Source: Candidatus Aminicenantes bacterium | GTDB lineage: Bacteria; Acidobacteriota; Aminicenantia; Aminicenantales; Saccharicenantaceae | DNA: 64,000 nt | Assembly: GCA_041320535.1 (NCBI GenBank) | Contig: JBGLNH010000001.1 | Coordinates: 1,022,253 to 1,086,252 of the forward strand | Reading direction: 5' to 3' | In this document: piece by piece, positions 1 through 64,000 of the stretch | How the letters are laid out: each line of letters opens with the position of its first letter | Position numbering within the stretch: position 1 is the stretch's first letter | The notes under the pieces: model-generated | What the model was told of the DNA's origin: nothing | The model's database searches: none | What the model saw: the letters and a program-made list of their open reading frames with translations, nothing else | Made by a program: the position numbers and the translations under genes

Positions 1-12
1 CTATCCGTTGAG

Positions 13-41
13 ATAGTAGCGCACGCCCGGGGAACTGTCAA
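13..41 (-). promoter_or_regulatory. sigma70-like promoter directed out of the window
   Basis: Minus strand reads TTGACA-N17-TACTAT just downstream of the helicase stop codon. Confidence 0.55.
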
Positions 42-53
42 ATGAGCGCGGGC

Positions 54-2450
54 TCAGTTGACGCTGGGGGAGCGGGGCCCGTCCAGGCCGAGGAGGCCCT
101 GGAGGAGGACGCGGGCGACCTTCTTGGCGTCCTTGCCGCTCTCGTTGGTCGCGCCGGTGCACGACGGGCAGCCGTCGCGGCAGGGGCAGGCCTCGAGGGT
201 CCTGAGGGCGTGCTCGAGGAGACGGCCCTCGAGCGAGAAGAGCGACGGGCTGAGGCCGATCCCGCCCGGGTAGCTGTCGTAGATGAAGATGTTCGGCTCG
301 AAGTCCGGGTCCATGACCAGGGGCGTCTCGTCCTGGCCCTGTACGGCCGGGCCCGGCCGGGCCGGCGCCAGGCGCGGCGGCAGGGACTCGCCGGTCGTGT
401 TGTCGCCGATCGACACGCCGACGTCGTGCAGGTCGCACATCATGAAGATGGGCGAGACGTGGTGGAGGAGGTAGGCCAGGCCGAACAGGCCGTTGATCCG
501 CTGCTCGGCCGGGAAGGGCACCGCCTGCATCAGCGCCGAGGGCACGGTCAGCCAGTAGGCCGTCGTGTGCATCTCGTTCTGCGGCAGCTGCAGGTCGCCC
601 GCGCCGACGTTCTCCATGGTGTGGAACTTGATCTTCTTGAAGCCGACGACCTGGGTGGCCACGTGGACCTCGCCGTGGGAGATCCGGCCGGCGCCCGCCT
701 CGACGCCCTTCCTGTCGAAGACGTCGAGGACGGTGATCTTGGTGTAGTCGATGGCGTCGGTGTAGTAGTCGATGTCGGTTCTCTTGACGTAGGCCTTGCG
801 CTCCTCGAAGTCGAGCTTCTCGACGAAGTACTGCTCGCCCTCGACGATGTAGATGGCCTTGGGGTGCAGGGCCGTCAGCGCGGCGGTGAAGTCGACCTCG
901 GCGATGACCCTGGCTTCCCCCGTGACGTCGACGACGACGAAGTTGTCCGACGAGATGCTGCGCAGGCTGACGGCGTCGGCCGGGTAGGCCTCCGACGTGA
1001 AGAACCACTTGTCCTTGGAATGGTGGAGGAGCTTGTCCTCCTCGAGGAAACGGAGGATCTCGCCGATCTCGGCCCGGCCGAACCTCTCGCCGTCCTCGAA
1101 CGGCAGCTCGAAGGCGGCGCACTCGACGTGGCTGACCAGGATCGACAGGTTGTCCGGGTTGATGAGGGCCATCTCGGGCGACTTGGAGAAGAAGTACTCC
1201 GGGTTGTTGATGATGAACTGGTCGAGGGGCGAGCTCGTGGCCACGAGGACGGCCGCCGACAGGCCGGTCTTGCGCCCGGCCCGACCGGCCCTCTGCCAGG
1301 TGCTGGCGATCGTCCCGGGATAGCCGGCGAGGACCGCGACGTCGAGCGTCCCGATGTCGATGCCGAGCTCGAGGGCGTTCGTGGAGACGACCCCCAGGAT
1401 CTCTCCCGTCCGCAGGCCCTTCTCGATCTCGCGGCGCTTGAGGGGCAGGTAGCCGCCCCGGTAGCCCCGGATGAGGCCCTCCTTCCGGATGTCGGTCTCG
1501 ATGTCCTCCTTGAGGTAGGTCAGCAGGACCTCGGTGATGAGGCGGCTCCCGGCGAAGACGATCGTCTGGAGGCCGTTCTTGAGGAAGATCGAGGCGACGC
1601 GCCGCGACTCGTTGACGTAGGAGCGGCGGATGCCCAGGGCGGCGTTGACCACGGGCGGCGTGTAGAAGACGAAATACTTACCGCCGCGAGGCGCGCCGTT
1701 GTCGTCGACGAGCGTGACCGGGGCCTCGATCATCTTCTCGGCCATCTCGGCCGGGTTGGCGATCGTCGCCGTCGACAGGATGAACTGCGGGTCGGCGCCG
1801 TAGAAGCGCGCGATCCGCCGGAGGCGCCGCAGCACGTTGGCCAAGTGGCTGCCGAAGATGCCGCGGTAGCTGTGGAGCTCGTCGACGACGACGTACTTGA
1901 GGTTCTCGAAGAGCTTGATCCACTTCGTGTGGTGCGGCAGGATGCCGGCGTGGAGCATGTCGGGGTTGGTCAGGACGATGTGGCCGCGGGCCCGGATGGC
2001 CTTGCGGGCGTCCTGGGGCGTGTCGCCGTCGTAGGTGAAGACGCGGACCTCCTCCGGCAGGCGGGCGTTGATGTCGTCGAGCTCGGCCTGCTGGTCCTGG
2101 GACAGGGCCTTGGTCGGGAAGAGGTAGAGGGCCCGCGTCGAGGGGTCCTTCATGATGGCGTCGATGACGGGCAGGTTGTAGCACAGCGTCTTGCCCGATG
2201 CCGTCGGCGTGACGACGACGACGTTCTTCCTCTCCTGGAGCGCGTCCCAGCAGGAGCGCTGGTGGGAGAAGAGCCGGTCGAAGCCTTTCGCGGCCAGGGC
2301 CTCGCGCAGGGCCGGGTGGACGCCGTCCGGGTAATCGAGGAATTTCCCCTCCTGGGCGGGGATGTGCTTGATGGCCTTGATGGAGTCGCTCTTGTAGCCG
2401 ATGTCCTTGAGCAGCTCGAGCGCGCGCAGGATCCTCTCTTCGTTGGACAT
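54..2450 (-). CDS. DEAD/DEAH-box SF2 helicase with C-terminal DUF1998 Zn-binding domain (MrfA/YprA-like)
   Basis: Motifs TPTASGKT, DELH, STAT, QRAGRAGR and C-terminal CPCRDGCPSC. Start moved to ATG 2450 because the ORF-track start overlaps the -35 box. Confidence 0.88.
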   Translation of the reverse strand: MSNEERILRALELLKDIGYKSDSIKAIKHIPAQEGKFLDYPDGVHPALREALAAKGFDRLFSHQRSCWDALQERKNVVVVTPTASGKTLCYNLPVIDAIMKDPSTRALYLFPTKALSQDQQAELDDINARLPEEVRVFTYDGDTPQDARKAIRARGHIVLTNPDMLHAGILPHHTKWIKLFENLKYVVVDELHSYRGIFGSHLANVLRRLRRIARFYGADPQFILSTATIANPAEMAEKMIEAPVTLVDDNGAPRGGKYFVFYTPPVVNAALGIRRSYVNESRRVASIFLKNGLQTIVFAGSRLITEVLLTYLKEDIETDIRKEGLIRGYRGGYLPLKRREIEKGLRTGEILGVVSTNALELGIDIGTLDVAVLAGYPGTIASTWQRAGRAGRKTGLSAAVLVATSSPLDQFIINNPEYFFSKSPEMALINPDNLSILVSHVECAAFELPFEDGERFGRAEIGEILRFLEEDKLLHHSKDKWFFTSEAYPADAVSLRSISSDNFVVVDVTGEARVIAEVDFTAALTALHPKAIYIVEGEQYFVEKLDFEERKAYVKRTDIDYYTDAIDYTKITVLDVFDRKGVEAGAGRISHGEVHVATQVVGFKKIKFHTMENVGAGDLQLPQNEMHTTAYWLTVPSALMQAVPFPAEQRINGLFGLAYLLHHVSPIFMMCDLHDVGVSIGDNTTGESLPPRLAPARPGPAVQGQDETPLVMDPDFEPNIFIYDSYPGGIGLSPSLFSLEGRLLEHALRTLEACPCRDGCPSCTGATNESGKDAKKVARVLLQGLLGLDGPRSPSVN

Positions 2451-2460
2451 GGGCGCCCCC

Positions 2461-2489
2461 ATCCTAGCGAAATCCCAAGAGAGGGTCAA
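2461..2489 (-). promoter_or_regulatory. sigma70-like promoter of the helicase
   Basis: TTGACC-N17-TAGGAT on the minus strand, 10 nt upstream of ATG 2450. Confidence 0.55.
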
Positions 2490-2511
2490 ACCCGGAAGGG
2501 GCTTTCCGGAA

Positions 2512-2574
2512 GGGGTCGGATCTGCTTTTTACGCTCGGCGGGCTTGTCCGAGCGCAAAAAGCGGATCTGACCCC
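2512..2574. repeat. 27-bp imperfect inverted repeat (hairpin) between divergent helicase and uvrA
   Basis: GGGGTCGGATCTGCTTTTTACGCTCGG ... CCGAGCGCAAAAAGCGGATCTGACCCC; three non-Watson-Crick positions, two of them G-U compatible. Confidence 0.8.
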
Positions 2575-2580
2575 CTCTTA

Positions 2581-2589
2581 TGCTAAAAT
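2581..2589 (+). promoter_or_regulatory. extended -10 element upstream of uvrA
   Basis: TGCTAAAAT (TGn-TAAAAT) 9 nt before ATG 2599; no SD sequence visible. Confidence 0.4.
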
Positions 2590-2598
2590 AGATAGGTT

Positions 2599-5127
2599 AT
2601 GCTGGACGAGATTCGCATCAAGAGGGCGGCGCAGCACAATCTGAAGCGCATCGACGTCGCCCTGCCCCGGAACAAGCTCATCGTGGTCACCGGCCCGTCC
2701 GGCTCCGGGAAGTCGTCCCTGGCCTTCGACACCATCTTCGCCGAGGGCCAGCGCCGCTACATCGAGTGCCTCTCGGCCTACGCCCGCCAGTTCATCGACC
2801 AGATGGAGAAGCCCGAGGTCGAATCGATCGAGGGCATCTCGCCGTCCATCTCCATCGACCAGAAGACCATCTCGACCAATCCGCGCTCGACGGTGGGCAC
2901 GACGACCGAGGTCTACGATCTCCTGCGCCTCCTCTTCGCCCGCGTCGGCACGCCCCACTGCCCGAGCTGCGGCCGGGTCGTCTCGTCCCAGACGCCCGAG
3001 GAGATCCTCGAGCGCGTCGCCGCGGATTTCGCCGGGGCCAAGGTCCGCGTCCTGGCCCCGGTCGTCAAGGGCCGCAAGGGCGAGTACCAGCGCCTGTTCG
3101 AGCGCCTGCGCAAGAAGGGCTTCCTCCGGGCCCGCGTCAACGGCGCCCTCCGCGACCTCGAGGACGACATCCCGCTCGAGAAGAACCGCAAGCACACGAT
3201 CGAGGTCCTGGTCGACACCGTCAAGGTCGGCCCCGACGCCGAGCGCCGCCTCCGCGACGCGCTCTCCCGGGCCCTGGAGCTCGCCGAGGGCGAGGCTCTC
3301 GTCGTCGACGAGTCCGGCCGCGAGCGGTTCTTCTCGCTGACCCTCCTCTGCCCCGCCTGCGAGATCAGCCTGGCCGAGCTCGAGCCGCGCAATTTCTCCT
3401 TCAACAGCCCCTACGGCGCCTGCCCGAAATGCCACGGCCTCGGGCACATGACGACGCGCAACGAATGGGGCGAGGTGGAGCTCACCGACGACGTCTGCCC
3501 CGACTGCGGCGGGGCCCGCCTCAAGAAGGAGAGCCTCTCGGTCCGGATCGGCGGCCGCAGCATCCACGAAATGGGCGAGCTCGCGATCGGCGATCTCCTG
3601 GCCGCGGCGGGCAAGCTCGCGTTCCCGCCCGCCCAGTCGCTCGTGGCCTCCAGGATCCTCAAGGAGGTCCGCTCGCGCCTGGCCGTCATGGAGGAGCTGG
3701 GGATGACCTACCTCCAGCTCAACCGGACGACCTCGTCGCTCTCCGGCGGCGAGGCCCAGCGGGTCCGCCTCGCGGCCCAGGTGGGGGCCCGGCTGCGCGG
3801 CGTCCTCTACGTCCTCGACGAGCCGACGGTCGGCCTCCACCAGCGCGACAACGGCCGCCTCATCTCGCTCCTCCGCTCGCTCCGCGACGAGGGCAACTCG
3901 ATCGTCGTCGTCGAGCACGACGAGCAGACCATCCGCTCGGCCGACTACGTCCTCGATCTCGGCCCCGGCGCGGGCGAGAGCGGCGGCTTCAAGGTCGCGG
4001 AAGGGCCCCTCGACGCGGTCCTCGCCTCCCCCGACTCCCTGACCGCCCAGTACCTGCGGGGCGAGAAGGCCGTCCCCGTGCCCCCCGCCCGGCGCAAGGC
4101 CGCCGGCTGGCTCGTCATCCGCAAGGCCCGCGAGCACAACCTCAAGGGGATCGACGTCCGCGTCCCCCTCGCGGCCATGACCGCCGTCACCGGCGTCTCC
4201 GGGTCCGGCAAGAGCACGCTGGTCTACGACATCCTCTTCAAGGCCCTCGAGAACAAGCTCCACAAGGCCCGCCAGCGGGTCGGCGCCCACGACCGGATGG
4301 AGGGCGCCGACGGCCTGGACAAGGTCGTCGCCGTCGACCAGAAGCCGATCGGCCGGACGCCCCGCTCGAACCCCGCCACCTACACGGGGCTTTTCACCGC
4401 CCTCCGGGACCTCATGGCCCGCACCCCCGAGGCCCGCGCGCGCGGCTACTCCTCCGGCCGGTTCAGCTTCAACGTCGCCGGCGGCCGCTGCGAGGAGTGC
4501 GAGGGGGCCGGCGTCAAGCGCATCGAGATGCACTTCCTCCCCGACGTCTTCGTCACCTGCGACCGCTGCGGCGGCCGGCGCTACAACAAGGAGACGCTGG
4601 CCGTCGCCTACAAGGGCCGGTCGATCGCCGATTACCTGGCCATGACCGTCGACGACGCCTACGAGCTGCTCAAGGCCTACCCCCAGCTCAAGCGCAAGCT
4701 GGCCACGCTCAAGCGCGTCGGGCTCGGCTACATCCGCCTCGGCCAGCCGGCGCCGACCCTGTCGGGCGGAGAGGCCCAGCGCATCAAGCTGACCAAGGAG
4801 CTCGGCCGCCGGGCGACCGGCCGGACCCTCTACCTCCTCGACGAGCCGACGACCGGGCTCCACTTCGACGACGTCCGCAAGCTCCTCGAGGTCCTCTCGG
4901 AGCTGGTCTCGCTCGGCAACACCGTCGTCATCATCGAGCACAACCTTGAAGTCATCAAGTATTGCGACTATATTATCGACCTCGGCCCGGAAGGGGGCGA
5001 GGAGGGCGGGCGGATCGTGGCCCAGGGGACCCCGGAAGAGGTCGCCGCGTCGCCCCGCTCCCATACCGGGGCCTACCTCAAGCAGGCCCTCGACGGCGGC
5101 CGCCGGCCGGAGCGAAGGGACGGATAG
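2599..5127 (+). CDS. uvrA: Excinuclease ABC subunit A (compact, insertion domain absent)
   Basis: HNLK, two Walker A (GPSGSGKSS, GVSGSGKST), two LSGGEAQR signatures, LDEPT Walker B, Zn-finger CxxC pairs, PIGRTPRSNPATY. Confidence 0.96.
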   Translation: MLDEIRIKRAAQHNLKRIDVALPRNKLIVVTGPSGSGKSSLAFDTIFAEGQRRYIECLSAYARQFIDQMEKPEVESIEGISPSISIDQKTISTNPRSTVGTTTEVYDLLRLLFARVGTPHCPSCGRVVSSQTPEEILERVAADFAGAKVRVLAPVVKGRKGEYQRLFERLRKKGFLRARVNGALRDLEDDIPLEKNRKHTIEVLVDTVKVGPDAERRLRDALSRALELAEGEALVVDESGRERFFSLTLLCPACEISLAELEPRNFSFNSPYGACPKCHGLGHMTTRNEWGEVELTDDVCPDCGGARLKKESLSVRIGGRSIHEMGELAIGDLLAAAGKLAFPPAQSLVASRILKEVRSRLAVMEELGMTYLQLNRTTSSLSGGEAQRVRLAAQVGARLRGVLYVLDEPTVGLHQRDNGRLISLLRSLRDEGNSIVVVEHDEQTIRSADYVLDLGPGAGESGGFKVAEGPLDAVLASPDSLTAQYLRGEKAVPVPPARRKAAGWLVIRKAREHNLKGIDVRVPLAAMTAVTGVSGSGKSTLVYDILFKALENKLHKARQRVGAHDRMEGADGLDKVVAVDQKPIGRTPRSNPATYTGLFTALRDLMARTPEARARGYSSGRFSFNVAGGRCEECEGAGVKRIEMHFLPDVFVTCDRCGGRRYNKETLAVAYKGRSIADYLAMTVDDAYELLKAYPQLKRKLATLKRVGLGYIRLGQPAPTLSGGEAQRIKLTKELGRRATGRTLYLLDEPTTGLHFDDVRKLLEVLSELVSLGNTVVIIEHNLEVIKYCDYIIDLGPEGGEEGGRIVAQGTPEEVAASPRSHTGAYLKQALDGGRRPERRDG

Positions 5128-5131
5128 GACC

Positions 5132-6121
5132 ATGGCCTTCAAGGACGTCGCGGGCAACCAGGGGGTCAAGAAGATCCTCCGCCTGGCCCTCGAGCGCGGC
5201 CGGGCGCCCAACTCGATCATCTTCGCCGGGCCCGAGGGCGCCGGCAAGACGGCCATGGCCCTGGGCCTGGCCAAGGCCCTCAACTGCCTGGCCCGGACCA
5301 CGGACTCCTGCGACGCCTGCGCGTCCTGCCGGGCCGTCGACGAGGGCCGCCACCCCGACGTCATGATCATCGGCGCCGAGGTCCAGAAGATCAAGGTCGA
5401 ACAGACCGAGATCGTCAAGCAGATGGCCTACCTGCGGCCGATGACCGGCAAGCGCCGCGTCTTCGTCATCGAGGACGCCAAGGACATGACCGAGGAAGCG
5501 GAGAACTCGCTGCTCAAGGTCCTCGAGGAGCCGCCCGCGTTCACCCACATCATCCTGGTCACGGACAGCCCCCACCTTCTCCTGCCGACGATCCGCTCCC
5601 GCTGCCGGACCCTGACCTTCTCGCCCATCGGCCGGGAGGAGATCGAGGCGATCCTGCTCGAGCGCGACTTCAGCCGGGAGCAGGCCCGCATCCTGGCCCT
5701 GCTCGTCGACGGCAATCTCGAGCGGGCCCAGGAGCTCGAGTGGGAGGAGGTCCAGGCGCTCAAGGAGGAGGCCTGGGGCCTGTTCGAGGCGCTGGCCTCG
5801 ACCGACCGCGCCAGCCGGTTCCTGGAGAGGTTCGGCAACGTGCCCAAGGCCGTCCAGGAGGAGTTCGGCGAGGTCCTGGAGATGTTCTCCTCCTTCGCCC
5901 GGGACATCCTCCTCCTCCGCCTCGGCGCCGATCCGGCGCACCTGCTCAATCCGGACCTCGAGGGCCGGCTGCGGACGGCCGCGGCCGCCTGGAGCGTCCC
6001 CCGGACCGTCGGCGTCATCGAGGAGATCGACCGCGCGCTGGCCGACCTCCGCGGCAACCTCAACAAGGGACTGCTGGCGCTGACCTTCTTCGCCAGCTTC
6101 ACGGAGCTGACCCATGCCTGA
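5132..6121 (+). CDS. holB: DNA polymerase III delta-prime subunit
   Basis: GPEGAGKT, Zn module C...CDACASC, HPDV, NSLLKVLEEPP, TIRSRC; start MAFKDVAG at 5132. Confidence 0.9.
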   Translation: MAFKDVAGNQGVKKILRLALERGRAPNSIIFAGPEGAGKTAMALGLAKALNCLARTTDSCDACASCRAVDEGRHPDVMIIGAEVQKIKVEQTEIVKQMAYLRPMTGKRRVFVIEDAKDMTEEAENSLLKVLEEPPAFTHIILVTDSPHLLLPTIRSRCRTLTFSPIGREEIEAILLERDFSREQARILALLVDGNLERAQELEWEEVQALKEEAWGLFEALASTDRASRFLERFGNVPKAVQEEFGEVLEMFSSFARDILLLRLGADPAHLLNPDLEGRLRTAAAAWSVPRTVGVIEEIDRALADLRGNLNKGLLALTFFASFTELTHA

Positions 6122-6714
6122 TGTCATCTGCGTCCGATCCGAGACCACGGGGCGGATGGTCCGCGTCCGCCCCGGGGACCTGGCCCTCCGCTGCGGCGAC
6201 CGCTGCCTCATCGAGTCCGACCTCGGCGGCGACCTGGCCGTCGTCGTCGACGAGACGAGCTCCTTCTGCCACAACCCCAAGGCGGCCCGGCTCGCCGTCC
6301 GGGTCATCCGCAAGGCGACCCCCGAGGACGTCCGCAAGTTCGACTGGCTGCGCGAGCGGGAGGGGCGGGCCTACGACCTCTGCCTCCAGAGGATCGCCGC
6401 CCACAACCTGGCCATGAAGCTCGTCGCCGTCCGCTACTTCTTCAGCGAGAAGAAGGGCATCTTCTATTACACGGCCGACGGCCGGATCGACTTCCGCCAG
6501 CTGGTCAAGGACCTGGCCAAGGAGCTGCGGATGCGCATCGAGATGCGCCAGGTCGGAGTCCGGGACGAGGCCAAGATGATCGGTGGCCTGGGCGTCTGCG
6601 GCCGCTGCCTGTGTTGCTCGAGCTTCATGACCAGCTTCGAGCCGGTGACCATCCAGAAGGCCCGCAAGCAGCAGATCGTCATCAACCCGACCAAGATCTC
6701 GGGGCTGTGCGGGC
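6114..6714 (+). CDS. ricT: PSP1/RicT (YaaT) family protein, 3'-truncated at a segment junction
   Basis: YYTADGRIDFRQLVKDLA, RIEMRQVGVRDEAK, GVCGRCLCC and NPTKISGLCG; the expected RLMCCL continuation is missing. Lies after holB as usual. Confidence 0.8.
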
Positions 6715-8528
6715 CCGCGGTCGCGATCGACGGCGACAAGACCGGCGCGCCGATGTCCAAGTACATCTACGGCCAGTTCATCGAGCACCTGGGCCGCTGC
6801 ATCTACCAGGGCATCTGGGCCGAGATGCTCGAGGACCGCAAGTTCTTCTGGCCGGTCGGCGAAGGCGAATCCCCCTGGAAGGCCCTCGGCGACGGGACGC
6901 AAGTCGTGATGGACAAGGTCCGGCCGTTCACGGGCGGGCACACGCCCCGCGTGACGCTCGACGGACGCGGGCCGCACGGCCTCGTCCAGGGCGAATTAGC
7001 GCTCATCGAGGGCCGGGAATACGTCGGCCGGGTCGTCCTCGCCGGCGACGCTTCCGCCGCGCCGGTCCGTGTCAGCCTCGTCTGGGGAGACGGGGCCGAC
7101 GGCCGTCAGACGCTCGCCGTCGACGGGCTGGGCCGCGACTTCAGGACCGTCCCCTTCGCCTTCCGGGCCGGGGCTTCGACCGGGGACGCCCGCCTCGAGA
7201 TCACCTCGTCGGGGCGCGGCTCTTTCCGGATCGGGACCGTCTCGATCATGCCGGCCGACAACGTCGAGGGCTTCCGGCCCGAGGTCCTGGCCCTGCTCCG
7301 GGAGCTCGACTCCCCGGTCTACCGCTGGCCGGGAGGCAACTTCGTCAGCGGCTACGACTGGCGCGACGCCATCGGTGACCGCGACCGCCGGCCGCCGCGC
7401 AAGAACCCGGCCTGGACAGGCGTCGAGCACAACGACGTCGGCGTCCACGAGTACCTCGACCTGATGCGCCTCATCGGGTCGGAGCCCTACATCACGGTCA
7501 ACAGCGGCCTGGGCGACGTCGTCATGGCCCTCGAGGAGCTCGAATACGTCAACGGCGCCGCCGGCACGAAGATGGGCAAGCTCCGCGCGGCCAACGGGCA
7601 TCCGGAGCCCTGGGGCGTCAAGTTCTGGGCCATCGGCAACGAGATGTACGGCGACTGGCAGCTCGGCCACATGCCGCTCTCCGACTACGTCAAGAAGCAC
7701 ACCCAGTTCGCCGTGGCCATGAAGGCCATGGACCCGTCGGTCCGGGTCGTGGCCGTGGGCGCCGTGGGCCGCTGGAGCGAGACCATGCTGGCCCAGGCCT
7801 CCAACCACATGGACCTCATCAGCGAGCACTTCTACGTCCAGCACAAGCCCGGCCTCCTCAGCCACGTCATGCAAGCGCCGAACGAGGTCCGGCGCATCGC
7901 CGAGGCCCACCGGAAATACCGGGCCGAGATCCCGACCCTCAAGGCGAAGGAGGTCCCGGTCGCCCTCGACGAGTGGAACTACTGGTACGGGCCGCACGTC
8001 TACGGCGAGCTCGGGACGCAGTATTTCCTCGAGGACGCCCTCGGCGTCGCCGCCGCCCTGAACGAGTTCGCCCGCCAGAGCGACGTCTACTTCATGGCCA
8101 ACTACGCCCAGACGGTCAACGTCATCGGGGCCATCAAGACCTCGAAGACCGCGGCCGTCCTCGACACGACGGGGGTCATTCTGGCCCTCTATCGGAAACA
8201 TTTCGGGACGATACCCGTCGCAGTGACGGGCACACCCGAGCCGCTCGACGTCATGGCCTGCTGGCTGGACGAGACCAAGGGCGTCCTGACCCTGTCGATC
8301 GTCAATCCGACCAAGCGCCAGATGGAGCTGCGCATCGATGCCGGCGGGCTGAAGCTGCCCAAGACGGCACGCTTCTTCCTCGTCGGCGGCCTCGACCCCC
8401 GCGCCTGCAATGTGCCCGGTCAGCCCATGCAGGTCGCCGTGCACGAGACCGAGGCGGCGCCGTTCGGCCGGACCGTGATGGTCCCGCCCATCAGCGTCTC
8501 GCTCTACCGCGTCGAAGTGCCGCGCTAA
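6715..8528 (+). CDS. GH51 alpha-L-arabinofuranosidase, N-terminus missing
   Basis: IYGQFIEHLGRCIYQGIWAE, RWPGGNF, acid/base WAIGNEMYG, nucleophile ALDEWN, YAQTVNV. Confidence 0.88.
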
Positions 8529-8634
8529 AGAAATGGAAGTCCCCCTCTGCGGCTTTGGCCCAGGGTATTGCCCCCAGCTCCCCGGACCCCCTGGGAACCG
8601 GTCCCGTCGGTTCCCCCGCCTTCGGCGGGCCGCC

Positions 8635-8688
8635 CTCCGCTACGGGGATCGTCGAGGCAGCACCCATCGCCGCCTCGAGAGGGGATCC
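8635..8688. repeat. Dispersed palindromic element family A, copy 1
   Basis: CTCCGCTACGGGGATCGTCGAGGC-N11-CCGCCTCGAGAGGG-G-ATCC; both arms identical at 47680-47734. Confidence 0.8.
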
Positions 8689-8697
8689 TGAGGAAGA

Positions 8698-10389
8698 TCA
8701 ACCCGTTTTGATGAAGCGCAAATGACGGACGCGGCCGGCGTAGACGCGGAGGCCGTCGACCGCGCCCGAGGCGTCCCGCGTGAAGCGCATGACGTCGCCG
8801 CCCTCGCCGAAGGCGTCGGCGTACATGGGCGCCAGCGTGAACCGCAGGGCCGGGCGGTGCCGGACCTTGAGCCAGCCGCCCTCGACGTACACGGTGTACG
8901 TCGTGTCGATCTCCTCGCTGTAATAGGTGCCCGCGTAGGCCGCCAGCTCCTCGGGCTTCGGGGCGAAGGGCGGCACGGCCTCCCATAGCCTGGGCTTGGA
9001 CCGTCCGTCCGATTCCGACATCTTGACGGGCGTCCCCGCCGGCCCGGTCTCGAAGACCGCCCGCCGGGACCCGTCCGGGCTCGTGAACGTCGTGACCGAG
9101 AGGGCGAGGACGGACTGGCCCGCGATCCTCAGGGTCTTGCCGTCCTTGTCGAGCTCGACACGCGCCGCGGCGTCCGTCAGCGGCTCCCGGTAGGTCCCGA
9201 CGTACCTCTTGAGCGTCTCCGGCGGCACAAGCGCCGCGACGATCTTCGGCGGCTCCTCGATCTTCCCGGCGAGGTAGATGTCGGCGACCTGATGAGCCAG
9301 GTTGGCCGGCCCCGACCCCGCCACGTTGCTCAGGACGGCGATCGACAGCCGCTCGCCCGGGTAGCGCGCCAGGAAGGTCTGGTAGCCGGCCGTCGAGCCG
9401 CCGTGGCTGACCTCGCGCAGGCCCCTGTAGTCCGTGACGACGAGCCCCTGGGCGTATTCGTTCTCGAAGCCGTCGTTGAGCCGGCCCCGCGTCTCCAGCT
9501 GCTCGACCAGGGCCCTCCCCCCGACCCGCGGGTCGTCGAGGTTCTCGTTCCAGATGAGGAGATCCCCGGCCGTCGTCAGCAGGCCGCCGTTGCCGATGAC
9601 GTTGGTGAAGGACATGTTGGTGAAGAGCGCCCCGTCCGGCCGCCGCCCGTAGGCCGTGGCCCGGTCGGGGACGACCATCCGGAAGTCCTCCCGCCACCGG
9701 GTCCGGGTCATCTTCAGGGGCTTGAACAGCCGCTCCTGGCAGAAGGCCTCGAAGCTCTTGCCCGACACGCGGGCGACGACGACGCCGAGCAGCGTGTAAC
9801 CGGTGTTGTTGTAGAGGAACTCCTCGCCGGGCGCGAAGTTGAGCTCCTTCATGCGTCCGACGAGCTCGAGGATCTCGTCGACCGTGTGGACGGCCTGTCC
9901 CGTCGGGCGGCCGGAGAGGCTCATCAGCGGCCATTGGCTCCGCAGGCCGCTGGTGTGGTTGAGGAGATGGCGGACGAGGATGGGCGTCCCGAAGTCGGGC
10001 AGCTCGGGCACGTGCTTGCGGACGGGGTCGTCGAGCGAGAGCTTGCCGTCCTGGCAGAGGAGAGCCACGGCCGCGGCCGTGAACTGCTTGGCCACCGAGC
10101 CCGACTCGAAGACCGTGTCCGGGCGCAGGCGGACGCCGTACTCGAGGTTGGCCATGCCGTAGGCCTTGAGCAGGACGGGCTTTCCCGCGACGGCGACGCC
10201 GACGACGCACCCCGGCGCGTCGCTCCGGTTCCAGCGCTCGAAGACGCGATCGACCTTGGCCTCCGTCGTGAGCTCCGGGGCTTTCGCGGCCGGCGCTTGC
10301 GCTTGGGCCTGCCCCCCGGCGAGGGACGCCGCCGCGATGACGAAGATCGAGAAGAAGACCCATGCCCGACGGTCGAAATGCTCTTTCAT
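8698..10389 (-). CDS. Secreted serine hydrolase (beta-lactamase/PBP-like family)
   Basis: Signal peptide, SVAK (SxxK), YNN, HGG motifs; start MKEHF at 10389 with SD. Confidence 0.88.
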   Translation of the reverse strand: MKEHFDRRAWVFFSIFVIAAASLAGGQAQAQAPAAKAPELTTEAKVDRVFERWNRSDAPGCVVGVAVAGKPVLLKAYGMANLEYGVRLRPDTVFESGSVAKQFTAAAVALLCQDGKLSLDDPVRKHVPELPDFGTPILVRHLLNHTSGLRSQWPLMSLSGRPTGQAVHTVDEILELVGRMKELNFAPGEEFLYNNTGYTLLGVVVARVSGKSFEAFCQERLFKPLKMTRTRWREDFRMVVPDRATAYGRRPDGALFTNMSFTNVIGNGGLLTTAGDLLIWNENLDDPRVGGRALVEQLETRGRLNDGFENEYAQGLVVTDYRGLREVSHGGSTAGYQTFLARYPGERLSIAVLSNVAGSGPANLAHQVADIYLAGKIEEPPKIVAALVPPETLKRYVGTYREPLTDAAARVELDKDGKTLRIAGQSVLALSVTTFTSPDGSRRAVFETGPAGTPVKMSESDGRSKPRLWEAVPPFAPKPEELAAYAGTYYSEEIDTTYTVYVEGGWLKVRHRPALRFTLAPMYADAFGEGGDVMRFTRDASGAVDGLRVYAGRVRHLRFIKTG

Positions 10390-10541
10390 AGGTCTCCTTC
10401 CTTCGGCCGTCACGGCCTTCTGGCGATCTCTCTCTTGCCGGAATCCTATCATATTTCGGCGAGACCCGTCTCGAGGCAGCGCAGGGATAGGCGCGCTCCG
10501 AGAACGGGTGGCGGGGGGCCGGTCCCCGTCTATTCCTTTTC

Positions 10542-10570
10542 TTGACCTCGTCCGGCGAAATGGGTATGTT
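10542..10570 (+). promoter_or_regulatory. sigma70-like promoter
   Basis: TTGACC-N17-TATGTT upstream of the M14 peptidase; GGAGGAGG SD before ATG 10607. Confidence 0.5.
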
Positions 10571-10606
10571 CCCAGACATCACCGTGTTTCCCGGAGGAGG
10601 ACATCC

Positions 10607-13534
10607 ATGACCCCCACGACCCGAAAGCCCCGCATCGGCCTGGCCCTCGCCCTGGCCGTCGCCTTCGCCCTCGGCCCGGCCCTCGCGCCGGCCCTGGCCC
10701 AGCAGAAGGTCCACGAAGAGTACACCAAGAAGATCAAGGAGTTCACGACCGATACCCACTTCGCCACGAAATACGTCGACTATCTTCCCTACGCCGAGGG
10801 CGTCCCGACGCCGCTCGAGGTCCTCGGACGCATCGCCGGGGCCAAGGACGTCTTGAGCTACTCGTCCGAGGTCTACAAATACATGAGGGCCCTGGCCGCG
10901 GCCACGCCGCGGGTCAAGGTCTTCGACGTCGGCAAGACCGAGGAAGGGCGCGACTGGATCGTCGTCGCCGTCGCCGACGAGCAGACCATCCGCGACCTCG
11001 ACAAGTACAAGGCCATCAGCGCCAAGCTGGCCGACCCCCGCAAGCTGGGCGAGGCCGAGGCGCGGGACCTCCTCAAGCAGGCCAAGCCCTTCTACTGGGC
11101 CACCGGCGGCCTGCACTCCGGGGAGACGGGCTCGGTCGAGATGCTCATGGAGCTCGCCTATCGCGTCGCCGTCGACGAGTCCCCGTTCATCAAGACGATC
11201 CGCGACAACGCCATCGTCCTCATCACCCCGATCCTCGAGGTCGACGGCCGCGACAAGCAGGTCGATGTCCACATGGCCAAGCGCAAGGACCCCAAGGCCG
11301 ACGTCCCCAACCGGCTCGTGTGGTGGGGCAAGTACGTCTCCCACGACAACAACCGCGACAACCTCGGCCTGTCCCTGGCCCTGAGCCGGTACGTCATGAA
11401 GGTCTTCTTCGACTTCCACCCCCTGGTCATGCACGACCTCCACGAATCCATCGCCTACCTCTACATCTCCACCGGGACCGGGCCCTACAACGCCTGGCTC
11501 GACCCCATCACGGTCGACGAGTGGAACCTCCTGGCCTACCGCGAGGTCAACGAGATGACCAGGGCGGGCGTCCCGGGCGTCTGGACCCACGGCTTCTACG
11601 ACGGCTGGGCCCCCAATTACGCCTTCTACGCGGCCAACGGCCACAACGCCATCGGCCGGTTCTACGAGACCCAGACCGCGGGCGACGGCTCGACCCGGGT
11701 CGTCTCCGCGTCGCCCGACCGGGCCTGGTACCGGCCCAACCCGCCGCTCCGCCAGACCCTCTGGTCCCTCCGCAACAACGTCAACCTCCAGCAGAGCGCC
11801 CTCCTCATCGGCATGAACCACGTCGCCTCGCTCAAGGACAGGTTCCTGGAGAGCTTCTATCTCAAGGGCAAGCGCTCCGTGGCCAAGGCCCGGGCCGAGG
11901 GCCCGGCGGCCTACGTCTTCCCCGGCGACGACCCGCGGCCCGGGCAGCAGGCCCGCCTGCTGCGCCAGCTCCAGGCCCAGGGCGTCGAGGTCCACAAGGC
12001 CGACCGGCCCTTCAAGGTCAAGGACGCCGAGTACCCGGCCGGCAGCTACGTCGTCCGCATGGACCAGCCCTATTCGCGCATGGCCGACCTGCTGCTCGAC
12101 CGGCAGTACTTCAACGTCAACGACCCGCGGCCCTACGACGACGTCGGTTGGACCCTTGCCCCGCTCTACAACGTCAGGAGCGCGCGCGTCGAGGACGTCG
12201 CCGTCCTGGACGCGGCGATGACGCTCGTCCAAGGCGAGGTCGCGGCGCCGGGCGGCGTCGTCCGCCTGGCCAAGGGCGCGGCCCAGGCCTATCTCGTCAA
12301 CCACAACGCCGACAACGTCCTGGCCACGTTCCGCTACAGGCGCCGGGACCTCAAGATCCAGGCGGCCGAGAAGGACTTCGAGGCCCAGGGCCGCAAGTTC
12401 CGGGCCGGCTCGTTCGTCATCAGGCCGGGCGACAACCCGGGCGACCTCGAGAAGGCCCTGGACGAGGCCGGAAAGTCGCTCGGCTTCGTCGCCGTCGCCG
12501 CGGCGGCCGTCCCCTCCGTACCCACGCACGAGGTCGGCGCGCCGCGCGTGGCGGTCATGCACACCTGGCAGAACACCCAGAACGAGGGCTGGCTCCGGAT
12601 CGCGCTCGACGAGTGCGGCATCCCCTACGACTACGTCTCGGTCCACGCCGCCCGCGACAACGCCAGGCTGCGCGACAAGTGGGACGTCATCATCTTCGGC
12701 CCCTCGTCGGGCGACGCGCTCTCGATCGTCAACGGCCTCAGCGGGGACAAGCCCCTGCCCTGGAAGAAGACCGAGCTCACACCGAACCTCGGCGCCGAGG
12801 ACTCGACCGACGACATGCGCGGCGGCCTCGAGCTCGACGGCGTCCTGCACCTCCGCGATTTCGTCAGGGACGGGGGCGTCTTCATCACCCTGACCTCGAG
12901 CTCCGTCCTGCCCATCCACTTCGGGCTGGCCCAGGGCCTCTCGATCCGCGACACGCCGAACCTCTGGGCCCGGGGCGGCGTCTACAAGGCCGAGGTCGGG
13001 GACCGGACCAGCCCTCTGGCCTACGGCTACGACGACGCGGTCGGCGTCTACTTCTCCCAGTCGCCCGTCTTCGCCGCGGGCGGCATGGGCGGCCGGGCCA
13101 TGGGCATGATGCCGGGGATGGGCGGAGCCGCCCCGGGGCGCGTTTCGGGCCGCGGCAGCGCGAGCGACCCCGACATCCCGCAGGGGCGGGCCCGGGACCT
13201 CGGCCAGAAGACGATCGAGGAGTTCCGCAAGGCCGAGAAGGACGCCGCCCGGGCCACGGCCGAAGAGGGCCCGCGCCAGGCCATGGCGCCGGCCGCCCGG
13301 GCCAGGATCGTCGTCAGCTTCGCCCGCAAGGCCGACGACCTCCTCATCAGCGGCGGATTGGCCGGGGGCGAGGCGCTGGCCGGGGCCCCGGCCCTGGCCG
13401 ACGCGACGATCGGCAAGGGCCACGTCGTCATGTTCAGCTTCAACCCGACCTGGCGGAGCCAGACGCAAGGCTCTTATTTCTTCCTTTTCAACGCGTTATT
13501 GAACTGGAGGAACCTCGACGCCAAGCCGAAGTAG
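10607..13534 (+). CDS. Secreted M14-family zinc carboxypeptidase with C-terminal GATase-like domain
   Basis: Signal peptide, HSGE (HxxE), HDNNRD, HDLHE; start ATG 10607 with strong SD. Confidence 0.85.
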   Translation: MTPTTRKPRIGLALALAVAFALGPALAPALAQQKVHEEYTKKIKEFTTDTHFATKYVDYLPYAEGVPTPLEVLGRIAGAKDVLSYSSEVYKYMRALAAATPRVKVFDVGKTEEGRDWIVVAVADEQTIRDLDKYKAISAKLADPRKLGEAEARDLLKQAKPFYWATGGLHSGETGSVEMLMELAYRVAVDESPFIKTIRDNAIVLITPILEVDGRDKQVDVHMAKRKDPKADVPNRLVWWGKYVSHDNNRDNLGLSLALSRYVMKVFFDFHPLVMHDLHESIAYLYISTGTGPYNAWLDPITVDEWNLLAYREVNEMTRAGVPGVWTHGFYDGWAPNYAFYAANGHNAIGRFYETQTAGDGSTRVVSASPDRAWYRPNPPLRQTLWSLRNNVNLQQSALLIGMNHVASLKDRFLESFYLKGKRSVAKARAEGPAAYVFPGDDPRPGQQARLLRQLQAQGVEVHKADRPFKVKDAEYPAGSYVVRMDQPYSRMADLLLDRQYFNVNDPRPYDDVGWTLAPLYNVRSARVEDVAVLDAAMTLVQGEVAAPGGVVRLAKGAAQAYLVNHNADNVLATFRYRRRDLKIQAAEKDFEAQGRKFRAGSFVIRPGDNPGDLEKALDEAGKSLGFVAVAAAAVPSVPTHEVGAPRVAVMHTWQNTQNEGWLRIALDECGIPYDYVSVHAARDNARLRDKWDVIIFGPSSGDALSIVNGLSGDKPLPWKKTELTPNLGAEDSTDDMRGGLELDGVLHLRDFVRDGGVFITLTSSSVLPIHFGLAQGLSIRDTPNLWARGGVYKAEVGDRTSPLAYGYDDAVGVYFSQSPVFAAGGMGGRAMGMMPGMGGAAPGRVSGRGSASDPDIPQGRARDLGQKTIEEFRKAEKDAARATAEEGPRQAMAPAARARIVVSFARKADDLLISGGLAGGEALAGAPALADATIGKGHVVMFSFNPTWRSQTQGSYFFLFNALLNWRNLDAKPK

Positions 13535-13568
13535 ACCTCGGGGAGACCCCGGGAACATGTCCGGCCGC

Positions 13569-13597
13569 GGGGACATGTACCTAAGGTACGTGTCCCC
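13569..13597. repeat. REP-like palindrome family C, copy 1
   Basis: GGGGACATGTACCTAAGGTACGTGTCCCC; related copy at 47760-47792. Confidence 0.7.
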
Positions 13598-13692
13598 ATT
13601 GACAGGCGCACCCGTTCGTCCGGGAACATCTCCGGCCGTTCGTACGTATCATAGGGCGTAGCCCGACATCCGTTTCCGCTTTTGGAGGCATC

Positions 13693-14097
13693 ATGAACAA
13701 GCTCGTCGCAAGGTCCGTCCTGGCGCTCTTGGCCCTGGCCTGCCTGGCCGGCCTCGCGGTCGCCCAGGCCGCTCCTCAAGCCGCCGCGAAAGACAAGCCC
13801 GTCGACATGAAGAAGCTCATCGCCGAGATCGTCGGCGATTACGACTTCTCCTTCCAGGGCCAGTCGCTGCTCGTCCAATTCATCGAGCAGGACGGCAAGC
13901 TCTTCGGCGCCCCTCCGGGGGAGACGCCCGAGGAGATCCACCCCGTCGAGGGCAAGCCCCTCTGCTTCGACGTCACGGTGGCGGCGAGCGGCGACTACTA
14001 CGAGCTGCAGTTCGTCCGCAACGACCAGGGCGCGATCGACAAGTGCGTCATGTCCGTCCAGGGCATGGTCATCGAGGGCTACAAGGTCAAGAAGTAG
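13693..14097 (+). CDS. Small secreted hypothetical protein
   Basis: GGAGG SD, signal peptide ending AVA-QA, codon usage typical of the window. Confidence 0.75.
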   Translation: MNKLVARSVLALLALACLAGLAVAQAAPQAAAKDKPVDMKKLIAEIVGDYDFSFQGQSLLVQFIEQDGKLFGAPPGETPEEIHPVEGKPLCFDVTVAASGDYYELQFVRNDQGAIDKCVMSVQGMVIEGYKVKK

Positions 14098-14110
14098 GCC
14101 TCCCGTCTCC

Positions 14111-14139
14111 TTGACAGGCTCCGGCCCGAAAGCTATCAT
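14111..14139 (+). promoter_or_regulatory. sigma70 promoter of efpL
   Basis: TTGACA-N17-TATCAT. Confidence 0.7.
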
Positions 14140-14192
14140 CTTACCCCGGTCGCGAGGGGGGTCGCGGTGGGAGCGAGAGTCGAGGAGCGCCC

Positions 14193-14759
14193 GTGTTCAA
14201 CGCATCCGACCTGAAGAAAGGCGACGTCGTCAAGATCGACGGCGACCCGCACATCGTCGAGACGGTCAAGGTCCAGACGCCGTCCGCGCGCGGCGCGGTG
14301 ACCCTCTATAAGATCCGCTTCCGCAACCTCCAGACGAAGCGCAAGATCGACCAGGCGCTCCGGGGCGACGAGGTGCTCCCCGAGGCCGATTTCGAGCGCC
14401 GGCCGGTCCAGTGGCTCTACGGCGACGCCGGGAGCGTCACCTTCATGGACCTCCAGGACTACGGCCAGTTCACGCTGGCGAAGGAGGAGATCGAGGACGA
14501 GTGGCCCTACCTCACCGAAGGCATGGAGGGTCTCATCGCCATCTCGTCCGAGGGCCGGGTCCTGGGCCTGGAGATCCCGACGTTCGTCACCCTGGAGATC
14601 GTCGAGACGCGGCCTTCGGTCAAGGGCGGTTCGGTCACGGCCCGGACGAAGCCGGCGACGCTCTCGACCGGCCTCGTCGTCCAGGTCCCCGAGTACATGG
14701 CGGCCGGGGAGGCGATCCGGGTCGACACGCGGACCGGGGAGTACGCCTCCAAGGCCTGA
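14193..14759 (+). CDS. efpL: Elongation factor P-like protein (EfpL/YeiP)
   Basis: EF-P fold motifs (FMD, KPATLSTG, VPEY, VDTRTGEY) with loop TPSARG instead of PGKG. Confidence 0.8.
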   Translation: MFNASDLKKGDVVKIDGDPHIVETVKVQTPSARGAVTLYKIRFRNLQTKRKIDQALRGDEVLPEADFERRPVQWLYGDAGSVTFMDLQDYGQFTLAKEEIEDEWPYLTEGMEGLIAISSEGRVLGLEIPTFVTLEIVETRPSVKGGSVTARTKPATLSTGLVVQVPEYMAAGEAIRVDTRTGEYASKA

Positions 14760-14760
14760 A

Positions 14761-14787
14761 GGGACCGTCCACCGGCGGGACGGTCCC
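14761..14787 (+). terminator. Hairpin directly after efpL (no clear U-tract)
   Basis: GGGACCGTCC-ACCGGC-GGGACGGTCCC. Confidence 0.35.
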
Positions 14788-14884
14788 TCTGATCTCTTGA
14801 GATGAAGAACAAAGGCTACCATTACCCCGACCGCGTTCCCCGCGAGGACGAAGGACTGTCGGTCGCGGCCTTCTACTCGCTTCG

Positions 14885-16126
14885 TTACCGCCATTCCTCG
14901 GAAGCCGAGAAGGCGTCGTCCCAGGTGTGCATGCCCTGGAGTCCTGAGCGGCCGAAGACCTCCTTCCTCCTCACCGAGCCCTTCATGTCGAAGCCCGGCT
15001 CGCCGACGACGATGAGGTCGGGGCCTTTGGCCACGTGGGGCCCGGAGTAGACCTCCTCGGCGAAGAAGACCTTGCGAACGACGCGGCGGCCCTGGTATTC
15101 GAGCTTCTCGAGCTTGGCCGCGATCTCCTGCTTGAGCGCTCTGCGGGCCGAGCGCTCGACCGTCCCCTTGGGGAACTTGTTCTTGAGATTGAGGTAGATG
15201 CGGTTGGGATCGAGGGCGAAGGCCTTGGTCCGGCCGTGGATGTCCTCGAGGCTTTCGGGCTCGGGTCTGAGGAACCTCAGGTAGCCGTGCTTCTCTAGCC
15301 AGGCGTTGAGGTAGACCTCCTGGACGATGCCGGTGAAGCCGTGGTCGGACAGGATGTAGAAGCCGTCGTAGGTGTTGGCGATCTTGTGGTAGGCGGCGAC
15401 GATCTTGCCGATGAGACGGTCGATGTGCCGGTAGAAATCGAGGAAGCTCTGGTGGGAGGGGTGGGACGGGTCCTCGTAGGCCCGCCAGAGGAAGTGGTGG
15501 AGGCGGTCGGTGCCCGTCACCACGAACTCGAAGTAATCCCAGGGCTCCTCCCAGAAGAAGTTCAGGGCCTTCTGGCGGCCGGCCATCGTCTTGCCCAGCT
15601 CCTGCCAGAGGACCTCGGGGCTTTCCCGGCATTTGACGATGTCGACGTCGATCTGGTAGCCCATCTGCTCCAGGACCGCCCGGTAGCTCATCGGCCAGAC
15701 CGCCTTGGCCAGCTCCAGGGCGACGAACCCGGAGACAAGGACGCCCTCGAGCTCCCGGGCGGGATAGGTCGAAGGCTGGTTGATGATGATGCTCTTCTTG
15801 CCTTTGGCTCCGAGCTTGTCCCAGATGGTCGGGGCCTTGACGTCGAGGAAATTGGGATAGCGGACGGCGTAGGACTTGGGCTTGAAGTCGGTGAAGCCGA
15901 AGACGCCGTGGGTCCCGGCGTCCGTCCCGGTCATGAAGTCGGTCCAGGAGACCGCGGAGATTTCGGGCAGGCTGGCCCTCATCCGGTGGATCTTGCCGAT
16001 GTCCATGAGCCGGGCCATGGTCGACATGATGCCCCGCTGGGCCAGCTCGACGATCATGCCGTAGGGGACGCCGTCGAGGCCAATGACGCAGGCCCGCCCC
16101 GTCTTTTTTCGCTTTGGAACGGTCAT
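14885..16126 (-). CDS. Alkaline-phosphatase-superfamily (type I phosphodiesterase/nucleotide pyrophosphatase) protein, 3'-truncated
   Basis: IGLDG, PEISAVSW, HGVFGF, TDRLHH, LSDHGF, GMH; ends a few residues after TWDDAF, at a junction. Confidence 0.8.
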   Translation of the reverse strand: MTVPKRKKTGRACVIGLDGVPYGMIVELAQRGIMSTMARLMDIGKIHRMRASLPEISAVSWTDFMTGTDAGTHGVFGFTDFKPKSYAVRYPNFLDVKAPTIWDKLGAKGKKSIIINQPSTYPARELEGVLVSGFVALELAKAVWPMSYRAVLEQMGYQIDVDIVKCRESPEVLWQELGKTMAGRQKALNFFWEEPWDYFEFVVTGTDRLHHFLWRAYEDPSHPSHQSFLDFYRHIDRLIGKIVAAYHKIANTYDGFYILSDHGFTGIVQEVYLNAWLEKHGYLRFLRPEPESLEDIHGRTKAFALDPNRIYLNLKNKFPKGTVERSARRALKQEIAAKLEKLEYQGRRVVRKVFFAEEVYSGPHVAKGPDLIVVGEPGFDMKGSVRRKEVFGRSGLQGMHTWDDAFSASEEWR

Positions 16127-16276
16127 GACCGGTCTTTTTACCCTCCCACGACGGTCAGAACGGTTATTTTACCTCAAGCCTCCCTTCCGGTCAATCGCCG
16201 GGAGGCGGCCGGACCCCGAGAGAGGTTGACTTTGCCGGGGCCAAGGCGTTTAATGATGCCTTATCCGAGAGGACCC

Positions 16277-17677
16277 ATGAGCGCATACGACAGGCTTCGC
16301 GACCGCCTTCTCAGGGACTACCGCAAGAGGACGGCCAAGAGCCGGGCCATCTTCCGCCGGGCCGAAAAGACCATGGTCAAGGGGGGGAGCCACACGATCC
16401 GGCTCTGGTCGCCCTATCCGTTCTTCGCCGCTTCCGCCGAGGGCGCGACCGTCCGGGACGTCGACGGGAACACCTATATCGACTACTGGCAGGGCCACTA
16501 CGCCAATATCCTCGGGCATAATCCGCGGCCCATCCTGCGCGAGATGGCCGCCTGCTTGCGCCAAGGGGGGCTGCACACCGGCTTCGAGGCCGCGAGCCAG
16601 ATCGAGCTCGCGGAGATCCTGGCCGGGGGCCTCGGGGGCGGGGACATCAAGGTCCGCTTCACCACCTCCGGGACCCTGGCCGCGATGTACGCCGTCATGC
16701 TGGCCCAAGGACTGACAGGACGGGACCTCGTCCTCAAGGTCGGAGGGGGCTGGCACGGGGCCTCGCCCTACCTACTCAAGGGCGTCAAATTCCACGCCGG
16801 CGAGGGCTTCGAGGGGCGCGAGTCGGCCGGGCTCCTCGACGACATCGTCCGCCGGACGCTCGTCACCCGGTTCAACGACGCCGAAGACCTGAGACGGACG
16901 ATCGGGGCCCACGGCGACCGCATCGCCTGCTTCATCGTCGAGCCCTTCCTCGGCGTCGGCGGGTTCCTCCCGGCCTCCCGGGAATATCTCGAGCTGGCCC
17001 GGGACCTGACCGCGGCCCGGGGCATCATCCTCATCTTCGACGAGATCATCTCCGGGTACAGGTTCTGCCCCGCCGGCGTCCAGGACCTCTACGGCGTCCG
17101 GCCCGACCTGACGACCTTCGGCAAGATCATCGGCGGCGGGCACGCCGTTTCCGCGGTGGCCGGCCCGGCCGACGTCATGGAGGAGTGCGAGCGGGGCCGC
17201 GGCGGCCGGGGCCGGGTCTTCTTCGAGGGCGGGACGTTCTCGGGGCACGCGGAGTACACGCGGGCCGGTCTGGCCATGCTCCGGCGGCTGGCCTCGTCCG
17301 CCGGGACGGTCTACCCCCGGATCGCCCGGGCGGGCGACAGGCTGCGCCGGGGCATCGAGGGCGTCTTCGCGGAGGCCGGCGTCCCGGTCCGGACGACCGG
17401 GGACGGCAACGAGGTCGTCCCGGGGAGCTCGCTCTTCATGGTCCACTTCCCCCGGGAAAAGGGAATGGCCTACGACCGCCCGGAGGACATCCACGACGGC
17501 CGCCGCTCGGACGCCGCTCTCCGGGAGGAGATCCTGAAGCTGGCCCTTCTCGTCAACGGGGTCAACATCGTTCACGGCGGCGGGGCCGTCTCCGCGGCCC
17601 ACGGAGAGCGGGAGATCGAGGCGACGATCGCCGCCTACGGCGAGGCGGCGCGCCTGATCAGGAAATACCTGTACTGA
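16277..17677 (+). CDS. Class III PLP aminotransferase (HemL/GSA-aminomutase-like)
   Basis: DVDGNTYID, GGWHG, FDEIISGYR, TTFGKIIGGG (PLP Lys), GTFSG. Confidence 0.82.
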   Translation: MSAYDRLRDRLLRDYRKRTAKSRAIFRRAEKTMVKGGSHTIRLWSPYPFFAASAEGATVRDVDGNTYIDYWQGHYANILGHNPRPILREMAACLRQGGLHTGFEAASQIELAEILAGGLGGGDIKVRFTTSGTLAAMYAVMLAQGLTGRDLVLKVGGGWHGASPYLLKGVKFHAGEGFEGRESAGLLDDIVRRTLVTRFNDAEDLRRTIGAHGDRIACFIVEPFLGVGGFLPASREYLELARDLTAARGIILIFDEIISGYRFCPAGVQDLYGVRPDLTTFGKIIGGGHAVSAVAGPADVMEECERGRGGRGRVFFEGGTFSGHAEYTRAGLAMLRRLASSAGTVYPRIARAGDRLRRGIEGVFAEAGVPVRTTGDGNEVVPGSSLFMVHFPREKGMAYDRPEDIHDGRRSDAALREEILKLALLVNGVNIVHGGGAVSAAHGEREIEATIAAYGEAARLIRKYLY

Positions 17678-17690
17678 GCGTCGGGGACGG

Positions 17691-20393
17691 TCAGCCGTCC
17701 GTCCTCGACTCGAATACGTACTCGCCGCTCCCGACCTTGAAGATCGCCCACTTCCCTCCGTCGCCCGCGAGCGCGATCCCGTCCGCCTCCCCGACGGCCC
17801 GGCCCGCCCGCCAGATCGTCCGTCCCGATTCGCCGATCCTGGCTCCCGGCCCGAGAACGGGCACGTGGATCTCGCCGCTCGCGCCGACGGGGATGGAGAC
17901 GCGCAGAGAGAGCGCCGCCCCGTTCCTCGACCAGGCCGCGGCGACGGGGCCGGAGACGGTCTCGATCCGGGCCTCGACGGAGGTCAGGTCGCCGAGGACG
18001 TGGGGCCGGACGCGGACCGCCTTCCAGCCGGGAAGGAGAGGGGCCAAGCCGGCCAGGGCCCGGAAGAACCAGGCGTCGACGCTCCCGAGCATGATGTGGT
18101 TCTGGGAGTTCATGGCGTGGCCCGTGAGCTTTTCCCATCTCTCCCAGAGGGTCGTCGCGCCCTCGGCGATCATGTAGCCCCAGCCGGGATAGCTCTTGCG
18201 GGTGGCCACGCGGTAGGCCGTCTCCGCCGCGCCGTTCGCCGTGAGGACGTCGAGGATGTAGCGCGTGCCCAGGATGCCCGTGTCGACGTGATCATCATGG
18301 ATGCGGACGACGCTGTCGAGCAGGCTGGCCAGCACCTTGTCCTTCCTGTCGGCGGGGACCATGTCGAGGTACAGGGGCAGGGCGTTGGCCGTCTGGTCGG
18401 GGTGGTCGTCGACCGGGCTGACGCGGATGGCGGCGTACTGCGCCTCGCCGAGGAAGGTCTCGTTGAAGGCGCTTTTGACGGTCTCGGCCAGACGGGCGTA
18501 CTCGCGGGCGTCCTCCGCGCGGCCGAGGACCGCGGCCAGGCGCGAGACGGCGAGGAGGTCGTGATAGTAGAACCAGGTCGAGGTCAGCTCGACGGGGGTC
18601 TTCTTGGGGACGACGCTGCCCGGCGGGCACCAGTCGCCGTACTTGCCGAGCTTGCGGACGATGCCGCGGTCGGCGTTGCGGCCGAGGAAGTCGACGTACC
18701 GCTTGAGCGGGGCGTAATGGCGGGCGACGATCCGGGCGTCCCCGCAATGCTCCCAGTGGAGCAAGACGAGGACGGCGTAGGCCGCGCTCCAGGCCGGGTC
18801 GGCGGGGTAGAGCCTGGGGAGGTAGGGCGGGACGACGTCGGGCAGGCTGCCGTCCTCCTTCTGGGCCAGGCGGATGTCGTCCAGGAACTTGGCGTAGAAC
18901 GCGGCCATGTCGAAGTTGTAGAAGGCCTGTTCGGCCGCGAGGTGGGCGTCGCCGAGCCAGCCGTGCCGCTCGTCGCGCTGGGGGCAGTCGGTGGGGACGC
19001 TCATGAGGTTCGAGAGCTGGCCCCAGACGGTGTTGCGGTGGACGGCGTCGACGAGGGTGTTCGAGGTCCGGAGCTCGCCCGTCCTCGTCACGTCGGAATG
19101 GACGAAGCGGCCCATGAGGGCCTCGGGCCCCGGCTCGCCGGGATAGCCCGTCATCTCGACGAAGCGGAAGCCGTGATAGGTGAAGCGCGGCTCGTAGACC
19201 TCGGGCCCGCCGCCGCGGAGGACGTAGACGTCCGTGGCCTCGGCGTTCTCGTTGGGGCCGCGGTTGAGCGACCCGTCGTCGTTGAGGAGCTCGGCGTGGC
19301 GGAGGCGGACCTCCGTCCCCGCCGGGCCCTCGACGGCGAGGCGCGTCCAGCCGGTGAAGTTCTGCCCGAAGTCGTAGAGAAGGGCCCCTTCGGGAAGCCG
19401 GGTGACGGACCGCGGCGCCAGCGTCTCGGTCACCCGGACGGGCGGCATCATCTGGGAGACGAGCGGATAGCCGGGCACGAGGACGGCCTTCTCCCAGCCC
19501 TTGTCCTCGAAACCCGGCCGGTCCCAGCCGTCGATGAGGATGCGGGCGTCGTAGCGCTCGCCGTGGTAGAGGCCGTTCTCCTGCAGGGGGCCGGACGACG
19601 TCCGCCAGCTTTCGTCGGAAAAGAGGACCTCCCGTTCGCCGCTCTCGTACTCCACTTCGACTCGGCAGGTCAGGCGCGGCGTGTCGTAACCGTAGCTCTT
19701 GATGTGGCGGCCGTTCCCGAGGATGATCCCGATGGCGTTGCGGTCGCGGACGAGGGCGGTCACGTCGTGGGAGGCGTAGAGGGACCGCTTCTTGAAGTCC
19801 GTCCAGCCCGGATCGAGGACGCTCGTGCCGACCTTCTCGCCGTTCAGGCGCAGCTCGCAGTGGCCCAGGCCGGAGACGAAGACCATGGCCAGGGCGGCCC
19901 GTTCCTTGAGGGCGAACTCCCGCCGCAGGTAGACCGCGCAGGCCTGCGAGTCGTCGGCCCCCGCGTGGCCGAGGAGGACGGTGCCCTTGGAGCGGAACTC
20001 CCGGACCTCGCGGGGCGCGATCCACTTGGCCTTCCAGTCGCCCGGGTAGAGGAAGCCCGTCACGAACGTGGCCGGCTCGCTCCAGGGTGAGGGGACTCCC
20101 TCGCGGTCCCACCAGCGGGCCTTCCAGAAATAGCGGGCGCAGCTCGCCAGGGCCTCCCCGCGGTACTCGAGGGCCGGGAGCGCCGGGGGTTCGATCCGGC
20201 CGGTGTCCCAGAGGTCGCCGATGTCGCTCCGAAGCAGCTCGGCCGCCGACGAGACCAGGACCTGGACCGCCTTGGGGCCCTCGCCGCGAACGGGGCTCTC
20301 GAGACGCCAGGAGAGGAGGGGCGCGGCGAGGTCGACGCCCCGGGGCTCGTCGAGACGCTCGCAGCGGAGAAGGACGGGGGGGCGGGGCGGCAT
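17691..20393 (-). CDS. GH78 alpha-L-rhamnosidase
   Basis: PTDCPQRDERHGWLGD, YGDW, GATTLWERW, NSQNHIMLGSV. Confidence 0.9.
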   Translation of the reverse strand: MPPRPPVLLRCERLDEPRGVDLAAPLLSWRLESPVRGEGPKAVQVLVSSAAELLRSDIGDLWDTGRIEPPALPALEYRGEALASCARYFWKARWWDREGVPSPWSEPATFVTGFLYPGDWKAKWIAPREVREFRSKGTVLLGHAGADDSQACAVYLRREFALKERAALAMVFVSGLGHCELRLNGEKVGTSVLDPGWTDFKKRSLYASHDVTALVRDRNAIGIILGNGRHIKSYGYDTPRLTCRVEVEYESGEREVLFSDESWRTSSGPLQENGLYHGERYDARILIDGWDRPGFEDKGWEKAVLVPGYPLVSQMMPPVRVTETLAPRSVTRLPEGALLYDFGQNFTGWTRLAVEGPAGTEVRLRHAELLNDDGSLNRGPNENAEATDVYVLRGGGPEVYEPRFTYHGFRFVEMTGYPGEPGPEALMGRFVHSDVTRTGELRTSNTLVDAVHRNTVWGQLSNLMSVPTDCPQRDERHGWLGDAHLAAEQAFYNFDMAAFYAKFLDDIRLAQKEDGSLPDVVPPYLPRLYPADPAWSAAYAVLVLLHWEHCGDARIVARHYAPLKRYVDFLGRNADRGIVRKLGKYGDWCPPGSVVPKKTPVELTSTWFYYHDLLAVSRLAAVLGRAEDAREYARLAETVKSAFNETFLGEAQYAAIRVSPVDDHPDQTANALPLYLDMVPADRKDKVLASLLDSVVRIHDDHVDTGILGTRYILDVLTANGAAETAYRVATRKSYPGWGYMIAEGATTLWERWEKLTGHAMNSQNHIMLGSVDAWFFRALAGLAPLLPGWKAVRVRPHVLGDLTSVEARIETVSGPVAAAWSRNGAALSLRVSIPVGASGEIHVPVLGPGARIGESGRTIWRAGRAVGEADGIALAGDGGKWAIFKVGSGEYVFESRTDG

Positions 20394-20459
20394 GTCGGAC
20401 CTCCTCGGATAACCTGTCGGGCATTATAAGGGAAATCCCCGCCGCCGGCCAACCGGCCG

Positions 20460-21941
20460 CTACTGCGCCTGGGCCAGGAAGTAGTCCGAGATCTCGACGC
20501 CGTACTCGTGGGGGTTGAGGGGCTTGGTGATCGTCCGCAGGAAGCGCCCGGTCGCGGCATCGCGCTCGGAGAGGTCGGCCAGCTCGCCGTCGAGCTTGTT
20601 CCCCTCGCGGTCGGTGATGAGCTTGATGACGGGGCGGAGGACGAGCTTGGGATCGGGATGGAGGTCGAAGACGATGCCCACCTCGCCCGTGTTCAGGGCC
20701 ACCATCGAGCCGATGGGGAAGACGCCCATGAGGTGGACGAAGGCCTTCAAGATGACGGCGTTGAACTCCGTGCCCTGCTGGTCCAGCATGAGGCTGAGGG
20801 CCTCGGCCCGGGTGAAGACCTTGGCCCGGTAGACGCGCTTGGTCGTGACGGCGTCGAAGAAATCGACGACCTTGACGATCTTGCTGAAGAGGTTGACGTC
20901 CTCCTTGTTGTAGTACCGCGGATAGCCCGTCAGGTCCTCTTTGATGTGGTGTTCCATGGCGACGTGGATGGCCCTGAGCGGCAGGCGGCGCGACTCCTTG
21001 AGCAGAACGAGCTTCTCGGCGCCCTTGAAAGGGTGCTGCTCCATGATCACGCGCTCGGCGTCGTCGAGCTTGTCGGGCTTGTTCAGGATCTCGAGCGGCG
21101 TCTCCAGCTTGCCCAGGTCGTGGAAGAAGGCGGCTATGCCGAGGTCGACGAGTTCGCCGCGGTTGAGGCCCAATCGCCGGCCGAGGGCCGTCGCCAGGAG
21201 GCAGACGTTGACGGAGTGGTTGAGGGTGTATTCGTCGTAGTTCTTGAGGTTGGTCATGCCGAAGACGAAGGACTCGTTGTCGACGATGTGGTTATAGATG
21301 GACTGCATGAGCCGGCGCGTCGAATGGACCTTGATGCCCTCGCCTTTCTGGTTCCGGCGGAAGGACTCCTTGAGGTGGACGATGCTGAGGAAGAAGATGC
21401 GGGCCGTGTTGCGGTTGAGGTTCGACGGCGTCTTGATCTCGGAGGCCTTCTCGAGCACGATGTGGCCGATGTCGGCGGCGTCGAGGTCCGACTGGAGCCG
21501 GGCGTAGGCCGAGCCGTCCTTCTTGTCCCTCCGGGCGAAGATCGGCATGAAGCGGAAGAGCTCCTCGAGCGTCAGCCCCTTCTTGAAGGCGAGGGCGTCG
21601 ATCTCGCGCAGACGGAACTCCTCCATCACCGACTTGAAGAGGGGATAGGTACCCAGCGAGGATTTCATCCGGATACCGTTGAGGAGAAGCGAGCTGTGGC
21701 GTATGCGCAGTGTCGCCTCCTCGTCTTCGGAGGAGAGGACCCGGCTCAAGGACTCGAAGAGCGACCGCCCCTGCTCCTGGAAAGCGTCGTTCTTCGGGTC
21801 GTGGATCTTGGCGACCTTGTCGAGGACGTGGAAGCGAATGAGCAGCTCGACGGCCGAGCGCTGGAAGGCCTTGACGTCGGAGTCCCCGGTCGGCCATTGT
21901 TCCGCGCGGGTCGGGGATTGAGTCCCGGTTTCTTCCGTCAT
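20460..21941 (-). CDS. HD-GYP domain protein (putative cyclic dinucleotide phosphodiesterase)
   Basis: HSVNV, HDLGK, EHH..TGYP, DFFDAVTTKRVYR. Confidence 0.85.
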   Translation of the reverse strand: MTEETGTQSPTRAEQWPTGDSDVKAFQRSAVELLIRFHVLDKVAKIHDPKNDAFQEQGRSLFESLSRVLSSEDEEATLRIRHSSLLLNGIRMKSSLGTYPLFKSVMEEFRLREIDALAFKKGLTLEELFRFMPIFARRDKKDGSAYARLQSDLDAADIGHIVLEKASEIKTPSNLNRNTARIFFLSIVHLKESFRRNQKGEGIKVHSTRRLMQSIYNHIVDNESFVFGMTNLKNYDEYTLNHSVNVCLLATALGRRLGLNRGELVDLGIAAFFHDLGKLETPLEILNKPDKLDDAERVIMEQHPFKGAEKLVLLKESRRLPLRAIHVAMEHHIKEDLTGYPRYYNKEDVNLFSKIVKVVDFFDAVTTKRVYRAKVFTRAEALSLMLDQQGTEFNAVILKAFVHLMGVFPIGSMVALNTGEVGIVFDLHPDPKLVLRPVIKLITDREGNKLDGELADLSERDAATGRFLRTITKPLNPHEYGVEISDYFLAQAQ

Positions 21942-22990
21942 GGTCCCTCGGCCTTGGCCGTCTTCCCCCCGGCGGCCCGGGCCAGCGCCTCGGCGCAGGC
22001 TTCGCGGACCTTCCTGCCCCGAAGCCGCGTCCCTTCCTCGAGGGCCGCCCCGGCCTCCGCCGTCCCCATGCTGGCCAGGCCCTCGACTGCGGCCAGGCGC
22101 ATCTCCAGGTTCTTTGTCGATGGGAGGAACGTCGTCCGCCCGAGGGCCCCGACGAGGAAGGACAGCGCCTCGGCCGATCGCGTCCGGCCGAGGAACGACA
22201 GGATGGCCTGCTTCTCCTTGAGGCTCTTCCTGCGGAAGGCCGGCTCGGCCGCCTCGCGGATGAGATGGACGACCCGGGACTTCTCCTCGGTGGGGTTGAG
22301 CTTCATGGCCGCCTGGATCCTCAGCTCCTCGTCGGGATCGTTCAGGAAGCCCATGAGGATGCGATTGGACATCTCGTCCTTGTTCTCGCCGAGGGCGTGG
22401 ATGGCCTCGAGCTTGATGTCGCGGCTCTTGAACATCAGGAAGGCGGTGAAATGGGGGATGCCCTTCCTCTCGGGGAACGACGTCAGGATGCGGATGATCT
22501 CGCGGGACAGCGTCGGGCGGGAATCGTTGGCCAGGCGCACGACCAGGCCCGGGTCCTGGGCGCCCATCTCCTGGAGGAACGAGAGGATCCTGGCCCGGAC
22601 GTCCGGGTCCCTCTGGCCCTCGAAGACCCCGGCCGCCATCGGCAGCGTAATGGGGCCGAGGAGCTTGAAGAAGCCGAATAGCGCGGTCCAGTCGACGGCG
22701 GCCTGGGTCGCGAGGTGCGAGGACACCGCTTCCAGGGCCCTGGGGCCGAGGAGCTTCCTCAGACAGCCGTCGAGGAACTCGGTCTTCGGGGCCGCGTCCG
22801 AACCGAGGTGGGACCGGAGGTCGCGGACCTTGCCGATGATCATCGTGGCCACGGGGAATTTGCCCTGTAGCAGCTGGTCGAGATGGAACTCGAAGAGGAC
22901 GTCGAGGCTCGAGGCGCAGGTGCCCAAGTCGTCCTCGAGGTAGACGATCTCGGCCGTCAGGTTGACGAACTGCTCCTCGGGCCAGAGCAC
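21938..22990 (-). CDS. HEAT-repeat protein, N-terminus missing (junction)
   Basis: Repeated helical units (IKLEAIHALG, LRIQAAMKL, RLAAVEGLAS); stop overlaps the HD-GYP start. Confidence 0.72.
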   Translation of the reverse strand: MLWPEEQFVNLTAEIVYLEDDLGTCASSLDVLFEFHLDQLLQGKFPVATMIIGKVRDLRSHLGSDAAPKTEFLDGCLRKLLGPRALEAVSSHLATQAAVDWTALFGFFKLLGPITLPMAAGVFEGQRDPDVRARILSFLQEMGAQDPGLVVRLANDSRPTLSREIIRILTSFPERKGIPHFTAFLMFKSRDIKLEAIHALGENKDEMSNRILMGFLNDPDEELRIQAAMKLNPTEEKSRVVHLIREAAEPAFRRKSLKEKQAILSFLGRTRSAEALSFLVGALGRTTFLPSTKNLEMRLAAVEGLASMGTAEAGAALEEGTRLRGRKVREACAEALARAAGGKTAKAEGP

Positions 22991-23859
22991 CCGGTTGGCG
23001 CCAGGCTCAGGTCGAGGTATCCGTAGGCCCCCTTCCAGAGGTGCGGATAGACCTCGACGCCGATCCGGTCGTCGTTCGCGCCGTACCGCCGGCTCCGCTC
23101 GACCTCGGCCACGACCCTGGCCCTGTCGCCGAGGACGCCGAAGAGCGCGGCGAGGCCGAAGTCGCCGTAGCCGCCCCGGCCGTCGCTCCAGCCCTCGCTG
23201 CGCCCGGCCAGCCAGATCTCGGGCCCCCGGGCGAAGACGGGCGCGGCGGCCGCGAGCGCCCTGGCGAAGTCGGCGTTCAGGGGTTCGAGCTCGGCCGCCC
23301 GGGCGAGGTAGCCCCGGGCCCGTCCGTAATCACCCTGCCAGAGGAGGACCGAGCCGACCCGGAAGAGCGCCCCGGCGTGGCCGGCGTCGAGGTCGAGGGC
23401 CCGGCGGCAGAGGATAAGGGCGGCGTCGTATTCGCCCCGCCACGAGGCCAGATCGGCCAGCCCGGCCAGGGCATCGGCCGAGCGCGGCTCGGCCTCCAGG
23501 GCGCGCCTGAAGGCCCTCTCGGCGCCCCCGAGGTCCCCGCGCCAGCTGAGGAGCCTGGCCTTGAAGACGATGACGTCCGCGTCGGCCGGATGCTCCCCGA
23601 GAAGGCGGTCGACGATGGCCTCGGCTTCGTCCCGGCGCCCCGAATAGGCGTAGGCCCGGGCCAGCAGGAACCGTAACTCGGCGTTCCCGGGATCGGCCCG
23701 GAGGGCGTCGAGGGCCAGGGCGACGGCCTTGGCGTGGTCGCCGGAGTGGAGGGCCAGGCGGACCTCCTCCCGGCCCTGGGCGCGGCCCGCCGCCGGGAAC
23801 GCGAGGACGAGGGCGGCGACGGCCGCCGCGGCCAACGGGTTCGAGCGCTTGCCGTTCAT
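22957..23859 (-). CDS. TPR-repeat protein with start of a YaiO-like outer-membrane beta-barrel, 3'-truncated
   Basis: Signal peptide, TPR units (LARAYAYSGR, ARLLSWRG, LADLASWRG), then barrel strands including EVYPHLWKGAYGYL; breaks at about 22995. Confidence 0.75.
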   Translation of the reverse strand: MNGKRSNPLAAAAVAALVLAFPAAGRAQGREEVRLALHSGDHAKAVALALDALRADPGNAELRFLLARAYAYSGRRDEAEAIVDRLLGEHPADADVIVFKARLLSWRGDLGGAERAFRRALEAEPRSADALAGLADLASWRGEYDAALILCRRALDLDAGHAGALFRVGSVLLWQGDYGRARGYLARAAELEPLNADFARALAAAAPVFARGPEIWLAGRSEGWSDGRGGYGDFGLAALFGVLGDRARVVAEVERSRRYGANDDRIGVEVYPHLWKGAYGYLDLSLAPTGCSGPRSSSST

Positions 23860-25280
23860 GGCGTCTGCCCCGCCTTGGCGAAGCCCCTCCTTTCCATAAG
23901 GCCCCATTCCCTCTTGCCCCGGAGATAGTCCAGGAAGGCCCAGGCCCGGACCAGGGACAGGTACTGACGGTAGAAGAGATTCTCGGCGACGCCCGTCGCC
24001 GTCAGGATGACGATGTCGCGCGGTCGGGGATAGCGGTGCGAGGACAGTTCTTCGAGGAGGATGGCCAGGAGCGAGACGAACGTGCCGTAAAAAACGGCCA
24101 CGAAGAAAAAGGTCGCGGCGAAGGGGACGTCGATCCGCCCGAATACGAGGTGGCCGGCGAACAGGACGTAGCCGAGGACCTCGATGAACGGGCCGGCCAT
24201 CTCGAAGACCGCGTAGAAGGGCAGGGCGAACATCCCGGCCACCCCGTAGCGCGGCCGGAAAAACATCCTCCGGGAGCGGAACAGGGTCTCGATGAGGCCG
24301 CGGTGCCACCGGCTCCTCTGCCGGGCCAGGACGCGGAGGTCCTCCGGGGCCTCGGTCCAGCAGATCGGGTCGGGAATGAAACAGAACCGGTAGGCGAGCT
24401 TCCGCTCGTGGAGGTGTTTCTGCATGCGGACGACGAGGTCCATGTCCTCGGTCAGCGAGTCGGTCCGGTACCCGCCGCAGGCCATGGCGATGTCCTTGCG
24501 GAAGATGCCGAAGGCGCCGGAGACGATCAGCGTGCTCCGCAGCATGCTCATGCCCAGGCGCCCCCCGAGGAACGCCCGGAGGTACTCGAGGACCTGGAAG
24601 CGGGCGATCCAGTTGCGGGGTATGCCGACCGCGACGACCTGCCCTTCCCGGACGACGCAGCCGTTGCTCAGCCGGATGACGCCGCCGGCGCCGACCGTCC
24701 GGGCGGGGTCCTCGAGGAACGGGCGGACGACCTTGAGCAGGGCGTCGCTCTCCAGGACGGAATCGCTGTCGACGGCGCAGAACAGGGGGTAGCGGGAGAC
24801 GTTCAACCCGGCGTTCAGGGCGTCGGCCTTCTTCCCGTTGGACTTGTCGACGACCGTGAGCCGGGGATGGACGGCCGACCGGTAGATGGCCCGGATCGGC
24901 TGGGTCGGGATGGAGCGGCGGAAGACCGACCGCGACGGCCGGAGGGCGAAGGCCGCGGCGAGCCGGGCCAGGGTCGCGTCGGTCGAGCCGTCGTTGACGA
25001 CCACGACCTCGAAGACGGGATAGCGGAGCGACAGGAGCGAGCGGACGCTCTCGACGATGCCGGCCTCCTCGTTGAAGGCCGGGACGATGACCGAGACGGG
25101 CCGGACGATGGGCATGCGGAAGATCTCGCCGAAGCGGACGAAGGTGACCATGCGGCGGTAGCGCAGGATGCCGGAGAGCGAGAGCAGGTTGAAAAGGAAG
25201 TAGAAGGAATTGATGAGGAGGAAGTAGACGAGGATGACCAGCTCCAGGCCGTCGCTGACGAAGGCCAGGACGCCGCTCAC
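23856..25280 (-). CDS. Processive GT2 glycosyltransferase (PgaC/IcaA/YaiP-like)
   Basis: PAFNEE, NGKKADALN, DSD, SGAFG, TED, QRSRW (QxxRW), flanking TM helices; GTG start overlaps the HEAT stop. Confidence 0.88.
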   Translation of the reverse strand: MSGVLAFVSDGLELVILVYFLLINSFYFLFNLLSLSGILRYRRMVTFVRFGEIFRMPIVRPVSVIVPAFNEEAGIVESVRSLLSLRYPVFEVVVVNDGSTDATLARLAAAFALRPSRSVFRRSIPTQPIRAIYRSAVHPRLTVVDKSNGKKADALNAGLNVSRYPLFCAVDSDSVLESDALLKVVRPFLEDPARTVGAGGVIRLSNGCVVREGQVVAVGIPRNWIARFQVLEYLRAFLGGRLGMSMLRSTLIVSGAFGIFRKDIAMACGGYRTDSLTEDMDLVVRMQKHLHERKLAYRFCFIPDPICWTEAPEDLRVLARQRSRWHRGLIETLFRSRRMFFRPRYGVAGMFALPFYAVFEMAGPFIEVLGYVLFAGHLVFGRIDVPFAATFFFVAVFYGTFVSLLAILLEELSSHRYPRPRDIVILTATGVAENLFYRQYLSLVRAWAFLDYLRGKREWGLMERRGFAKAGQTP

Positions 25281-26335
25281 GCCGCCCCTCCCGTCAGGAT
25301 GACGGTGTCGAGGACCATGGCGGCCATGTCGGCGGCGAAACGGTCCTCCTTCTGGCGCGAGATCTCCTGGAGCTGGAGGACGCCGACCAGCCCGAAGGCG
25401 GCCAGGCCGTAGCCGGCGTTGTAGCGGACGTGCCAGTTGGGGGAGAAGAGGCCTTTGACGAGCAGCGGGATGGTCCGCCAGTCCTGGAGGAGCCCCAGGC
25501 TCCGGAGGGCCTGGGCCTGGACCTCCCAGCGGGGGTCGCCCGCGAGGCCGCTCAGGGCCTTGGCCGACGCGGGAACGAGCAGCCGGCCGAGCGTCCGGGC
25601 CGTCCGTATCCTCAGCTCCCGGTCCTCGCTCGCGGCGAAGCGGACGACGTCGGGATAGAGCCCCCGCAGGAGCAGCCGGCCGGCCATCTCGATGAGCAGG
25701 GCGTGCTTGTCGACCGGCAGGGGCTTGCGGAGAGAGGCCCGGACGAAGGGCTCGATGCGCTGTCCGAGGCTGTTGAGGACGTTCGAGTAGGCGTAGTAGT
25801 TCGGCTCGGGGTCCCTCTCGAACAGGTCGAAGATGACCGACAGCGTGTCCCGGGAGGCGATGCCGGTCAGGGCGTTGAGAGCGGCCAGGCGGACGACCGG
25901 CTTGTCGTGGAGCAGCTTGACCAGGTGGACGGCCTCCTCGGTCCGGGAGAAATCGACGAACAGGCGGACGTTCTGGAGCCGCGTCGCGAGCCAGCGGGAC
26001 CGGAGCTCGCGCAGGCACCGTTGGCGGATCGTCCGCTCGAAGATGACCTTGAGGGGCTCGAGGGCCTTGCCGGCGAGGGCCTCGCGGTAGGCGACGAGGA
26101 GGCTCTTGAGGACCCGGGGCCGGTCCCGGAATCTTTGGGCGAAATCGAGGGCCGCCCGCGAGGGCGAGGGGGAGGTCAGGACCTCGAGGAGCTCCCCTTC
26201 CATCTCCTCGTAGGTCCGGCGGTCCCGGCGCTCCCGCGCCTCGACGATCAGGCGGCGGGCGAAGATGAACAGGAAGAGCGTCGCCGACAGGCACGCGAGG
26301 TAGGCGAAGCTATAGAGAACGATGACCGACAGCAT
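25277..26335 (-). CDS. Membrane-anchored HEAT-repeat protein
   Basis: N-terminal TM helix; HEAT units VRLAALNAL, LRIRTARTLG, VQAQALRSLG, VRYNAGYGL. Confidence 0.8.
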   Translation of the reverse strand: MLSVIVLYSFAYLACLSATLFLFIFARRLIVEARERRDRRTYEEMEGELLEVLTSPSPSRAALDFAQRFRDRPRVLKSLLVAYREALAGKALEPLKVIFERTIRQRCLRELRSRWLATRLQNVRLFVDFSRTEEAVHLVKLLHDKPVVRLAALNALTGIASRDTLSVIFDLFERDPEPNYYAYSNVLNSLGQRIEPFVRASLRKPLPVDKHALLIEMAGRLLLRGLYPDVVRFAASEDRELRIRTARTLGRLLVPASAKALSGLAGDPRWEVQAQALRSLGLLQDWRTIPLLVKGLFSPNWHVRYNAGYGLAAFGLVGVLQLQEISRQKEDRFAADMAAMVLDTVILTGGAA

Positions 26336-26963
26336 GATGACACGCGTCCCTGAGGATCTTCTTGACCTTGGCCACCAGCACGCGGGGCGAGAACGGCTTG
26401 ACGAGATAGTGGGCCCCCTCGTCGAGGCTCTTGACGATGGTCTCCTCCTCGTCGAGCGAGGAGAGGATGAGGACCGGGATGCCGGCCGTCTCCGGGTCCC
26501 GCTTGAGGAGCGACAGGAGCTCGAAGGCGTCCATGCCGGGCGCGCCGGCGTCGACGACGAGCAGGTCGGGCCGGCCGCTCCGGGCCCGGGCCAGGCCGTC
26601 GCTCCCTCCGGCGGCTTTTTCGACGGTGAAGTCCTCCTTGCGCAGGAAATGGGAGATCAGGTTCCTGGTCGTCGGGTCGTCGTCGACGAGCAGGACCTTC
26701 GGCGTCGGCCGGGGCGGGCGTCCGGCCCGGCCGGCGGCGAGGTCGCCGAGGTGCGCGTTGGACCGGAGCTCCTCGTCGATGTCGGCCAGCGTCAGCCCCC
26801 CGGCCGTCGCGCCGCCCGAGCGCTTGACGAGCTCCCGGAGCTCGGCCAGGGCCAGGGCCTGGGCCGCGGCCACCCGGGCCAGCATGGTCCGGTGCTGCCC
26901 GACGCGGCGGAGGACGTCCTCGATGTCCTTCGCGAGCCTGTCGTGCGGCGCGGTCGTGTCCAT
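26310..26963 (-). CDS. Response regulator (helical N-terminus plus REC domain, no output domain)
   Basis: VLLVDDD, LLVVD (phospho-Asp), SS, VKPF. Confidence 0.82.
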   Translation of the reverse strand: MDTTAPHDRLAKDIEDVLRRVGQHRTMLARVAAAQALALAELRELVKRSGGATAGGLTLADIDEELRSNAHLGDLAAGRAGRPPRPTPKVLLVDDDPTTRNLISHFLRKEDFTVEKAAGGSDGLARARSGRPDLLVVDAGAPGMDAFELLSLLKRDPETAGIPVLILSSLDEEETIVKSLDEGAHYLVKPFSPRVLVAKVKKILRDACHHAVGHRSL

Positions 26964-27204
26964 GGCTCTGGTCGTGTTCTCCCGAGGCGCACGGCTTCCC
27001 GGAGCCCTGCCCTCGCCCTCAGCCTACCCCAAGGCCCTCCGGCGGCCATCCCTTGCGGTGAGGAATGAACGGGTGAATTTATAGGCCGGGGGGTAATCTC
27101 ACGAAGGGAGGCGACCTCCCCCCGGCAGGGGACAGGGAACCCCGGGGCCGCCCGCGGATGGACGGGCCGCCCGTCCTGTGGTATAAGGCCCGGTGGGGAC
27201 ATTC

Positions 27205-28479
27205 ATGAACGGCCAAGTCTACGACGAGCTCAAGGAGCGCGGCTTCGTCGCCCAGGTGTCCGACGAGGAGGCCGTCCGCCGTATGCTCGGCGGCGGCTTC
27301 GTCACCTTCTACGTCGGCTTCGACAGCACGGCCTCCAGCCTGCACGCCGGAAGCCTCGTCCCGATCATGGCCATGGTCCACCTCCGGCGGGCCGGCCACC
27401 GGGCCATCGCCGTCGTCGGCGGCGGGACGACCATGGTCGGCGACCCCAGCGGCAGGACCGAGATGCGCCAGATGCTCGACGAGGCGACCATCCGGGCCCA
27501 GGGCCAGGCCATCCACATCCAGCTCTCCCGCTACCTCCGCTTCGACGGCGCCTCGGCCATCGCCGTCGACAACGCCGACTGGCTGCTGCCCCTCAACTAC
27601 ATCGCCTTCCTGCGCGACATCGGCCGGCACTTCAGCGTCAACCGCATGCTGGCCGCCGAGGCCTACAAGCAGCGCCTGGAGAAAGGGCTGTCCTTCATCG
27701 AGTTCAACTACCAGCTCCTCCAGGCCTACGACTACCTGACCTTGTTCCGGAAGTACGGCTGCACCCTGCAGATGGGCGGCGACGACCAGTGGGGCAACAT
27801 CCTGGCCGGCGTCGACCTCATCCGCCGGGTCGACGGGGGGGCGGCCGAAGCCTTGACCTTCCCCCTGCTGACGACCGCTTCGGGGGCCAAGATGGGCAAG
27901 ACCGCCCAGGGCGCCGTGTGGCTCGACGCCGGCCTGTTCAGCCCGTACGAGTTCTACCAGTACTGGGTGAATTGCGACGACAGGGACCTCTGGCGCTTCT
28001 TCAAGATGTTCACCCTTCTTCCCCTGGCGGAGATCGAGGCCGTGCGCGCGGGCTGCGAAGGCGGCGCCGGGCTCAACAAGGCGAAGCACAGGCTCGCCTA
28101 CGAAACGACCAAGATCACCCACGGCGAGCTGGAGGCCGAGAAGGCCCGGCAGGCCGCGGCCGCGGCGTTCGGGGTCAGGGTCTCGCCTGACACTGTCGAG
28201 GGGCGATCTTCGACGGGCGACATCGCCGGCCTCCCGACGACGGCCGTCCCGCGGTCCCGGCTCGAGGCGGGCATCGCCCCGGCCGGGCTGTTCACCGAGG
28301 TCGGCCTGACGCCTTCGCGCAAGGAGGCCAAGCGGATGATCGAGCAGGGCGGCCTCTACGTCAACGACGAGCGCGTCGACTCGACGGAGCGCCTGATCAC
28401 CCTCAAGGACCTCGGCCCCGACGGCGGACTGCTCCTCAAGGCCGGCAAGAAGAAGGTCCACCGCGTCGTCCCCGCCTGA
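27205..28479 (+). CDS. tyrS: Tyrosyl-tRNA synthetase
   Basis: [30 protein letters not shown]-terminal S4 domain. Confidence 0.96.
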
Positions 28480-28555
28480 GCGCCGGAGATTTGAAATTCC
28501 GGCCTATCTGTGGTTTACTGGCGGGATGCGTCCGACCGTTCCCAAGGAGAGTCCC

Positions 28556-29584
28556 ATGAACAAAAGTCCCGTCGCCGCCGTTCTGCTGGCGCTCGCGCTC
28601 GCCGGGTGCGGCCCCAAGGCCGAGAAGGTCGTCCTCGAGGAGGGCACCCCGGCCTACGCCCTGGCCAAGGACCTGGCGGCGATCATCCCCGCTCTCGGGC
28701 CGGACCAGGCCACCGTGATCGTCGAGGGCAAGGGGCTCTCCGTCACGGCCGCCGAGGTCATCCGGACGATCCGGGACAACATGGGCGCGCGGGCCGACCA
28801 GCTCCGGTCGGTCGACGCCGGCCAGCTCAAGGAGATCTTCGAGAGGGGCGCCACCCAGATCGCCGAGCGCAAGCTCATCCTCCGCGCGGCGGCCGCCGCC
28901 AAGACGGCCGTGTCCGCCGAAGAGCTCGGCCAGGCCCTCCAGTCCGAATTCGACCGGGCCGGAGGCGAGGAGGGCTTCCGCAAGGCCCTCGAGGGCGCCC
29001 AGGTCTCCTACGACCACGTGAAGGAGAACATCCGGGAGACCCTGCTCATCAACAAGTTCCTCAACGGGATCGCCGAGAGCGGCCCGAAGATCACCGAGGA
29101 GGAGATCCGCCGCGCCTTCGACGCGGACGCGGGGGTTGACAAGACCGCGTCCGTGCGCCACATCCTCCTCCTGACCCAGGGCAAGACCGACGCCGAGAAG
29201 GCCGAGGCGCGGACGAGGATCGAAGGCCTGTTGGCCCGGGCCAAGGCCGGCGAGGACTTCGCCGAGCTGGCCAAGCTCTATTCCGAGGACCCCGGGTCGA
29301 AGGACAACGGCGGCCTCTACGAGGACTTCGGCCGCGGCATGATGGTCCCGCCCTTCGAGGAGGCCTCCTTCTCCGTCCCCGTGGGCGAGATCAGCGGCGT
29401 CGTCGAGACGACCTTCGGCTACCACGTCATCAAGGTCGTCGGCCGCAAGAAGGAGACCCGGCCGTTCGAGGAGGTCCGCGGCGAGATCGAGTCGCGGCTC
29501 AAGGAGCAGAAGCAGGGCTCGGTCGTCCAGGACTTCGTCCAGGGTCTCAAGGACAAGGCGGGGTTCAAGCTCGTCGCCCTCTGA
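28556..29584 (+). CDS. Parvulin-type peptidyl-prolyl isomerase lipoprotein (PrsA/SurA-like)
   Basis: Lipobox [34 protein letters not shown]. Confidence 0.87.
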
Positions 29585-29781
29585 GCCCGGCCCGCCGGGC
29601 CTCTGCCCCGGGGCGAACCCCGGGGGCGGTGATAGGACCGGCTTTCTCTCACCCCCGGCGGCGAAGGCGAAGCTCCGGCGAATCCCCCCATCGGGGGATT
29701 GTCCCCGGCCCCGGCGGCCTCCATATTGGTCAGGGAATGCCCCCCCGTCGTCCCGGGGCGGGTCTCCAGCGAGGAGGCGAC

Positions 29782-30405
29782 ATGAAAAGACCGATCACGG
29801 TACTCTTGATCGCGGCCTTGGCCGCTCTCGCGGCCCTGCCCGGGCCGGCGGCGGCCGACATCCGGCTCGGGCTCAAGGCCGGCGGCAACATGGCCCGTCC
29901 GACGGGCCTCGACGCCCAAGACCCCTTGGCCACACTGAGGTCCCGGATGGGCTTCCAGGGCGGCCTTTTTCTGGCCGTCGATCTCAGCCGGACCATCTCC
30001 ATCCAGTACGAGGTCCTGTACACGATGAAGGGCGCGACCTACGTCGCCCTCGACGGGAGCTACACGGACAAGCTCTACGCCGACTACATCGAGGTGCCCC
30101 TGCTCGTCAAGATCAGGTTCCCGGCCGTCGGCGTCCAGCCCTTCGTCTTCGGCGGCCCGACGGTCGGCTTCAAGCTCCGGGAGAAGCTGGTGTCTAACGG
30201 CGCTGAGGTCCCTCTAGAGGAGGCGATGCTCAAGAACAACGACTACGGCGTCGTCGTCGGGGCCGGGCTGAACCTCGGGCCGAGGCTCGCCCTGGACGTC
30301 CGCTACAGCCTCGGGGCGCAGAAGGTCCTGGCCTACTTCGAGGGCGGGCGAGAGCCCGATTTCAAGAACGGGGTGTTCGCGGCGACGGTCGGCTACGCCT
30401 TCTGA
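29782..30405 (+). CDS. Outer-membrane beta-barrel (porin family) protein
   Basis: Signal peptide, GLKAGGN, YIEVPLL, alternating strands, terminal Phe (GYAF). Confidence 0.78.
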   Translation: MKRPITVLLIAALAALAALPGPAAADIRLGLKAGGNMARPTGLDAQDPLATLRSRMGFQGGLFLAVDLSRTISIQYEVLYTMKGATYVALDGSYTDKLYADYIEVPLLVKIRFPAVGVQPFVFGGPTVGFKLREKLVSNGAEVPLEEAMLKNNDYGVVVGAGLNLGPRLALDVRYSLGAQKVLAYFEGGREPDFKNGVFAATVGYAF

Positions 30406-30424
30406 CCGGCCCGCCGGACTCGGC

Positions 30425-31014
30425 CTAACGGATGTACAGATAGATGAAGTGGTCCTCGCCGGTCTCGTCCTTGATCGTCTCGCTGAGGACCTGTTTCTCT
30501 TCCCAGCCGGGAACGGAGTAATTGTGGCAGACGACCCGGCTCTTCGGCCTTAGCTGGGCCTCGAGGAGCGGCCGCATCAGGGCGTTCGATTCGGGCAGGA
30601 GGTAGAGCGTGACCACCGTGGCCTCCGAGAGGTCGGCCTTGGTGGCGTCCGTGGCGACGAAGCGGACCTGCCCGGCGATCCCCGCGGCCGCGGCGTTCTT
30701 CTCCGACAGCTCGATCATGGCCGGGTCGATGTCGATGCCGACGCCGCGGGTCCCGTAGCGGCGGGCCGCCGTGATGACGATGCGCCCGTCGCCGCAGCCG
30801 ACGTCGTAGAGGACGTCCTTGTTGGTCACCTCGGCCAGCTCGAGCATGCGGTCGACGACCGGCTGGGGGGTCGGCACCCAGGGGGCGAGGTCGGCGGCGT
30901 CCACCCGGCCGTGGGAGCCGAGAAAGAGGTCGATGGTCGTCCCTTCGTCGTACCGGAAGGAATAGGGGCTGCCCGGATCGAGCGAGTAGAGGGCGTCCTT
31001 CTTGCCGGTCGTGA
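30425..31014 (-). CDS. Class I SAM-dependent methyltransferase, N-terminus missing
   Basis: APWVPTP, LYDVGCGDG, GIDID, VVTLYL, RVVCHNY. Confidence 0.8.
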
Positions 31015-31469
31015 ACCGGCTCCGCGGCACCGGCACCTCGCTCCCGCCCGGCATCAAGACGATGAGCGTCCCGGTGTTCAAGAACCAGACCACGCGCTTC
31101 GAGCTCGACGTCAGGCTGACCCGGGCCGTCGTCAACGAGCTCGTCGCCCGGGGCAAGGTCGCGATCAGCCCCGACCCGGGGGAGGCTGACGCCGTGCTGG
31201 AAGGCGAGATCACCGGCTTCCGGGCCGTGCCCATCGGCTTCACCGGGGCCAACCAGGCCGACAAGTACAACCTCGTCGTGACCGCCAGGGTCACGCTCCG
31301 GGACCGCCGTTCGGCCGCGCCCCTCTTCGAGAACCCGGCCTTCGTCTATCAGCAGGAATACGACGTGCCGCCGGGCGCGAGCTTCGAATCGCTCGAGTCC
31401 GAGGCCATCGAGAAGATCGCGGAGAAGTTCGCCCGCAGCCTCGTCGCCGCCATCCTGGAGGGGTTCTGA
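31015..31469 (+). CDS. lptE: LptE family lipoprotein, signal peptide and lipobox missing (junction)
   Basis: RLRG..SLPPGIKTMSVPVFKN, ADAVLEGEI; upstream of holA as usual. Confidence 0.72.
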
Positions 31470-31470
31470 G

Positions 31471-32640
31471 ATGGCCGGGCCTCCCGCCGGCGGCCTCCGC
31501 GCGGAGACGCTCCTTCCCGGCTACCTCTTCTACGGCGAAGAGGACCGCCTGGCCGAGGAATTCGTCGAGGAGCTCCGGGAGGTCCTGACGGCCGCCTCGG
31601 GCGGGGAGTTCCGGCTGACGCGCGCGGGCCTCGACGAGACGAAATGGCGGGAGGTCATCGACACGGCCCGGACCGCGCCCTTCCTCTTCGAGCCCTGGCG
31701 GGCCATCGTCGTCCGCGTCCCGGAGAAGGGATCGTCTTCAGGCCGGGGGCAGGACCCGAAGCCCGACGGGGAGGAGGGCCGGACCTCGAAATACCTCACC
31801 GCGACCGACCAGAAGGTCCTGCGCGAGTATTTCGCCGATCCGCTTTCGCGCACGGTCCTGGTCGTCATCCGGGCCGGCAAGGTCCGCCGGGACGACGCCC
31901 TGGTGCGCTTCTTCGCCTCGCTGCCCAAGGCGGTCTTCTCGACGACGGAGATGAAGCGGCTCAGCCCGGCCGCCCTGATGCGCCGGGCCGACGACCGGGC
32001 CCGCCGGCTCGGCAAGACCCTGACCGAGGGCGCGAGGCAGCGGCTCTTCGAGCTCGTCGGCCAGGACCTCCGCCTGACCATGAACGAGATCGACAAGCTG
32101 GCTATCTTCGTCGGCGAGAAGATGGGCATCGAGGAGGAGGACGTCAACCAGGCCACGGCCGGCCAGCGCAGCTTCGAAGGCTACGAGCTCGACGACGCCC
32201 TGGCCGCGGCCGATTTCGCCAAGGCCGCCGCCGTCGTCGGCGACCTGCTCGCGGAGGGGGAACAGCCGGAGAAGACCCTCTACCGCCTGGTCGGGTTCTT
32301 CCGGAGCGTCCTGCTCGCCCGGACCTGGCTCGGCGAAAAGAGCCGGACCAAGGACGAGATCTTCCAGGCGCTCTTCCCCTACATCTCCAAGAATTGGGGA
32401 GACCTCTACCGGAGGAAATCCGGGGACTTCTTCGGGGTCGTGGAGGGGCTCTCGACGGGCGAGCTCAACGCCCTCCTGGCCGGGCTGCGCCGGCTGGACA
32501 AGACCCTCAAGACCACGAGCTCGAGGGGCTACGGCGAGAAGGTCCTCTTCGAGGCCTTCCTGGAGGAGTTCTGCCTGGCGAGGACGAAGAAGCTCGCTAT
32601 TTCGCGGCAGCGGGACCGAGGAGGCCGATCTGGCGGCTGA
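31471..32640 (+). CDS. holA: DNA polymerase III delta subunit
   Basis: YLFYGEE, GQDLRLTMNEIDKLAIF; lptE-holA-rpsT synteny. Confidence 0.82.
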   Translation: MAGPPAGGLRAETLLPGYLFYGEEDRLAEEFVEELREVLTAASGGEFRLTRAGLDETKWREVIDTARTAPFLFEPWRAIVVRVPEKGSSSGRGQDPKPDGEEGRTSKYLTATDQKVLREYFADPLSRTVLVVIRAGKVRRDDALVRFFASLPKAVFSTTEMKRLSPAALMRRADDRARRLGKTLTEGARQRLFELVGQDLRLTMNEIDKLAIFVGEKMGIEEEDVNQATAGQRSFEGYELDDALAAADFAKAAAVVGDLLAEGEQPEKTLYRLVGFFRSVLLARTWLGEKSRTKDEIFQALFPYISKNWGDLYRRKSGDFFGVVEGLSTGELNALLAGLRRLDKTLKTTSSRGYGEKVLFEAFLEEFCLARTKKLAISRQRDRGGRSGG

Positions 32641-32875
32641 GCCGGGATTTGTAGCGGCTCCCGGTGTTCTTCTTGATGGTCCTCTTCTTGACCGACTTGT
32701 CGATCTCCCGGTAGAGGCCGGGGAGCATCTGGGCCGCGGTCTCGCGGTCCTTGGCCTTGATGGCCTCGCGGACCTTGCGCATCTTGGTCCGGAGGGCCGA
32801 TTTCGTCCGGGTGTTGACCGCTTTCCGGCGCAGGCTGCGGCGGTGCTGCTTTATCGCTGATTTGTGACGGGCCAT
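32597..32875 (-). CDS. rpsT: 30S ribosomal protein S20
   Basis: MARHKSAIKQHRRSLRRKAVN..KSALRT..IKKNTGSRYKSRL. Confidence 0.93.
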   Translation of the reverse strand: MARHKSAIKQHRRSLRRKAVNTRTKSALRTKMRKVREAIKAKDRETAAQMLPGLYREIDKSVKKRTIKKNTGSRYKSRLSRQIGLLGPAAAK

Positions 32876-32900
32876 ACTTCTCTCCTCTATGAAGGGGCCT

Positions 32901-32929
32901 ATGATAGAATATCGTGACCCTAAAGTCAA
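32901..32929 (-). promoter_or_regulatory. sigma70 promoter of rpsT
   Basis: TTGACT-N17-TATCAT. Confidence 0.65.
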
Positions 32930-32946
32930 ACCTGGTGCGCTCCCGC

Positions 32947-34530
32947 ATGGAACATGAGGCCCGGAAACACAGTCTGATCCGCTCCACGGCCGCGGTGGCC
33001 GCGCCGACGCTGGCCAGCCGCCTCCTCGGCTATGTCCGCGACCTCCTCCAGGCCTACTACCTCGGCACGGGACACGGCGCCGACGCCTTCACCATCGCCT
33101 TCACCATCCCCAACCTCTTCCGCCGCCTGACGGGGGAGGGGGCGATGACGCCGGCCTTCGTCCCGACGTTCACCGAGCTCAAGCGGGACGGGCCCCGGGG
33201 CGCTCTCTGGTCCTTCGGCAACGTCTTTTTCTGGGACCTGGCCCTGGTCATGGCCGCCGTGACCGCCCTGGGGGTCCTGTTCGCGCCGGGCCTGGTCAAG
33301 GTCATCGCCTACGGCTTCGGCGACGTCGCCGGGAAGTGGGGATCGACCATCTTCATGACCCGGATCATGTTCCCGTACCTCTTCTTCATCACCCTGGCCG
33401 CCCTGGCCTCGGGCATCCTGAACTCCTTCGGCCGCTTCTTCGTGCCGGCCTCGACGCCCATCCTGTTCAACGTCGCCGTCATCGCCGCCGTCGCCGGCTG
33501 GGCGGGGGACAGCCGCGAGCCGGCCCTCGTGTTCGCCGCGGGCGTCGTCGCCGGCGGCATCCTCCAGCTGGCCCTCCAGGTCCCCTTCCTCTGGAAGGAG
33601 GGCATGCGCTTCACGTTCGGCCTGTCCTTCCGGGACCCGGTCGTCCGCCGGGTCGGGCGCCTGATGCTCCCGGGCGTCTTCGGGGCCAGCGTCTACCAGG
33701 TCAACTTCGCCCTGAGCCGGATGTTCGCCTCCGGTCTCGAGAAAGGCAGCGCCTCGGCCCTCTATTACGCCTCGCGGATCGAGGAGCTGACGCTCGGGCT
33801 CTTCTCCATCGCCCTGGCCGCGGCCCTCCTCCCGGCCTTCTCCGAACAGGTCGCCGCCCGGGAGATCGGCGGGATGAAGAGGACGCTGGGCTTCTCGCTC
33901 AAGCTGAGCGCGGTCGTCAGCTTCCCGGCGGCGGCGGGGCTCGTGGCCCTCAGCGTCCCGATCATGCGCACGCTCTTCGAGCGCGGGGCCTTCGACCGGG
34001 AGTCGACCGCGCTCTCCGCGTCCTGCCTGGCGCTCTTCGCCGTCGGCCTGCCGTTCGTCTCCGGGGTCAAGGTCGTCGCCCCGGCCTTCTTCTCGCTCAA
34101 GGACACGCGGACGCCCGTCGCGATCGGCGTCGTCGTCATGGCCGTGAACGCCGCTCTCTCCCTGCTCCTGATGGGCCCCCTCCGGGTGGGCGGGCTGGCC
34201 CTGGCCCTGTCGCTGTCGCAGGCCCTCAACTTCGTCCTCCTTCTCGTCTGGCTCGAGCGCAAGGTCGGGCCGACGGAGCGCCGGAGCTGGCTCGCGGCGG
34301 CGGCCAAGGCGGCGGGCGCGGCGGCCGCGATGGGCGCGGTCCTCCGCCTCGCCTGGCCCGCCCTCGGCGTCGACGGGTCCCCTTTCGCCGTCCGGGCGGC
34401 GGCCCTGTTCGGGGCCATCGTCTCCGGGATCGTCATCTATCTCGGCCTGCTCCGGCTCGTCAGCCCGTCCGATTTCGCCGGCGTCGTCGGGCTCCTGAGG
34501 AAGGCCGCGGCCAAGGAGGGCCCCTCATGA
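32947..34530 (+). CDS. murJ: Lipid II flippase
   Basis: [39 protein letters not shown]; many TM helices. Confidence 0.93.
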
Positions 34531-34994
34531 AGATCGTCCTCCAACGGGTCAAGGAGGCGAGCGTCGAGGTCGAGGGCCGGACGGTCGGGCGCGTCGGGCG
34601 GGGCGTCTGCCTGCTCGTCGGCGTCGAGAAGGGCGACGGCGAGGCCGACGCCGATCTCCTGGCCCGCAAGGCCGTCGAGCTGCGCGTCTTCCCCGACGCC
34701 CAGGGCCGGATGAACCTCCCTCTCGGCGCGGTCGGCGGAGAGGTCCTGGCCGTCTCCCAGTTCACGCTGGCCGCCTCGGTCCGCAAGGGCCGCCGGCCGA
34801 GCTTCGACGGGGCGGAGGTGCCCGACAGGGCGGAGGAGCTCTTCCGCTATTTCGTCGGCGCCGTCCGGGCCCTCGGCGTCGCCGTCGAGACGGGGGTCTT
34901 CCAGGCCCTGATGGAGGTCCGCATCGTCAACGACGGGCCGGTGACCTTCATCCTCGATTCGAGGAAGGACGCCCCGGCGCGGGACGAGGGGTGA
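34527..34994 (+). CDS. dtd: D-aminoacyl-tRNA deacylase
   Basis: [30 protein letters not shown]. Confidence 0.95.
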
Positions 34995-35148
34995 GACGGG
35001 CCCGGTTTTCTCACCTTTGGAGGGGAGGGAAGGGGCCCGAAAATCACCCCCCGATTCCCCGGGCCGGGCCATGCCCGGCCCCGAGGGAAAGCTCTAGGAT
35101 CGGCGTGGGCGGACCGCGGAGGCGTAGCCCGTCCGGGAGTCGAGCTTT

Positions 35149-37122
35149 ATGCCCATGAGCCGTTTCGTCGTCCGGAAGGAGGTCTCGAGCCTGCCCCGCC
35201 TTCCCCTGCGCGGCACGCTCGATCTGACCTACCGCTGCGGCAACGACTGCCGCCACTGCTGGCTGAGGCTCGCTCCGGACGCCCCGGAGGCCGCCGCGGA
35301 GCTCACGCTCGACGAGATCCGCGGGATCGTCGACGGGGCCCGGGCCCTGGGCTGCCGCGAGTGGGCCCTCTCGGGCGGCGAGCCCCTGCTCCGGCCCGAT
35401 TTCCCGGAGATCTTCGAGGCGGTCACCGGGCGGTCGGCCTGGTACACCCTGAACACGAACGGCGGGCTGATCACGCCGCGGACCGCGGCCATGCTGCGGC
35501 GGAAGGGCGCCAAGCTCGTCGCCCTGTACGGCGCCACGGCCGCGGTCCACGACGCCGTCACCCGGAACCCCGGCTCCTTCGAGGCCCTCGTCCGGGGCGT
35601 CGCCTACCTCCGGGAGGCCGGGGCGGGCTTCACCGTCCAGGTCGTGCCCATGAGGACGAACATCGGCGAGTTCGAGGCCATGGTCCGGCTGGCCGAGTCT
35701 TGGAGCCCGAGCTGGAGGATCGGCGCGACGTGGCTGTATCTCTCCGCCTCCGGCGACCCCGTCAAGAACCGGGAGATCGCGGCCGAGCGGCTCGATCCGG
35801 CCCAGGTCGTGTCGCTCGACCGGGTCGCGGGCGGGGGCCCTGTCGAGCTCGGCGGGGACGGAGAGCCGTCTTGCGCCTCGGCCGCGCCGGGCGGCCTCTA
35901 CGCGGCCTGCCTGGCCGGACGGCGCGACTTTCACGTCGATCCCTACGGCGGGCTGAGCTTCTGCTCGTTCGTCAAGGACCCCGCGCTGCGCGTCGACCTG
36001 CGCCGGACCGGGCTCGCCGAGGCCTGGGAGGACCGGTTGCCGCGCCTCGCCGCGGCCGTCGCGCCGTCCGCGGGCTACGCCGGCGGCTGCGGCGCCTGCG
36101 AGCTCCGCTCCGACTGCAAGTGGTGCCCGGTCTACGCCTATCTCGAAACGCGCGACCACTCGTCGAGGATCGAGAGCCTCTGCGCCGTCGCCCGCGAGAC
36201 GCGCCGCGTCCGGGAGGACTGGCTCCTCTCCCACCGCCGGCGCTTCCGCCTCGCCGGGATCGCGGTCGACGTCGAGGCCGACCTGCCCATCGGAGAGGGC
36301 ACGTTCGCCCCCAAGTTCGGGCCCTTCCGGGCCCCCGTCGACGGCCCGGCCGCGATCGTCCTCCACCATCACTTCGCGCTCCCGGACCGGCTCGACGCCC
36401 GCTCCCTGGGCCGCGAGGTCCATCGCCGGCCTCCGTGGGCGGTCTACCGCAAGGGGGATTCCTGGATCTACGTGATGATCCCGCCCGACCCGGCGGACGG
36501 CACGGTCCACCGCGTCATGGTCTTCGACGACGGGCACACCCGCGGGCACATCTACAGCCCGTCGGAGGAGCTCTTCCGGCGGGGCGGGCACGACTCGCTG
36601 GCCCTGCTGCCGTCGGACCAGCTCATTTTGGCCCGGGCCCTCCCGGCCTTCGGCGGCGTCTTCGTCCACGCCTCGGCGGTGGACATGGACGGGCACGGGC
36701 TCCTCTTCGCGGGGGCCTCGGAGGCGGGCAAGTCGACGATCGTCAAGCTGATCGGGGAGCGGGCCAAGGTCCTCTGCGACGACCGCGTCGTCGTCCGCAG
36801 GCACGACGGCGGCTTCCGCGTCCACGGCACATGGAACCACGGAGAGGTCACCCGCGTCTCGCCGGGCTCGGCCCCGCTCAGGGCGGTGTTCTTCCTGAGG
36901 CAGGCGGCCGCCAACCGCGCCGACCGGGTCAGCGGGCCCCGGGCCATCCTGCGGGACTTCCTGCCCCGGATCGTCCGGCCGCTCGTCTCGGCCGATTGGT
37001 GGGAGCGGGCCCTCGGCCTGGCCGAGGAGATCGTCCGCGAGGTCCCGTTCTACGATCTGTCCTTCGACAAGAGCGGCGCCGTCGCCGGCGTCCTCGGGGA
37101 TCTCCTGGAGGCGCGGGAATGA
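35149..37122 (+). CDS. Radical SAM/SPASM enzyme fused to a C-terminal HprK-like P-loop kinase domain
   Basis: CGNDCRHC, GGEPLLR, SPASM CGACELRSDCKWCP; C-terminal HASAV, GASEAGKST (Walker A), CDDR. Confidence 0.85.
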   Translation: MPMSRFVVRKEVSSLPRLPLRGTLDLTYRCGNDCRHCWLRLAPDAPEAAAELTLDEIRGIVDGARALGCREWALSGGEPLLRPDFPEIFEAVTGRSAWYTLNTNGGLITPRTAAMLRRKGAKLVALYGATAAVHDAVTRNPGSFEALVRGVAYLREAGAGFTVQVVPMRTNIGEFEAMVRLAESWSPSWRIGATWLYLSASGDPVKNREIAAERLDPAQVVSLDRVAGGGPVELGGDGEPSCASAAPGGLYAACLAGRRDFHVDPYGGLSFCSFVKDPALRVDLRRTGLAEAWEDRLPRLAAAVAPSAGYAGGCGACELRSDCKWCPVYAYLETRDHSSRIESLCAVARETRRVREDWLLSHRRRFRLAGIAVDVEADLPIGEGTFAPKFGPFRAPVDGPAAIVLHHHFALPDRLDARSLGREVHRRPPWAVYRKGDSWIYVMIPPDPADGTVHRVMVFDDGHTRGHIYSPSEELFRRGGHDSLALLPSDQLILARALPAFGGVFVHASAVDMDGHGLLFAGASEAGKSTIVKLIGERAKVLCDDRVVVRRHDGGFRVHGTWNHGEVTRVSPGSAPLRAVFFLRQAAANRADRVSGPRAILRDFLPRIVRPLVSADWWERALGLAEEIVREVPFYDLSFDKSGAVAGVLGDLLEARE

Positions 37123-38300
37123 CCGCCGCGAGTAGGTCCTACGTGAGGAAGGTCCCCTCGGGCCGGGACGGCCTGTGGGCGTCCGGCGGCCCGCCGCTCA
37201 CGCGGCTCGACATCGAGCTCACCGAGCGCTGCGACAACGATTGCCTCCACTGCTCGGTCAACCTTCCGGCCGGAGACGCCGGGGCCCGGGCCCGGGAATG
37301 GACCGCCGGCCGGTGGAAGGCGCTCCTCGACGAGGCGGCGGCGCTCGGGGCGCTCGTCGTCCGGCTGACCGGCGGCGAGCCGCTCCTGCGCGACGATTTC
37401 GGGGAGATCTACCTCCACGCGAGGGGGCTCGGCCTGAGGGTGATGCTCTTCACCAACGCGACGCTCGTGACGCCGCCGCTGGCCCGGCTCCTCCGGGACG
37501 TGCCCCCGCTCGAAGCGGTCGAGGTCTCAGTCTACGGGCTGACCGAGGGGACGTACGAGGCCGTGACCCGGAGGCCCGGATCGTTCGCCGCGTTCCGGCG
37601 GGGGTTCGAGCTCCTCCGCGGCCATGGCGTCCCCCTCGTGGTCAAGGGGGCCGTGCTCCCTCCGACCCGTCACGAGATGGACGCCTTCGAAGCCTGGGCG
37701 GCCGGGCTCGGCGGGAGCTCCGCCCGGCCCTCCTTCGCCCAGCTCTTCGACCTGCGGTCGCGGCGGGACGGGGACAAGAACGCCCTCATCGCCGCGCTGA
37801 GGATCGGCGGAGACGAGTTCGTCGCCCTCGCCCGGCGTCACGGGGAGGCGGCCGTCGAGGAGTGGCGGGAGTACTGCGCCCGCGCTTGCGCCCCCCGCGG
37901 CGACCGGCTGTTCACCTGCCTGCCGGCGGGCGGTTCGGCCGCGATCGACCCGTACGGCCGTCTTCAGTACTGCCTGGGACTGCGCCATCCGGCGACGGTC
38001 CTCGATCTCGACGCCGCCTCGCTCCGGACGGCCGTCGCGGATTTCCTGCCGCGCGTCCGGGCCATGCGGGCCGCGGACCCGGCCTATCTCGAGCGCTGCG
38101 GCCGGTGTTTTCTCAAGGGGCTCTGCGAACAGTGCCCGGCGAAATCCTGGGCCGAGCACGGCACGCTGGACACGCCGGTCGAATATCTCTGCGGCCTCGC
38201 CCACGCCCAGGCGGCGGCCGCGGGAATGCTCCGTCCGGGGGAGAAGGCCTGGACCGTCGCCGACGGTGAGGAACGGGCGGGAAGAAAAGGAGCGCCATGA
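37119..38300 (+). CDS. Radical SAM/SPASM maturase 2
   Basis: CDNDCLHC, GGEPLLR, FTNATL, CGRCFLKGLCEQCP; ATGA overlaps with both neighbours. Confidence 0.88.
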   Translation: MTAASRSYVRKVPSGRDGLWASGGPPLTRLDIELTERCDNDCLHCSVNLPAGDAGARAREWTAGRWKALLDEAAALGALVVRLTGGEPLLRDDFGEIYLHARGLGLRVMLFTNATLVTPPLARLLRDVPPLEAVEVSVYGLTEGTYEAVTRRPGSFAAFRRGFELLRGHGVPLVVKGAVLPPTRHEMDAFEAWAAGLGGSSARPSFAQLFDLRSRRDGDKNALIAALRIGGDEFVALARRHGEAAVEEWREYCARACAPRGDRLFTCLPAGGSAAIDPYGRLQYCLGLRHPATVLDLDAASLRTAVADFLPRVRAMRAADPAYLERCGRCFLKGLCEQCPAKSWAEHGTLDTPVEYLCGLAHAQAAAAGMLRPGEKAWTVADGEERAGRKGAP

Positions 38301-38602
38301 CCGCGAAGATCGATCTCGGCAAGGTTTACGGCCCGTCCGACGACGTCGTCGTCCGGGAGATCGAGGGGGAGATCGTCATCGTCCCCCTGGCCTCGGGCAT
38401 CGGCGACCTGGAGGACGAGCTCTTCACGCTGAACGAGACGGGCCGGGACATCTGGGCCAAGGTCGACGGGACGCGGCCGCTTGGGGCAGTCATCCGCGAT
38501 CTCGTCGCCGATTACGAGGCCCCCGAAGGGCTGGTCGAGGAGGACGTCGAGGGTTTCCTCCAGGAGCTCCTCGACCGCGGGATGATCGTCGAGAGGGGCT
38601 GA
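38297..38602 (+). CDS. PqqD-family RiPP recognition element
   Basis: VVVREIEGEIVIVP, FTLNETGRDIW, DG, FLQELLDRGMI. Confidence 0.88.
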   Translation: MTAKIDLGKVYGPSDDVVVREIEGEIVIVPLASGIGDLEDELFTLNETGRDIWAKVDGTRPLGAVIRDLVADYEAPEGLVEEDVEGFLQELLDRGMIVERG

Positions 38603-38607
38603 CCGCG

Positions 38608-38886
38608 ATGGCCGATTCTCCCCGCCGCCCCGCCGCCGCCGGCGATCTCCCCCTTCCGGGAGAGGCCCTGGCCGGGCTGATGGCGGCGGTCCTCGGGAAG
38701 GGCCTGCCTTTCCGTTTCGAGGCCCGCGGGGAGAGCATGCACCCGGCCATACGGCACGGGGACGTCGTCACGGTCGCCCCGGTCGCCGGCCGCGCGCCCA
38801 GGGCGGGCGACGTCGTCGCCTTCATCCATCCCGGGACTGGCGGGGTCCGCGTCCATAGGATCTTGGCCCTCGAGCGGGGTTCCTAG
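38608..38886 (+). CDS. S24/S26-family peptidase (Ser-His), 3'-truncated at a junction
   Basis: RGESMHPAIRHGD, GDVVAF, VHRI; the expected GDN motif is missing. Confidence 0.75.
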   Translation: MADSPRRPAAAGDLPLPGEALAGLMAAVLGKGLPFRFEARGESMHPAIRHGDVVTVAPVAGRAPRAGDVVAFIHPGTGGVRVHRILALERGS

Positions 38887-39530
38887 TCGAAGACCGGGAC
38901 GGGACTGTCCTTATCCTTGATGAGGAGCGGGATCTCCGTACAGCCCAGGATGACGCCCTGGGCCCCGCGGCGCTTCAGCTCTTCGATGATCGCGACGTAC
39001 GTCCGCCGCGACTCGTCCCGGATCGTGCCGTGGGCGAGCTCAGTGTAGATGACGTCGTGAACGGCCGTCCGGCCCGGCTCCTCGGGGATGAGAACCTCGA
39101 GGCCGTGCTCCTTTTCGAGCCGTCCCCTGTAGAAATCGAGCTCCATGGTGTAGCGGGTCCCGAGCAGGGCGACCGTCGAGAGGCCGGCCTTCTTGATGGC
39201 CGCGGCGGTCGCGTCGGCGATATGAAGGAAGGGGATGCCGACCGCTGCCGTTATGTCGCCGGTCAGCCGGTGCATCTTGTTGGTGCAGAGGACGAGCCCC
39301 TCCGCGCCGGCCTTCTCGAGCGTCCGGGCCGCCCCGGCCATGAGGCGGCCCATGGCCTCCCAGTCGCCGCTCCCCTGCAACCGCTCGACCGGCTCGAAAT
39401 CGACCGAGAGCATGACGATCTCGGCCGAATGCGAGCCGCCCAAGCGCTCATGGACCCCCTCGTTGATGAGCCGGTAGTAGTCGACGGTCGAGTGCCAGGT
39501 CATGCCTCCGATGAGCCCCAGTGTCCGCAT
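38883..39530 (-). CDS. Aspartate/glutamate (amino-acid) racemase, last residues missing
   Basis: [29 protein letters not shown]; ends at PVFD, where TT..H normally follows. Confidence 0.88.
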
Positions 39531-39665
39531 GGTCTCCTCCCCTAGCCTGGATTATTCACGAGCTGAGGCGGCTGCATATGCGAGGCGTCAAAGGCGAAGC
39601 TGTACTCGGAGTACTGCGAGCCCTTTGCAACGAAGCAGATGCGGCCGGATCGGCTTGCCCGAAGG

Positions 39666-39732
39666 GTGAAAACGCCGGTTTTATTTTTTGGGTGCTGAAG
39701 GAGAAATGCGGCGTTTTCATGAACAGTCCAGG
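39666..39732. repeat. Dispersed inverted-repeat element family B, copy 1 (immediately after rho stop)
   Basis: Minus strand CCTGGAC...GAAAACGCCGC-N30-CGGCGTTTTCAC; same arms at 60730-60794. Confidence 0.7.
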
Positions 39733-41145
39733 CTACAGGCCCTTGGTCATGGCGTTGAGGAAGTCCTGGTTGGTCTTCGTCTTTCCGAGCTTGTCGATCA
39801 GGAGCTCGACGGCCTCGACCTCGTTCATCTGGCTGAGGACCTTGCGCAGGACCCAGATGCGGTTGAGGTCGGCCTCCTCGATGAGCAGCTCCTCCTTGCG
39901 GGTGCCGGAGCGGCTCATATCGATGGCCGGGAAGACGCGCTTGTCGACCAGCCGGCGGTCGAGGTTGATCTCCATGTTGCCGGTGCCCTTGAACTCCTCG
40001 AAGATGACCTCGTCCATGCGGCTCCCGGTGTCGACCAGGGCCGTGGCCAGGATGGTCAGCGAGCCGCCCTCCTCGATCTTGCGGGCCGAGCCGAAGAACT
40101 TCTTGGGCTTGTGCAGGGCGTTGGCGTCGATGCCGCCCGACAGGACCTTGCCCGAGGGCGGGACGATGGCGTTGTGGGCCCTGGCCAGCCGGGTGATCGA
40201 ATCCAGGAGGATGACGACGTCCCGCTTGATCTCGACCAGGCGCTTGGCCTTCTCCAGGACGATGTTGGCGACCTGGGCGTTGCGGGTCGGCGGCTCGTCG
40301 AAGGTCGAGGCGACGACCTCGCCGTTGACGCTGCGCTTGAAGTCCGTGACCTCCTCGGGCCGCTCGGCGATGAGCAGCACGATGAGGAAGATCTCGGGGT
40401 GGTTCTTCTCGATGGACTTGGCGATCGTCTTGAGGATGGTCGTCTTGCCGGCCCGCGGCGGCGAGACGATGAGGCCGCGCTGGCCCTTGCCGACGGGCGT
40501 CAGGAGCTCCATGACCCGGGCGTTCATGTTCTTGGGGTTGCCGTCCTGGAGCTTGATCATCTCGAACGGATAGAGGGGCGTCAGGGCCTCGAAATGGACG
40601 TTCCGGCGCATCTCGATGATGACGTCGGGGTGGAGGAAGTTGACGGCCTCGATCTTGATCAGGGCGAAGTACTTCTCGCCGTTCTTGGGAGCGCGGACGA
40701 CGCCCGAGATCGTGTCGCCCGTCCGCAGCTGGAACTTGCGGATCTGGGAGGGAGAGACGTAGATGTCGTCCTGGCTGGGCAGGTAGCTGAATTCCGGGGC
40801 GCGGAGGAAGCCGAACCCGTCCTCCAGGCACTCCAGGACGCCCTCCGAGAAGAGCAGGCCCTGCTTCTTGGCCTGGGCCTCCAGGATCTTGAAGACGAGG
40901 TGGTGCCGGCTCGAGCCTTCGATGTCGTCGTCGGCCAAGCCGACCGCCGAGGCGACGGCCTCGAGCCCGTCGTTGTCCTTGGCCTCGAGGTCGATGAGGT
41001 TGAACTCCCGGTTGACGGCGGCGGCCTCGGCGGCTTCCGCCCGCTCGGCCCGCTCGGCCCGCTCGGCGCGTTCAGCGCGCTCGGCGGCGGCCCGGTCGGA
41101 TCTGTCGGCCCTGTTGTTGTCGTTCCGTTTCACCATGTGTGGCAT
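39733..41145 (-). CDS. rho: Transcription termination factor Rho (alternative start 41136)
   Basis: [52 protein letters not shown]. Confidence 0.96.
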
Positions 41146-41199
41146 TCTCCCAAGAGGATTATTGGCGGTCTTACGCGGATACTGCGGTCGTTGCGGCTC

Positions 41200-43647
41200 T
41201 CAGTTGGTCAGGGGCGGCTCTTTGGCCGCTTCGTCCTCCGCCGGGCGGGCCGCCGGGCGCTCCGCTTCGGCCGCCTTCTTGTCGCGGCTCTCGACGAGCT
41301 TCTTCGGCAGCTCCCGGGTCAGCGCGATCTTCAGGACCTCTTCCATCGTCTCGACGAGGTGAATGGTCATGCCCGTTTTGAGGGCCTTGGGCAGGTCCTT
41401 CAGGTCGGGCTCGTTGTCGCGGGGCAGGACGGCCGCGCGGATGCCCTCGCGGTAGGCCGCCAGCAGCTTCTCCTTGATCCCCCCGACGGGCAGGACCTTG
41501 CCCTTCAGGGTGATCTCGCCGGACATGGCCACTTTCTTGCTGACGGGGATGTCGGTCAGGAGCGAGATGATGGCCGTGGCGATGGTGATGCCGGCCGACG
41601 GGCCTTCCTTGGGCGTCGAGCCCTCGGGCACGTGGATGTGGATGTCGGAATTGCGGTGGAGGTCCCGGGCGATGTCGAGCTCGTAGATCTTCCCGCGGAC
41701 GAAGGAGAAGGCCGCCTGGGCCGACTCCTGCATGATCTCGCCGAGCTGTCCGGTCAGGGTGAAGTTGCCCTTGCCGTGGATCTTGGTCGCCTCGAACCGC
41801 AGGAGCTCGCCGCCGAACTCGGTCCAGGCCATGCCCGTGCCGACGCCGACCTCGTCCTTCTTGTCGAACTCGGAGCGGCGGAACTTGGGGATGCCCAGGT
41901 AGCTCTCGAGGTTCTTGGGCGTGATCCGCTCCTTGTGGTCCTTGCCCTGCTCGACGACCCTCTTGACGACCTTGCGGCAGACCGTGGTGATCTCCCGTTC
42001 GAGGTTGCGGACGCCGGCCTCGCGGGTATAGCTGCGGACGAGCTTGAGGAGGGCCGGATCGGTGATCTTGATGTTCTCCTCGGTCAGGCCGTGGGCCCCC
42101 ATCTGCTTCGGCAGGAGAAAGCGCCTGGCGATCTCGAGCTTCTCGTCCTCGGTGTAGCCGGGGATGCGGATGATCTCCATCCGGTCGATGAGCGGCTTGG
42201 GGATGGGGTCGAGCATGTTGGCGGTGACGATGAACATGACCTGGGACAGGTCGAAATCGGTGTCGATGTAGTGGTCGAGGAAAGTGCTGTTCTGCTCCGG
42301 GTCGAGGACCTCCATGAGGGCCGAGGCGGGATCGCCCCGGAAGTCCATGCTCATCTTGTCGACCTCGTCGAGGAGGAAGACGGGGTTCTTGGTCCCGCCC
42401 CGCTTGATCATCTGGATGATGCGGCCCGGGTAGGCCCCGATGTAGGTCCGCCTGTGGCCGCGGATCTCGGCCTCGTCGCGGACGCCGCCGAGGGAGAGGC
42501 GGACGAACTTGCGGCCCGTCGCCCGGGCGATCGACTTGCCCAGGGAGCTCTTCCCGACGCCGGGCGGCCCGATGAGGCCGAGGATGACGCCCCGGGGGTT
42601 CTTGACCAGCTGGCGGATGGACAGGTACTCGAGGATGCGCTCCTTGACCTTCTCCAGGCCGTGGTGGTCTTCGTTGAGGATCCTATCGGCTTCCTTGAGC
42701 TCGCGCTTCTCCCGGGACTTCTTGATCCAGGGCAGCGAGATGAGCCAGTCCAGGTAGTTCCGGCTGACCGTGGCCTCGGCCGACATCGGCGGCATGGCCT
42801 CGAGCCGCTCGATCTCCTTGTAGGCCTTCTCCTCGGCGTCCGGGGCCATCTTGGCCTTGGCCACCTTCTGGCGGAGCTCCTCGATCTCGTTGGGCTGGTC
42901 GTCCTTGCGGCCGCCGGGCGCCCCGGGCGGGAAGTTCTTCTGTTGTCCGGGCTGGTCCTTGAGAGGCACCCGCCTCCGGGCCCGGTTGGGGTCCTTCTGG
43001 TAGGCGGAGTGGATCTTGAGGATCTCGTTCTCCAGGACGTAATTGAGCCGCCTCAGGCGCTCGAAGCTGTTGACCGTCTCGAGGAGGTTCTGCTTCTCCT
43101 CGAGCGGCATGTAGACGTGGGAGGCGACGATGTCCGTGATCCGGTCCGGGGTGTTCTCCCGGAGGGCGGGAATGATCGAATCGAGGTTGGTGTTCTGGTT
43201 GAGCTTGAGGTAGTCCTCGAACAGGGCCAGGACCCGCTTCAGAAGCTCCTTGGACTCGGGGACGTGGTCCTCGACCTCTTTGACCACCTTGGCCAGGATC
43301 TGGTAGTAGGGATAGGTGCTGAGATACTCGACGATCCGGGCCCGGCTCTTGCCCTCGACGATGACCTTCATGTTCCGGTCGTCGCTCTTGATCGTCCGGA
43401 TGATCTTGGCCGTCACGCCGACCGAATAGATGTCCTTGGGCGTGGGATTGTCGACCGAGGCGTCCATCTGGGCCGCTAGGAAGATCATCTTGTCCTTCTC
43501 GGCCGCCTTTTCGAGGGCCTGGATGGACGAGGACCGCCCGACGATGAACGGGACGAGGGTGGCCGGGAACACGACGAGGTCCCTCAGGGGGATGAGCGGG
43601 ATGTTCCTGAGGACCTCGCTGTGCTCGTGTGAATCCTGCATGATCAC
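41200..43647 (-). CDS. lon: ATP-dependent protease La
   Basis: [38 protein letters not shown] catalytic Ser, GGIKEK. Confidence 0.95.
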
Positions 43648-43770
43648 GCTCCGGGCCCGCCGGGGCCCCCGGTCGGTTCAGCCATGAGGCTCATGAAGCG
43701 TCGGGAACTGAGCCTTTTATCGTCGATCTGACGAGCCCATAAAGGGAGTCGCGGGAATCTAAAGCCTTGG

Positions 43771-45048
43771 TCAACTAATTATAGCCGATCTGACTAAAAA
43801 GTCAACTGTTTTGCGGAACAGGAGGGACTCCACGATCTCCTCCCGCCGGTGCTCGTCCCTGCGGAGCATGTCTTCCAGGGCGGCCTCCGAGACGCGGTTG
43901 GCCCGGGCCAGCTCCCGGACCTCCGCCCGGATCTCCTCGTCCGTGACCCCGAATCCCTCTTTCTTGGCGATCCTCTCGAGGAGGAGGTGGTTCCTGAGGT
44001 GGTCGACGGCCTGCCGCCGGGCCTCGGCCCTGAGGCTCTCGAGGGCCTCGGGGGCGATCCTCCGGTCCCGGGCGGCCTGGAGCATCCGCCTGAGGACGGC
44101 CAGGGATTCCTGTTCGACGATGGACTCCGGCAGCTCCAGGGCGATCTGGCCGGCGATCCCGGCCAAGACCTCGGAGGCCGTGTCGTTGCGGTTGGCGCGC
44201 TCGCGGACCTCCAGGAGCTCCTTGCGGACCCTGTCCCTGAGGGCCGTCAGGCCTTCGGACGCTCCCAGGCTCCTGGCGAACTCGTCGTCGAGGTCGGGCA
44301 GCCTCTTCTCCTTGAGCTCGCGGAGCTTGAGGCCGTAGGCGACGTCCTTGCCGGCCACCCGCCGGTTGGGATGGTCCTTGGGATAGGAGACCTCGAACGC
44401 CCTCTCCTCCCCCGGCGTCATGCCCTCGAGCCTCTCGTTGAGGGCCGGCTCGTTGTCGGCGTGCCCGGCCAGGACGACGGCCTTCTCGACCGGCAGGAGG
44501 CGCTTGGTCTTCATGTCCCGGCCCTGCATCTCGACGACGGCGTAGTCCCCGCTCCGGACCCCTCTCCCCTCGACAGGAACATATTCGGCGGCCCGGGCCC
44601 TGATGTCCTCCAGCGCCCGGTCGAGATCGGCCTCGGCGACCTCGGCCTTCTTGGGCTTGACCCGGACCGAGCGGTAGTCCGGCAGCTCGAACTCCGGCAG
44701 GACCTCGAAGGCCGCCGTGCACCGCAGGGGCTGTCCGTCCTCGTGCTTGAGGTCCTTGAGGACCGGCACGTTGACCGGGTTGAGGCCGAGCGCCCGCAGC
44801 TCCTCCTCGAGGACCCGGGGGATGAGCGCGTCGAAGACGTCGTGCCTGATCTCGTGGTCGAAGAGGGCCTTGACCCGCTCGCGGGGGGCGTGGCCGCGGC
44901 GGAAGCCGTCCAGCTTGGCCTTGGCGACGTAATCGCCGAGGATACTCTCGTACTCCCGGCGGACCTCGGCGTCGGGGATCTCCAGGGCGATCTCTTTGCG
45001 GCTGGGGCTCAGCTCGGTGAGCCGGCTCTGTCTTCCGGTGTCGTTCAT
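43771..45048 (-). CDS. tig: Trigger factor
   Basis: GFRRGHAP ribosome-binding motif, FKBP-like middle domain; start moved out of the tRNA to ATG 45048. Confidence 0.88.
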   Translation of the reverse strand: MNDTGRQSRLTELSPSRKEIALEIPDAEVRREYESILGDYVAKAKLDGFRRGHAPRERVKALFDHEIRHDVFDALIPRVLEEELRALGLNPVNVPVLKDLKHEDGQPLRCTAAFEVLPEFELPDYRSVRVKPKKAEVAEADLDRALEDIRARAAEYVPVEGRGVRSGDYAVVEMQGRDMKTKRLLPVEKAVVLAGHADNEPALNERLEGMTPGEERAFEVSYPKDHPNRRVAGKDVAYGLKLRELKEKRLPDLDDEFARSLGASEGLTALRDRVRKELLEVRERANRNDTASEVLAGIAGQIALELPESIVEQESLAVLRRMLQAARDRRIAPEALESLRAEARRQAVDHLRNHLLLERIAKKEGFGVTDEEIRAEVRELARANRVSEAALEDMLRRDEHRREEIVESLLFRKTVDFLVRSAIIS

Positions 45049-45075
45049 GGTGCCGTCTCTTTCGTCGAGGTCGAG

Positions 45076-45160
45076 TAGGCAGAGCGGGACTCGAACCCGC
45101 ACTCCTTCATCAGGAACTAGGTCCTAAGCCTAGCGCGTCTGCCAATTCCGCCATCTGCCC
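45076..45160 (-). tRNA. tRNA-Leu (anticodon TAG)
   Basis: GGGCAGA/TCTGCCT acceptor stem, D-loop TGGC, anticodon stem CTAGG-CT-TAG-GA-CCTAG, long variable arm, GGTTCGAGTCC; CCA not encoded. Confidence 0.95.
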
Positions 45161-45310
45161 CGATCTCGCGACGCGATCTCCAATGTAATGAACCATTTAA
45201 AGGGTCGAATCCCGGTCGTCAAGGGCCCGCTCCGGGATCTCAGGCGGAGGGCCGGACACCCATTCTAGGCGCCTGGGACGGTCCTGTCAATGCCCGGGCC
45301 GGGCCGCGTC

Positions 45311-46700
45311 TCAGCGGATGTGCTTTTTCAGCCTTTCCGCGAGCGACGGGTCCAAGGTCTGGAGCTTGTTGTAGATCTCCTTGGCGCTGAAATTGTCCTT
45401 GAGGTTGACGTAGACGATGGCCAGGTTGAACTGGGCCACGGCGTTCTCGGGCTTGAGCTCGACGCTCTTCTTGAGGGGCTCGAGGGCGGCCTCGAAGTTC
45501 TTCCCCTGCATGTAGGCGACGCCGATGCTCAGCCACCCCGAGGCGTCGTCCGGGACGAGCTCCGCGTACTTCTTGTAGGCCTCGGCGGCCTCTCTGTACT
45601 TCTTCATGTTGATGTAAGAGGAGCCGATCTGGAACCAGGCGTGGGGGAAGTCCGCCTTGACGGCGAGGCCCTGCTGGAAGGCGGCGATGGCCTGCTCATA
45701 CTGCTGGGCCTTGAAGTAGGTCAGCCCCAGGTAGTAGTGGTTCGTCTCGTTGCCCGGCTCGAGCTCGATGAGCTTCTTGGCCGGGGCGACGGCCCTGTCG
45801 TGCCGCCCGGCCAGGTCGTAGAGCTTGTAGACCTGGCGGAAGTAGACCTTGGCCTCGGGCGGGTTGATCTCGGCCAGCGCGGTGTAGACCGTCTCGGCGT
45901 TCTCGAGTTCGCCGGCCTTCTCGTAGGCCACGGCCAGCGCCAGCCGGACCTCCGCGTCTTTCGGCTGGACCTTCACGGCTTCGAGGAGAGCGGCGACGGC
46001 CGCGGGGTAATCGCCGAGCGCCGTCCGGCAGACGCCCAGGCGATGGTAGGCGGTCCAGGGGTCGGCGGGCCCCAGGGCGATGTGCTTCTCGTAGGACGCG
46101 GCGGCCTGGTTGAAATCCTGCAGCGCCTCGTAGGCCTCGCCGAGCTTCAGGTGGATGCCCTGTCCCCTGTAGCCCAGGGCCGCGGCCTTGCCGAGAGCGG
46201 CGGCCGCCTCTTTGTACTGTGTCTGGCGCATCAGGGTCGATCCGAGCCCGTAAAAGCCCTCCGGGCGGGCCGGGTCGATCTCGGTCGCCTTCTTGAACGC
46301 GGCCGCCGCGGCGCCGTAATCCCTCTGGTCGTAGGCGATGTCGCCGAGCATGAGGCTGGCGTTGAGGTCGGTGGGATCGATGCGGCTGGCCTTCTCGAGG
46401 TGGACCCGGGCCGTCATGAACTCGTTGAGGGCGGCGGCCACCCGGCCGGCGAGGTAGTTGCCCTCGACCGTGTCGAAATAATTCGTCGGGGCCTGGCCCT
46501 TGAAGGGCGTGACGGCGCCCGTGCGAGAGACGCTGACCAAGGCGCTGACCGGCAGCGCGAACTTGAGGTTCCTCTCCAGGATGAGCAGCATGCCGACCAG
46601 CTGTCCGTTGACGTCGAGGACGGGCCCGCCGCGGAACTGCTCGGGGACGGGGATGGAGACCTCGAGGACCTTCCCCACGGCCTCGACGTCCACGGCGCGC
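45311..46700 (-). CDS. TPR-repeat protein with C-terminal part of a trypsin-like domain, N-terminus missing
   Basis: GGPVLDVNGQLVG followed by many TPRs; in-frame stop 5 codons upstream, at a junction. Confidence 0.75.
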
Positions 46701-46828
46701 CGGAATCTTCACAACTTTCGGGTATCGTGATGTCAGATCAGCAGGGTGGCTGCTGAGCGAGATCGGCGATACAAACAACTTTACGGAGGGAATACAATGA
46801 AACGGCTAATCTTGATTGCAGTTCTGGC
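46700..46828 (+). other. About 130-bp lower-GC fragment with SD plus truncated signal-peptide ORF start
   Basis: GC near 50% against about 70% background; GGAGG then ATG AAA CGG CTA ATC TTG ATT GCA (MKRLILIAVL). Confidence 0.55.
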
Positions 46829-47063
46829 CGGCGTCCACGATGGTCCTGCGGGCCGTCTCGTCGGTCCGGACCTTCGCCGGGGCGATGACCGGCAGGCCGT
46901 GCTCGACGGCGAAGGCCTTGACGGCCGAAGGGGCGAGGCGGCGGCCCCGGCCCGCCGGCCTGTCAGGCTGGGTGACGACGATCTCGACCGAGTGGCCGGC
47001 GGCGAGAAGGGCTTCGAGGGAGGGGAGGGCGGCCTCCGGGCTCCCGAAAAAAACGGTCTTCAT
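46829..47063 (-). CDS. fmt: Methionyl-tRNA formyltransferase, N-terminal fragment
   Basis: VFFGSP, VVTQPDRPAGRG, PSAVK; follows def; breaks after about 78 aa. Confidence 0.82.
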
Positions 47064-47575
47064 GCTCGGGCGGGGCGGGCCGCGCTCTTCTTGAGCTTCT
47101 TCTTGATGAGGGCCCGCTTGAGGGACGAGAGCTTTTCGACGAAGAGGATGCCGTCGAGGTGGTCGATCTCGTGGCAGAAGGCCCGGGCGAGGAGGTCCTC
47201 GCCTTCGATCTCGACGGGACGGCCGTGGAGGTCGAGGCCCCGGACCCTCACCCGGTAGGGCCGGGCGACCTTCTCCCGGACGTCCGGGACCGAGAGGCAG
47301 CCCTCCTCGCAGACGGCCTCGCCCTCCGCGGCGACGATCTCGGGATTGACGAGGACGTGCAGCTGGCCCCTGTCCTCGCCGACCGAGAGGTCGACGACGA
47401 TGACCCGCTTGCCGACGCCGACCTGGGGCGCGGCCAGGCCGATGCCCGGCGCGGCGTGGACGGTCTCGACCATGTCCAGGGCCAGGCGGACGATCTCCTC
47501 GTCGACGGCGGCGACGTGCTCCGCCTTCCGGTTCAGGACCGGGTCGCCGATGATGCGGATCTCTCGCAGGGCCAT
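47060..47575 (-). CDS. def: Peptide deformylase
   Basis: GIGLAAPQVG, EGCLS, HEIDH. Confidence 0.96.
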   Translation of the reverse strand: MALREIRIIGDPVLNRKAEHVAAVDEEIVRLALDMVETVHAAPGIGLAAPQVGVGKRVIVVDLSVGEDRGQLHVLVNPEIVAAEGEAVCEEGCLSVPDVREKVARPYRVRVRGLDLHGRPVEIEGEDLLARAFCHEIDHLDGILFVEKLSSLKRALIKKKLKKSAARPARA

Positions 47576-47660
47576 TGTCTCGTCGCGCGTCTATTGTAGC
47601 CGAAAGACCCCCGCCCCTGCAAAGTTCCCAGATAAACGAGGGCAAAAATAGGTTCTTCTC

Positions 47661-47752
47661 CCGATTTCGGGAAGTCCCTCTCCGCTACGGGGATCGTCGA
47701 GGCGAATTCCCTCCCCGCCTCGAGAGGGTATCCCGGAAAGGGGAGAAGAACC
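47661..47752. repeat. Family A element copy 2 nested in a 22-bp terminal inverted repeat
   Basis: GGTTCTTCTCCCGATTTCGGGA ... TCCCGGAAAGGGGAGAAGAACC encloses the family A core at 47680-47734. Confidence 0.78.
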
Positions 47753-47759
47753 AAAAAAG

Positions 47760-47792
47760 GGGGACACGTACCCCCGGCGGGCACGTGTCCCC
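47760..47792. repeat. REP-like palindrome family C, copy 2
   Basis: GGGGACACGTACC-CCCGGC-GGGCACGTGTCCCC. Confidence 0.68.
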
Positions 47793-47799
47793 GTCAAGG

Positions 47800-49845
47800 C
47801 TAGATGACGGCGGACGGGGGCGGCGGCTCATCCGCGGCGCCCGCGTTCCTGAGCGGTACCCGGACGAGGTAGAGCCCGATGAGGACCAGGACGGCCAGGC
47901 CGCCGATGTAGAGGTCGACGACGCCGAAGTACTTGCCGCTCTTGAAGAGGGTCGGGATGTCGAACGAGATGATGTCGTTGAGGAAGAAGAACTTCCAGGC
48001 CGCCTTGAGGAGGCCCATCAGGCCCTCGCCCGCGATCAGGCCGGCCGCGAGCAGGATGCCGACGTTGGTCGCCCGGGCGGTCTGGGCGGCGTTGAAGCCC
48101 CGCTTGGCCATGGCCTTGTCGGCCAGCCCCTTCATCATGCCGCCGACGAAGATGGCGAAGGTCGTCTCGAGCGGCAGGTACATCCCGACGGCGACCAGCA
48201 TGGGCGACCTGACCTGGACGAGGATGAAGGCGAAGCCCATGAGCATGCCGACGATGACGAGCGGCCAGGCCATCTCGCCGCCGACGATGCCCTGGGACAG
48301 GGCGGCCATGAGGCCGGCCTGGGGAGCGGCGAGGTCCTTGCTGCCGAAGGTGAAGGCGCCGTGCAGGAGCATCAGGGGGAAGTACATGACCAGCGAGGCG
48401 ATGAGGATGCCGAAGATGTTGCCGACCTGCATCTTGTAGGGCGTGCCGCCGAGGATGTGCCCGACCTTGAGGTCCTGCAGCATCTCGCCGGCGACGGCGG
48501 AGGAGACGCAGACGACCGCGGCCACGCCGAGCACGGCCGCGACGCCGGTCGTCCCGGTCGCGCCGACCAGGACCATCAGCAGGGCGGCGATGATGAGCGT
48601 CGACAGGGTCAGGCCGGAGATGGGATTGTTCGACGAGCCGATCGTGCCGACGAGGTTGCCGGAGACGGCGGCGAAGAAGAACCCGGCGATGGCCATGACC
48701 ACGGCGGCCAGGAGGGCCGAGCCGAACGACCGGGAGAAGGTCTGGTAGACGAAGACCATCAGGACGAAGGTCAGGGCCATGAGGACCATGACGACCTTCA
48801 TGTTCAGGTCCTTCTCGAGCCGGGAGACGACCTCGCTCTGGCCGGCGGCCTTCCTGACGTCGCCGATCGAGCGCTTGAGCCCCGCGCCCAGGTTCTTGCG
48901 CATCCGGTAGAGGGTGTAGCCCGCGCCGACGAGCATGCCGCCGACGGCGATCGGCCGGATGATGAACTTCCAGACGTTGGTGACCATGTCGATCCAGCTG
49001 ACGTCGGCCGCGGCCACCCCCGGCCCGTAGAAGGTCGGGATGAGCTCGGGGCCGAGGAAGAACATCAGGAGGGGCGCGAACAGGCCCCAGGCCAGGACGC
49101 CGCCGGCGAAGTTGAGCGCCGCCAGGCGCGGCCCGATGATGTAGCCGACCCCGATGTAGGCGGGGAAGATGCCCGGCCCGGAGACGGCCACGCTGCCGCC
49201 GGCGCCGATCGTCGGGGCGATCTTCTCCGCGCCGAGGCGGACGAAGCTCGATCCGATATGCCCGACCCGGATGAGGAAGTCCTTGCTGGCCGCGAAGATC
49301 TGGACGACGCCGAGGGAGTAGAGGAGCGCGCCGAGGCCCATGGCCTGGAAGAGGAACCGCGAGCCCTGGCTCCCTTTCTGCCCGGCCTTGTGGATCTCGG
49401 CCGCCGCGACCGACTCGGGGAAGACGAGGTCGGGGTCGGTGACCATGACCCGGCGGAGGAAGGTGACGAACAGGATGCCGAGCAGTCCGCCGACGAACAT
49501 CAGCGCCGTCGACTTGATGTAGGCGTCGAAGGTGTTGAAGTTCGACCAGGCCCCGGAGATGACGAAGGCCGGGATGGTGAAGATGGCCCCGGCCGCGATC
49601 GACTCGCCGATGGAGCCGATGGTCCGGGCGATGTTCTCCTCGAGGATGGAGCCCTTCATGATCCTCAGCACGGCCATGCCGATGACGGCCGCCGGGTAGG
49701 TCGCGGCGATCGTCATGCCGGCCCGCAGGCCGAGGTAGGCGTTGGCCGCGCCCAGGATGACCGTCAGGACCAGGCCGATGAGGATGGCCCGGAGCGTGAA
49801 TTCCCTCATTTCCGTTTTTTCGGGGACGTAGGGTTGATGGCTCAC
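47800..49845 (-). CDS. OPT-family oligopeptide transporter
   Basis: EFTLRA, YLGLRAGMT, ENIARTIGSIGES, FPESVA, LQDLKVGH, GMYLP; GTG start with SD. Confidence 0.9.
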   Translation of the reverse strand: MSHQPYVPEKTEMREFTLRAILIGLVLTVILGAANAYLGLRAGMTIAATYPAAVIGMAVLRIMKGSILEENIARTIGSIGESIAAGAIFTIPAFVISGAWSNFNTFDAYIKSTALMFVGGLLGILFVTFLRRVMVTDPDLVFPESVAAAEIHKAGQKGSQGSRFLFQAMGLGALLYSLGVVQIFAASKDFLIRVGHIGSSFVRLGAEKIAPTIGAGGSVAVSGPGIFPAYIGVGYIIGPRLAALNFAGGVLAWGLFAPLLMFFLGPELIPTFYGPGVAAADVSWIDMVTNVWKFIIRPIAVGGMLVGAGYTLYRMRKNLGAGLKRSIGDVRKAAGQSEVVSRLEKDLNMKVVMVLMALTFVLMVFVYQTFSRSFGSALLAAVVMAIAGFFFAAVSGNLVGTIGSSNNPISGLTLSTLIIAALLMVLVGATGTTGVAAVLGVAAVVCVSSAVAGEMLQDLKVGHILGGTPYKMQVGNIFGILIASLVMYFPLMLLHGAFTFGSKDLAAPQAGLMAALSQGIVGGEMAWPLVIVGMLMGFAFILVQVRSPMLVAVGMYLPLETTFAIFVGGMMKGLADKAMAKRGFNAAQTARATNVGILLAAGLIAGEGLMGLLKAAWKFFFLNDIISFDIPTLFKSGKYFGVVDLYIGGLAVLVLIGLYLVRVPLRNAGAADEPPPPSAVI

Positions 49846-49995
49846 GCGCGCTCCTTTCCGAAAGAATCCGACTGAGGCGACTAATGTATATGGGAAGTGC
49901 GGAGGGCTGTCAAGACGGCCGCGACGCCCGGACGCTCCCATTGCGTCGGGGCGGGAATTGTGTTACAAAAGGGCCCGGACCGAGAAAGAGGCAAC

Positions 49996-51027
49996 ATGAG
50001 CGTTATCAGCTGGTTGAAAGACAGGCTTTTCTGCGATCTGGCCATCGACCTGGGCACGGCCAACACCCTCGTCTTCCTCAAGGGCAAGGGGATCATCGTC
50101 CAGGAGCCCTCGATCGTCGTCGTCAACAAGACGACGGGCAAGGTCGAGGCCGTCGGTGCGCGGGCCAAGGAGATGCTCGGCAAGACGCCGACGAGCGTCA
50201 TCGCCATCAAGCCCATGCGCGACGGCGTCATCGCCGACTTCGAGATCGCCGAGAAGATGCTGGACTTCTTCATCAAGAGGGCCATGAACAACCGCGGCTT
50301 CCTTCTCCGCCCCCGGATCGTCATCGGCATCCCGACCGGCATCACCCAGGTCGAGCGCCGGGCCGTCAAGGACGTGGCCATGCGGGCCAAGGCCTCGGAG
50401 GTCTACCTCATCGAGCAGCCGATGTCGGCCGCGATCGGCGCCGATCTGCCCATCTCCGAGCCGACCGGCAACATGATCGTCGACATCGGCGGCGGGACGA
50501 CCGACATCGCCGTCATCTCCCTCGACGGCATCGTCTTCAACCACAGCATCCGCGTCGCCGGCAACGAGATGGACGACGCCGTCATCCACTACCTCAAGAA
50601 GAAGTACAACCTCCTCATCGGCGAGCGCACGGCCGAGATCGTCAAGATGCAGATCGGGTCGGCCTACCCCCTCGACGAGCCGATGACGATGGAGATCAAG
50701 GGCCGCGACCTCCGCGAGGGCATCCCGCGCACCATCGTCGTCGACGACCAGGAGATCCGCGAGGCCATCGAGGAGCCCGTGGCCGCGATCATCAACGCCA
50801 TCCGCATCGCCCTCGAGCGCACCCCGCCCGAGCTCTCGGCGGACATCATCGACCGGGGCATCATCCTGACCGGCGGCGGGGCGCTGCTCAAGAACCTCGA
50901 CAAGAGGATCCGCGAGGAGACCCAGCTGCCCGTGTTCATCACCGAGGACCCGCTGACGACGGTCGTCCTCGGGGCCGGAAAGATGCTCGACGACCTCGAA
51001 CTGCTCAAGAAGATATCCCTCATCTGA
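49996..51027 (+). CDS. mreB: Rod shape-determining protein MreB
   Basis: IDLGTANT, DGVIADF, DIGGGTTD, IGERTAE, LTGGGALL. Confidence 0.96.
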   Translation: MSVISWLKDRLFCDLAIDLGTANTLVFLKGKGIIVQEPSIVVVNKTTGKVEAVGARAKEMLGKTPTSVIAIKPMRDGVIADFEIAEKMLDFFIKRAMNNRGFLLRPRIVIGIPTGITQVERRAVKDVAMRAKASEVYLIEQPMSAAIGADLPISEPTGNMIVDIGGGTTDIAVISLDGIVFNHSIRVAGNEMDDAVIHYLKKKYNLLIGERTAEIVKMQIGSAYPLDEPMTMEIKGRDLREGIPRTIVVDDQEIREAIEEPVAAIINAIRIALERTPPELSADIIDRGIILTGGGALLKNLDKRIREETQLPVFITEDPLTTVVLGAGKMLDDLELLKKISLI

Positions 51028-51057
51028 GGGACGGACCGCGGCCGCGCGAGAGGTTCC

Positions 51058-51897
51058 ATGGCCCTCGGAGAGAAGAGACGGAGCGCGCTCGTCCTCGTCG
51101 GCCTGCTTCTCTTCCACGTCGTCCTCATCTCCGTGCAGGTCCCCCGGGGCTCCGAAAAGTCGCTCTTCGAGCAGGCGGTCTTCTTCGTGTTCTCGCCCGT
51201 CCAGCGTCTGGCGACGGGCCTGGTGCGGGGGATCGGATCGGCCTGGCGCGGCTACTTCGACCTGCGCGGCGTCCGGGCCGAGAACGAGCGCCTCAAGCGG
51301 CAGGCCTTCTTCCTGGGCCAGGACGTCCGCTTCCTCGAGGACCGGCTGCGCTACTACCGCTCCGAATCCGAGCTCAAGGGCCTGCTGGCGGAGTTCCGCG
51401 GCACGATCGTCCCGGCCCGGGTCATCGGCGTCGACAGCGCCGATCCCCACCAGTCCATCGTCATCGACAAGGGCAGCCTCGACGGCCTCGGCCGGGACAT
51501 GGCCGTCTGCGACATGGCCGGAGCGCTCGTCGGGCGGACCATCGCGCCCGTCGGCCTCAAGGAGACGATGGTCCAGCTCATCACCGACAAGGACAGCGCG
51601 GTCGGCGTCCAGTCGGCCGTCGACAAGCTGACGGGGTCCCTGGCCGGCCGCTCCGGTCCCCTCTGCGAGCTGCGCTACGTCCTGGCCAGCGTTACCGGCG
51701 GGTCGGCGGGCGAGGAGCTGCGGACCACGGGCTTTGACAGGATCTATCCGCCCGGCCTGCGCGTCGGCCGCATCCTCAGCCTGGACAAGGACGAGGCTTC
51801 GCCGATCTTCCGGCGCGTCCTCGTCGAGCCCTACTTCCGCTTCAACACGCTCGACGTCGTCGCCGTCCTGACCGGACAGCCGGGAGGCGCGAGGTGA
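51058..51897 (+). CDS. mreC: Rod shape-determining protein MreC
   Basis: TM plus coiled coil (LRGVRAENERLK), IVIDKGS, TTG..IYPPGL.VG. Confidence 0.9.
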   Translation: MALGEKRRSALVLVGLLLFHVVLISVQVPRGSEKSLFEQAVFFVFSPVQRLATGLVRGIGSAWRGYFDLRGVRAENERLKRQAFFLGQDVRFLEDRLRYYRSESELKGLLAEFRGTIVPARVIGVDSADPHQSIVIDKGSLDGLGRDMAVCDMAGALVGRTIAPVGLKETMVQLITDKDSAVGVQSAVDKLTGSLAGRSGPLCELRYVLASVTGGSAGEELRTTGFDRIYPPGLRVGRILSLDKDEASPIFRRVLVEPYFRFNTLDVVAVLTGQPGGAR

Positions 51898-52397
51898 GGG
51901 AGACCGTGGCCAAGGACGTCCTGAGGGCCTTTGGAGGCACGCTGGCCGCCGTCGTCGTCTACTCCCTGGCCGGCGCCGGCGGCCCGGAGCTGCTCGTCGT
52001 CTTCAACGCCTTCTCGATCGTCGTCCTCTATTTCTCCGTCCGCCGGGGGGAGGTCTTCGGGGCCCTGCTCGGGACCATGTGCGGCCTGGCCCAGGACGCC
52101 TTCTCGCTCGGCGTCTTCGGCGTCGCCGGCCTGACCAAGACCCTGCTCGGCTTCTGGGCCGGATACGTCTCCCGCCGGATCGACGTCGCGCCTCCCGGCC
52201 GCAACGCCCTGTTCATGCTGGTCATGTCGGTCGCCGAGATGGCCCTCTGGGTCCTGATCACGGCCCTCGTCCGGCTGGCGTCGGTGAACTGGCACGGCGG
52301 GCTCATCCTTCTCCAGCCCGTGGCGACGGCGGCGTTGGGGAGCCTTCTCTTCGCCGTCGGACGGCGCGTCCGGGCCCGGGGCTCCCGAGGCGCGTGA
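51894..52397 (+). CDS. mreD: Rod shape-determining protein MreD
   Basis: Hydrophobic, GLAQDAFS..FG; position between mreC and mrdA. Confidence 0.8.
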   Translation: MRETVAKDVLRAFGGTLAAVVVYSLAGAGGPELLVVFNAFSIVVLYFSVRRGEVFGALLGTMCGLAQDAFSLGVFGVAGLTKTLLGFWAGYVSRRIDVAPPGRNALFMLVMSVAEMALWVLITALVRLASVNWHGGLILLQPVATAALGSLLFAVGRRVRARGSRGA

Positions 52398-54226
52398 TGG
52401 CCGAAGAGAGGATCTACGAGGACCTGACGCTCGTCGTCCGGCGGGCCCGGACGGTCTTCTGGGCCGTCGCCGCCCTGGTCCTGGTCGCGCTCGGCTATTA
52501 CTGGAAGGTCCAGGTCCTGGACCACGAGGAATACGCGCGCCTGGCCGCCGCCAACCGGACCCGCGAGCGCGTCCTGGCGGCCCCGCGCGGGCTCATCCGC
52601 GACCGGAACGGCGTGATCCTGGCCGACAACCGGGGCTCCTTCAAGGTGTCCCTCGTCCGCGAGAGCGTCACGGACGCGGACGCCTCCTTCGCCGCCGTCA
52701 GCCGGCTCCTCGGCCTCGACGAGGCCACCCTCCGGGCGCGCGTCGACCTGCACAAGGAGCTGCCGCTCTTCGCGCCCATCGTGGTGGCCGACGGCCTCGA
52801 CGCCACGGCCGTCGTCCCGATCGAGAGCCGCCGGCGCGAGTTCCCCGAGCTCGTCGTCGAAGCGGAGCCCCAGAGGTATTATCCGGGGGGCTCCCGGGCC
52901 GCCCACGTCCTCGGCTACCTCCAGGAGCTGACTCTCGAGGAGGTCCGGTCCGGCTCGCGGCGGCCGACGCGGGCGGGGGACATGGTCGGCCGGACCGGCG
53001 TCGAGCGCCAGTACGACGACATCCTGCGCGGCGACGACGGCTCGGTCGTCGAGGTGGTCGACAGCCTGGGCCGGGTCCGGGGCGAGCAGGCCCACGTCTA
53101 CCCGGAGCAGGGCCGCGAGATCAAGCTGGCCATCGACGGCGAACTCCAGGCCCTGGCCGAGCAGGCCCTCGAGGGCCGCGAGGGAGTGGTCGTCGCCCTC
53201 GACCCCCGCTCGGGAGATGTCCTGGCCCTGGCCAGCTCCCCGACGTTCGACCCGAACCGCTTCATCACCCGGTTCACGCCGGCCGAATGGAGCGCGCTGA
53301 CGACCGATCCCCAGTCGCCGCTCGAGAACCGGGCCATCCGCGGCCTCTACGCGCCCGGGTCCATCTTCAAGCTGGTCATGGGGCTCGGCGGACTGGATTT
53401 CCGGTTCGTCTCGGAGTCGACGACGGTCTACTGTTCCGGGTCGGCCCAGATCTACGGCGCCGTGCGCCACTGCTGGTTCGAGCCGGGACACGGCGCCATG
53501 GACCTCGTCGACGCGATCAAGAACTCCTGCAACATCTACTTCTACCAGCTCGGCCGGCGGATGAGCATCGGCATGATCGCCCTGGCCGCGGAAAAGTTGG
53601 GGCTCGGCGCCAAGACCGGCATCGACCTCGCCGGCGAGAAGGAGGGGCTCGTCCCGACCGCGGAATGGAAGCAGCGGACGACCAAGACGCCATGGTATCC
53701 GGGCGAGACGATCTCGATCGCCATCGGCCAGGGCCAGCTCCAGGTGACCCCGATGCAGATCGCCGTCATGACGGCCCGGATCGCCCGAAGGAGCGAGTCC
53801 GTGCCCGCCCCGCGCCTCCTCCTCCCGCGGACCGGGGGCCAGGAGGACGCGGGAGCCGTCGAGGCGCGGGACGCCGGGCCCGCCTCGGTCCGCTTCAGGA
53901 GGGAGAGCTTCGAGAGGATCGTCGCCGGCATGTGGAAGTCGGCCAACGACGGCGGCACGGGACAGGGCGCCCGGGTCGAGGGCTTCGACGTTTGCGGCAA
54001 GACGGGATCGACGCAGGTCATGAGCCGCGAGAGCGCCGAGCGCCTGGCCCGGGAAGGGCGCGAGGTCAAGACCCACTCCTGGTTCTCCGGGTTCGCCCCC
54101 CGCGACGACCCGCGCATCGTCGTCACCGTCCTCGTCGAGTACGGCGGCGGGGGAGGGGCCACGGCGGCGCCCGTGGCCGGCCGGATCTTCGCCCGGTTCA
54201 AGGAGCTCCGGGAGGCCCGGAGATGA
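52397..54226 (+). CDS. mrdA: Penicillin-binding protein 2
   Basis: APRG.I.DRNG, GSIFK (SxxK), SCN (SxN), GKTGS. Confidence 0.93.
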   Translation: MAEERIYEDLTLVVRRARTVFWAVAALVLVALGYYWKVQVLDHEEYARLAAANRTRERVLAAPRGLIRDRNGVILADNRGSFKVSLVRESVTDADASFAAVSRLLGLDEATLRARVDLHKELPLFAPIVVADGLDATAVVPIESRRREFPELVVEAEPQRYYPGGSRAAHVLGYLQELTLEEVRSGSRRPTRAGDMVGRTGVERQYDDILRGDDGSVVEVVDSLGRVRGEQAHVYPEQGREIKLAIDGELQALAEQALEGREGVVVALDPRSGDVLALASSPTFDPNRFITRFTPAEWSALTTDPQSPLENRAIRGLYAPGSIFKLVMGLGGLDFRFVSESTTVYCSGSAQIYGAVRHCWFEPGHGAMDLVDAIKNSCNIYFYQLGRRMSIGMIALAAEKLGLGAKTGIDLAGEKEGLVPTAEWKQRTTKTPWYPGETISIAIGQGQLQVTPMQIAVMTARIARRSESVPAPRLLLPRTGGQEDAGAVEARDAGPASVRFRRESFERIVAGMWKSANDGGTGQGARVEGFDVCGKTGSTQVMSRESAERLAREGREVKTHSWFSGFAPRDDPRIVVTVLVEYGGGGGATAAPVAGRIFARFKELREARR

Positions 54227-54486
54227 TGATCGACCGGCGCCTCCTTCAGGAGATCGATTGGGTCCTCATCGGCCTGGTCCTTCTGCAGGCGCTCATCGGC
54301 GTCTTCTTCATCTACAGCTCGTCGCACTTCCTGGCCGGCCAGTACCACGTCCGGCAGCTCGTCTGGATCGCCGTCTCGCTCGCCGCCCTCGTGTTCGTCC
54401 TGATCGTCGACTACAAGTTCTTCGTCTCGCTCTCGGTCTATTTCTACGGCCTGATCGTGGCCGTCCTCGCGGCGACGCTCGTCTTG
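54223..54486 (+). CDS. rodA: RodA, N-terminal fragment (junction)
   Basis: IDWVLI..GVFFIYSS..RQLVW..DYK; follows mrdA. Confidence 0.78.
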
Positions 54487-54561
54487 GCCCAGCGCGACGA
54501 GCGCGACCGCGGCGGCGAGACCGGCGAGCCTCGCGGGCGCCGACGCTTTCTGTCCGCTCAT
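54487..54561 (-). CDS. Signal-peptide start of an unidentified gene, cut at a junction
   Basis: MSGQKASAPARLAGLAAAVALVAL begins 4 nt after the recJ stop. Confidence 0.45.
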
Positions 54562-54565
54562 TCTC

Positions 54566-56257
54566 TCAGGTCTTCAGGTCCTCGACGGTCAGGCTGGTCC
54601 TCGTTTCCCCGAGGTATTCGGAGCGGGCGATGGAGAAGGCCAGGCTGACCCGGCCGCCCCGCCGCATGACGTGGCGCCAATCGCCCTTGTCCCAGCCGAG
54701 CGCCTCGAGGACGCGGCCGCCCTGCCGGGCCAGGAACTTGAGGTGCTTCCCCTGCAGGACCCGCGGCTCGTTGACGACCTCGACGTCGTCGGCGGCGAAG
54801 AGCGGCTTGGGGTTCCCGACGCCGAAGGGCAGGAGCGCCTCGAGGCCCTCGAGGAACCGGTCGTCGATCGCGGAGAAGTCGAGGGGCGCGTCGATCCGGA
54901 TCTTGCGCTTCAGGCTGTCCTCGGAGATGCGCGCCTCGGCCAGCGGGTTCAGGGCCTCCTTGAGCGCGGCCACGCGTTCCGTCGGCAGGGTGCAGCCGAC
55001 GGCCAGCTTGTGGCCGCCGTAGCTCGAGAACAGGTGCCGGCAATCCTCGAGCAGGTCGATGAGGGGGACGTCGGAGATGCTCCTCCCCGAGCCGTGGGCC
55101 TTGCCGTCCTCGTAGGCGAACAGGACGACGGGCCGGTGGAAGCGGTCCTTGAGCTTGGAGGCGACGATGCCGATGACGCCGCGGTGCCAGCCGGGCGAGC
55201 CCAGGACGAGGCACTTGTACTTGCGGTCGAGCTGCCGGCCCTCGACCCGCTCACAGGCCTCGTTGAAGATGCGCTCCTCGGTCTTCTGCCGCTGGGCGTT
55301 GAGCTCGTCGAGCTTCTGGACGAGGGCCTGCGCCTCGGCGGCGTCCTCGGAGAAGAAGAGCCGGACGGCGAGGTCGGTCATGCCCATGCGGCCGGCGGCG
55401 TTGATCCGCGGCCCGAGGCGGAAGCCGAGGTCGCCCTCGGAGATCTTGCGGTGGCCGAGACCGCAGGCCTCGATCAGGCTCCGCAGCCCCGTGTTGGAGA
55501 CGTTGCGCAGGCCTTTCAGGCCGTGCTTGACGAACAGGCGGTTCTCGCCTTTGAGCTCGGCGACGTCGGCCACGGTCCCGATCGAGACGAGCTTCATGTA
55601 GTGCGGCAGGCCCGCGTCCCGTCCGGCCTTCTGGAGCAGGGCCTGGACGAGCTTGAAGGTCACCCCGACCCCGGCCAGCCCCCGGTCCGGGTAGCCCGCG
55701 TCGTCGAGGACCGGGTCGAGGACGGCCACGGCGTCGGGCAGGACGTCCCCGGGCCTGTGGTGGTCGGTGACGATGACATCGACGCCGAGCTCCCGGGCCC
55801 GGGCGGTGAATTCGACGGCCTTGACGCCGCAGTCGACGCTGATGACGAGGGTCGCGCCCCGCTCGACGGGGATGCGGACGTGCTCGTCCTTGATGCCGTA
55901 GCCGTCGGTCAGGCGCTCCGGGATGAAATACTCGGCCTTGGCGCCGAGGGTCGTCAGGGCCTTGATCAGCATGACCGTCGAGAGGACGCCGTCGACGTCG
56001 TAGTCGCCGAAGACGAGGATCTTCTCTCCGCTGTCGATCGCGGCCCGGATACGGTCGACGGCCCGGGCCATGCCCTTCATCAGGTAAGGGTCGTGGAGGC
56101 CTTCGAGTCCGCCGTAGAGGAAGGCCCGGGCGTCCTCCGCCGTCAGGATCTTGCGGTTGACGAGGACCCTGGCGATGGCCGGAGGGAGGGACAGGGCCTC
56201 GGCGAGCTCGTCGGCCTCGGGACGCGGCGGGCTGATGACCCACTGGGCGGACTTCAT
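54566..56257 (-). CDS. recJ: ssDNA-specific exonuclease RecJ
   Basis: GDYDVDG, DGYG, VDCG, TDHH, GTVADV, PRINAAGR, GSGRS, GGH, PFGVGNPKP. Confidence 0.96.
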   Translation of the reverse strand: MKSAQWVISPPRPEADELAEALSLPPAIARVLVNRKILTAEDARAFLYGGLEGLHDPYLMKGMARAVDRIRAAIDSGEKILVFGDYDVDGVLSTVMLIKALTTLGAKAEYFIPERLTDGYGIKDEHVRIPVERGATLVISVDCGVKAVEFTARARELGVDVIVTDHHRPGDVLPDAVAVLDPVLDDAGYPDRGLAGVGVTFKLVQALLQKAGRDAGLPHYMKLVSIGTVADVAELKGENRLFVKHGLKGLRNVSNTGLRSLIEACGLGHRKISEGDLGFRLGPRINAAGRMGMTDLAVRLFFSEDAAEAQALVQKLDELNAQRQKTEERIFNEACERVEGRQLDRKYKCLVLGSPGWHRGVIGIVASKLKDRFHRPVVLFAYEDGKAHGSGRSISDVPLIDLLEDCRHLFSSYGGHKLAVGCTLPTERVAALKEALNPLAEARISEDSLKRKIRIDAPLDFSAIDDRFLEGLEALLPFGVGNPKPLFAADDVEVVNEPRVLQGKHLKFLARQGGRVLEALGWDKGDWRHVMRRGGRVSLAFSIARSEYLGETRTSLTVEDLKT

Positions 56258-56304
56258 CGTGGCCTCACTCTAGCATATCGGGGGGCCGGGCTCAACCGCC
56301 GCCA

Positions 56305-56333
56305 TTGACAATTAAACGCTTGAAAAATAAAAT
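56305..56333 (+). promoter_or_regulatory. Near-consensus sigma70 promoter of the ftsY-rib operon
   Basis: TTGACA-N17-TAAAAT, 9 nt upstream of GTG 56343. Confidence 0.75.
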
Positions 56334-56342
56334 GTTAAGACT

Positions 56343-57245
56343 GTGTTCGTCCAGCTCCGCGAAAAACTGGCCCGGACCCGCGGCGCTTTCCGCGCCGTCG
56401 AGGACATCTTCCGCAGCGGCCGGCGGCGCGACGAGATCCTCGACCGGCTCGAGGAGGCCCTCATCCTGGCCGACGTCGGCGTCACGGCCTCGGGACTGGT
56501 CCTCGAGGCCCTGCGCTCCGGCACGCGCAAGGACGCCGGCGAGCCCGAGCTCCGCCGGGCCCTCCGGGCCGAGCTCGAGCGCCTCCTCGCGAAGTCCGAC
56601 GGAGCCCGGCCGCCGGGCCCTTTCGCCGGCGCCTCGCCGGCGGTCGTCCTGATGGTCGGGGCCAACGGCGGCGGCAAGACGACCTCGGCGGCCAAGCTCG
56701 CCGCCCGTCTCAAGGGCCAGGGCCGGAAGGTCGTGCTGGCCGCGGCCGACACGTTCCGCGCGGCGGCCCAGGAACAGCTGGCGCTCTGGGGGAAGAAGCT
56801 CGGCGTGGCGGTCTTCAAGGGCGCCTACGGGGCCGACCCCGCCTCCGTCGTCTTCGACGCCGCGCGGTCGTTCAAGGCCCAGAAGGCGGACGTGCTCGTC
56901 GTCGACACCGCCGGGCGCGTCCACACCGACGCCAATCTCATGAACGAGCTCGAGAAGGTCCGCCGCGTCGCCGTCCGCGAGCTGCCCGAAGCGCGCCTCG
57001 AATCGCTGCTCGTCCTCGACGCCACGGTCGGCCAGAACGCCGTCGTCCAGGCCCGGGAGTTCCTCAAGTTCTCCGGCCTCACGGGGATCGTCCTGACCAA
57101 GATCGACGGGACGGCCAAGGGCGGGGCCGCCCTGGCCGTCGCCGCCGAGCTCGACCTGCCCATCCGTTTCCTCGGCGTCGGCGAGTCGGAGGAGGACCTG
57201 GTGGAGTTCTCGCCCCCCGAATTCGTGGAGGCCCTGCTCGCATGA
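56343..57245 (+). CDS. ftsY: SRP receptor FtsY (NG-only)
   Basis: ADVG, GKTT, DTFRAAA, DTAGR, TKIDGTAKGG, GVGE. Confidence 0.94.
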   Translation: MFVQLREKLARTRGAFRAVEDIFRSGRRRDEILDRLEEALILADVGVTASGLVLEALRSGTRKDAGEPELRRALRAELERLLAKSDGARPPGPFAGASPAVVLMVGANGGGKTTSAAKLAARLKGQGRKVVLAAADTFRAAAQEQLALWGKKLGVAVFKGAYGADPASVVFDAARSFKAQKADVLVVDTAGRVHTDANLMNELEKVRRVAVRELPEARLESLLVLDATVGQNAVVQAREFLKFSGLTGIVLTKIDGTAKGGAALAVAAELDLPIRFLGVGESEEDLVEFSPPEFVEALLA

Positions 57246-58342
57246 GCGGCCGGAGCGACCGCGCCTGGATGGAGATGGCCTACGGCCTCGCGGAGAGGGC
57301 CCGCGGCCGCACCAGCCCCAATCCCCTCGTCGGCGCGGTCGTCGTGCGCGACGGCGCCGTCGTCGGGTCCGGCTTCCACGCGGAGCCCGGCAAGGCCCAC
57401 GCCGAGATCCTGGCGCTCGCCGCGGCCGGCCGGAAAGCGCGCGGCGCGACGCTCTACCTGACCCTCGAGCCCTGCGTCCACTGGGGCCGGACCCCGCCTT
57501 GCGCCGACAACGTCCTGGCCGCCGGCCTGGCGCGGGTCGTCGTCTCGGCCCTCGACCCCAACCCGCTCGTCTCCGGCCGCGGCGTCCGCCGGCTCCGCCG
57601 GTCCGGGCTCGCCGTCGCCGTCGGGCCGCTGGCCGGGCGGAACGCGGTCCTGAACGAGTCCTACCTCAAGTACATCACCAGCAAGCGCCCCTTCGTCACG
57701 ATCAAAGCCGCCCTGAGCCTCGACGGCAAGATCGCCTGCCGGACCGGGGACTCGCGGTGGATCTCCTCGGCCGGGACGCGGGACTACGTCCACCTCCTCC
57801 GCGGCGAGCAGGACGCGCTGATGGTCGGCGCCGGGACCCTCATCGCCGACGATCCCCGGCTGACCGTCCGCCATCCGGCCTGGGGCCCGAAAAAGGCGCT
57901 CCGGGCGGTCCTCGACTCCCGCCTGCGCTTTCCGCTCGGCGCGCGGATCCTGAGCACGCTCGCGAGGGGCCCGGTCGTCGTCTTCGCCGGCCGCGCGGCC
58001 CCCCCCGCGAAGGCCCGCGCGCTCGGCCGGCGCGGCGTCGAGGTCCTCTTCCCGCCCGGCGGACGGGAGGATTGGCCCCTCGACCTCGTCCTCTCGGAGC
58101 TCGGCCGGCGCGAGGTGGCCGCGCTGCTCGTCGAGGGCGGCGGCCGCCTGTACACGTCCTTCGTCGAGTCCGGGCTGGCCGACAAAGCGGTCCTGACCGT
58201 CGCTCCGCGGCTCGTCGGCGGCGCTTCGGCCCCGGGCCTCCTCGGCGGAGCGGGCGCGGCGAGGATGGCGGCGGCCCTGGCCCTCCGGCGGGTGCGCGCC
58301 TTCACGGTCGAGGACGACATCATCCTGGAAGGATATTTCTGA
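57242..58342 (+). CDS. ribD: Riboflavin biosynthesis deaminase/reductase
   Basis: [33 protein letters not shown]. Confidence 0.95.
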
Positions 58343-58938
58343 TGTTCACGGGCATCATCTCGCACCGCGGGACGTTCCGCGGCTACAGGAACGGCCGCCG
58401 GGCCCTGCTCGTCGAGGCGGCCGGGCTGGCCTCGAAGCTCGCCGTCGGCGGGAGCCTGGCCGTCGACGGCGTCTGCCTGAGCGTCGTCGCCGCGGACCGC
58501 GGCGAGGTCCTCTTCGACCTCTCGCGCGAGACCGCCGAACGGACGACGCTCGGCGGCCTCGAGCCGGGGGCCCCGCTCAACCTGGAGCTGCCGCTGACCC
58601 CGTCCTCGCCGATCGGCGGGCACATGGTCAGCGGCCACGTCGACGGCGTGGGGCGGGTCCTCAAGGCCTCCTCCCGCCCGCCCGGCAAGCGCCTCACCGT
58701 CTCCTTCCCGGCCGCGCTCAGGCCGTTCCTCATCCCCAAGGGCTCGGTCGCGGTCGCCGGGGTCTCCCTGACCCTCGCCTCGCTCGGCCCGTCCTCGTTC
58801 GACGTCGAGCTCATCCCCCTGACGCTCGAGGGCACGAACCTCGGACGCCTCAGGACCGGGGCCAAGGTCAACCTCGAGTGTGACATGGTCGGGAAATACG
58901 TGTATAATTACCTGTCCCAAGGACGCACCAAGGGCTGA
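58342..58938 (+). CDS. ribE: Riboflavin synthase
   Basis: [43 protein letters not shown]. Confidence 0.93.
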
Positions 58939-58969
58939 GAGAGGCCCCGAGAAAGGCCCGCGCGATCCC

Positions 58970-60187
58970 ATGACCGAAGAGAAGACGACCGTTCCCGTCG
59001 AGACCGCCCTCGAGGCCGTCCGCGCCGGGCGGATGATCATCATCGTCGACGACGAGGACCGCGAGAACGAGGGCGATCTCATGGTGGCCGCCGAGAAGAC
59101 CACGCCAGAGATCGTCAACTTCATGGCCCGCCACGGCCGCGGCCTGATCTGCCTGCCCCTGACCCGGGAGCGGCTGGAGGAGCTCCAGCTGCCCCTGATG
59201 GTCAGCGAGAACACGGCCCGCTTCCAGACGGCCTTCACCGTCTCCATCGACGCCCGCGAAGGCGTCACCACCGGCATCTCGGCCCAGGACCGGGCCCGGA
59301 CGGTGCTCGCGGCCGTCGATCCGGCGACGAAGCCGGAAGACCTGGCCCGGCCGGGCCACGTCTTCCCGCTCCAGGCCAAGGAGGGCGGCGTCCTGGCCCG
59401 CGCCGGCCAGACCGAGGCCGCCGTGGACCTGGCCCGCATGGCCGGGCTCCGGCCGGCCGGCGTCATCTGCGAGGTCATGAACGAGGACGGGACGATGGCC
59501 CGCCGGCCCCAGCTCGAGGAGGCCGGGCGCCGGTTCGGCATCCCCATCCTGACCATCGCCGACCTCATCCGCTACCGCATGAAGACGGAGACCCTCGTCC
59601 GCGAGCTCGACGAGACCGATCTGCCGACCTCGCGGGGGCGGTTCCGCCTCCACGTCTACGAGGACATCATCCGCGGCGAGCACCACGTCGCCCTGGTCAA
59701 GGGCGAGGTCGGCGACGGCGCGCCGACGCTCGTCCGGGCCCACTCGCAGTGCCTGACGGGCGACACCTTCGGCTCGGCCCGCTGCGACTGCGGCGACCAG
59801 CTGCGGCTGTCCATGGAGATGATCGAGAAGGAGGGCCGGGGCGTCATCCTCTACATCCTCAACCACGAGGGGCGCGGCATCGGCCTGGCCAACAAGATCA
59901 AGGCCTACGCCATCCAGGACGACGGGGCCGACACCGTCGAGGCCAACCGCCGCCTGGGCTTCAAGCCCGACCAGCGCGACTACGGCATCGGCGCGCAGAT
60001 CCTCGTGGCCCTCGGCGTCCGCCGCCTCCGGCTCATCACCAACAATCCCCGCAAGTTCGTCGGGCTGACGGGCTACGGCCTGGAGATCGTCGAGCGCGTC
60101 CCGCTCGAGGTCGCGCCCAACGCCTGCAACCTGCGGTATCTCAAGACCAAGAAAGAGAAGATGGGCCACATCCTGGACCTGGTCTGA
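58970..60187 (+). CDS. ribBA: Bifunctional DHBP synthase / GTP cyclohydrolase II
   Basis: [46 protein letters not shown]. Confidence 0.95.
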
Positions 60188-60189
60188 GG

Positions 60190-60705
60190 ATGGACGTTCC
60201 GCGCGCCCCCGAAGGATCGAGCCCCTCCCCCATCTGCGCCGCCTTCCTCCTCAAGCTCGGCCGGACGCAGGACAAGACGAAGCGGCAGCGCATCCTGGCG
60301 GCCTGCGTCAAGGTCCGCCGCCCGTGGGCCGAGGAGCTCCTGTGGGAGGCGCTGGCCGATCCCAACGAGGCCGTCCGGTCCTTCGTCGCCCGGGAGCTGC
60401 GCGACCGCCCGGCCATCCGCCTCGACCTGGCCCTGAGGAGGCTCCGCCTCCCGCCGTGGTGGGCCAGGAGCTCGGTCCTGAAGATCGTCGGCCGCCGCCG
60501 CGTCAGGGAAGCCCTCTCCGAGGTCGCCCGGGCGGCCGGCGACGTCAACGTCGACGTCCGCCGCTCCGCGGCCGAAGCGCTGGGCGAGATCGGCGGGGAA
60601 GAGGCGGTCCGGGCCCTCGTCCGCCTGAAGAAGGACGCCAACCCTTACGTGCGGGCGGCGGCCGAAGAGGCGATCGAAAAGACGAGCCGGGTCCGTTTCA
60701 GCTGA
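60190..60705 (+). CDS. Small HEAT-repeat protein
   Basis: DPNEAVR, DVNVDVRRSAAEALG, DANPYVRAAA. Confidence 0.75.
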   Translation: MDVPRAPEGSSPSPICAAFLLKLGRTQDKTKRQRILAACVKVRRPWAEELLWEALADPNEAVRSFVARELRDRPAIRLDLALRRLRLPPWWARSSVLKIVGRRRVREALSEVARAAGDVNVDVRRSAAEALGEIGGEEAVRALVRLKKDANPYVRAAAEEAIEKTSRVRFS

Positions 60706-60729
60706 GGCCCCGGGGCCGGCGCGCCTCAG

Positions 60730-60794
60730 CCTGGACCTGGCACGAAAACGCCGCTCTTGGTCTTCCTGTTGACGGAGAACTACGGCGTTTTCAC
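60730..60794. repeat. Family B inverted-repeat element, copy 2 (possible bidirectional terminator)
   Basis: CCTGGAC...GAAAACGCCGC-N28-CGGCGTTTTCAC between the convergent HEAT and precursor genes. Confidence 0.7.
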
Positions 60795-60806
60795 GAATGG
60801 CTCAGG

Positions 60807-60989
60807 TCAGCTGGCGTAGCGGGTGTCCGAGCAAGCCTGGCAACAGGCGGGATTCGAGGTGCAGTTGTCCTTGTGGTTGTAGGGCGCCACGGGCGGGGCC
60901 GTCTTGTGCTTGCAATGGCACAAGAGCGTCTCCTCCGGACGCCCCTTGAAGAGGACGATGAGCTCGGGCGTCTGCCATTGTTTCTTCAT
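60807..60989 (-). CDS. Putative RiPP precursor peptide (60 aa, six Cys)
   Basis: GGAGG SD, own promoter, leader MKKQWQTPEL (W/YxxPxL), Cys-rich core, adjacent to an rSAM/SPASM gene. Confidence 0.82.
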   Translation of the reverse strand: MKKQWQTPELIVLFKGRPEETLLCHCKHKTAPPVAPYNHKDNCTSNPACCQACSDTRYAS

Positions 60990-61024
60990 GGCCTTGGATC
61001 CTCCAAAAATGCTTCCTTTAGAGT

Positions 61025-61053
61025 ATGTTAGGCCGGAATCCCGGCAAAGTCAA
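61025..61053 (-). promoter_or_regulatory. sigma70-like promoter of the precursor
   Basis: TTGACT-N17-TAACAT; the -35 box overlaps the rSAM stop codon. Confidence 0.6.
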
Positions 61054-62177
61054 CCGGATTTTAAGCCCTCCGCCCGGGCCTCGGCGACCCGGCAGAAGGA
61101 TTCGACGGGGGAATCGAGGGAGCCCGTCTCGAGATAGGCGTGGGCCGGGCACCAGAGGCACAGGTTGACGAGGGGGCACTTCCCGCACTTGTCCAGGTAT
61201 TCCCTGCGGTCCGAGGTCCGGGACAGGACATCCGGCAGGAACCCGGTCCAGGCCTCGGCCAGGGGGCCCTTCCTCAGGTCGAAGAGGAAGTCCGGATGGT
61301 GGAGGGACAAGCACGGCCTCAGGTGGCCCTCCGGTCCGACCACGAAGCTCCTCTGGCCGACGCCGCAGCGGAAGATGTGGCGGCACTCGGGGGCGCAGCC
61401 GTCGGGCGCCCCTTCGGCCGGAAGGAGGTCGCCGCAGGCGGCCTGGAGGGCGCCGAAGCGCTGCGGGTCGGCCCTCTCCAGCCGGGCCACTTCCCGGCCG
61501 CTCAGCCGCTCGGCCTTGATGAGCGTGTTCTTGGCCTCGTCGCGGTCGAAGCGGAGATGGAGCTGGGGATCGAAGCGGTAGTAGTCCTTGGTCCGGGCGC
61601 GGCAGAAGTCGGCGATCGCCGGGATCTCGTGCTTGTTGGAGCGCAGGGCCATGGCCTTGAGCCGGACGGGCAGCCCGCCGGCCAGGAGGCGGTCGAGGCC
61701 GGTCCTGAACGCGTCGAACGAGCCGGGCGTTCTGGTCACCCGCTCGTAGGTCTCGCGGGTCACCCCGTAGACCGTCACCTCGATCTCCCGGGGCGGGAAC
61801 TTCTTGAGGAACCGGACGTGCTCGGCCTTGACCAGCGTCGCGTTGGTGAATACGGACAGGAGCAGCCCTTTCCCGAGCAGGGCCGTGTAGAGCTCGAAGA
61901 AATCCTTCCTCAGCAGAGGCTCGCCGCCGGTGATCAGGCACCAGACCGCGCCGAGGGCCGCGGCCTCCCCGCCGATCCGCCCGATCTCCTCGGCGGTGAG
62001 CTCGCGCTTGCGGGCGGACCGGTCCCCCGCCGGGAGGTTGACGTAGCAGTGGCGGCAATCGAGGTTGCAGCGCGCCGTCGCCTCGAGGTCGAAGCTGAAC
62101 ACGGCCCGGCCGGCGGCCATCTTGTCCCAGAGCCGGAATTCGGGGAGCGGCCGGCGGACGACGAACTCCTTGGTCAC
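61050..62177 (-). CDS. Radical SAM/SPASM maturase 3
   Basis: CNLDCRHC, GGEPLLR, FTNATL, CGKCPLVNLCLWCP; GTG start in a GTGA overlap with a cut-off upstream gene. Confidence 0.88.
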   Translation of the reverse strand: MTKEFVVRRPLPEFRLWDKMAAGRAVFSFDLEATARCNLDCRHCYVNLPAGDRSARKRELTAEEIGRIGGEAAALGAVWCLITGGEPLLRKDFFELYTALLGKGLLLSVFTNATLVKAEHVRFLKKFPPREIEVTVYGVTRETYERVTRTPGSFDAFRTGLDRLLAGGLPVRLKAMALRSNKHEIPAIADFCRARTKDYYRFDPQLHLRFDRDEAKNTLIKAERLSGREVARLERADPQRFGALQAACGDLLPAEGAPDGCAPECRHIFRCGVGQRSFVVGPEGHLRPCLSLHHPDFLFDLRKGPLAEAWTGFLPDVLSRTSDRREYLDKCGKCPLVNLCLWCPAHAYLETGSLDSPVESFCRVAEARAEGLKSG

Positions 62178-62204
62178 GCCGTCCCTCCCCCGCCCCGGCG
62201 GAGC

Positions 62205-62871
62205 GTCCGGCGGCGCCGGCGAGGCCGCGGACCGGGTCCTCGTCCTCGAGGCCGGCGTGCCCTTCCTGGTCGGCCTGGCCGGCGGCCAGAAAACGGGCTT
62301 CTATCTCGACCAGCGCGAGTCCCGCCGGCTCGTCCGCGAAACGGCCGCGGGCCGCCGCGTCCTCAACACCTTCGCTTACACGGGGTCCTTCTCGGTCTCG
62401 GCCCTGCTCGGCGGCGCCGTCCGGGCCGATTCCGTCGACTCCTCGGAGGCGGCCCTCGCTTTGGCCCGGGAGAACTTCGAGCTCAACGGCCTCCCTTCGG
62501 ACTCCGGTCTCTTCTTCACCGCCGACGTCTTCGAGTTCCTCCGCGAGCCGGCCCTCGACCACGATTTCATCATCCTCGACCCGCCGGCCTTCGCCAAGAA
62601 GCGGACCGACGTCGTCGCCGCCTGCCGGGGCTACAAGGACATCAACCGGCTGGCTTTCCAGCGGGTCGGGAGGCCCGGTCTCGTCCTGACCTTCTCCTGC
62701 TCCCATTTCGTCGACGAGACCCTTTTCCAGCAGGTCGTGTTCCAGGCGGCGCACGAGGCGGGGAGGCGGGTCCGCATCGTCCAGAAGCACCGCCAGGCCT
62801 TCGACCACCCCGTCAACGTCTACCATCCCGAGACCGCCTACCTGAAAGGGTTCCTGCTCTACGTCGACTGA
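62205..62871 (+). CDS. RlmI/RlmK-type rRNA methyltransferase, C-terminal half
   Basis: GQKTGFYLDQR, FAYTGSFS, LDPPAF, TFSCS, DHP, YLKG; PUA domain missing. Confidence 0.82.
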
Positions 62872-62917
62872 GGAGCGGCCGCGCCCGGCCGGCGGCGGGC
62901 CAGGTTCCTTTCCGCGA

Positions 62918-62946
62918 TTGCCTGGGCCCACGATATCTCATATAAT
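62918..62946 (+). promoter_or_regulatory. sigma70-like promoter
   Basis: TTGCCT-N17-TATAAT. Confidence 0.6.
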
Positions 62947-62993
62947 TCCGGCGGAGCGGCCGCGCCGACGCCGCCGTCCCCCAGGAGGCCGAA

Positions 62994-63446
62994 ATGGAAC
63001 CGAAGGACGAGATCGGACGTCACCTCAGGCCGGCCACCCTGGTCGCGGCGACCATCGTCGCCAGCCTGGTCATCTACCTGGCCGTGGTCGAGGTCCTCAA
63101 GCGGTCGCTCGCGCCTTTCCGCGGTTTCGCCTCCCTCGCCGACATGCAGCCGGTTCGCTACGCGGCCTACGGGGCGGCGGCGGCCGTCGTCCTCCTCCTC
63201 CTCGTCCTGCGGCCCAGGCTCTTCAAGAGGCCGGCGGGGGCCGACACGGCGGCGGCCCTGCAGCGCCTTCAGAAGGCCGCGTTCCTGACCATGGTCCTCG
63301 CGGAGGTCCCGGCCATCCTCGGCCTCGTCCTGTTCGTCGTCGGGGGCGGCGCCGCGGATTTTTACAAGCTCCTCTTCGCCTCGCTCGTGCTCGCCTTCAT
63401 CCACTTTCCCCGGCGCGGCGCCTGGGAAGACTGGCTGAAGGGCTGA
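62994..63446 (+). CDS. Hypothetical membrane protein (about 4 TM)
   Basis: GGAGG SD, four hydrophobic stretches, ends FPRRGAW. Confidence 0.75.
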   Translation: MEPKDEIGRHLRPATLVAATIVASLVIYLAVVEVLKRSLAPFRGFASLADMQPVRYAAYGAAAAVVLLLLVLRPRLFKRPAGADTAAALQRLQKAAFLTMVLAEVPAILGLVLFVVGGGAADFYKLLFASLVLAFIHFPRRGAWEDWLKG

Positions 63447-63472
63447 CCGCCTTGGATACAAAGGGGAACCCC

Positions 63473-64000
63473 ATGAGAGAACGCATCCTATCCGTCTGCC
63501 TGCTCGTCGCCGCGATCGTCGTCGCGCCGTCCGTCGCCCGTCCAGGCCAGGACGCGGCCGCCGCGCCCGAAGCGCCCGGCCTGCGCTACGAGATCTGGGT
63601 CGAGCTCGACGCCGCCGGCAAGATGCTCCTCGGCAAGGAGGAGATCGTCTGGACGAACCCCACCCGGGAGCCCGTCCCCGACATGCTCCTCCACCTCTAC
63701 TGGAACGCCTTCAAGAACGAGGACAGCGCCTTCCTCCGGGAGGCCGCGGCGGGATCGATGTTCAGCCGCGGCGCCGCGCCGGACGACGGCGAGTGGGGCT
63801 GGATCGACGTCACCGACATCCGCCTGGCCGACGGCACCGATCTCAAGCCCGGCCTGAGCTTCGTCACGCCGGACGGCCCGGACCACCCCGGCGACCAGAC
63901 CGTCGCCCGGGTCCTCTTCCCGGCCCCCGTCGAGCCCGGCGAGAGCGTCCGGCTCCGGATCGAGTTCCGGAGCAAGGTCCCCCGGACCGTGGCCCGCTCG
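63473..64000 (+). CDS. Secreted M1-family metallopeptidase, N-terminal part (runs off the window)
   Basis: Signal peptide, TN..PVPDMLLHLYWNAF, typical of M1 N-terminal domains; HEXXH lies beyond the window. Confidence 0.65.
   Translation, partial: MRERILSVCLLVAAIVVAPSVARPGQDAAAAPEAPGLRYEIWVELDAAGKMLLGKEEIVWTNPTREPVPDMLLHLYWNAFKNEDSAFLREAAAGSMFSRGAAPDDGEWGWIDVTDIRLADGTDLKPGLSFVTPDGPDHPGDQTVARVLFPAPVEPGESVRLRIEFRSKVPRTVARS

Follow-up and report, generated by a model that had tools for sequence, protein, structure and literature searches.

SynChlorMet cassettes combine PqqE-like radical SAM (rSAM)/SPASM enzymes, a PqqD-family protein and an HprK-like component, ScmC; by definition they contain two rSAM genes, one PqqD gene and one ScmC gene, and Methanocella and Syntrophobacter are their founding taxa. 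They have been defined only in silico, as has the system described here, and we know of no SynChlorMet product. Phosphorylated lasso clusters (paeninodin with PadeK, the proteobacterial lasso kinases, pseudomycoidin with PsmK) join an HPr-kinase homologue to a PqqD-type RRE, as our locus does, and these enzymes add a phosphate to the C-terminal Ser of linear precursors that otherwise have little in common (PMC8498205). The maturases of sacti- and ranthipeptides (AlbA, SkfB, CteB, PapB), together with SuiB, PqqE and MftC, have their rSAM plus seven-Cys SPASM architecture and fold in common with the enzymes studied here, and sacti- and ranthipeptide systems are also alike in their Cys-rich precursors and RRE dependence. 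These and other rSAM/SPASM maturases usually carry an N-terminal RRE of their own, and one enzyme installs all links; in contrast, our locus has three paralogues that lack an RRE, a single discrete RRE and a fused P-loop domain. No paper on this system and no characterised member of it were found in the literature.

Gene content and assembly breaks

We analyzed a 64,000-nt stretch of DNA from a Candidatus Aminicenantes bacterium (the window). Positions 35149–38886 hold four coupled ORFs on the plus strand: a fused rSAM/SPASM-ScmC protein (gene A, 35149–37122, 657 aa), a second rSAM/SPASM maturase (gene B, 37119–38300, 393 aa), a stand-alone PqqD-family RRE (gene C, 38297–38602, 101 aa), and an S24/S26-type peptidase of the Ser/His, S26B-like kind (gene D, 38608–38885). 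Genes A and B overlap by ATGA, as do genes B and C, and gene D begins 5 nt after gene C. The preliminary description had these ORFs and their spacing right, but it took the four genes to be the cassette, whereas they make up only two thirds of a six-gene cluster, conserved but uncharacterised, that is predicted to modify a small cysteine-rich peptide. The gene order is A (fusion), B, C (PqqD), D (peptidase), E (third rSAM), plus one or more precursor genes. Likewise, neither the peptidase gene nor the cassette ends at position 38886: the whole public contig L080 (7861 bp), which corresponds to window positions 31025–38885, ends within the peptidase at codon 92 of 165. Gene D is cut here by an assembly break, and the apparent stop at 38884–38886 is not the real one.

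In sibling contig L079, the full peptidase gene (11592–12089, 165 aa) is followed by a third rSAM/SPASM gene and then by a gene for a 60-aa precursor; genes D and E are also contiguous in siblings L082 and L084. In the window, gene E (61050–62177, minus strand) and the precursor gene (60807–60989, minus strand) lie apart from genes A–D because the window was stitched from separate assembly pieces. That is, the earlier statement that no precursor is visible was true of the four-gene segment but not of the window. One break falls at 38885–38886, where the peptidase fragment abuts a racemase gene without its last 15 codons, and another at 62227–62228, where the 50 nt upstream of gene E abut an RlmI gene without its first 184 codons; lptE is also cut, with a junction at about 31015. 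The other halves of the cut lptE, peptidase, racemase and RlmI genes were found nowhere in the window. Relative to L001, L002, L009 and L017, the window is colinear as 31015–38855 forward and then 62225 back to 56083, and it contains no Ns, as would be expected if a 23-kb inversion had truly occurred in this strain, breaking the peptidase gene and inactivating the cassette. Such an inversion is nevertheless highly improbable: the complete contig L080 ends exactly at 38885, each of the three junctions cuts a gene whose missing half is absent from the window, and near-identical sibling assemblies (99.3–99.9%) are contiguous across the site.

The cassette order recurs in about 50 loci, counting those long enough to show the whole gene order. 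The hosts include Aminicenantes, Omnitrophota, WOR-1/3, Chloroflexota, Actinomycetota, delta-proteobacteria and Planctomycetia, as well as the archaea Methanocella, Methanoregula and Methanospirillum. Gene B adjoins gene A in nearly all related loci.

Radical SAM enzymes, PqqD-family protein and peptidase

Genes A, B and E all scored above the gathering threshold for Pfam Radical_SAM. The N-terminal domain of gene A (residues 1–360, 35149–36228, plus strand; E = 2.8e-19) matched MftC, ScmF and AhbD-like models in NCBIfam, and Foldseek matched its fold to SkfB, PqqE, SuiB, CteB and anSME. Among 31 homologues, the CX3CX2C cysteines (C30, C34, C37) and seven SPASM cysteines (C254, C272, C314, C317, C323, C326, C345) were invariant. 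Having the motif, the seven-Cys SPASM and the fold, this domain is a predicted radical SAM/SPASM peptide maturase. Gene B gave a Radical_SAM E value of 6e-20. Gene E (375 aa), which directly follows gene D in the real genome, gave 4e-20 and was 88% identical to the third rSAM of L001; its SPASM match was weak (19.3 vs 21.5 bits).

Gene C exceeded the Pfam PqqD gathering score (57 vs 23.4 bits, E = 2.5e-15) and is, on its sequence, a predicted leader-peptide binding protein. It also matched the NCBIfam PqqD and lasso_PqqD_Bac models, both under cut-off, and the latter match is one of its likenesses to lasso clusters. None of the three rSAM enzymes has an RRE of its own and the cluster has one stand-alone PqqD; therefore a single RRE-bound substrate, as had been proposed, is reasonable.

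The gene D fragment matched Pfam Peptidase_S24 (E = 2e-6), as did the full-length peptidase of L079 (34.5 vs 23.3 bits), so that the earlier calls for the second rSAM, the PqqD protein and the peptidase were all borne out. Gene D has G-x-S-M-x-P, V-H-R and G-D-N boxes in common with S26B signal peptidases (archaeal/ER Sec11 type, SipW) and with SodX, the Ni-SOD maturation protease. Its top NCBIfam matches were archaeal signal peptidase I and sod_Ni_protease, under the cut-offs of both; it differs from these enzymes in its short length (about 165 aa) and in its location within a RiPP cluster. The S(M), H(R) and GDN motifs showed 90% conservation or more among 52 full-length homologues; the window copy keeps the Ser and His, and the GDN half was lost to the assembly break. 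About a quarter of the relatives are fused to a GNAT acetyltransferase.

The ScmC/HprK-like domain

The C-terminal domain of gene A (residues 361–657, 36229–37122, plus strand) is a ScmC/HprK-like P-loop domain and a predicted peptide kinase. A precomputed match to Pfam PF27840 (ScmC) covers it and its best 120 homologues. Foldseek searches with an AF2 model of the domain (pLDDT 90.6) returned only ATP-PEPCK and HprK/P (E = 3.5e-8 to 2.6e-5, probability 1.0), with best values of 3.5e-8 for PEPCK and 5.6e-7 for HprK/P; as modeled, the domain has a PEPCK/HprK-type fold. The motif VHASAV..GASEAGKST..DD aligned with the active site of L. casei HprK/P, and the alignment with HprK/P (1jb1) spanned H..G.G.L..G.S..GKS..DDRV. 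Together with the Cys motifs and fold of the N-terminal half, these results confirmed the fusion of an rSAM/SPASM domain to a P-loop kinase-like domain. The domain shares its fold and the His, Walker A and Asp-Asp motif with HprK/P and ATP-dependent PEPCK, but at only about 10–16% identity; it also lacks the N-terminal domain and hexamer context of HprK/P, and its gene context is peptide maturation rather than carbon catabolite control.

Is the domain then a kinase? Across phyla, H507, G522–T530, D544, D545 and R546 showed 95% conservation or more among 65 sequences of 33–100% identity. Conservation of the full HprK/P constellation (His, Walker A Lys-Ser/Thr, Asp-Asp-Arg) argues for catalysis rather than scaffolding, and we infer a kinase activity. 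We consider it rather unlikely that the domain is not a peptide Ser kinase and instead has another P-loop role or serves mainly as a peptide-binding scaffold. It might, for example, phosphorylate another residue as a leaving group, drive nucleotide-dependent hand-over of substrate between the three radical enzymes, or, like PEPCK, have a small molecule as its substrate. The top structural matches were to PEPCK rather than to HprK/P; the P-loop is preceded by about 140 residues that make up a beta-rich subdomain; and the domain falls below the NCBIfam cut-offs listed below. In addition, the precursors of a Methanoregula locus (L063) lack a terminal Ser (0/4) despite the fused domain, and a Syntrophus lineage (L073) manages without any ScmC domain. 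In addition to the conserved constellation, two observations weigh against these other roles: ScmC-like proteins recur beside PqqD genes in other peptide contexts, and 60 of 68 precursors retain a terminal Ser or Thr. Counting against the kinase reading, sequence resemblance to HprK/P is low beyond the active-site stretch (E = 0.22 in PDB), and PEPCK, an enzyme that does not phosphorylate proteins, has the same fold.

The fusion in gene A is not obligatory, as the Syntrophus lineage indicates; ScmC also commonly occurs as a stand-alone protein of about 300 aa, in one case within a split form of this cassette. By the NCBIfam cut-offs, all of which were missed in a profile scan, the cassette belongs to neither the SynChlorMet nor the HPr-rel families. 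For the C-terminal domain, ScmC (TIGR04249) scored 57.8 bits against a cut-off of 125, HprK_rel_B 28.8 and HprK-related kinase A 14.5 against 200 each, and hpr-ser 24.1 against 240. ScmF (TIGR04251) gave 85.4 bits for gene A, and ScmE (TIGR04250) 71.2 for gene B and 76.3 for gene E, against cut-offs of 400; ScmD (TIGR04248) gave 23 against 100. These scores bear on the reading that this is just another of Haft's SynChlorMet (Scm) cassettes, one in which ScmC and ScmF are fused. ScmC is the top NCBIfam match of the domain and the Pfam name for it, the top Scm match is ScmF for the first rSAM and ScmE for the other two, ScmD matches the PqqD protein, and a genome of Methanocella (L065), a founding taxon, carries the fusion cassette. 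Simple membership is nonetheless quite improbable, given scores far under the equivalog cut-offs. The Methanocella copy fails as well (ScmC 45.1 bits, ScmE/ScmF at most 97, ScmD 38), and the present system differs in having ScmC fused to an rSAM enzyme, three rSAM enzymes, a Ser/His peptidase and a defined precursor family. The system thus has kinship with the SynChlorMet cassette but falls short of every SynChlorMet cut-off.

The precursor family and a proposed pathway

The precursor gene encodes 60 aa (MKKQWQTPELIVLFKGRPEETLLCHCKHKTAPPVAPYNHKDNCTSNPACCQACSDTRYAS), is 97% identical to the L001 ORF, and has the sequence GGAGGA 9 nt before its ATG. Gene E is separated from the precursor by 60 nt that contain a promoter-like site, TTGACT-17-TAACAT (61025–61053, minus strand), which is a consensus match only (1 found vs 0.1 expected in shuffles). 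Directly after the precursor stop codon are two terminator-like stem-loops (60701–60810, minus strand; −53.2 kcal/mol, z = −3.35). Across many phyla, 68 distinct family members lie next to the cassette. They are roughly 60 aa long, with a lasso-like WxxPxL leader, an invariant Cys-Lys and three further conserved Cys. The leader consensus is K-K-x-W-x-x-P-x-L-I/V-V-L-x-R-G-x-P-E-E-x-V-L, and P8, E20, L23, C26, K27, C43 and C53 were invariant in 22 diverse members. Of the 68 distinct sequences, 56 end in Ser and 4 in Thr. No SCIFF or other NCBIfam precursor model matched the precursor, and public sources name it only ‘hypothetical protein’, without a Pfam domain.

The leader has an aromatic-x-x-P-x-L motif similar to that of lasso precursors and matched the paeninodin (PadeA) leader model weakly (E = 0.039). 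Unlike lasso systems, however, this one has a Cys-rich core, three radical SAM enzymes and a kinase-like domain nearer ScmC than HprK_rel_A/B. Neither a lasso cyclase (Asn-synthetase-like) nor a transglutaminase-like B2 protease occurs among the called genes of L079 and its flanks or in the recurring gene set.

From the gene content, conservation, folds, active-site conservation and precursor family, we infer a chemistry, a phospho-acceptor and an order of events, and we regard it as probable that one RRE-guided RiPP pathway joins Cys crosslinking, C-terminal Ser phosphorylation and leader removal. The 60-aa precursor would be bound by the stand-alone PqqD/RRE via its conserved leader, and three paralogous radical SAM/SPASM enzymes would each modify the core. 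The likeliest core chemistry would be crosslinks from the four conserved Cys, such as sacti- or ranthipeptide-like thioethers. The first enzyme's fused domain, with its HprK/PEPCK fold, would use ATP to phosphorylate the peptide, most likely at the conserved C-terminal Ser by analogy with the HPr-kinase homologues of lasso clusters. The predominance of precursors ending in Ser and the phosphorylation of that site in lasso clusters (PMC8498205) strengthen this idea. The leader would then be removed by the soluble Ser/His signal-peptidase-like enzyme, and in most non-Aminicenantes relatives the product would be secreted by the adjacent ABC exporter.

The correlation between terminal Ser and kinase domain is imperfect: as noted, the Methanoregula locus has the domain and no Ser-terminal precursors, and the Syntrophus precursor ends in Ser in a lineage without the domain. 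The thioether chemistry is drawn entirely from the conserved Cys and the SPASM class, and the presence of three separate enzymes, with four Cys to act on, could point to a different chemistry.

Genomic context differed among hosts. In L065, L073 and other loci an MsbA-like ABC exporter comes after gene E, and in other phyla the cassette comes with an ABC exporter and several divergent precursors per locus; no exporter is adjacent to the Aminicenantes cassettes. In Aminicenantes MAGs the cassette occupies a fixed place, with dtd upstream and HEAT-repeat and rib genes downstream, and the fusion proteins are 62–83% identical. This shared locus and the missing exporter would suit a product that stays inside the cell and is inherited vertically, either a cofactor derived from a peptide or a metal-binding peptide, in the manner of PQQ or mycofactocin, as would a Cys- and His-rich core that is highly conserved within the class and the presence of MftC and PqqE among the top matches of the first rSAM. 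However, that the Aminicenantes product is of this kind seems improbable, because exporters and several divergent precursors per locus, as found in other phyla, are typical of secreted peptides, the core is hypervariable between phyla except for its Cys, Lys and Ser, and no partner oxidoreductase is linked.

Building on the proposed RRE-guided pathway, we tentatively raise the possibility of a new RiPP class in many anaerobic bacterial phyla and in methanogenic archaea. Its four-Cys core would carry three chemically or positionally distinct links, one per dedicated radical SAM/SPASM enzyme, and its C-terminal Ser would be phosphorylated by the fused HprK-fold kinase. If so, this would be the first phosphorylated radical-SAM peptide, and the precursor type missing for the related SynChlorMet systems would be identified. 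In Aminicenantes, with a vertically inherited cluster at a fixed housekeeping locus and no exporter, the product could be a physiological (metal- or redox-active) peptide, not a weapon.

Composition and continuity of the cassette

We re-read the region at 35149–38886 from the ORF list and translations, and scanned its products against Pfam and NCBIfam. Gene A (35149–37122, + strand) encodes a 657-aa protein and shares an ATGA overlap with gene B (37119–38300, +; 393 aa), which in turn shares one with gene C (38297–38602, +; 101 aa). Gene D starts at 38608 on the same strand, 5 nt past gene C, and reaches a stop codon at 38884–38886 after 92 codons. Pfam placed Radical_SAM domains in gene A (E = 2.8e-19) and gene B (E = 5.8e-20), PqqD in gene C (57 bits, gathering score 23.4) and Peptidase_S24 in the gene D fragment (27.9 bits, gathering score 23.3). 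The NCBIfam matches fell below curated cut-offs: the radical SAM (rSAM) parts resembled PqqE-, MftC-, AhbD- and ScmE/F-like models, and residues 501–589 of gene A resembled ScmC (E = 3.7e-15). The preliminary description had reported these four genes, their tight coupling and a HASAV..GASEAGKST..DD motif in the gene A product, all of which was right; what did not stand was its right-hand boundary at 38886 and its peptidase, which is truncated there.

The complete public contig L080 (7861 bp) corresponds to 31025–38885 of the window and ends within the peptidase gene. Four related contigs (L001, L002, L009 and L017) are collinear with 31015–38855, and then with 62225 down to 56083. In the sibling contigs L079, L082 and L083 (99.3–99.9% identical), and likewise in the more distant L084 (94–96%), the cassette is in one piece or the sequence runs on across the break. 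Genes are cut at three junctions: lptE at approximately 31015–31025; the peptidase gene at 38885/38886, where it abuts an Asp/Glu racemase gene without its last 15 residues; and an RlmI-like methyltransferase gene (62230) at 62227/62228, which is without its first 184 residues. None of the other halves of these genes occurred within the window. The split cassette was first read as a 23-kb inversion. We rejected this reading because L080 ends at 38885, the siblings are contiguous, and the junction genes are without their other halves, and on the same grounds concluded that the window was stitched from separately assembled contigs. Genes that look truncated, or partners that look ‘missing’, at about 31.0, 38.9 and 62.2 kb are not to be interpreted as biology.

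Homologues of the gene A fusion formed at least 120 clusters at ≥58% identity, nearly all of about 650 aa, and a scan of species-representative genomes found 78 loci. Where the flank is long enough, nearly all loci have a peptidase of 158–200 aa instead of 92, with a third rSAM/SPASM gene and a small ORF rich in Cys behind it. The counterparts in the window are gene E (61050–62177, − strand; 88% identity to the gene of L001) and a precursor ORF (60807–60989, −; 97% identity to the ORF of L001). Exact-protein look-ups gave no recorded match for gene E or the truncated peptidase. The true gene order is seen in L079: the fusion (A), second rSAM (B), PqqD (C), a 165-aa peptidase (D), a 375-aa third rSAM (E) and a 60-aa precursor, flanked by dtd on one side and by a HEAT-repeat gene and rib genes on the other. 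The cassette is widespread across phyla and domains, in bacteria and methanogens, and is without a characterised member.

The Aminicenantes cassettes always lie between dtd/murJ and the HEAT-repeat gene, and the riboflavin genes ribBA, ribE and ribD come after the HEAT-repeat gene on the opposite strand; this neighbourhood is at 54546–60700 (−) in the window and at 13809–17272 in L079.

Enzymes and the ScmC-like domain

The three rSAM proteins are paralogues, pairwise 30–40% identical. The CX3CX2C motif of gene A does not vary, nor do seven SPASM cysteines, and the translations of genes B and E carry both cysteine motifs too. An AF2 model of the fusion (pLDDT 83, pTM 0.75) matched SkfB, PqqE, SuiB, CteB and anSME over its N-terminal half. 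Because the rSAM domain begins near residue 20–30, A, B and E have no room for an N-terminal leader-binding domain (RRE) of their own; with one PqqD gene in the cassette, its product is thus the likely shared leader-binding protein. The peptidase family retains G-x-S-M-x-P, V-H-R and G-D-N, indicating a Ser/His enzyme of the S26B (archaeal/Sec11/SipW) type, and its best NCBIfam matches were archaeal signal peptidase I and the Ni-SOD maturation protease. In about 12 of 52 related loci the peptidase is fused to a C-terminal GNAT domain (e.g., L050 5723–6700; Acetyltransf_1, E = 1.2e-16), which suggests N-acetylation of the new N-terminus in those lineages once the leader is removed.

The C-terminal domain of gene A carries the precomputed Pfam label PF27840 ‘ScmC’, and scored 57.8 bits with ScmC, 28.8 with HprK_rel_B, 24.1 with HPr(Ser) kinase and 14.5 with HprK_rel_A, all under cut-off. 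Its sole PDB sequence match was a weak one to L. casei HprK/P (E = 0.22), exactly over the active-site stretch, which aligns against VHASAVDMDGHGLLFAGASEAGKST..VLCDDRV; a fold search was therefore needed. Modelled alone, the C-terminal 297 residues (pLDDT 90.6, pTM 0.87) matched no solved structures other than ATP-dependent PEP carboxykinases (best E = 3.5e-8) and HPr kinase/phosphorylases (best E = 5.6e-7). Among 65 fusion homologues of 33–100% identity, residues H507, G515, G517, G522, S524, A526–T530, L542–R546, R550 and G560–G565 were at least 95% conserved. Such conservation fits an active phosphotransfer site and not a relic.

A HMMER scan with the domain covered 1.84 billion representatives and returned 6718 proteins at E ≤ 1e-3, 1753 at 1e-10 and 140 at 1e-30. 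Among the best 150 of the 6718, the fusions of about 650 aa were fewer than the proteins of about 300 aa whose start coincides with the domain boundary. One such protein, P0121 (~300 aa), is encoded where the cassette is split, alongside rSAM genes, an ORF of 63 aa, PqqD and an S24 peptidase, and the Syntrophus locus L073 has the cassette without the ScmC domain. Fused and split forms alternate, so the fusion is not a unique architecture; it is nonetheless good evidence for functional coupling of the ScmC domain with the first radical enzyme. A second stand-alone protein, P0127, adjoins an NTP_transf_5 nucleotidyltransferase and PqqD (L089 4668–7596), and no rSAM gene was seen on this 8-kb contig. 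Its locus represents a different peptide-tailoring setting of the ScmC domain and recalls phospho-glycosylated lasso clusters.

The precursor family

An iterative profile search of all small ORFs in the fetched loci yielded 73 precursor ORFs (68 distinct) beside the cassette, situated upstream of A, between B and C, or after E. Some loci carry two to four; tandem divergent copies occur in several non-Aminicenantes loci, namely L063 (11414–12906), L026, L050, L069 and L065. The leader reads K-K-x-W-x-x-P-x-L-I/V-V-L-x-R-G-x-P-E-E-x-V-L-x-x-C-K. In 22 diverse precursors P8, E20, L23, C26, K27, C43 and C53 were invariant, and W5, L10, R15, C50 and S60 nearly so. Counted from the Cys-Lys, the core spans 27–48 residues and is hypervariable save for three further Cys. 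The final residue is Ser in 56 of the 68 distinct precursors and Thr in four. The family falls outside all Pfam and NCBIfam models, the sole match being a weak one of the leader to the paeninodin lasso leader (E = 0.039), and its 69 database relatives are called ‘hypothetical protein’ where any name is given.

In the window, GGAGGA lies 9 nt ahead of the precursor's ATG. The 60-nt gap that separates the precursor from gene E contains a promoter-like TTGACT-17-TAACAT, and two stable stem-loops come after the precursor's stop codon. The 155 nt ahead of gene A were also considered as the site of a precursor, which was rejected because they contain only GC-rich chance ORFs. At the gathering score, the single Rfam match in the whole window was a tRNA (45076–45160, −; 57.5 bits).

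Just 3′ of the precursor gene, the siblings L079 (13466–13700), L082 and L088 carry a repeat of ~190–250 bp, flanked by a duplication of the last ~20 nt of the precursor and terminator hairpin. The insertion is absent at the window locus, L083 and L084. An 84% copy lies between the racemase gene and rho in the window (39537–39723), and the repeat also occurs at L021 3565–3765. It is possibly a small mobile element, with the hairpin as its target or its cargo.

Relation to known systems and proposed pathway

The cassette belongs to the rSAM/RRE RiPP clusters, with an HprK-like domain for tailoring, and among named systems the SynChlorMet cassette (ScmC/D/E/F), which was defined in silico, comes closest. 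Component parts resemble ScmC/D/E/F, but the cassette, including the copy of Methanocella sp. MCL-LM, falls far below all four equivalog cut-offs, and membership was rejected on that basis. Because these cut-offs were missed, and because the third rSAM and the peptidase are features of the present cassette, we regard it as a sister of SynChlorMet and not a member. Phosphorylated lasso clusters share an RRE and an HprK-like step, as proposed here; a lasso cluster was rejected because the cassette is without a lasso cyclase and a B2 protease. The enzyme class is common to sacti- and ranthipeptide systems, whereas the present cassette has three RRE-less paralogues and a precursor matching no known model. 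A full-text search found no papers on SynChlorMet, ScmC, or the occurrence of HprK-like domains in peptide clusters with radical SAM enzymes, which need not mean that none exist.

The pathway we propose starts from the observed conservation of gene set, precursor and active site, and from the folds. By analogy to lasso and other RRE systems, PqqD would bind the WxxPxL leader, after which the three rSAM/SPASM enzymes would act on the core, at the conserved Cys or starting from them. The most likely guess for this modification is thioether links, the commonest SPASM/Cys chemistry. The ScmC domain would then phosphorylate the peptide, most likely at the terminal Ser; the Ser/His peptidase would take off the leader; and an MsbA-like ABC exporter, whose gene follows gene E in many non-Aminicenantes loci, would export the product. 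The preliminary description had read the fusion as coupled crosslinking and phosphorylation of one RRE-bound substrate, with leader removal by the peptidase. That interpretation is supported in part, and the discovery of the precursor strengthens it.

Several findings weigh against individual steps. The Methanoregula locus L063 has a fused ScmC domain and none of its four precursors is Ser-terminal, and L073 is without the domain, yet its precursor is Ser-terminal; both are weak points for phosphorylation. The kinase reading is weakened by a better structural score for PEP carboxykinase than for HprK/P, and the export step by the exporter not being adjacent at Aminicenantes loci.

Among the main sources of new peptide chemistry are the radical SAM RiPPs. 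RiPPs are rarely phosphorylated, and to our knowledge the modification is established for lasso peptides only. With three rSAM/SPASM enzymes, a single RRE, a kinase-like domain, a leader peptidase and a defined family of precursors, the cassette makes up a complete gene set that lends itself to testing. The precursors have simple hallmarks, namely a leader with WxxPxL, the Cys-Lys, another three Cys and Ser as the last residue; their family, which extends over bacteria and methanogens, is a candidate for the kind of substrate that the long-orphaned ScmC and SynChlorMet-like systems act on.

Follow-up and report, generated by a model that had tools for sequence, protein, structure and literature searches.

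The two groups of RiPP genes in the window, the whole 64,000-nucleotide stretch of DNA analysed, are parts of one operon that was split by an assembly break within a peptidase gene. The window strings together MAG contigs of an Aminicenantes bacterium. The product of the operon is probably a RiPP that is multiply crosslinked by radical SAM (rSAM) enzymes and phosphorylated on its C-terminal Ser, a chemistry predicted from the genes.

One operon split by an assembly break

The first contig stops at position 38885 (+ strand), inside an S24/S26-type peptidase gene, and the second runs 50 bases beyond the rSAM3 start, on its upstream side, and stops at about 62227. The preliminary description of this DNA had read the first segment as ending mid-peptidase, and the ORF at 38608..38885 (+) is indeed the 5′ part of that gene. 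It encodes residues 1-92 of 165, covers positions 38-84 of the 158-position peptidase profile, and was identified with Pfam (Peptidase_S24), NCBIfam and the full-length sequence of the sibling locus L001. rSAM3 begins at 62177 with a GTG that overlaps a TGA (GTGA), previously taken for the stop codon of a missing gene. The upstream frame (62174..62227, - strand) is the 3′ end of the same peptidase, its last ~17 codons and TGA, as aligned to L001 positions 11931-11987. The neighbouring genes are truncated as well: a convergent racemase gene across 38885 covers profile positions 1-215 of 230, and an RlmI gene beyond ~62227 is without its first ~180 residues (profile 183-392 of 396).

The rSAM2 protein has an exact match on four public contigs, among them those of two sibling assemblies, GCA_041304285.1 (L001) and GCA_041304065.1 (L002), in which the full cluster is unbroken. 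The order there is rSAM/SPASM-ScmC fusion, rSAM2, PqqD, 165-aa peptidase, rSAM3 and 60-aa precursor, just as had been proposed, and it is also that of the related loci. The siblings share 99.3-99.9% DNA identity with the window (blastn) and place its contig ends 159 nt apart. This gap has a GC content of 79% and consists entirely of peptidase gene. Read from the siblings, it contains no nucleotidyltransferase, no exporter and no extra gene. The earlier guess of a nucleotidyltransferase or ABC exporter in the gap therefore fails for this genome and applies to the family, where roughly one in four related loci has these genes. The public contig of another sibling assembly (L003) stops at the base identical to 38885. 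The flanks in L001 and L002 are those of both window contigs: holA, rpsT, murJ and dtd border one end, while a HEAT-repeat gene, ribBA, ribE, ribD, ftsY and recJ border the other.

In the window, the pieces lie 23 kb apart on opposite strands with unrelated genes between them, as would suit separate loci merely placed near each other; this reading has next to no probability left and is refuted, as far as public assemblies go, by the single contiguous cluster in both siblings and, in identical order, in 17 other Aminicenantes-type species loci, by the matching flanks and by the truncation of the genes that border 38885 and 62227 on either side. As the parts recur across dozens of genomes without a change of order, the arrangement is not due to chance. 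The suggestion that the two fragments form one three-rSAM cluster is thus borne out, and features at contig ends in the window need to be read across the junctions.

The maturation enzymes

The first gene of the operon (35149..37122, +) encodes a 657-aa fusion of rSAM1 and a ScmC-type domain, delimited with Pfam, NCBIfam, AF2/Foldseek and an alignment of homologues. Residues 1-360 are the radical SAM/SPASM maturase part (Pfam Radical_SAM, 70 bits). The start of rSAM2 (393 aa, 37119..38300, +; 72.5 bits) overlaps the stop of the fusion gene, and rSAM3 (375 aa, 61050..62177, -; 73 bits) follows the peptidase. The three are paralogues with 35-41% identity. Each contains the motifs RCxxxCxHC, GGEPLLRxDF, CGxCxLxxxCxxCP and a final [LF]C, in agreement with the common motifs noted before, and seven C-terminal Cys in a SPASM-domain-like layout align in all three. 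The CX3CX2C motif, the C-terminal SPASM-like Cys motifs and the Radical_SAM scores of 70-73 bits are those of rSAM/SPASM maturases; the Pfam SPASM match itself is weak and confined to rSAM3 (19.3 bits vs a cut-off of 21.5). The PDB sequences that match best, PqqE, SkfB, BlsE and MoaA, are all remote (E 1e-7 to 1e-11).

The maturases are accompanied by a RiPP recognition element (RRE) and an adjoining precursor. The former is a PqqD-family peptide chaperone of 101 aa (38297..38602, +) that scores 57 bits against a Pfam cut-off of 23.4; the precursor gene lies 60 nt downstream of rSAM3. PqqD and an rSAM3 orthologue are each present in 38/38 complete related loci. The peptidase holds catalytic Ser43 (GESMHP) and His83 (VHRI) in its 5′ fragment, and catalytic Asp98 (KGDN), which falls within the missing 159 nt, is known from L001. 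These residues are kept in 57/57, 67/70 and 65/70 homologues, respectively. The motifs GxSMxP, xHR and GDN are those of ER/archaeal-type signal peptidase I (S26B-like). The best NCBIfam match, archaeal-type signal peptidase I (TIGR02228), misses its cut-off of 51.85 with 39.5 bits.

The ScmC-type HPr-kinase-like domain occupies residues 361-657 of the fusion (DNA 36229-37119, +). A precomputed match to Pfam PF27840 exists for the fusion and for all 120 homologues among the matches listed, and Pfam places Hpr_kinase_C at residues 506-554. The NCBIfam ScmC profile (TIGR04249) scores 57.8 bits, below its cut-off of 125, and matches at profile positions 123-219 only. The domain models as a PEPCK/HprK fold: its AF2 model has a pLDDT of 91, and Foldseek on this model finds PEPCK (E 5e-7) and HprK/P (E 2e-6). 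Alignment to HprK 1jb1 shows that the His, the GxSxxGKS and the DD are kept. Across 27 homologues, His507, the P-loop 522-530 (GASEAGKST), Asp544/545 and Arg546 vary little or not at all (H147, G162-T170, D184/185 and R186 in domain numbering). Sequence likeness to HprK and HprK-related kinases is limited to ~50-70 residues around the P-loop, and HprK_rel_B scores 28.8 bits vs a cut-off of 200. The fusion to rSAM1 is in frame in 61/64 GTDB loci; free-standing ScmC forms of 300 aa are common. Strong matches to the kinase domain make up ~465 clusters at 50% identity.

The precursor peptide and its terminal Ser

The precursor is a 60-aa peptide (60807..60989, -), recognised by its ORF, RBS and homologues. 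It has the leader MKKQWQTPELIVLFKGRPEETLL and the Cys-rich core CHCKHKTAPPVAPYNHKDNCTSNPACCQACSDTRYAS, the last residue being Ser60. The C-terminus reads ...CSDTRYAS, which agrees with the ending ...RYAS given in the preliminary description. Directly past the stop codon, an inverted repeat GAAAACGCCG ... CGGCGTTTTC (60744..60792, -) can be read from the sequence and is likely a transcription stop or a stabilising hairpin.

The terminal Ser had been put forward as a candidate phospho-site, with its conservation in relatives as a check, and it is conserved. There are 13 close homologues of the precursor, and the full-length ones (10/10) all end in Ser. Among GTDB species genomes, which contain at least 445 relatives, the best 80 loci gave 79 distinct precursors from ~20 lineages, and 78 of these end in Ser (73) or Thr (5). 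The single other terminus, a Leu, belongs to a degraded locus. The overall share of Ser and Thr among precursor residues is 14.6%. In 72/80 peptides, a count that adds the window's own precursor to the 79, the last Cys precedes the terminal residue by 5 or 6 positions. A common leader, a CK dipeptide, the Cys pattern and the terminal Ser/Thr unite the 79 members, with a core pattern of C-K-x14-17-C-x5-8-C-x2-3-C-x5-6-[S/T]-COOH. The leader KKxWxxPxLxVL...PEExVLxxCK and the core end C-x5-6-[S/T]-COOH can serve as a genome-mining signature.

In the proposed pathway, the free-standing PqqD protein would bind the precursor via its leader (KKxWxxPxLxVL...PEExxL), and the three paralogous radical SAM/SPASM enzymes would crosslink the Cys-rich core, most likely through Cys-derived thioethers. 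The HPr-kinase-like domain is predicted to phosphorylate the C-terminal Ser. The soluble Ser/His/Asp signal-peptidase-like enzyme would cut off the leader, probably near the invariant Cys-Lys. C-terminal phosphorylation is a strong prediction since a near-constant terminal Ser adjoins a conserved HPr-kinase-like enzyme.

A crosslink or recognition role of the terminal residue would explain the fixed Cys-x5/6-Ser spacing just as well. rSAM/SPASM enzymes are known for joining the sulfur of Cys to carbon atoms in other residues, and the ScmC domain might be a nucleotide-dependent docking or regulatory part of rSAM1, with the terminal Ser acting as a crosslink acceptor for one of the rSAM enzymes or as a recognition element for the peptidase or export. 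The fusion in 61/64 loci and the strict distance to the last Cys suit this alternative, which is nevertheless unlikely: the (near-)invariant HprK catalytic His, P-loop Lys/Ser, Asp-Asp and Arg would be unusual for a pseudo-enzyme, and free-standing ScmC forms are common. A minimal variant with one rSAM (L059: PqqD, rSAM, precursor and ScmC) also retains kinase and terminal Ser together, in a precursor that still has the family's leader, CK dipeptide and C-x5-S-COOH.

The kinase may also act transiently. Class III/IV lanthipeptides follow an established kinase-then-eliminate logic, by which a phosphate would activate the terminal Ser/Thr for beta-elimination to a dehydro residue, followed by Cys attack (a lanthionine-like ring) or hydrolysis (a C-terminal amide). 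The precursor ends tolerate precisely the two eliminable residues and have a Cys at a fixed distance of 5-6 residues. This course is still less probable than a docking domain, as the conserved gene set is without a lyase or cyclase domain and about a quarter of the relatives have an NTP_transf_5 protein, whose lasso counterpart acts on a persisting phosphate (PMC8498205).

Relation to known systems and meaning

A lasting phosphate, the preferred reading, has its closest precedent in lasso peptide pathways, where the linear precursor receives a phosphate on its C-terminal Ser from an HPr-kinase homologue and an NTP_transf_5-type nucleotidyltransferase decorates that phosphate (PMC8498205). The lasso kinases (PadeK, ThcoK, SyanK, and the pseudomycoidin kinase with its nucleotidyltransferase) share with the window an HprK-fold P-loop kinase in a RiPP cluster, a PqqD-type RRE, and a precursor with a similar xxPxLxxL leader motif and a terminal Ser. 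The window's domain has the His, Walker A and Asp-Asp of an HprK-type RiPP kinase beside such a precursor, and in relatives the kinase comes together with an NTP_transf_5 nucleotidyltransferase and an ABC exporter (PMC8498205). In contrast, the window kinase is fused to an rSAM, its sequence likeness is confined to the P-loop region, and the macrocycles would come from radical SAM enzymes. The lasso macrolactam synthetase C and B2 protease are absent from the window cluster, from L001 and from the conserved set of the 80 loci.

The SynChlorMet (SCM) cassette is defined by NCBIfam/TIGRFAMs as ScmC (TIGR04249), ScmD (TIGR04248), ScmE (TIGR04250) and ScmF (TIGR04251). It is a bioinformatically defined family whose product is not known. 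Both systems place an HprK-like ScmC, a PqqD-type chaperone, SPASM rSAMs and an S24/S26-type peptidase around a Cys-rich precursor, and Pfam PF27840 includes the window's domain. However, all four window proteins fall far under the SCM cut-offs. Against 400 bits each for ScmE and ScmF, the scores are 85 for rSAM1 (ScmF), 71 for rSAM2 (ScmE) and 76 for rSAM3 (ScmE), and PqqD scores 23 against 100 for ScmD. Because these cut-offs fail, the system is, on profile scores, a sister family of SynChlorMet. It also differs in having three rSAM paralogues vs two, a kinase domain fused to rSAM1, and a different, shorter precursor family. In one locus (L048), a near-true SCM cassette, with rSAM scores of 396 and 346 against the ScmE/ScmF cut-off of 400, adjoins a family member; the precursor of this cassette, of 89 aa, likewise has a terminal Ser.

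Sactipeptide and ranthipeptide rSAM-SPASM enzymes (AlbA, SkfB, PapB, CteB) and PqqE/PqqD resemble the window system in CX3CX2C, SPASM-like auxiliary Cys, RRE dependence and a Cys-rich core. The similarity is remote and reaches no family cut-off, and the window pathway differs by its three paralogous maturases with one discrete RRE and by its added kinase domain and signal-peptidase-like leader peptidase.

The family is spread over many bacterial lineages as well as methanogens. Its members, with few exceptions uncultivated anaerobes, include Aminicenantes, Omnitrophota, Dehalococcoidia, Desulfobacterota and methanogens, and no published characterisation of the family was found in the literature. 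Nearly all of the best 80 loci contain rSAM1-ScmC, rSAM2, PqqD, peptidase and rSAM3, with 1 to ~11 precursors; 23-24 of the 80 add the NTP_transf_5 nucleotidyltransferase (133 bits) and the ABC exporter. Phosphorylated RiPPs are rare: a 2025 survey covers microcin C, two lasso peptides, phospeptin, one lanthipeptide and cyanobactins, none of them made by radical SAM enzymes (PMC12639078). The family yields three hypotheses, namely a C-terminal phospho-Ser, a division of labour among three rSAM paralogues, and a soluble signal-peptidase-like leader peptidase.

Tentatively, these genes may define a new phylum-spanning RiPP class of bacteria and methanogenic archaea, in which rSAM crosslinking would be obligatorily coupled to C-terminal Ser phosphorylation by a maturase-fused HprK-like domain, with decoration by a nucleotidyltransferase in some lineages and a possible intracellular role in Aminicenantes. 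The Aminicenantes cluster has a fixed housekeeping position, and in the clade of the window genome neither nucleotidyltransferase nor exporter lies near it. Rather than being an antibiotic, its product may act inside the cell, for example as a cofactor-like or metal/redox peptide.

Cluster architecture and contig junctions

The window (G+C ~69%, zero Ns) carries four closely packed genes on the + strand, downstream of murJ and dtd. The first (35149-37122) encodes a 657-aa fusion of a radical SAM enzyme, rSAM1 (residues 1-360), with an HPr-kinase-like core, the ScmC domain (last 297 residues). It is followed by the genes of a second radical SAM enzyme, rSAM2 (37119-38300), a PqqD-family protein (38297-38602) and, cut at the contig end after residue 92, an S24/S26-type peptidase (38608-38885). 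The − strand encodes a third radical SAM enzyme, rSAM3 (61050-62177), and a 60-aa precursor, MKKQWQTPELIVLFKGRPEETLLCHCKHKTAPPVAPYNHKDNCTSNPACCQACSDTRYAS (60807-60989). The spacer between these two genes is 60 nt long and holds a ribosome-binding site, GGAGGA; an inverted repeat follows the precursor gene. As paralogues, the three radical SAM proteins are 35-41% identical and have in common seven C-terminal Cys in a SPASM-like layout. Every motif that the preliminary description listed for them is present in all three and the genes were found in place, therefore the observation made there is correct.

The window consists of several contigs placed end to end. Junctions without Ns are located at about 31015-31025, where the match to sibling contigs begins, at 38885/38886 and at about 62227/62228; further junctions may occur elsewhere in the window. 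The genes truncated on either side of 38885 are the peptidase and a convergent Asp/Glu racemase, which ends at profile position 215/230. The segment had been described as ending mid-peptidase, and the ORF is indeed cut there, matching the first half of its profiles only. Near 62227, the − strand frame upstream of rSAM3 holds only the last ~17 codons of a gene, while the RlmI methyltransferase on the + strand starts at profile position 183/396. The rSAM3 start does overlap the stop of a missing gene, as had been noted; the overlap is GTGA and the gene is the peptidase.

Exact-sequence look-up returned no match for the rSAM3 protein but located an identical rSAM2 on four public contigs. On two of these, from the sibling Aminicenantes MAGs L001 (GCA_041304285.1) and L002 (GCA_041304065.1), the entire gene set is unbroken. 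The order in both is that proposed in the preliminary description: the rSAM-ScmC fusion (657 aa), a radical SAM enzyme (393 aa), PqqD (101 aa), the S24 peptidase (165 aa), a radical SAM enzyme (375 aa) and a 60-aa ORF, with a HEAT-repeat gene, ribBA, ribE, ribD, ftsY and recJ downstream. Both window fragments are placed there by blastn: L001 3897-11771 aligns to window 31015-38888 and L001 11931-13417 to window 62227-60744, reversed, with 99.3-99.9% identity across both alignments. Another sibling contig, L003, stops at the same base as the window segment. The two fragments thus almost certainly form one contiguous RiPP cluster. The absent segment comprises 159 nt (79% G+C) wholly within the peptidase gene.

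The finding is real and the earlier interpretation holds except for the content of the gap. A nucleotidyltransferase or exporter at this position is rejected, as 159 nt leave no room for either, and neither turned up in the window as a whole or, in L001, within 8 kb.

The full peptidase, read from L001, contains the motifs GESMHP (Ser43), VHRI (His83) and KGDN (Asp98), the Ser/His/Asp pattern of signal peptidases of the ER/archaeal type. These residues are conserved among its homologues (Ser43 in 57/57, His83 in 67/70 and Asp98 in 65/70). No hydrophobic anchor is obvious in the 165-aa sequence, so the protein is read as a putative soluble leader peptidase.

Throughout the Aminicenantes-type loci (L005-L023 and the window), the cluster lies between murJ-dtd and the HEAT-repeat gene with the riboflavin operon; its flanks in the window are 31471-35000 and 54500-60705. 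No exporter was found near the cluster in this clade (L005-L023 and the window flanks). The fixed housekeeping position looks like vertical inheritance and not a mobile antibiotic island.

An intergenic repeat of ~185 nt occurs at window 39537-39723, L001 13364-13550, L002 9468-9654 and, in two further relatives' loci, L023 4458-4640 and L006 14263-14329. The copies are 84-91% identical, with a fold z-score of -2.2. The sibling assemblies carry it directly 3′ of the precursor gene, bounded by an 80-nt direct duplication that takes in the precursor's final codons and its hairpin; the cluster in the window lacks the insertion. Rfam gave zero matches in the cluster or the repeat, its sole match at the gathering threshold across the window being a tRNA gene (45076-45160, − strand).

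The kinase-like domain and its family

No NCBIfam model has a cut-off that any of the cluster's proteins in the window passes. The nearest family to the kinase-like domain is ScmC of the SynChlorMet cassette (57.8 bits vs a cut-off of 125), with HprK-related kinase B and HprK ranking after it. In the fusion, residues 506-554 can be aligned with the core of Lactobacillus casei HprK/P that carries its catalytic motifs, and they retain the catalytic His (VHAS), the P-loop (GASEAGKST) and the Asp-Asp pair (CDDR). Across 27 homologues, 39-68% identical to the window domain, these positions and the Arg after the Asp pair show little or no variation. A sequence search of the PDB gives only a marginal HprK match (E 0.2), and the fold assignment rests on structure prediction and Foldseek. 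The AlphaFold2 model (mean pLDDT 91, pTM 0.87) finds its best PDB matches in PEP carboxykinases of the ATP-dependent type (E 5e-7) and in structures of HprK/P (E 2e-6), by which the ScmC domain is predicted to have the PEPCK/HprK P-loop phosphotransferase fold.

A scan of one genome per GTDB species, using the domain aligned with 26 homologues, found at least 445 stretches encoding a relative. Their lineages include Aminicenantes, Acidobacteriota, Omnitrophota, Dehalococcoidia and other Chloroflexota, Desulfobacterota, Myxococcales, Planctomycetia, NC10, WOR-3, Poribacteria, Margulisiibacteriota, Actinomycetota and three methanogen lineages. Among 1.84 billion cluster representatives, a profile search yielded 465 at E <=1e-30, including 650-aa fusions and 300-aa free-standing forms. 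Every homologue bearing any name is a "hypothetical protein".

Loci were compared for the best 80 of the at least 445 relatives, by searching six-frame translations with the window proteins. Gene content recurs in the 38 loci that extend 6 kb or more to either side: rSAM2, rSAM3 and PqqD are present in all 38, rSAM1 in 37, the precursor in 35 and the peptidase in 33. rSAM1 and the kinase adjoin in 64 loci, and in 61 of these the fusion reads through in one frame with no stop. Clustering of neighbouring ORFs also revealed two accessory families, an NTP_transf_5 nucleotidyltransferase (Pfam 133 bits) and a fused ABC exporter, each in 23-24 of the best 80 loci and outside the window's clade; L034, L050 and L084 are examples with the nucleotidyltransferase gene. 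In lasso clusters these two families accompany HPr-kinase homologues, so the gap genes first suggested fit the family, not this genome.

Precursors and their terminal residue

The best 80 of the at least 445 loci encode 79 distinct precursors. A leader, KKxWxKPxLxVLxRGxPEExVL, is common to them, Cys-Lys is invariant and the core follows the pattern C-K-x14-17-C-x5-8-C-x2-3-C-x5-6-[S/T]-COOH; the cores are otherwise very divergent across ~20 lineages. Conservation of the terminal Ser extends to 73 of the 79 precursors, with Thr in five and Leu in one, counts from related sequences and hence not independent events. Ser and Thr make up 14.6% of residues overall in these precursors. The Leu-ending exception is from L059, where the cluster genes are fragmented. 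Together with the window's own peptide, 72/80 have the last Cys exactly 5 or 6 residues from the terminal residue. All ten full-length close homologues retrieved by protein search end in Ser.

Up to ~11 precursors occur in one locus. This Dehalococcoidia MAG (L027, 10980-18600) has divergent precursor genes scattered between the enzyme genes of a single cluster, all with the common leader and all but one truncated copy with the C-x5-[S/T] end; it represents a natural library of cores.

Two neighbouring systems were also observed. A Chloroflexia MAG (L059, 2129-4662) encodes a minimal variant, 5 kb from the degraded full-size cluster, consisting of PqqD, one radical SAM enzyme (361 aa), a 63-aa precursor ending ...CVQTQRS and a free-standing ScmC-like kinase (243 aa). 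A near-true SynChlorMet cassette directly adjoins a family member in L048 (2409-7474), with ScmE at 396 bits and ScmF at 346 (cut-off 400 for each), two ScmD-like PqqD proteins, a 197-aa ScmC-like kinase, an S26-like peptidase and an 89-aa Cys-rich precursor ending ...FVIQS. Both Ser ends point in the same direction as the family pattern. Just upstream of the latter cassette is a short tandem repeat (2119-2350) with MFHVPRS / GTWNVER-like units in several frames.

Proposed maturation and relation to known systems

The maturation pathway is drawn from the families of the proteins. PqqD would bind the precursor leader, and the three SPASM enzymes would introduce crosslinks, thioethers being the most plausible kind, at four conserved Cys positions of the core (this clade has six Cys). 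The ScmC domain would then phosphorylate Ser60, the last residue of the precursor, and the peptidase may cut off the leader near the invariant Cys-Lys. It has been reported that in lasso pathways an HPr-kinase homologue acts on the linear precursor, phosphorylating its C-terminal Ser, and that for pseudomycoidin a nucleotidyltransferase attaches hexoses to that phosphate (PMC8498205).

Phosphorylation of the terminal Ser by ScmC is the somewhat favoured reading. Two rivals still stand: the phosphorylation may be transient, leading to elimination, or the ScmC domain may be non-catalytic and the terminal Ser a site of crosslinking or recognition. The notion that the fragments are two separate loci is already refuted on the public assemblies.

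The system would work like a hybrid, a crosslinked rSAM/SPASM RiPP with kinase tailoring as in lasso peptides, while being a member of neither. It lacks the lasso machinery, and its enzymes are only remotely related to characterised radical SAM maturases. All four SynChlorMet equivalog cut-offs are missed; membership of that cassette proper is therefore rejected and the system is its sister, the cassette itself being uncharacterised. The radical SAM class is absent from the list in a 2025 survey of phosphorylated RiPPs (PMC12639078), and no description of this system was found in the literature searched, which did not cover subscription journals. The finding points to a broadly distributed RiPP family, as yet uncharacterised, for which a sharply defined chemical prediction can be put to the test.

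Follow-up and report, generated by a model that had tools for sequence, protein, structure and literature searches.

A conserved radical-SAM/SPASM operon of Aminicenantes with a predicted cysteine-rich RiPP precursor and a ScmC-like kinase-fold domain

Results

The predicted precursor and its operon

In a 64,000-nucleotide stretch of DNA from a Candidatus Aminicenantes bacterium (the window), a small minus-strand ORF at 60807–60989 very probably encodes a RiPP precursor, accompanied by its maturases. The ORF closes an operon of six genes, A-B-C-D-E-F, which encodes a radical-SAM (rSAM)/SPASM-ScmC fusion, an rSAM/SPASM enzyme, a PqqD protein, an S24 peptidase, a further rSAM/SPASM enzyme and the precursor, respectively. 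With moderate confidence, we regard a RiPP operon working by the complete mechanism proposed in the Discussion as the best explanation of these genes. They lie in the window as follows:

35149..37122, plus strand: protein A, 657 aa, with an N-terminal rSAM/SPASM domain and a C-terminal ScmC-like domain
about 36190–37122, plus strand: the ScmC-like domain of A, PEPCK/HPr-kinase P-loop fold (from model and motif alignment)
37119..38300, plus strand: rSAM/SPASM enzyme B, 393 aa, with the full SPASM Cys pattern
38297..38602, plus strand: protein C, 101 aa, a peptide-binding member of the PqqD family that serves as the cluster's RRE, as a separate gene
38608..38886, plus strand: N-terminal ~92 aa of the S24/S26-type peptidase D, with the GESMHP Ser motif; contig end at ~38888
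62174..62227, minus strand: last 17 codons of peptidase D (..RRTLRRGGGGTA*); contig end at ~62227
61050..62177, minus strand: rSAM/SPASM enzyme E, 375 aa, with no fused RRE domain (from Pfam and motif search)
60807..60989, minus strand: precursor gene F, 60 aa (from ORF translation and conservation)

Genes A–D (35149–38886) and E–F (60.8–62.2 kb) are 23 kb apart in the window, while all six are contiguous on contigs 99.9% identical to it (GCA_041304285.1 and GCA_041304065.1). Genes are truncated on either side of each window junction, and the pieces break off where the 99.9%-identical public contigs end; about 160 bp of the peptidase D gene are missing. As judged from these sequence comparisons, the window consists of MAG contigs joined end to end, and the split of the cluster is therefore an artefact. 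A genomic inversion separating A–D from E–F was rejected, as the breakpoints are free of repeats, the genes are cut at the junctions and the pieces end where contigs end.

The A-B-C-D-E-F order is invariant in about 28 Aminicenantes, among 35 loci from GTDB species representatives. In these bacteria, the cluster occupies a fixed chromosomal site between dtd and HEAT/rib genes, the precursor is single-copy and 49–97% identical across species, and the operon contains no exporter, transporter or immunity gene. The earlier sequence-only reading had correctly placed an rSAM/SPASM maturase beside the precursor, namely the 375-aa gene at 61050–62177; it had recognized two of the six genes and missed the kinase-like domain, the peptidase, the invariant C-terminal Ser and the joining of contigs that places the other operon genes 23 kb away.

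The precursor peptide

Translation of 60807–60989 on the minus strand gives exactly MKKQWQTPELIVLFKGRPEETLLCHCKHKTAPPVAPYNHKDNCTSNPACCQACSDTRYAS, a peptide with six Cys, as had been read from the DNA. It is composed of two parts:

residues ~1–23: leader, with the pattern KxWxxPxL..GRPEE.LL
from ~C24/C26-K27: core, with conserved C26, C43, C50 and C53 and the C-terminal Ser60

The core opens with CHCKH, which resembles a metal-binding motif; comparison of the orthologous precursors confines CHCKH to one Aminicenantes subgroup. Among 29 distinct alleles, the variable leader columns at codon positions 1, 2 and 3 number 11, 3 and 21, respectively, out of 23 codons, with 3217 synonymous vs 1253 nonsynonymous differences. 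On this pattern of sequence change, the small ORF is evolving under selection as a coding sequence. It displays the features of a RiPP precursor gene: it is short, it combines a conserved leader with a variable core, and maturases and an RRE are encoded alongside.

Pfam and NCBIfam scans returned no model covering the peptide. The NCBIfam scan gave no SCIFF match at E ≤ 1, in agreement with the sequence-only reading, which had found the core unlike SCIFF. The leader had also been called lasso-type: the aromatic-x-x-P-x-L motif is indeed present, but the resemblance is weak, since the sole match, to the lasso leader model NF033524, is sub-threshold with 13.7 bits where the cut-off is 27, and a lasso cyclase is missing from the cluster.

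Expression signals around the precursor gene

The precursor gene is flanked by three elements, all of which had been noticed in the DNA and are present where they were placed:

60999..61004, minus strand: Shine-Dalgarno sequence GGAGGA, 9 nt upstream of the precursor ATG, conserved in orthologous loci
61025..61053, minus strand: sigma-70-like promoter TTGACT-17-TAACAT of the precursor (from promoter scan)
about 60742..60795, minus strand: hairpin downstream of the precursor, with a ~14-bp stem and a UUUU run in the 3' arm

The promoter is the single sigma-70-like site in 60600–62300, where shuffled sequences lead one to expect 0.0. About 22 orthologous loci of Aminicenantes preserve its TTGAC –35 and TAAnAT –10 elements, with a variable spacer that is frequently palindromic in the orthologues (GCCG..CGGC). 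The stop codon of gene E falls within the –35 box. Separate transcription of the precursor, as proposed earlier, is borne out insofar as the gene has its own conserved promoter; it is, however, also the last gene of the operon, and read-through from the upstream genes may contribute. A precursor with its own strong promoter would be supplied in excess as a substrate. The precursor and HEAT-repeat genes converge on the hairpin, which is likely a bidirectional terminator; the z-score of the entire 107-nt stretch is just –1.6. In a search against Rfam, neither the intergenic regions nor the inserted repeat matched an RNA family.

A large peptide family

The window precursor has 13 close homologues. 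A profile search (E ≤ 1e-3, clusters at 50% identity) extended the family to 1335 clusters of 55–65-aa peptides carrying KxWxxPxL...PEExVLxxCK, from Aminicenantes, Thermodesulfobacteriota and many uncultured lineages. In the alignments, the leader is conserved, while the core varies and abounds in aromatic, Asn/Asp and Gly-Pro positions. Over about 1300 clusters, conservation in the core is restricted to the Cys, to the Lys that follows the first of them and to the terminal Ser/Thr; no aromatic or acidic core position is conserved. Four Cys are found in 116 of 139 family representatives, the last Cys is followed by six residues to the C-terminus in 85 of 113, and the C-terminal residue is Ser or Thr in 112 of the 113 intact representatives (99%, against a background of 18%).

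Because the family-wide alignment is too divergent, the metagenome scan was seeded from the PEEAVLxxCK subset, and its sample is biased to that leader variant. At least one cluster enzyme was encoded at 58 of 80 metagenome loci. The 29 loci of at least 5 kb contained rSAM (23), PqqD (19), S24 (19) and ScmC (14) genes, and six had a precursor without a nearby enzyme. Outside Aminicenantes, up to six tandem precursors with hypervariable cores occur per metagenome locus. One match from Chloroflexia has no rSAM, PqqD or ScmC neighbours; it is an orphan, or its membership is in doubt. The sequence-only reading had suggested a search for relatives of the leader and their neighbours, and these form a conserved family with rSAM/SPASM genes adjacent in the 35 genome loci and in most of the long metagenome loci. 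Its proposal of an uncharacterized rSAM/SPASM RiPP with a PqqD-recognized leader gains support from this family, from the PqqD gene in the operon and from the absence of a curated match.

The radical-SAM/SPASM enzymes

All three rSAM domains (A, B and E) carry the CX3CX2C motif and a seven-Cys SPASM pattern, whose last interval is CX2 instead of the CX3 of the motif CX9-15GX4C...CX2CX5CX3C...C. In enzyme E, these are C37x3C41x2C44 and Cys 271, 289, 331, 334, 340, 343 and 362; the Pfam score is 73.1 bits for PF04055 Radical_SAM (cut-off 29.5) and 19.3 bits for SPASM, slightly below the cut-off of 21.5. In the model of E, residues 1–25 are of low confidence (pLDDT <50), and the rSAM motif begins at residue 37. 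The fold search with this model was meant to narrow the chemistry: SkfB came top, and PqqE, SuiB, anSME, ChlB and EpeE were also matched. The chemistry is not narrowed by fold because thioether, C–C crosslinking, anSME and epimerase enzymes score alike. The SCIFF, ACGX, GeoRSP, PQQ, mycofactocin and other maturase models all remain far below their cut-offs for E, B and A.

The ScmC-like domain

The best-matching model of the C-terminal domain of protein A is ScmC, and its precomputed Pfam label is PF27840 ScmC. The structural model (pLDDT 93.5) resembles, in Foldseek, PEP carboxykinases (PEPCK, E = 3e-7) and HPr kinase/phosphorylase (E = 1e-5), with TMt of 0.47–0.48 and a TM of about 0.45 for the best-matching PEP carboxykinases. 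Alignment to HPrK indicates that the His, the GxSxxGKS P-loop and the DDR motif are retained; the domain combines the PEPCK/HPrK P-loop fold, His, GxSGxGKS and catalytic DD of the HPrK type. By sequence, it matches HPr kinase with E = 0.23 pairwise and 8e-4 with a profile. It does not reach the cut-offs of the HPr(Ser) kinase, HprK-related kinase A and HprK-related kinase B models (24/240, 14/200 and 29/200, respectively) or that of Pfam Hpr_kinase_C PF07475 (19.2 vs 33.3). Since the likeness to HPr kinases is weak and the best folds are PEP carboxykinases, the domain could catalyze another ATP-dependent reaction. Peptidase D, the other non-rSAM enzyme of the operon, retains SM.P and KGDN motifs. 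In a distant ScmC/PqqD/rSAM cassette (L047), a peptide ending in ..KAS is accompanied by an NTP_transf_5 gene.

Comparison with known systems

The cluster shares with SynChlorMet the module set of a ScmC-type P-loop protein, a PqqD homologue and at least two PqqE-like rSAM/SPASM enzymes, and with one ScmC-type protein, one PqqD homologue and two rSAM/SPASM enzymes it has the SynChlorMet architecture. It does not reach the cut-offs of the SynChlorMet models ScmC TIGR04249 (57.7/125), ScmD TIGR04248 (23/100), ScmE TIGR04250 (76/400) and ScmF TIGR04251 (85/400), and the enzymes of the wider peptide family are likewise below them. Unlike SynChlorMet, the present set includes an S24 peptidase, and its ScmC is in many cases joined to a third rSAM domain. 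To our knowledge, the description of SynChlorMet identifies no precursor.

Sactipeptides and ranthipeptides, represented by AlbA, SkfB, StsB, CteB/SCIFF, PapB and NxxcB, have in common with this family a Cys-rich core, SPASM rSAM maturases and leader recognition via a PqqD-like domain, and their maturase SkfB is the top fold match of E. The maturase models StsB (74/625), AlbA (43/850) and PapB (41/340) are not reached. The RRE is here a separate protein and not an N-terminal domain as in sactipeptide synthases, and the two or three paralogous rSAM enzymes, the kinase-like domain and the obligatory C-terminal Ser/Thr set the family apart from both groups.

With the phosphorylated lasso peptides paeninodin and pseudomycoidin, the cluster shares a PqqD-type RRE, an aromatic-x-x-P-x-L leader, an HPr-kinase-fold protein and a C-terminal Ser, and the nucleotidyltransferase partner of the kinase in pseudomycoidin clusters is matched by NTP_transf_5 in L047. 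It differs from lasso clusters in having no Asn-synthetase-like cyclase or B2 protease, in relying on rSAM/SPASM enzymes to form the backbone and in the distinct family (ScmC) of its kinase-like domain. The PQQ and mycofactocin systems (PqqA/D/E and MftA/B/C) also pair a small peptide with a chaperone of the PqqD type and a SPASM rSAM enzyme, and the Aminicenantes cluster resembles them in being chromosomally fixed and exporter-free. In contrast to these systems, its enzymes score far under the PqqE and MftC cut-offs, and the family has a long, Cys-rich, hypervariable core and multi-copy precursors.

Discussion

By analogy with RRE-dependent RiPPs, the PqqD protein would bind the conserved leader through W5, P8, L10, PEE and L23. 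Enzymes B and E, joined in fusion-bearing lineages by the rSAM domain of A, would then abstract hydrogen atoms from the core, and the Cys thus crosslinked would be C26 of the invariant C-K, C43, C50 and C53, most probably in thioether rings of the sacti-/ranthipeptide type. Such thioether crosslinks on the conserved Cys, suggested by this conservation and by the full SPASM domains, are in our estimation an evenly balanced prospect. With ATP, the ScmC-like domain would phosphorylate the Ser/Thr that invariably ends the peptide, in the way known from HPr-kinase homologues acting on paeninodin and pseudomycoidin; we propose this tentatively, on account of the fold, the motifs and the co-occurrence. 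Finally, the S24/S26 Ser-Lys peptidase would cut off the leader near the VLxxCK junction.

The C-terminal Ser/Thr might instead serve, unphosphorylated, as the acceptor of a thioether or other ring from the last Cys or as an element recognized by the peptidase or for export, with the ScmC-like domain acting as an ATP-dependent chaperone or scaffold or on another group. CteB connects a Cys with a Thr that lies five positions further on, and the fixed C-x5/6-Ser/Thr spacing of the family would suit a ring closed between the last Cys and the final residue; the ScmC-like domain is, moreover, just distantly related to HPr kinases. We nevertheless find this arrangement unlikely. The domain keeps the P-loop, His and DD catalytic motifs, L047 pairs a ScmC domain with a nucleotidyltransferase and a Ser-ending peptide, and HPr-kinase homologues select and phosphorylate the C-terminal Ser of RiPP precursors largely irrespective of the remaining sequence (PMC8498205).

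The same cluster could also perform another chemistry, with C–C or C–O crosslinks or epimerization of the core and with the Cys engaged in disulfides or in metal binding. C–C or C–O crosslinks are formed by PqqE, SuiB, triceptide and rotapeptide enzymes, while EpeE is an epimerase, and in the fold search PqqE, SuiB, ChlB and EpeE rank as high as the thioether enzyme SkfB. The abundance of aromatic, Asn/Asp and Gly-Pro positions in the cores would suit such reactions, as the metal-site-like CHCKH of the window core would suit metal binding. Conservation within the core is, however, limited to Cys, Lys and the terminal Ser/Thr, and CHCKH does not extend beyond its one Aminicenantes subgroup, so that we judge these alternatives rather improbable.

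In Aminicenantes, the single-copy precursor, its fixed chromosomal position and the lack of a transporter in the operon would be in keeping with a peptide-derived cofactor or intracellular factor, like PQQ or mycofactocin, in place of a secreted bioactive peptide. There is little probability in such a product, given that nearly the whole 37-residue core is kept in length and that the tandem arrays of up to six hypervariable precursors outside Aminicenantes are typical of diversified bioactive peptides. Finally, high-GC DNA gives the window many spurious ORFs, but the idea that 60807–60989 is a chance frame and that the rSAM enzyme acts elsewhere is refuted by the synonymous excess, the conservation of the ORF, its promoter and its Shine-Dalgarno sequence, the 1335 related peptide clusters and the constant adjacency of the enzymes.

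If the RiPP reading with both modifications holds, the family may constitute an undescribed class of at least 1335 clusters, both rSAM-crosslinked and C-terminally phosphorylated by a ScmC-type enzyme, a suggestion that we make with considerable caution. The class would be recognized by the KxWxxPxL...PEExVLxxCK leader-core junction, together with three to four Cys and a Ser/Thr that is obligatory at the C-terminus. A literature search on SynChlorMet/ScmC, Aminicenantes RiPPs, phosphorylated ranthipeptides and the leader strings found nothing relevant.

RiPPs made by rSAM/SPASM enzymes have proved a rich source of novel peptide chemistry and bioactivity. The present family, which has many members over a broad phylogenetic range and no model in Pfam or NCBIfam, is predicted to unite two or three paralogous SPASM enzymes, a kinase-fold ScmC domain and an S24 leader peptidase. 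If the proposed mechanism is true, it would assign a function to the ScmC family and reveal the substrate type of the SynChlorMet-like ScmC/PqqD/SPASM cassettes. The near-absolute C-terminal Ser/Thr rule yields a simple testable prediction for the role of ScmC, while the invariant C-K junction and the Cys pattern provide defined targets of the rSAM enzymes. Aminicenantes are known mainly from metagenome-assembled genomes, and the cluster would offer a rare glimpse of their secondary metabolism. Its position at one chromosomal site in all of the approximately 28 Aminicenantes species representatives with the precursor hints, at the level of genome sequence, at a physiological rather than an accessory role.

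The precursor gene and its expression signals

The minus strand at 60807–60989 encodes exactly the 60-residue, six-cysteine peptide quoted by a sequence-only reading made by a model, and the ribosome-binding site, promoter, downstream inverted repeat and adjoining rSAM/SPASM gene that it had described were all recovered around this gene, F:

60807–60989, minus strand: precursor ORF F, 60 aa, six Cys
9 nt 5′ of the ATG of F: Shine-Dalgarno sequence GGAGGA
61053–61025, minus strand: promoter TTGACT-17-TAACAT
~60742–60795: stem of ~14 bp with a U-run, between F and the convergent HEAT-repeat gene downstream
61050–62177: radical-SAM gene E, 375 aa, upstream of F

The promoter is the sole promoter-like site in a consensus scan of 60600–62300, with 0.0 sites expected from shuffled sequence, and the TGA stop of the upstream rSAM gene falls within its −35 hexamer. 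The −35 TTGAC, the −10 TAAnAT, an AGGAAGC element and the Shine-Dalgarno sequence have been retained across about 22 orthologous loci whose 17-nt spacers differ; conservation of the boxes despite a changing spacer shows that F's own promoter is no mere chance match. The spacer (61031–61047, minus strand, and its orthologous counterparts) is usually a GC palindrome, GCCG..N..CGGC, whose sequence differs between species while the symmetry stays, and could fold as a 3′-terminal hairpin in the transcript of the upstream rSAM gene, or be an operator.

F has 13 homologues in public data (57–92% identity), one of which is labelled Candidatus Aminicenantes, and a scan of GTDB species representatives yielded 35 loci with an F-type peptide. 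Among 29 distinct Aminicenantes alleles, third codon positions of the leader vary at 21 of 23 sites and second positions at 3 of 23. Synonymous versus nonsynonymous differences number 3217 versus 1253 in the leader and 3667 versus 4363 in the core, which is the more variable part. A variable core behind a conserved leader is the usual signature of RiPP precursors. Judged from its homologues, the GTDB loci, its pattern of substitution and the conserved promoter elements, F is a real gene, and a chance ORF is excluded; it is very probably a RiPP precursor accompanied by its maturases.

Side features of the locus include the HEAT-repeat protein (171 aa; window ~60190–60705, plus strand; 10536–11051 in locus L006 of another genome), which is convergent with F in every Aminicenantes locus examined. 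The window's only Rfam match at the gathering threshold is a tRNA gene (45076–45160, minus strand). A repeat of ~140–170 nt, without an Rfam match, is dispersed in Aminicenantes genomes (window 39537–39670, minus strand; L006 10244–10412; L032 473–613; L028 10198–10262) and is possibly a MITE-like element; in L006 and L007 a copy has inserted immediately behind the terminator of the precursor gene, where ~80 nt comprising the 3′ end of that gene and the hairpin are duplicated.

A six-gene operon split by contig joining

In relatives, F closes a single fixed operon, followed by the convergent HEAT-repeat gene and rib genes:

A: rSAM with ScmC domain, ~655 aa
B: rSAM, ~393–416 aa
C: PqqD, 101 aa
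D: S24 peptidase, ~165 aa
E: rSAM, ~375 aa
F: precursor, 60 aa

By tblastn, A–D of the window map to 35149–38886 (plus strand), 23 kb away from E–F. Four joining points were located:

~31015: further joining point
~38888: S24 gene against Asp/Glu racemase, both cut
~54495–54546: RodA against an LptD-like gene, both cut
~62227: S24 tail against RlmI, which is without its N-terminal ~180 aa

The final 17 codons of D lie at 62227–62174, and ~160 bp of the gene are missing from the window. In three assemblies (GCA_041304285.1, GCA_041304065.1 and GCA_041304165.1), same-population contigs, 99.9% identical, carry the six genes contiguously and end where the window has its junctions. The window is thus a set of MAG contigs concatenated without spacers, as testified by the divided ends of D, the genes truncated on both sides and the matching public contig ends. 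The gap within the cluster has no biological basis, and findings spanning any of the four points should be treated as artefacts. An inversion was rejected, as no repeats were found at the window junctions, genes are cut on both sides and public contigs hold the operon intact.

A peptide superfamily with a conserved C-terminal residue

Searched against 1.84 billion representative proteins (E ≤ 1e-3), a profile of the Aminicenantes peptides matched 1335 clusters. The best 148 are almost all peptides of 55–65 aa with the layout MKKxWxxPxLxxLxRGxPEExVLxxCK, 13–18 residues, C, 5–9 residues, CxxC, 5–6 residues and Ser/Thr. W5, P8, E20, L23, C26, K27 and C43 are invariant alignment columns, C50 and C53 nearly so. 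Counting from the CK, 116 of 139 representatives have four cysteines. The 113 intact representatives end in Ser (97), Thr (15) or Ala (1), against a core composition of 10.9% Ser and 7.5% Thr, and in 85 of them the last cysteine is followed by exactly six residues.

With one leader variant as query, a scan of metagenomes yielded 80 loci with 122 peptides, up to six tandem precursors per locus, and at least one cluster enzyme in 58 loci. Among the 29 loci of at least 5 kb, neighbor mapping found rSAM in 23, PqqD in 19, S24 in 19, ScmC-like proteins in 14, all four in 12 and none in 6. The ScmC-like proteins are either fused to rSAM (650–750 aa) or stand alone (300–340 aa). In Thermodesulfobacteriota MAGs, loci L043 and L044 each carry a stand-alone ScmC, B, C, D, E and two precursors; L045 has two precursors at a contig end, with only a weak rSAM-like match close by. 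Arrays of four to six tandem precursors (L103 754–2854, L080 405–1766, L071, L104 and L125) combine nearly identical leaders with hypervariable cores, every peptide ending in Ser/Thr.

The predicted maturation enzymes

The rSAM domains of A (N-terminal), B and E are paralogues (32–42% identity) with full SPASM motifs. E matches Pfam Radical_SAM (73 bits) and carries C37x3C41x2C44 and the complete seven-cysteine SPASM pattern. Its structure model (pLDDT 77.7) confirms a predicted peptide-modifying SPASM enzyme; the fold leaves the type of chemistry unsettled, since SkfB, PqqE, MoaA, SuiB, anSME, ChlB and EpeE resemble it about equally. None of the three rSAM domains has a fused RRE, which makes the stand-alone PqqD, C (PF05402, 57 bits), the sole leader-binding candidate. 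D retains the SM.P serine and KGDN lysine motifs.

The C-terminal 310 residues of A form the ScmC-like domain (model pLDDT 93.5), which in the PDB comes closest to PEP carboxykinases (E = 3e-7) and to HPr kinase/phosphorylases (E ~1e-5, TMt 0.47–0.48). Aligned with the L. casei HPr kinase/phosphorylase, it retains the His, the GxSxxGKS P-loop and the DDR motif; H160, G180, K181, T183 and R203 are invariant in 34 homologues. The curated models ScmC, HprK-related kinase B and HPr(Ser) kinase rank first, all below cut-off.

Proposed maturation and alternatives

The gene set, motifs and folds are observed, and the pathway is proposed on that footing: C would bind the leader, the SPASM enzymes would crosslink the conserved cysteines, the ScmC-like domain would phosphorylate the terminal Ser/Thr and the S24 peptidase would remove the leader. 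Thioethers would be the most likely linkage, because conservation in the core is limited family-wide to the cysteines, the Lys that follows the first of them and the terminal Ser/Thr; we give thioethers an even chance. The rSAM enzymes may instead perform other chemistry, with the cysteines serving as disulfides or metal ligands.

Phosphorylation, to which we give slightly less than an even chance, has a direct precedent: in the lasso precursors paeninodin and pseudomycoidin, the C-terminal Ser is phosphorylated by homologues of HPr kinase that pay little heed to the remaining sequence, and a nucleotidyltransferase then glycosylates that phosphate (PMC8498205). The same pairing, ScmC with NTP_transf_5, occurs in a distant cassette (L047 301–4093) encoding an S24-like protein (122 aa), ScmC (263 aa), PqqD (96 aa), the 42-aa peptide MDKKRPYEPPAVTSEQIFETTALACGKKTAQGGKCNTRPKAS, rSAM/SPASM (355 aa) and NTP_transf_5 (375 aa); the peptide has an A-C-G-K junction and ends in ..KAS. 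The terminal Ser/Thr may alternatively be a ring acceptor, a reading that the fixed spacing from cysteine to terminus supports.

In L046 (9029–13088), a 56-aa family-like peptide is encoded immediately 3′ of a stand-alone ScmC-like gene; next comes a Ser/Thr protein kinase of 939 aa that has TPR repeats, and the neighborhood contains no rSAM gene.

The product could also act like a cofactor in Aminicenantes, where there is one precursor copy, a fixed chromosomal position and no exporter; the hypervariable, multi-copy precursors outside this group speak against such a role.

Relation to known systems

Among named systems the SynChlorMet cassette comes closest, yet every component here scores far below its curated cut-off; the cluster has an SCM-like architecture without being an SCM member. 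Curated models assigned no SCIFF/ranthipeptide, sactipeptide, lasso, PQQ or mycofactocin identity, in agreement with the earlier judgment that the core does not resemble SCIFF. The F peptide falls under no Pfam or NCBIfam family, none of the 13 homologues carries a precomputed Pfam assignment, and a search of the literature open without subscription found no paper on the cassette or leader strings, which supports the suggestion of a possibly uncharacterised RiPP. The interpretation given in the sequence-only reading is upheld; what our analysis adds is the complete setting of six genes, the kinase-like domain together with the rule of a C-terminal Ser, the family size and the contig-concatenation artefact. 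The rSAM/SPASM RiPP system is real and conserved, and apparently uncharacterised.
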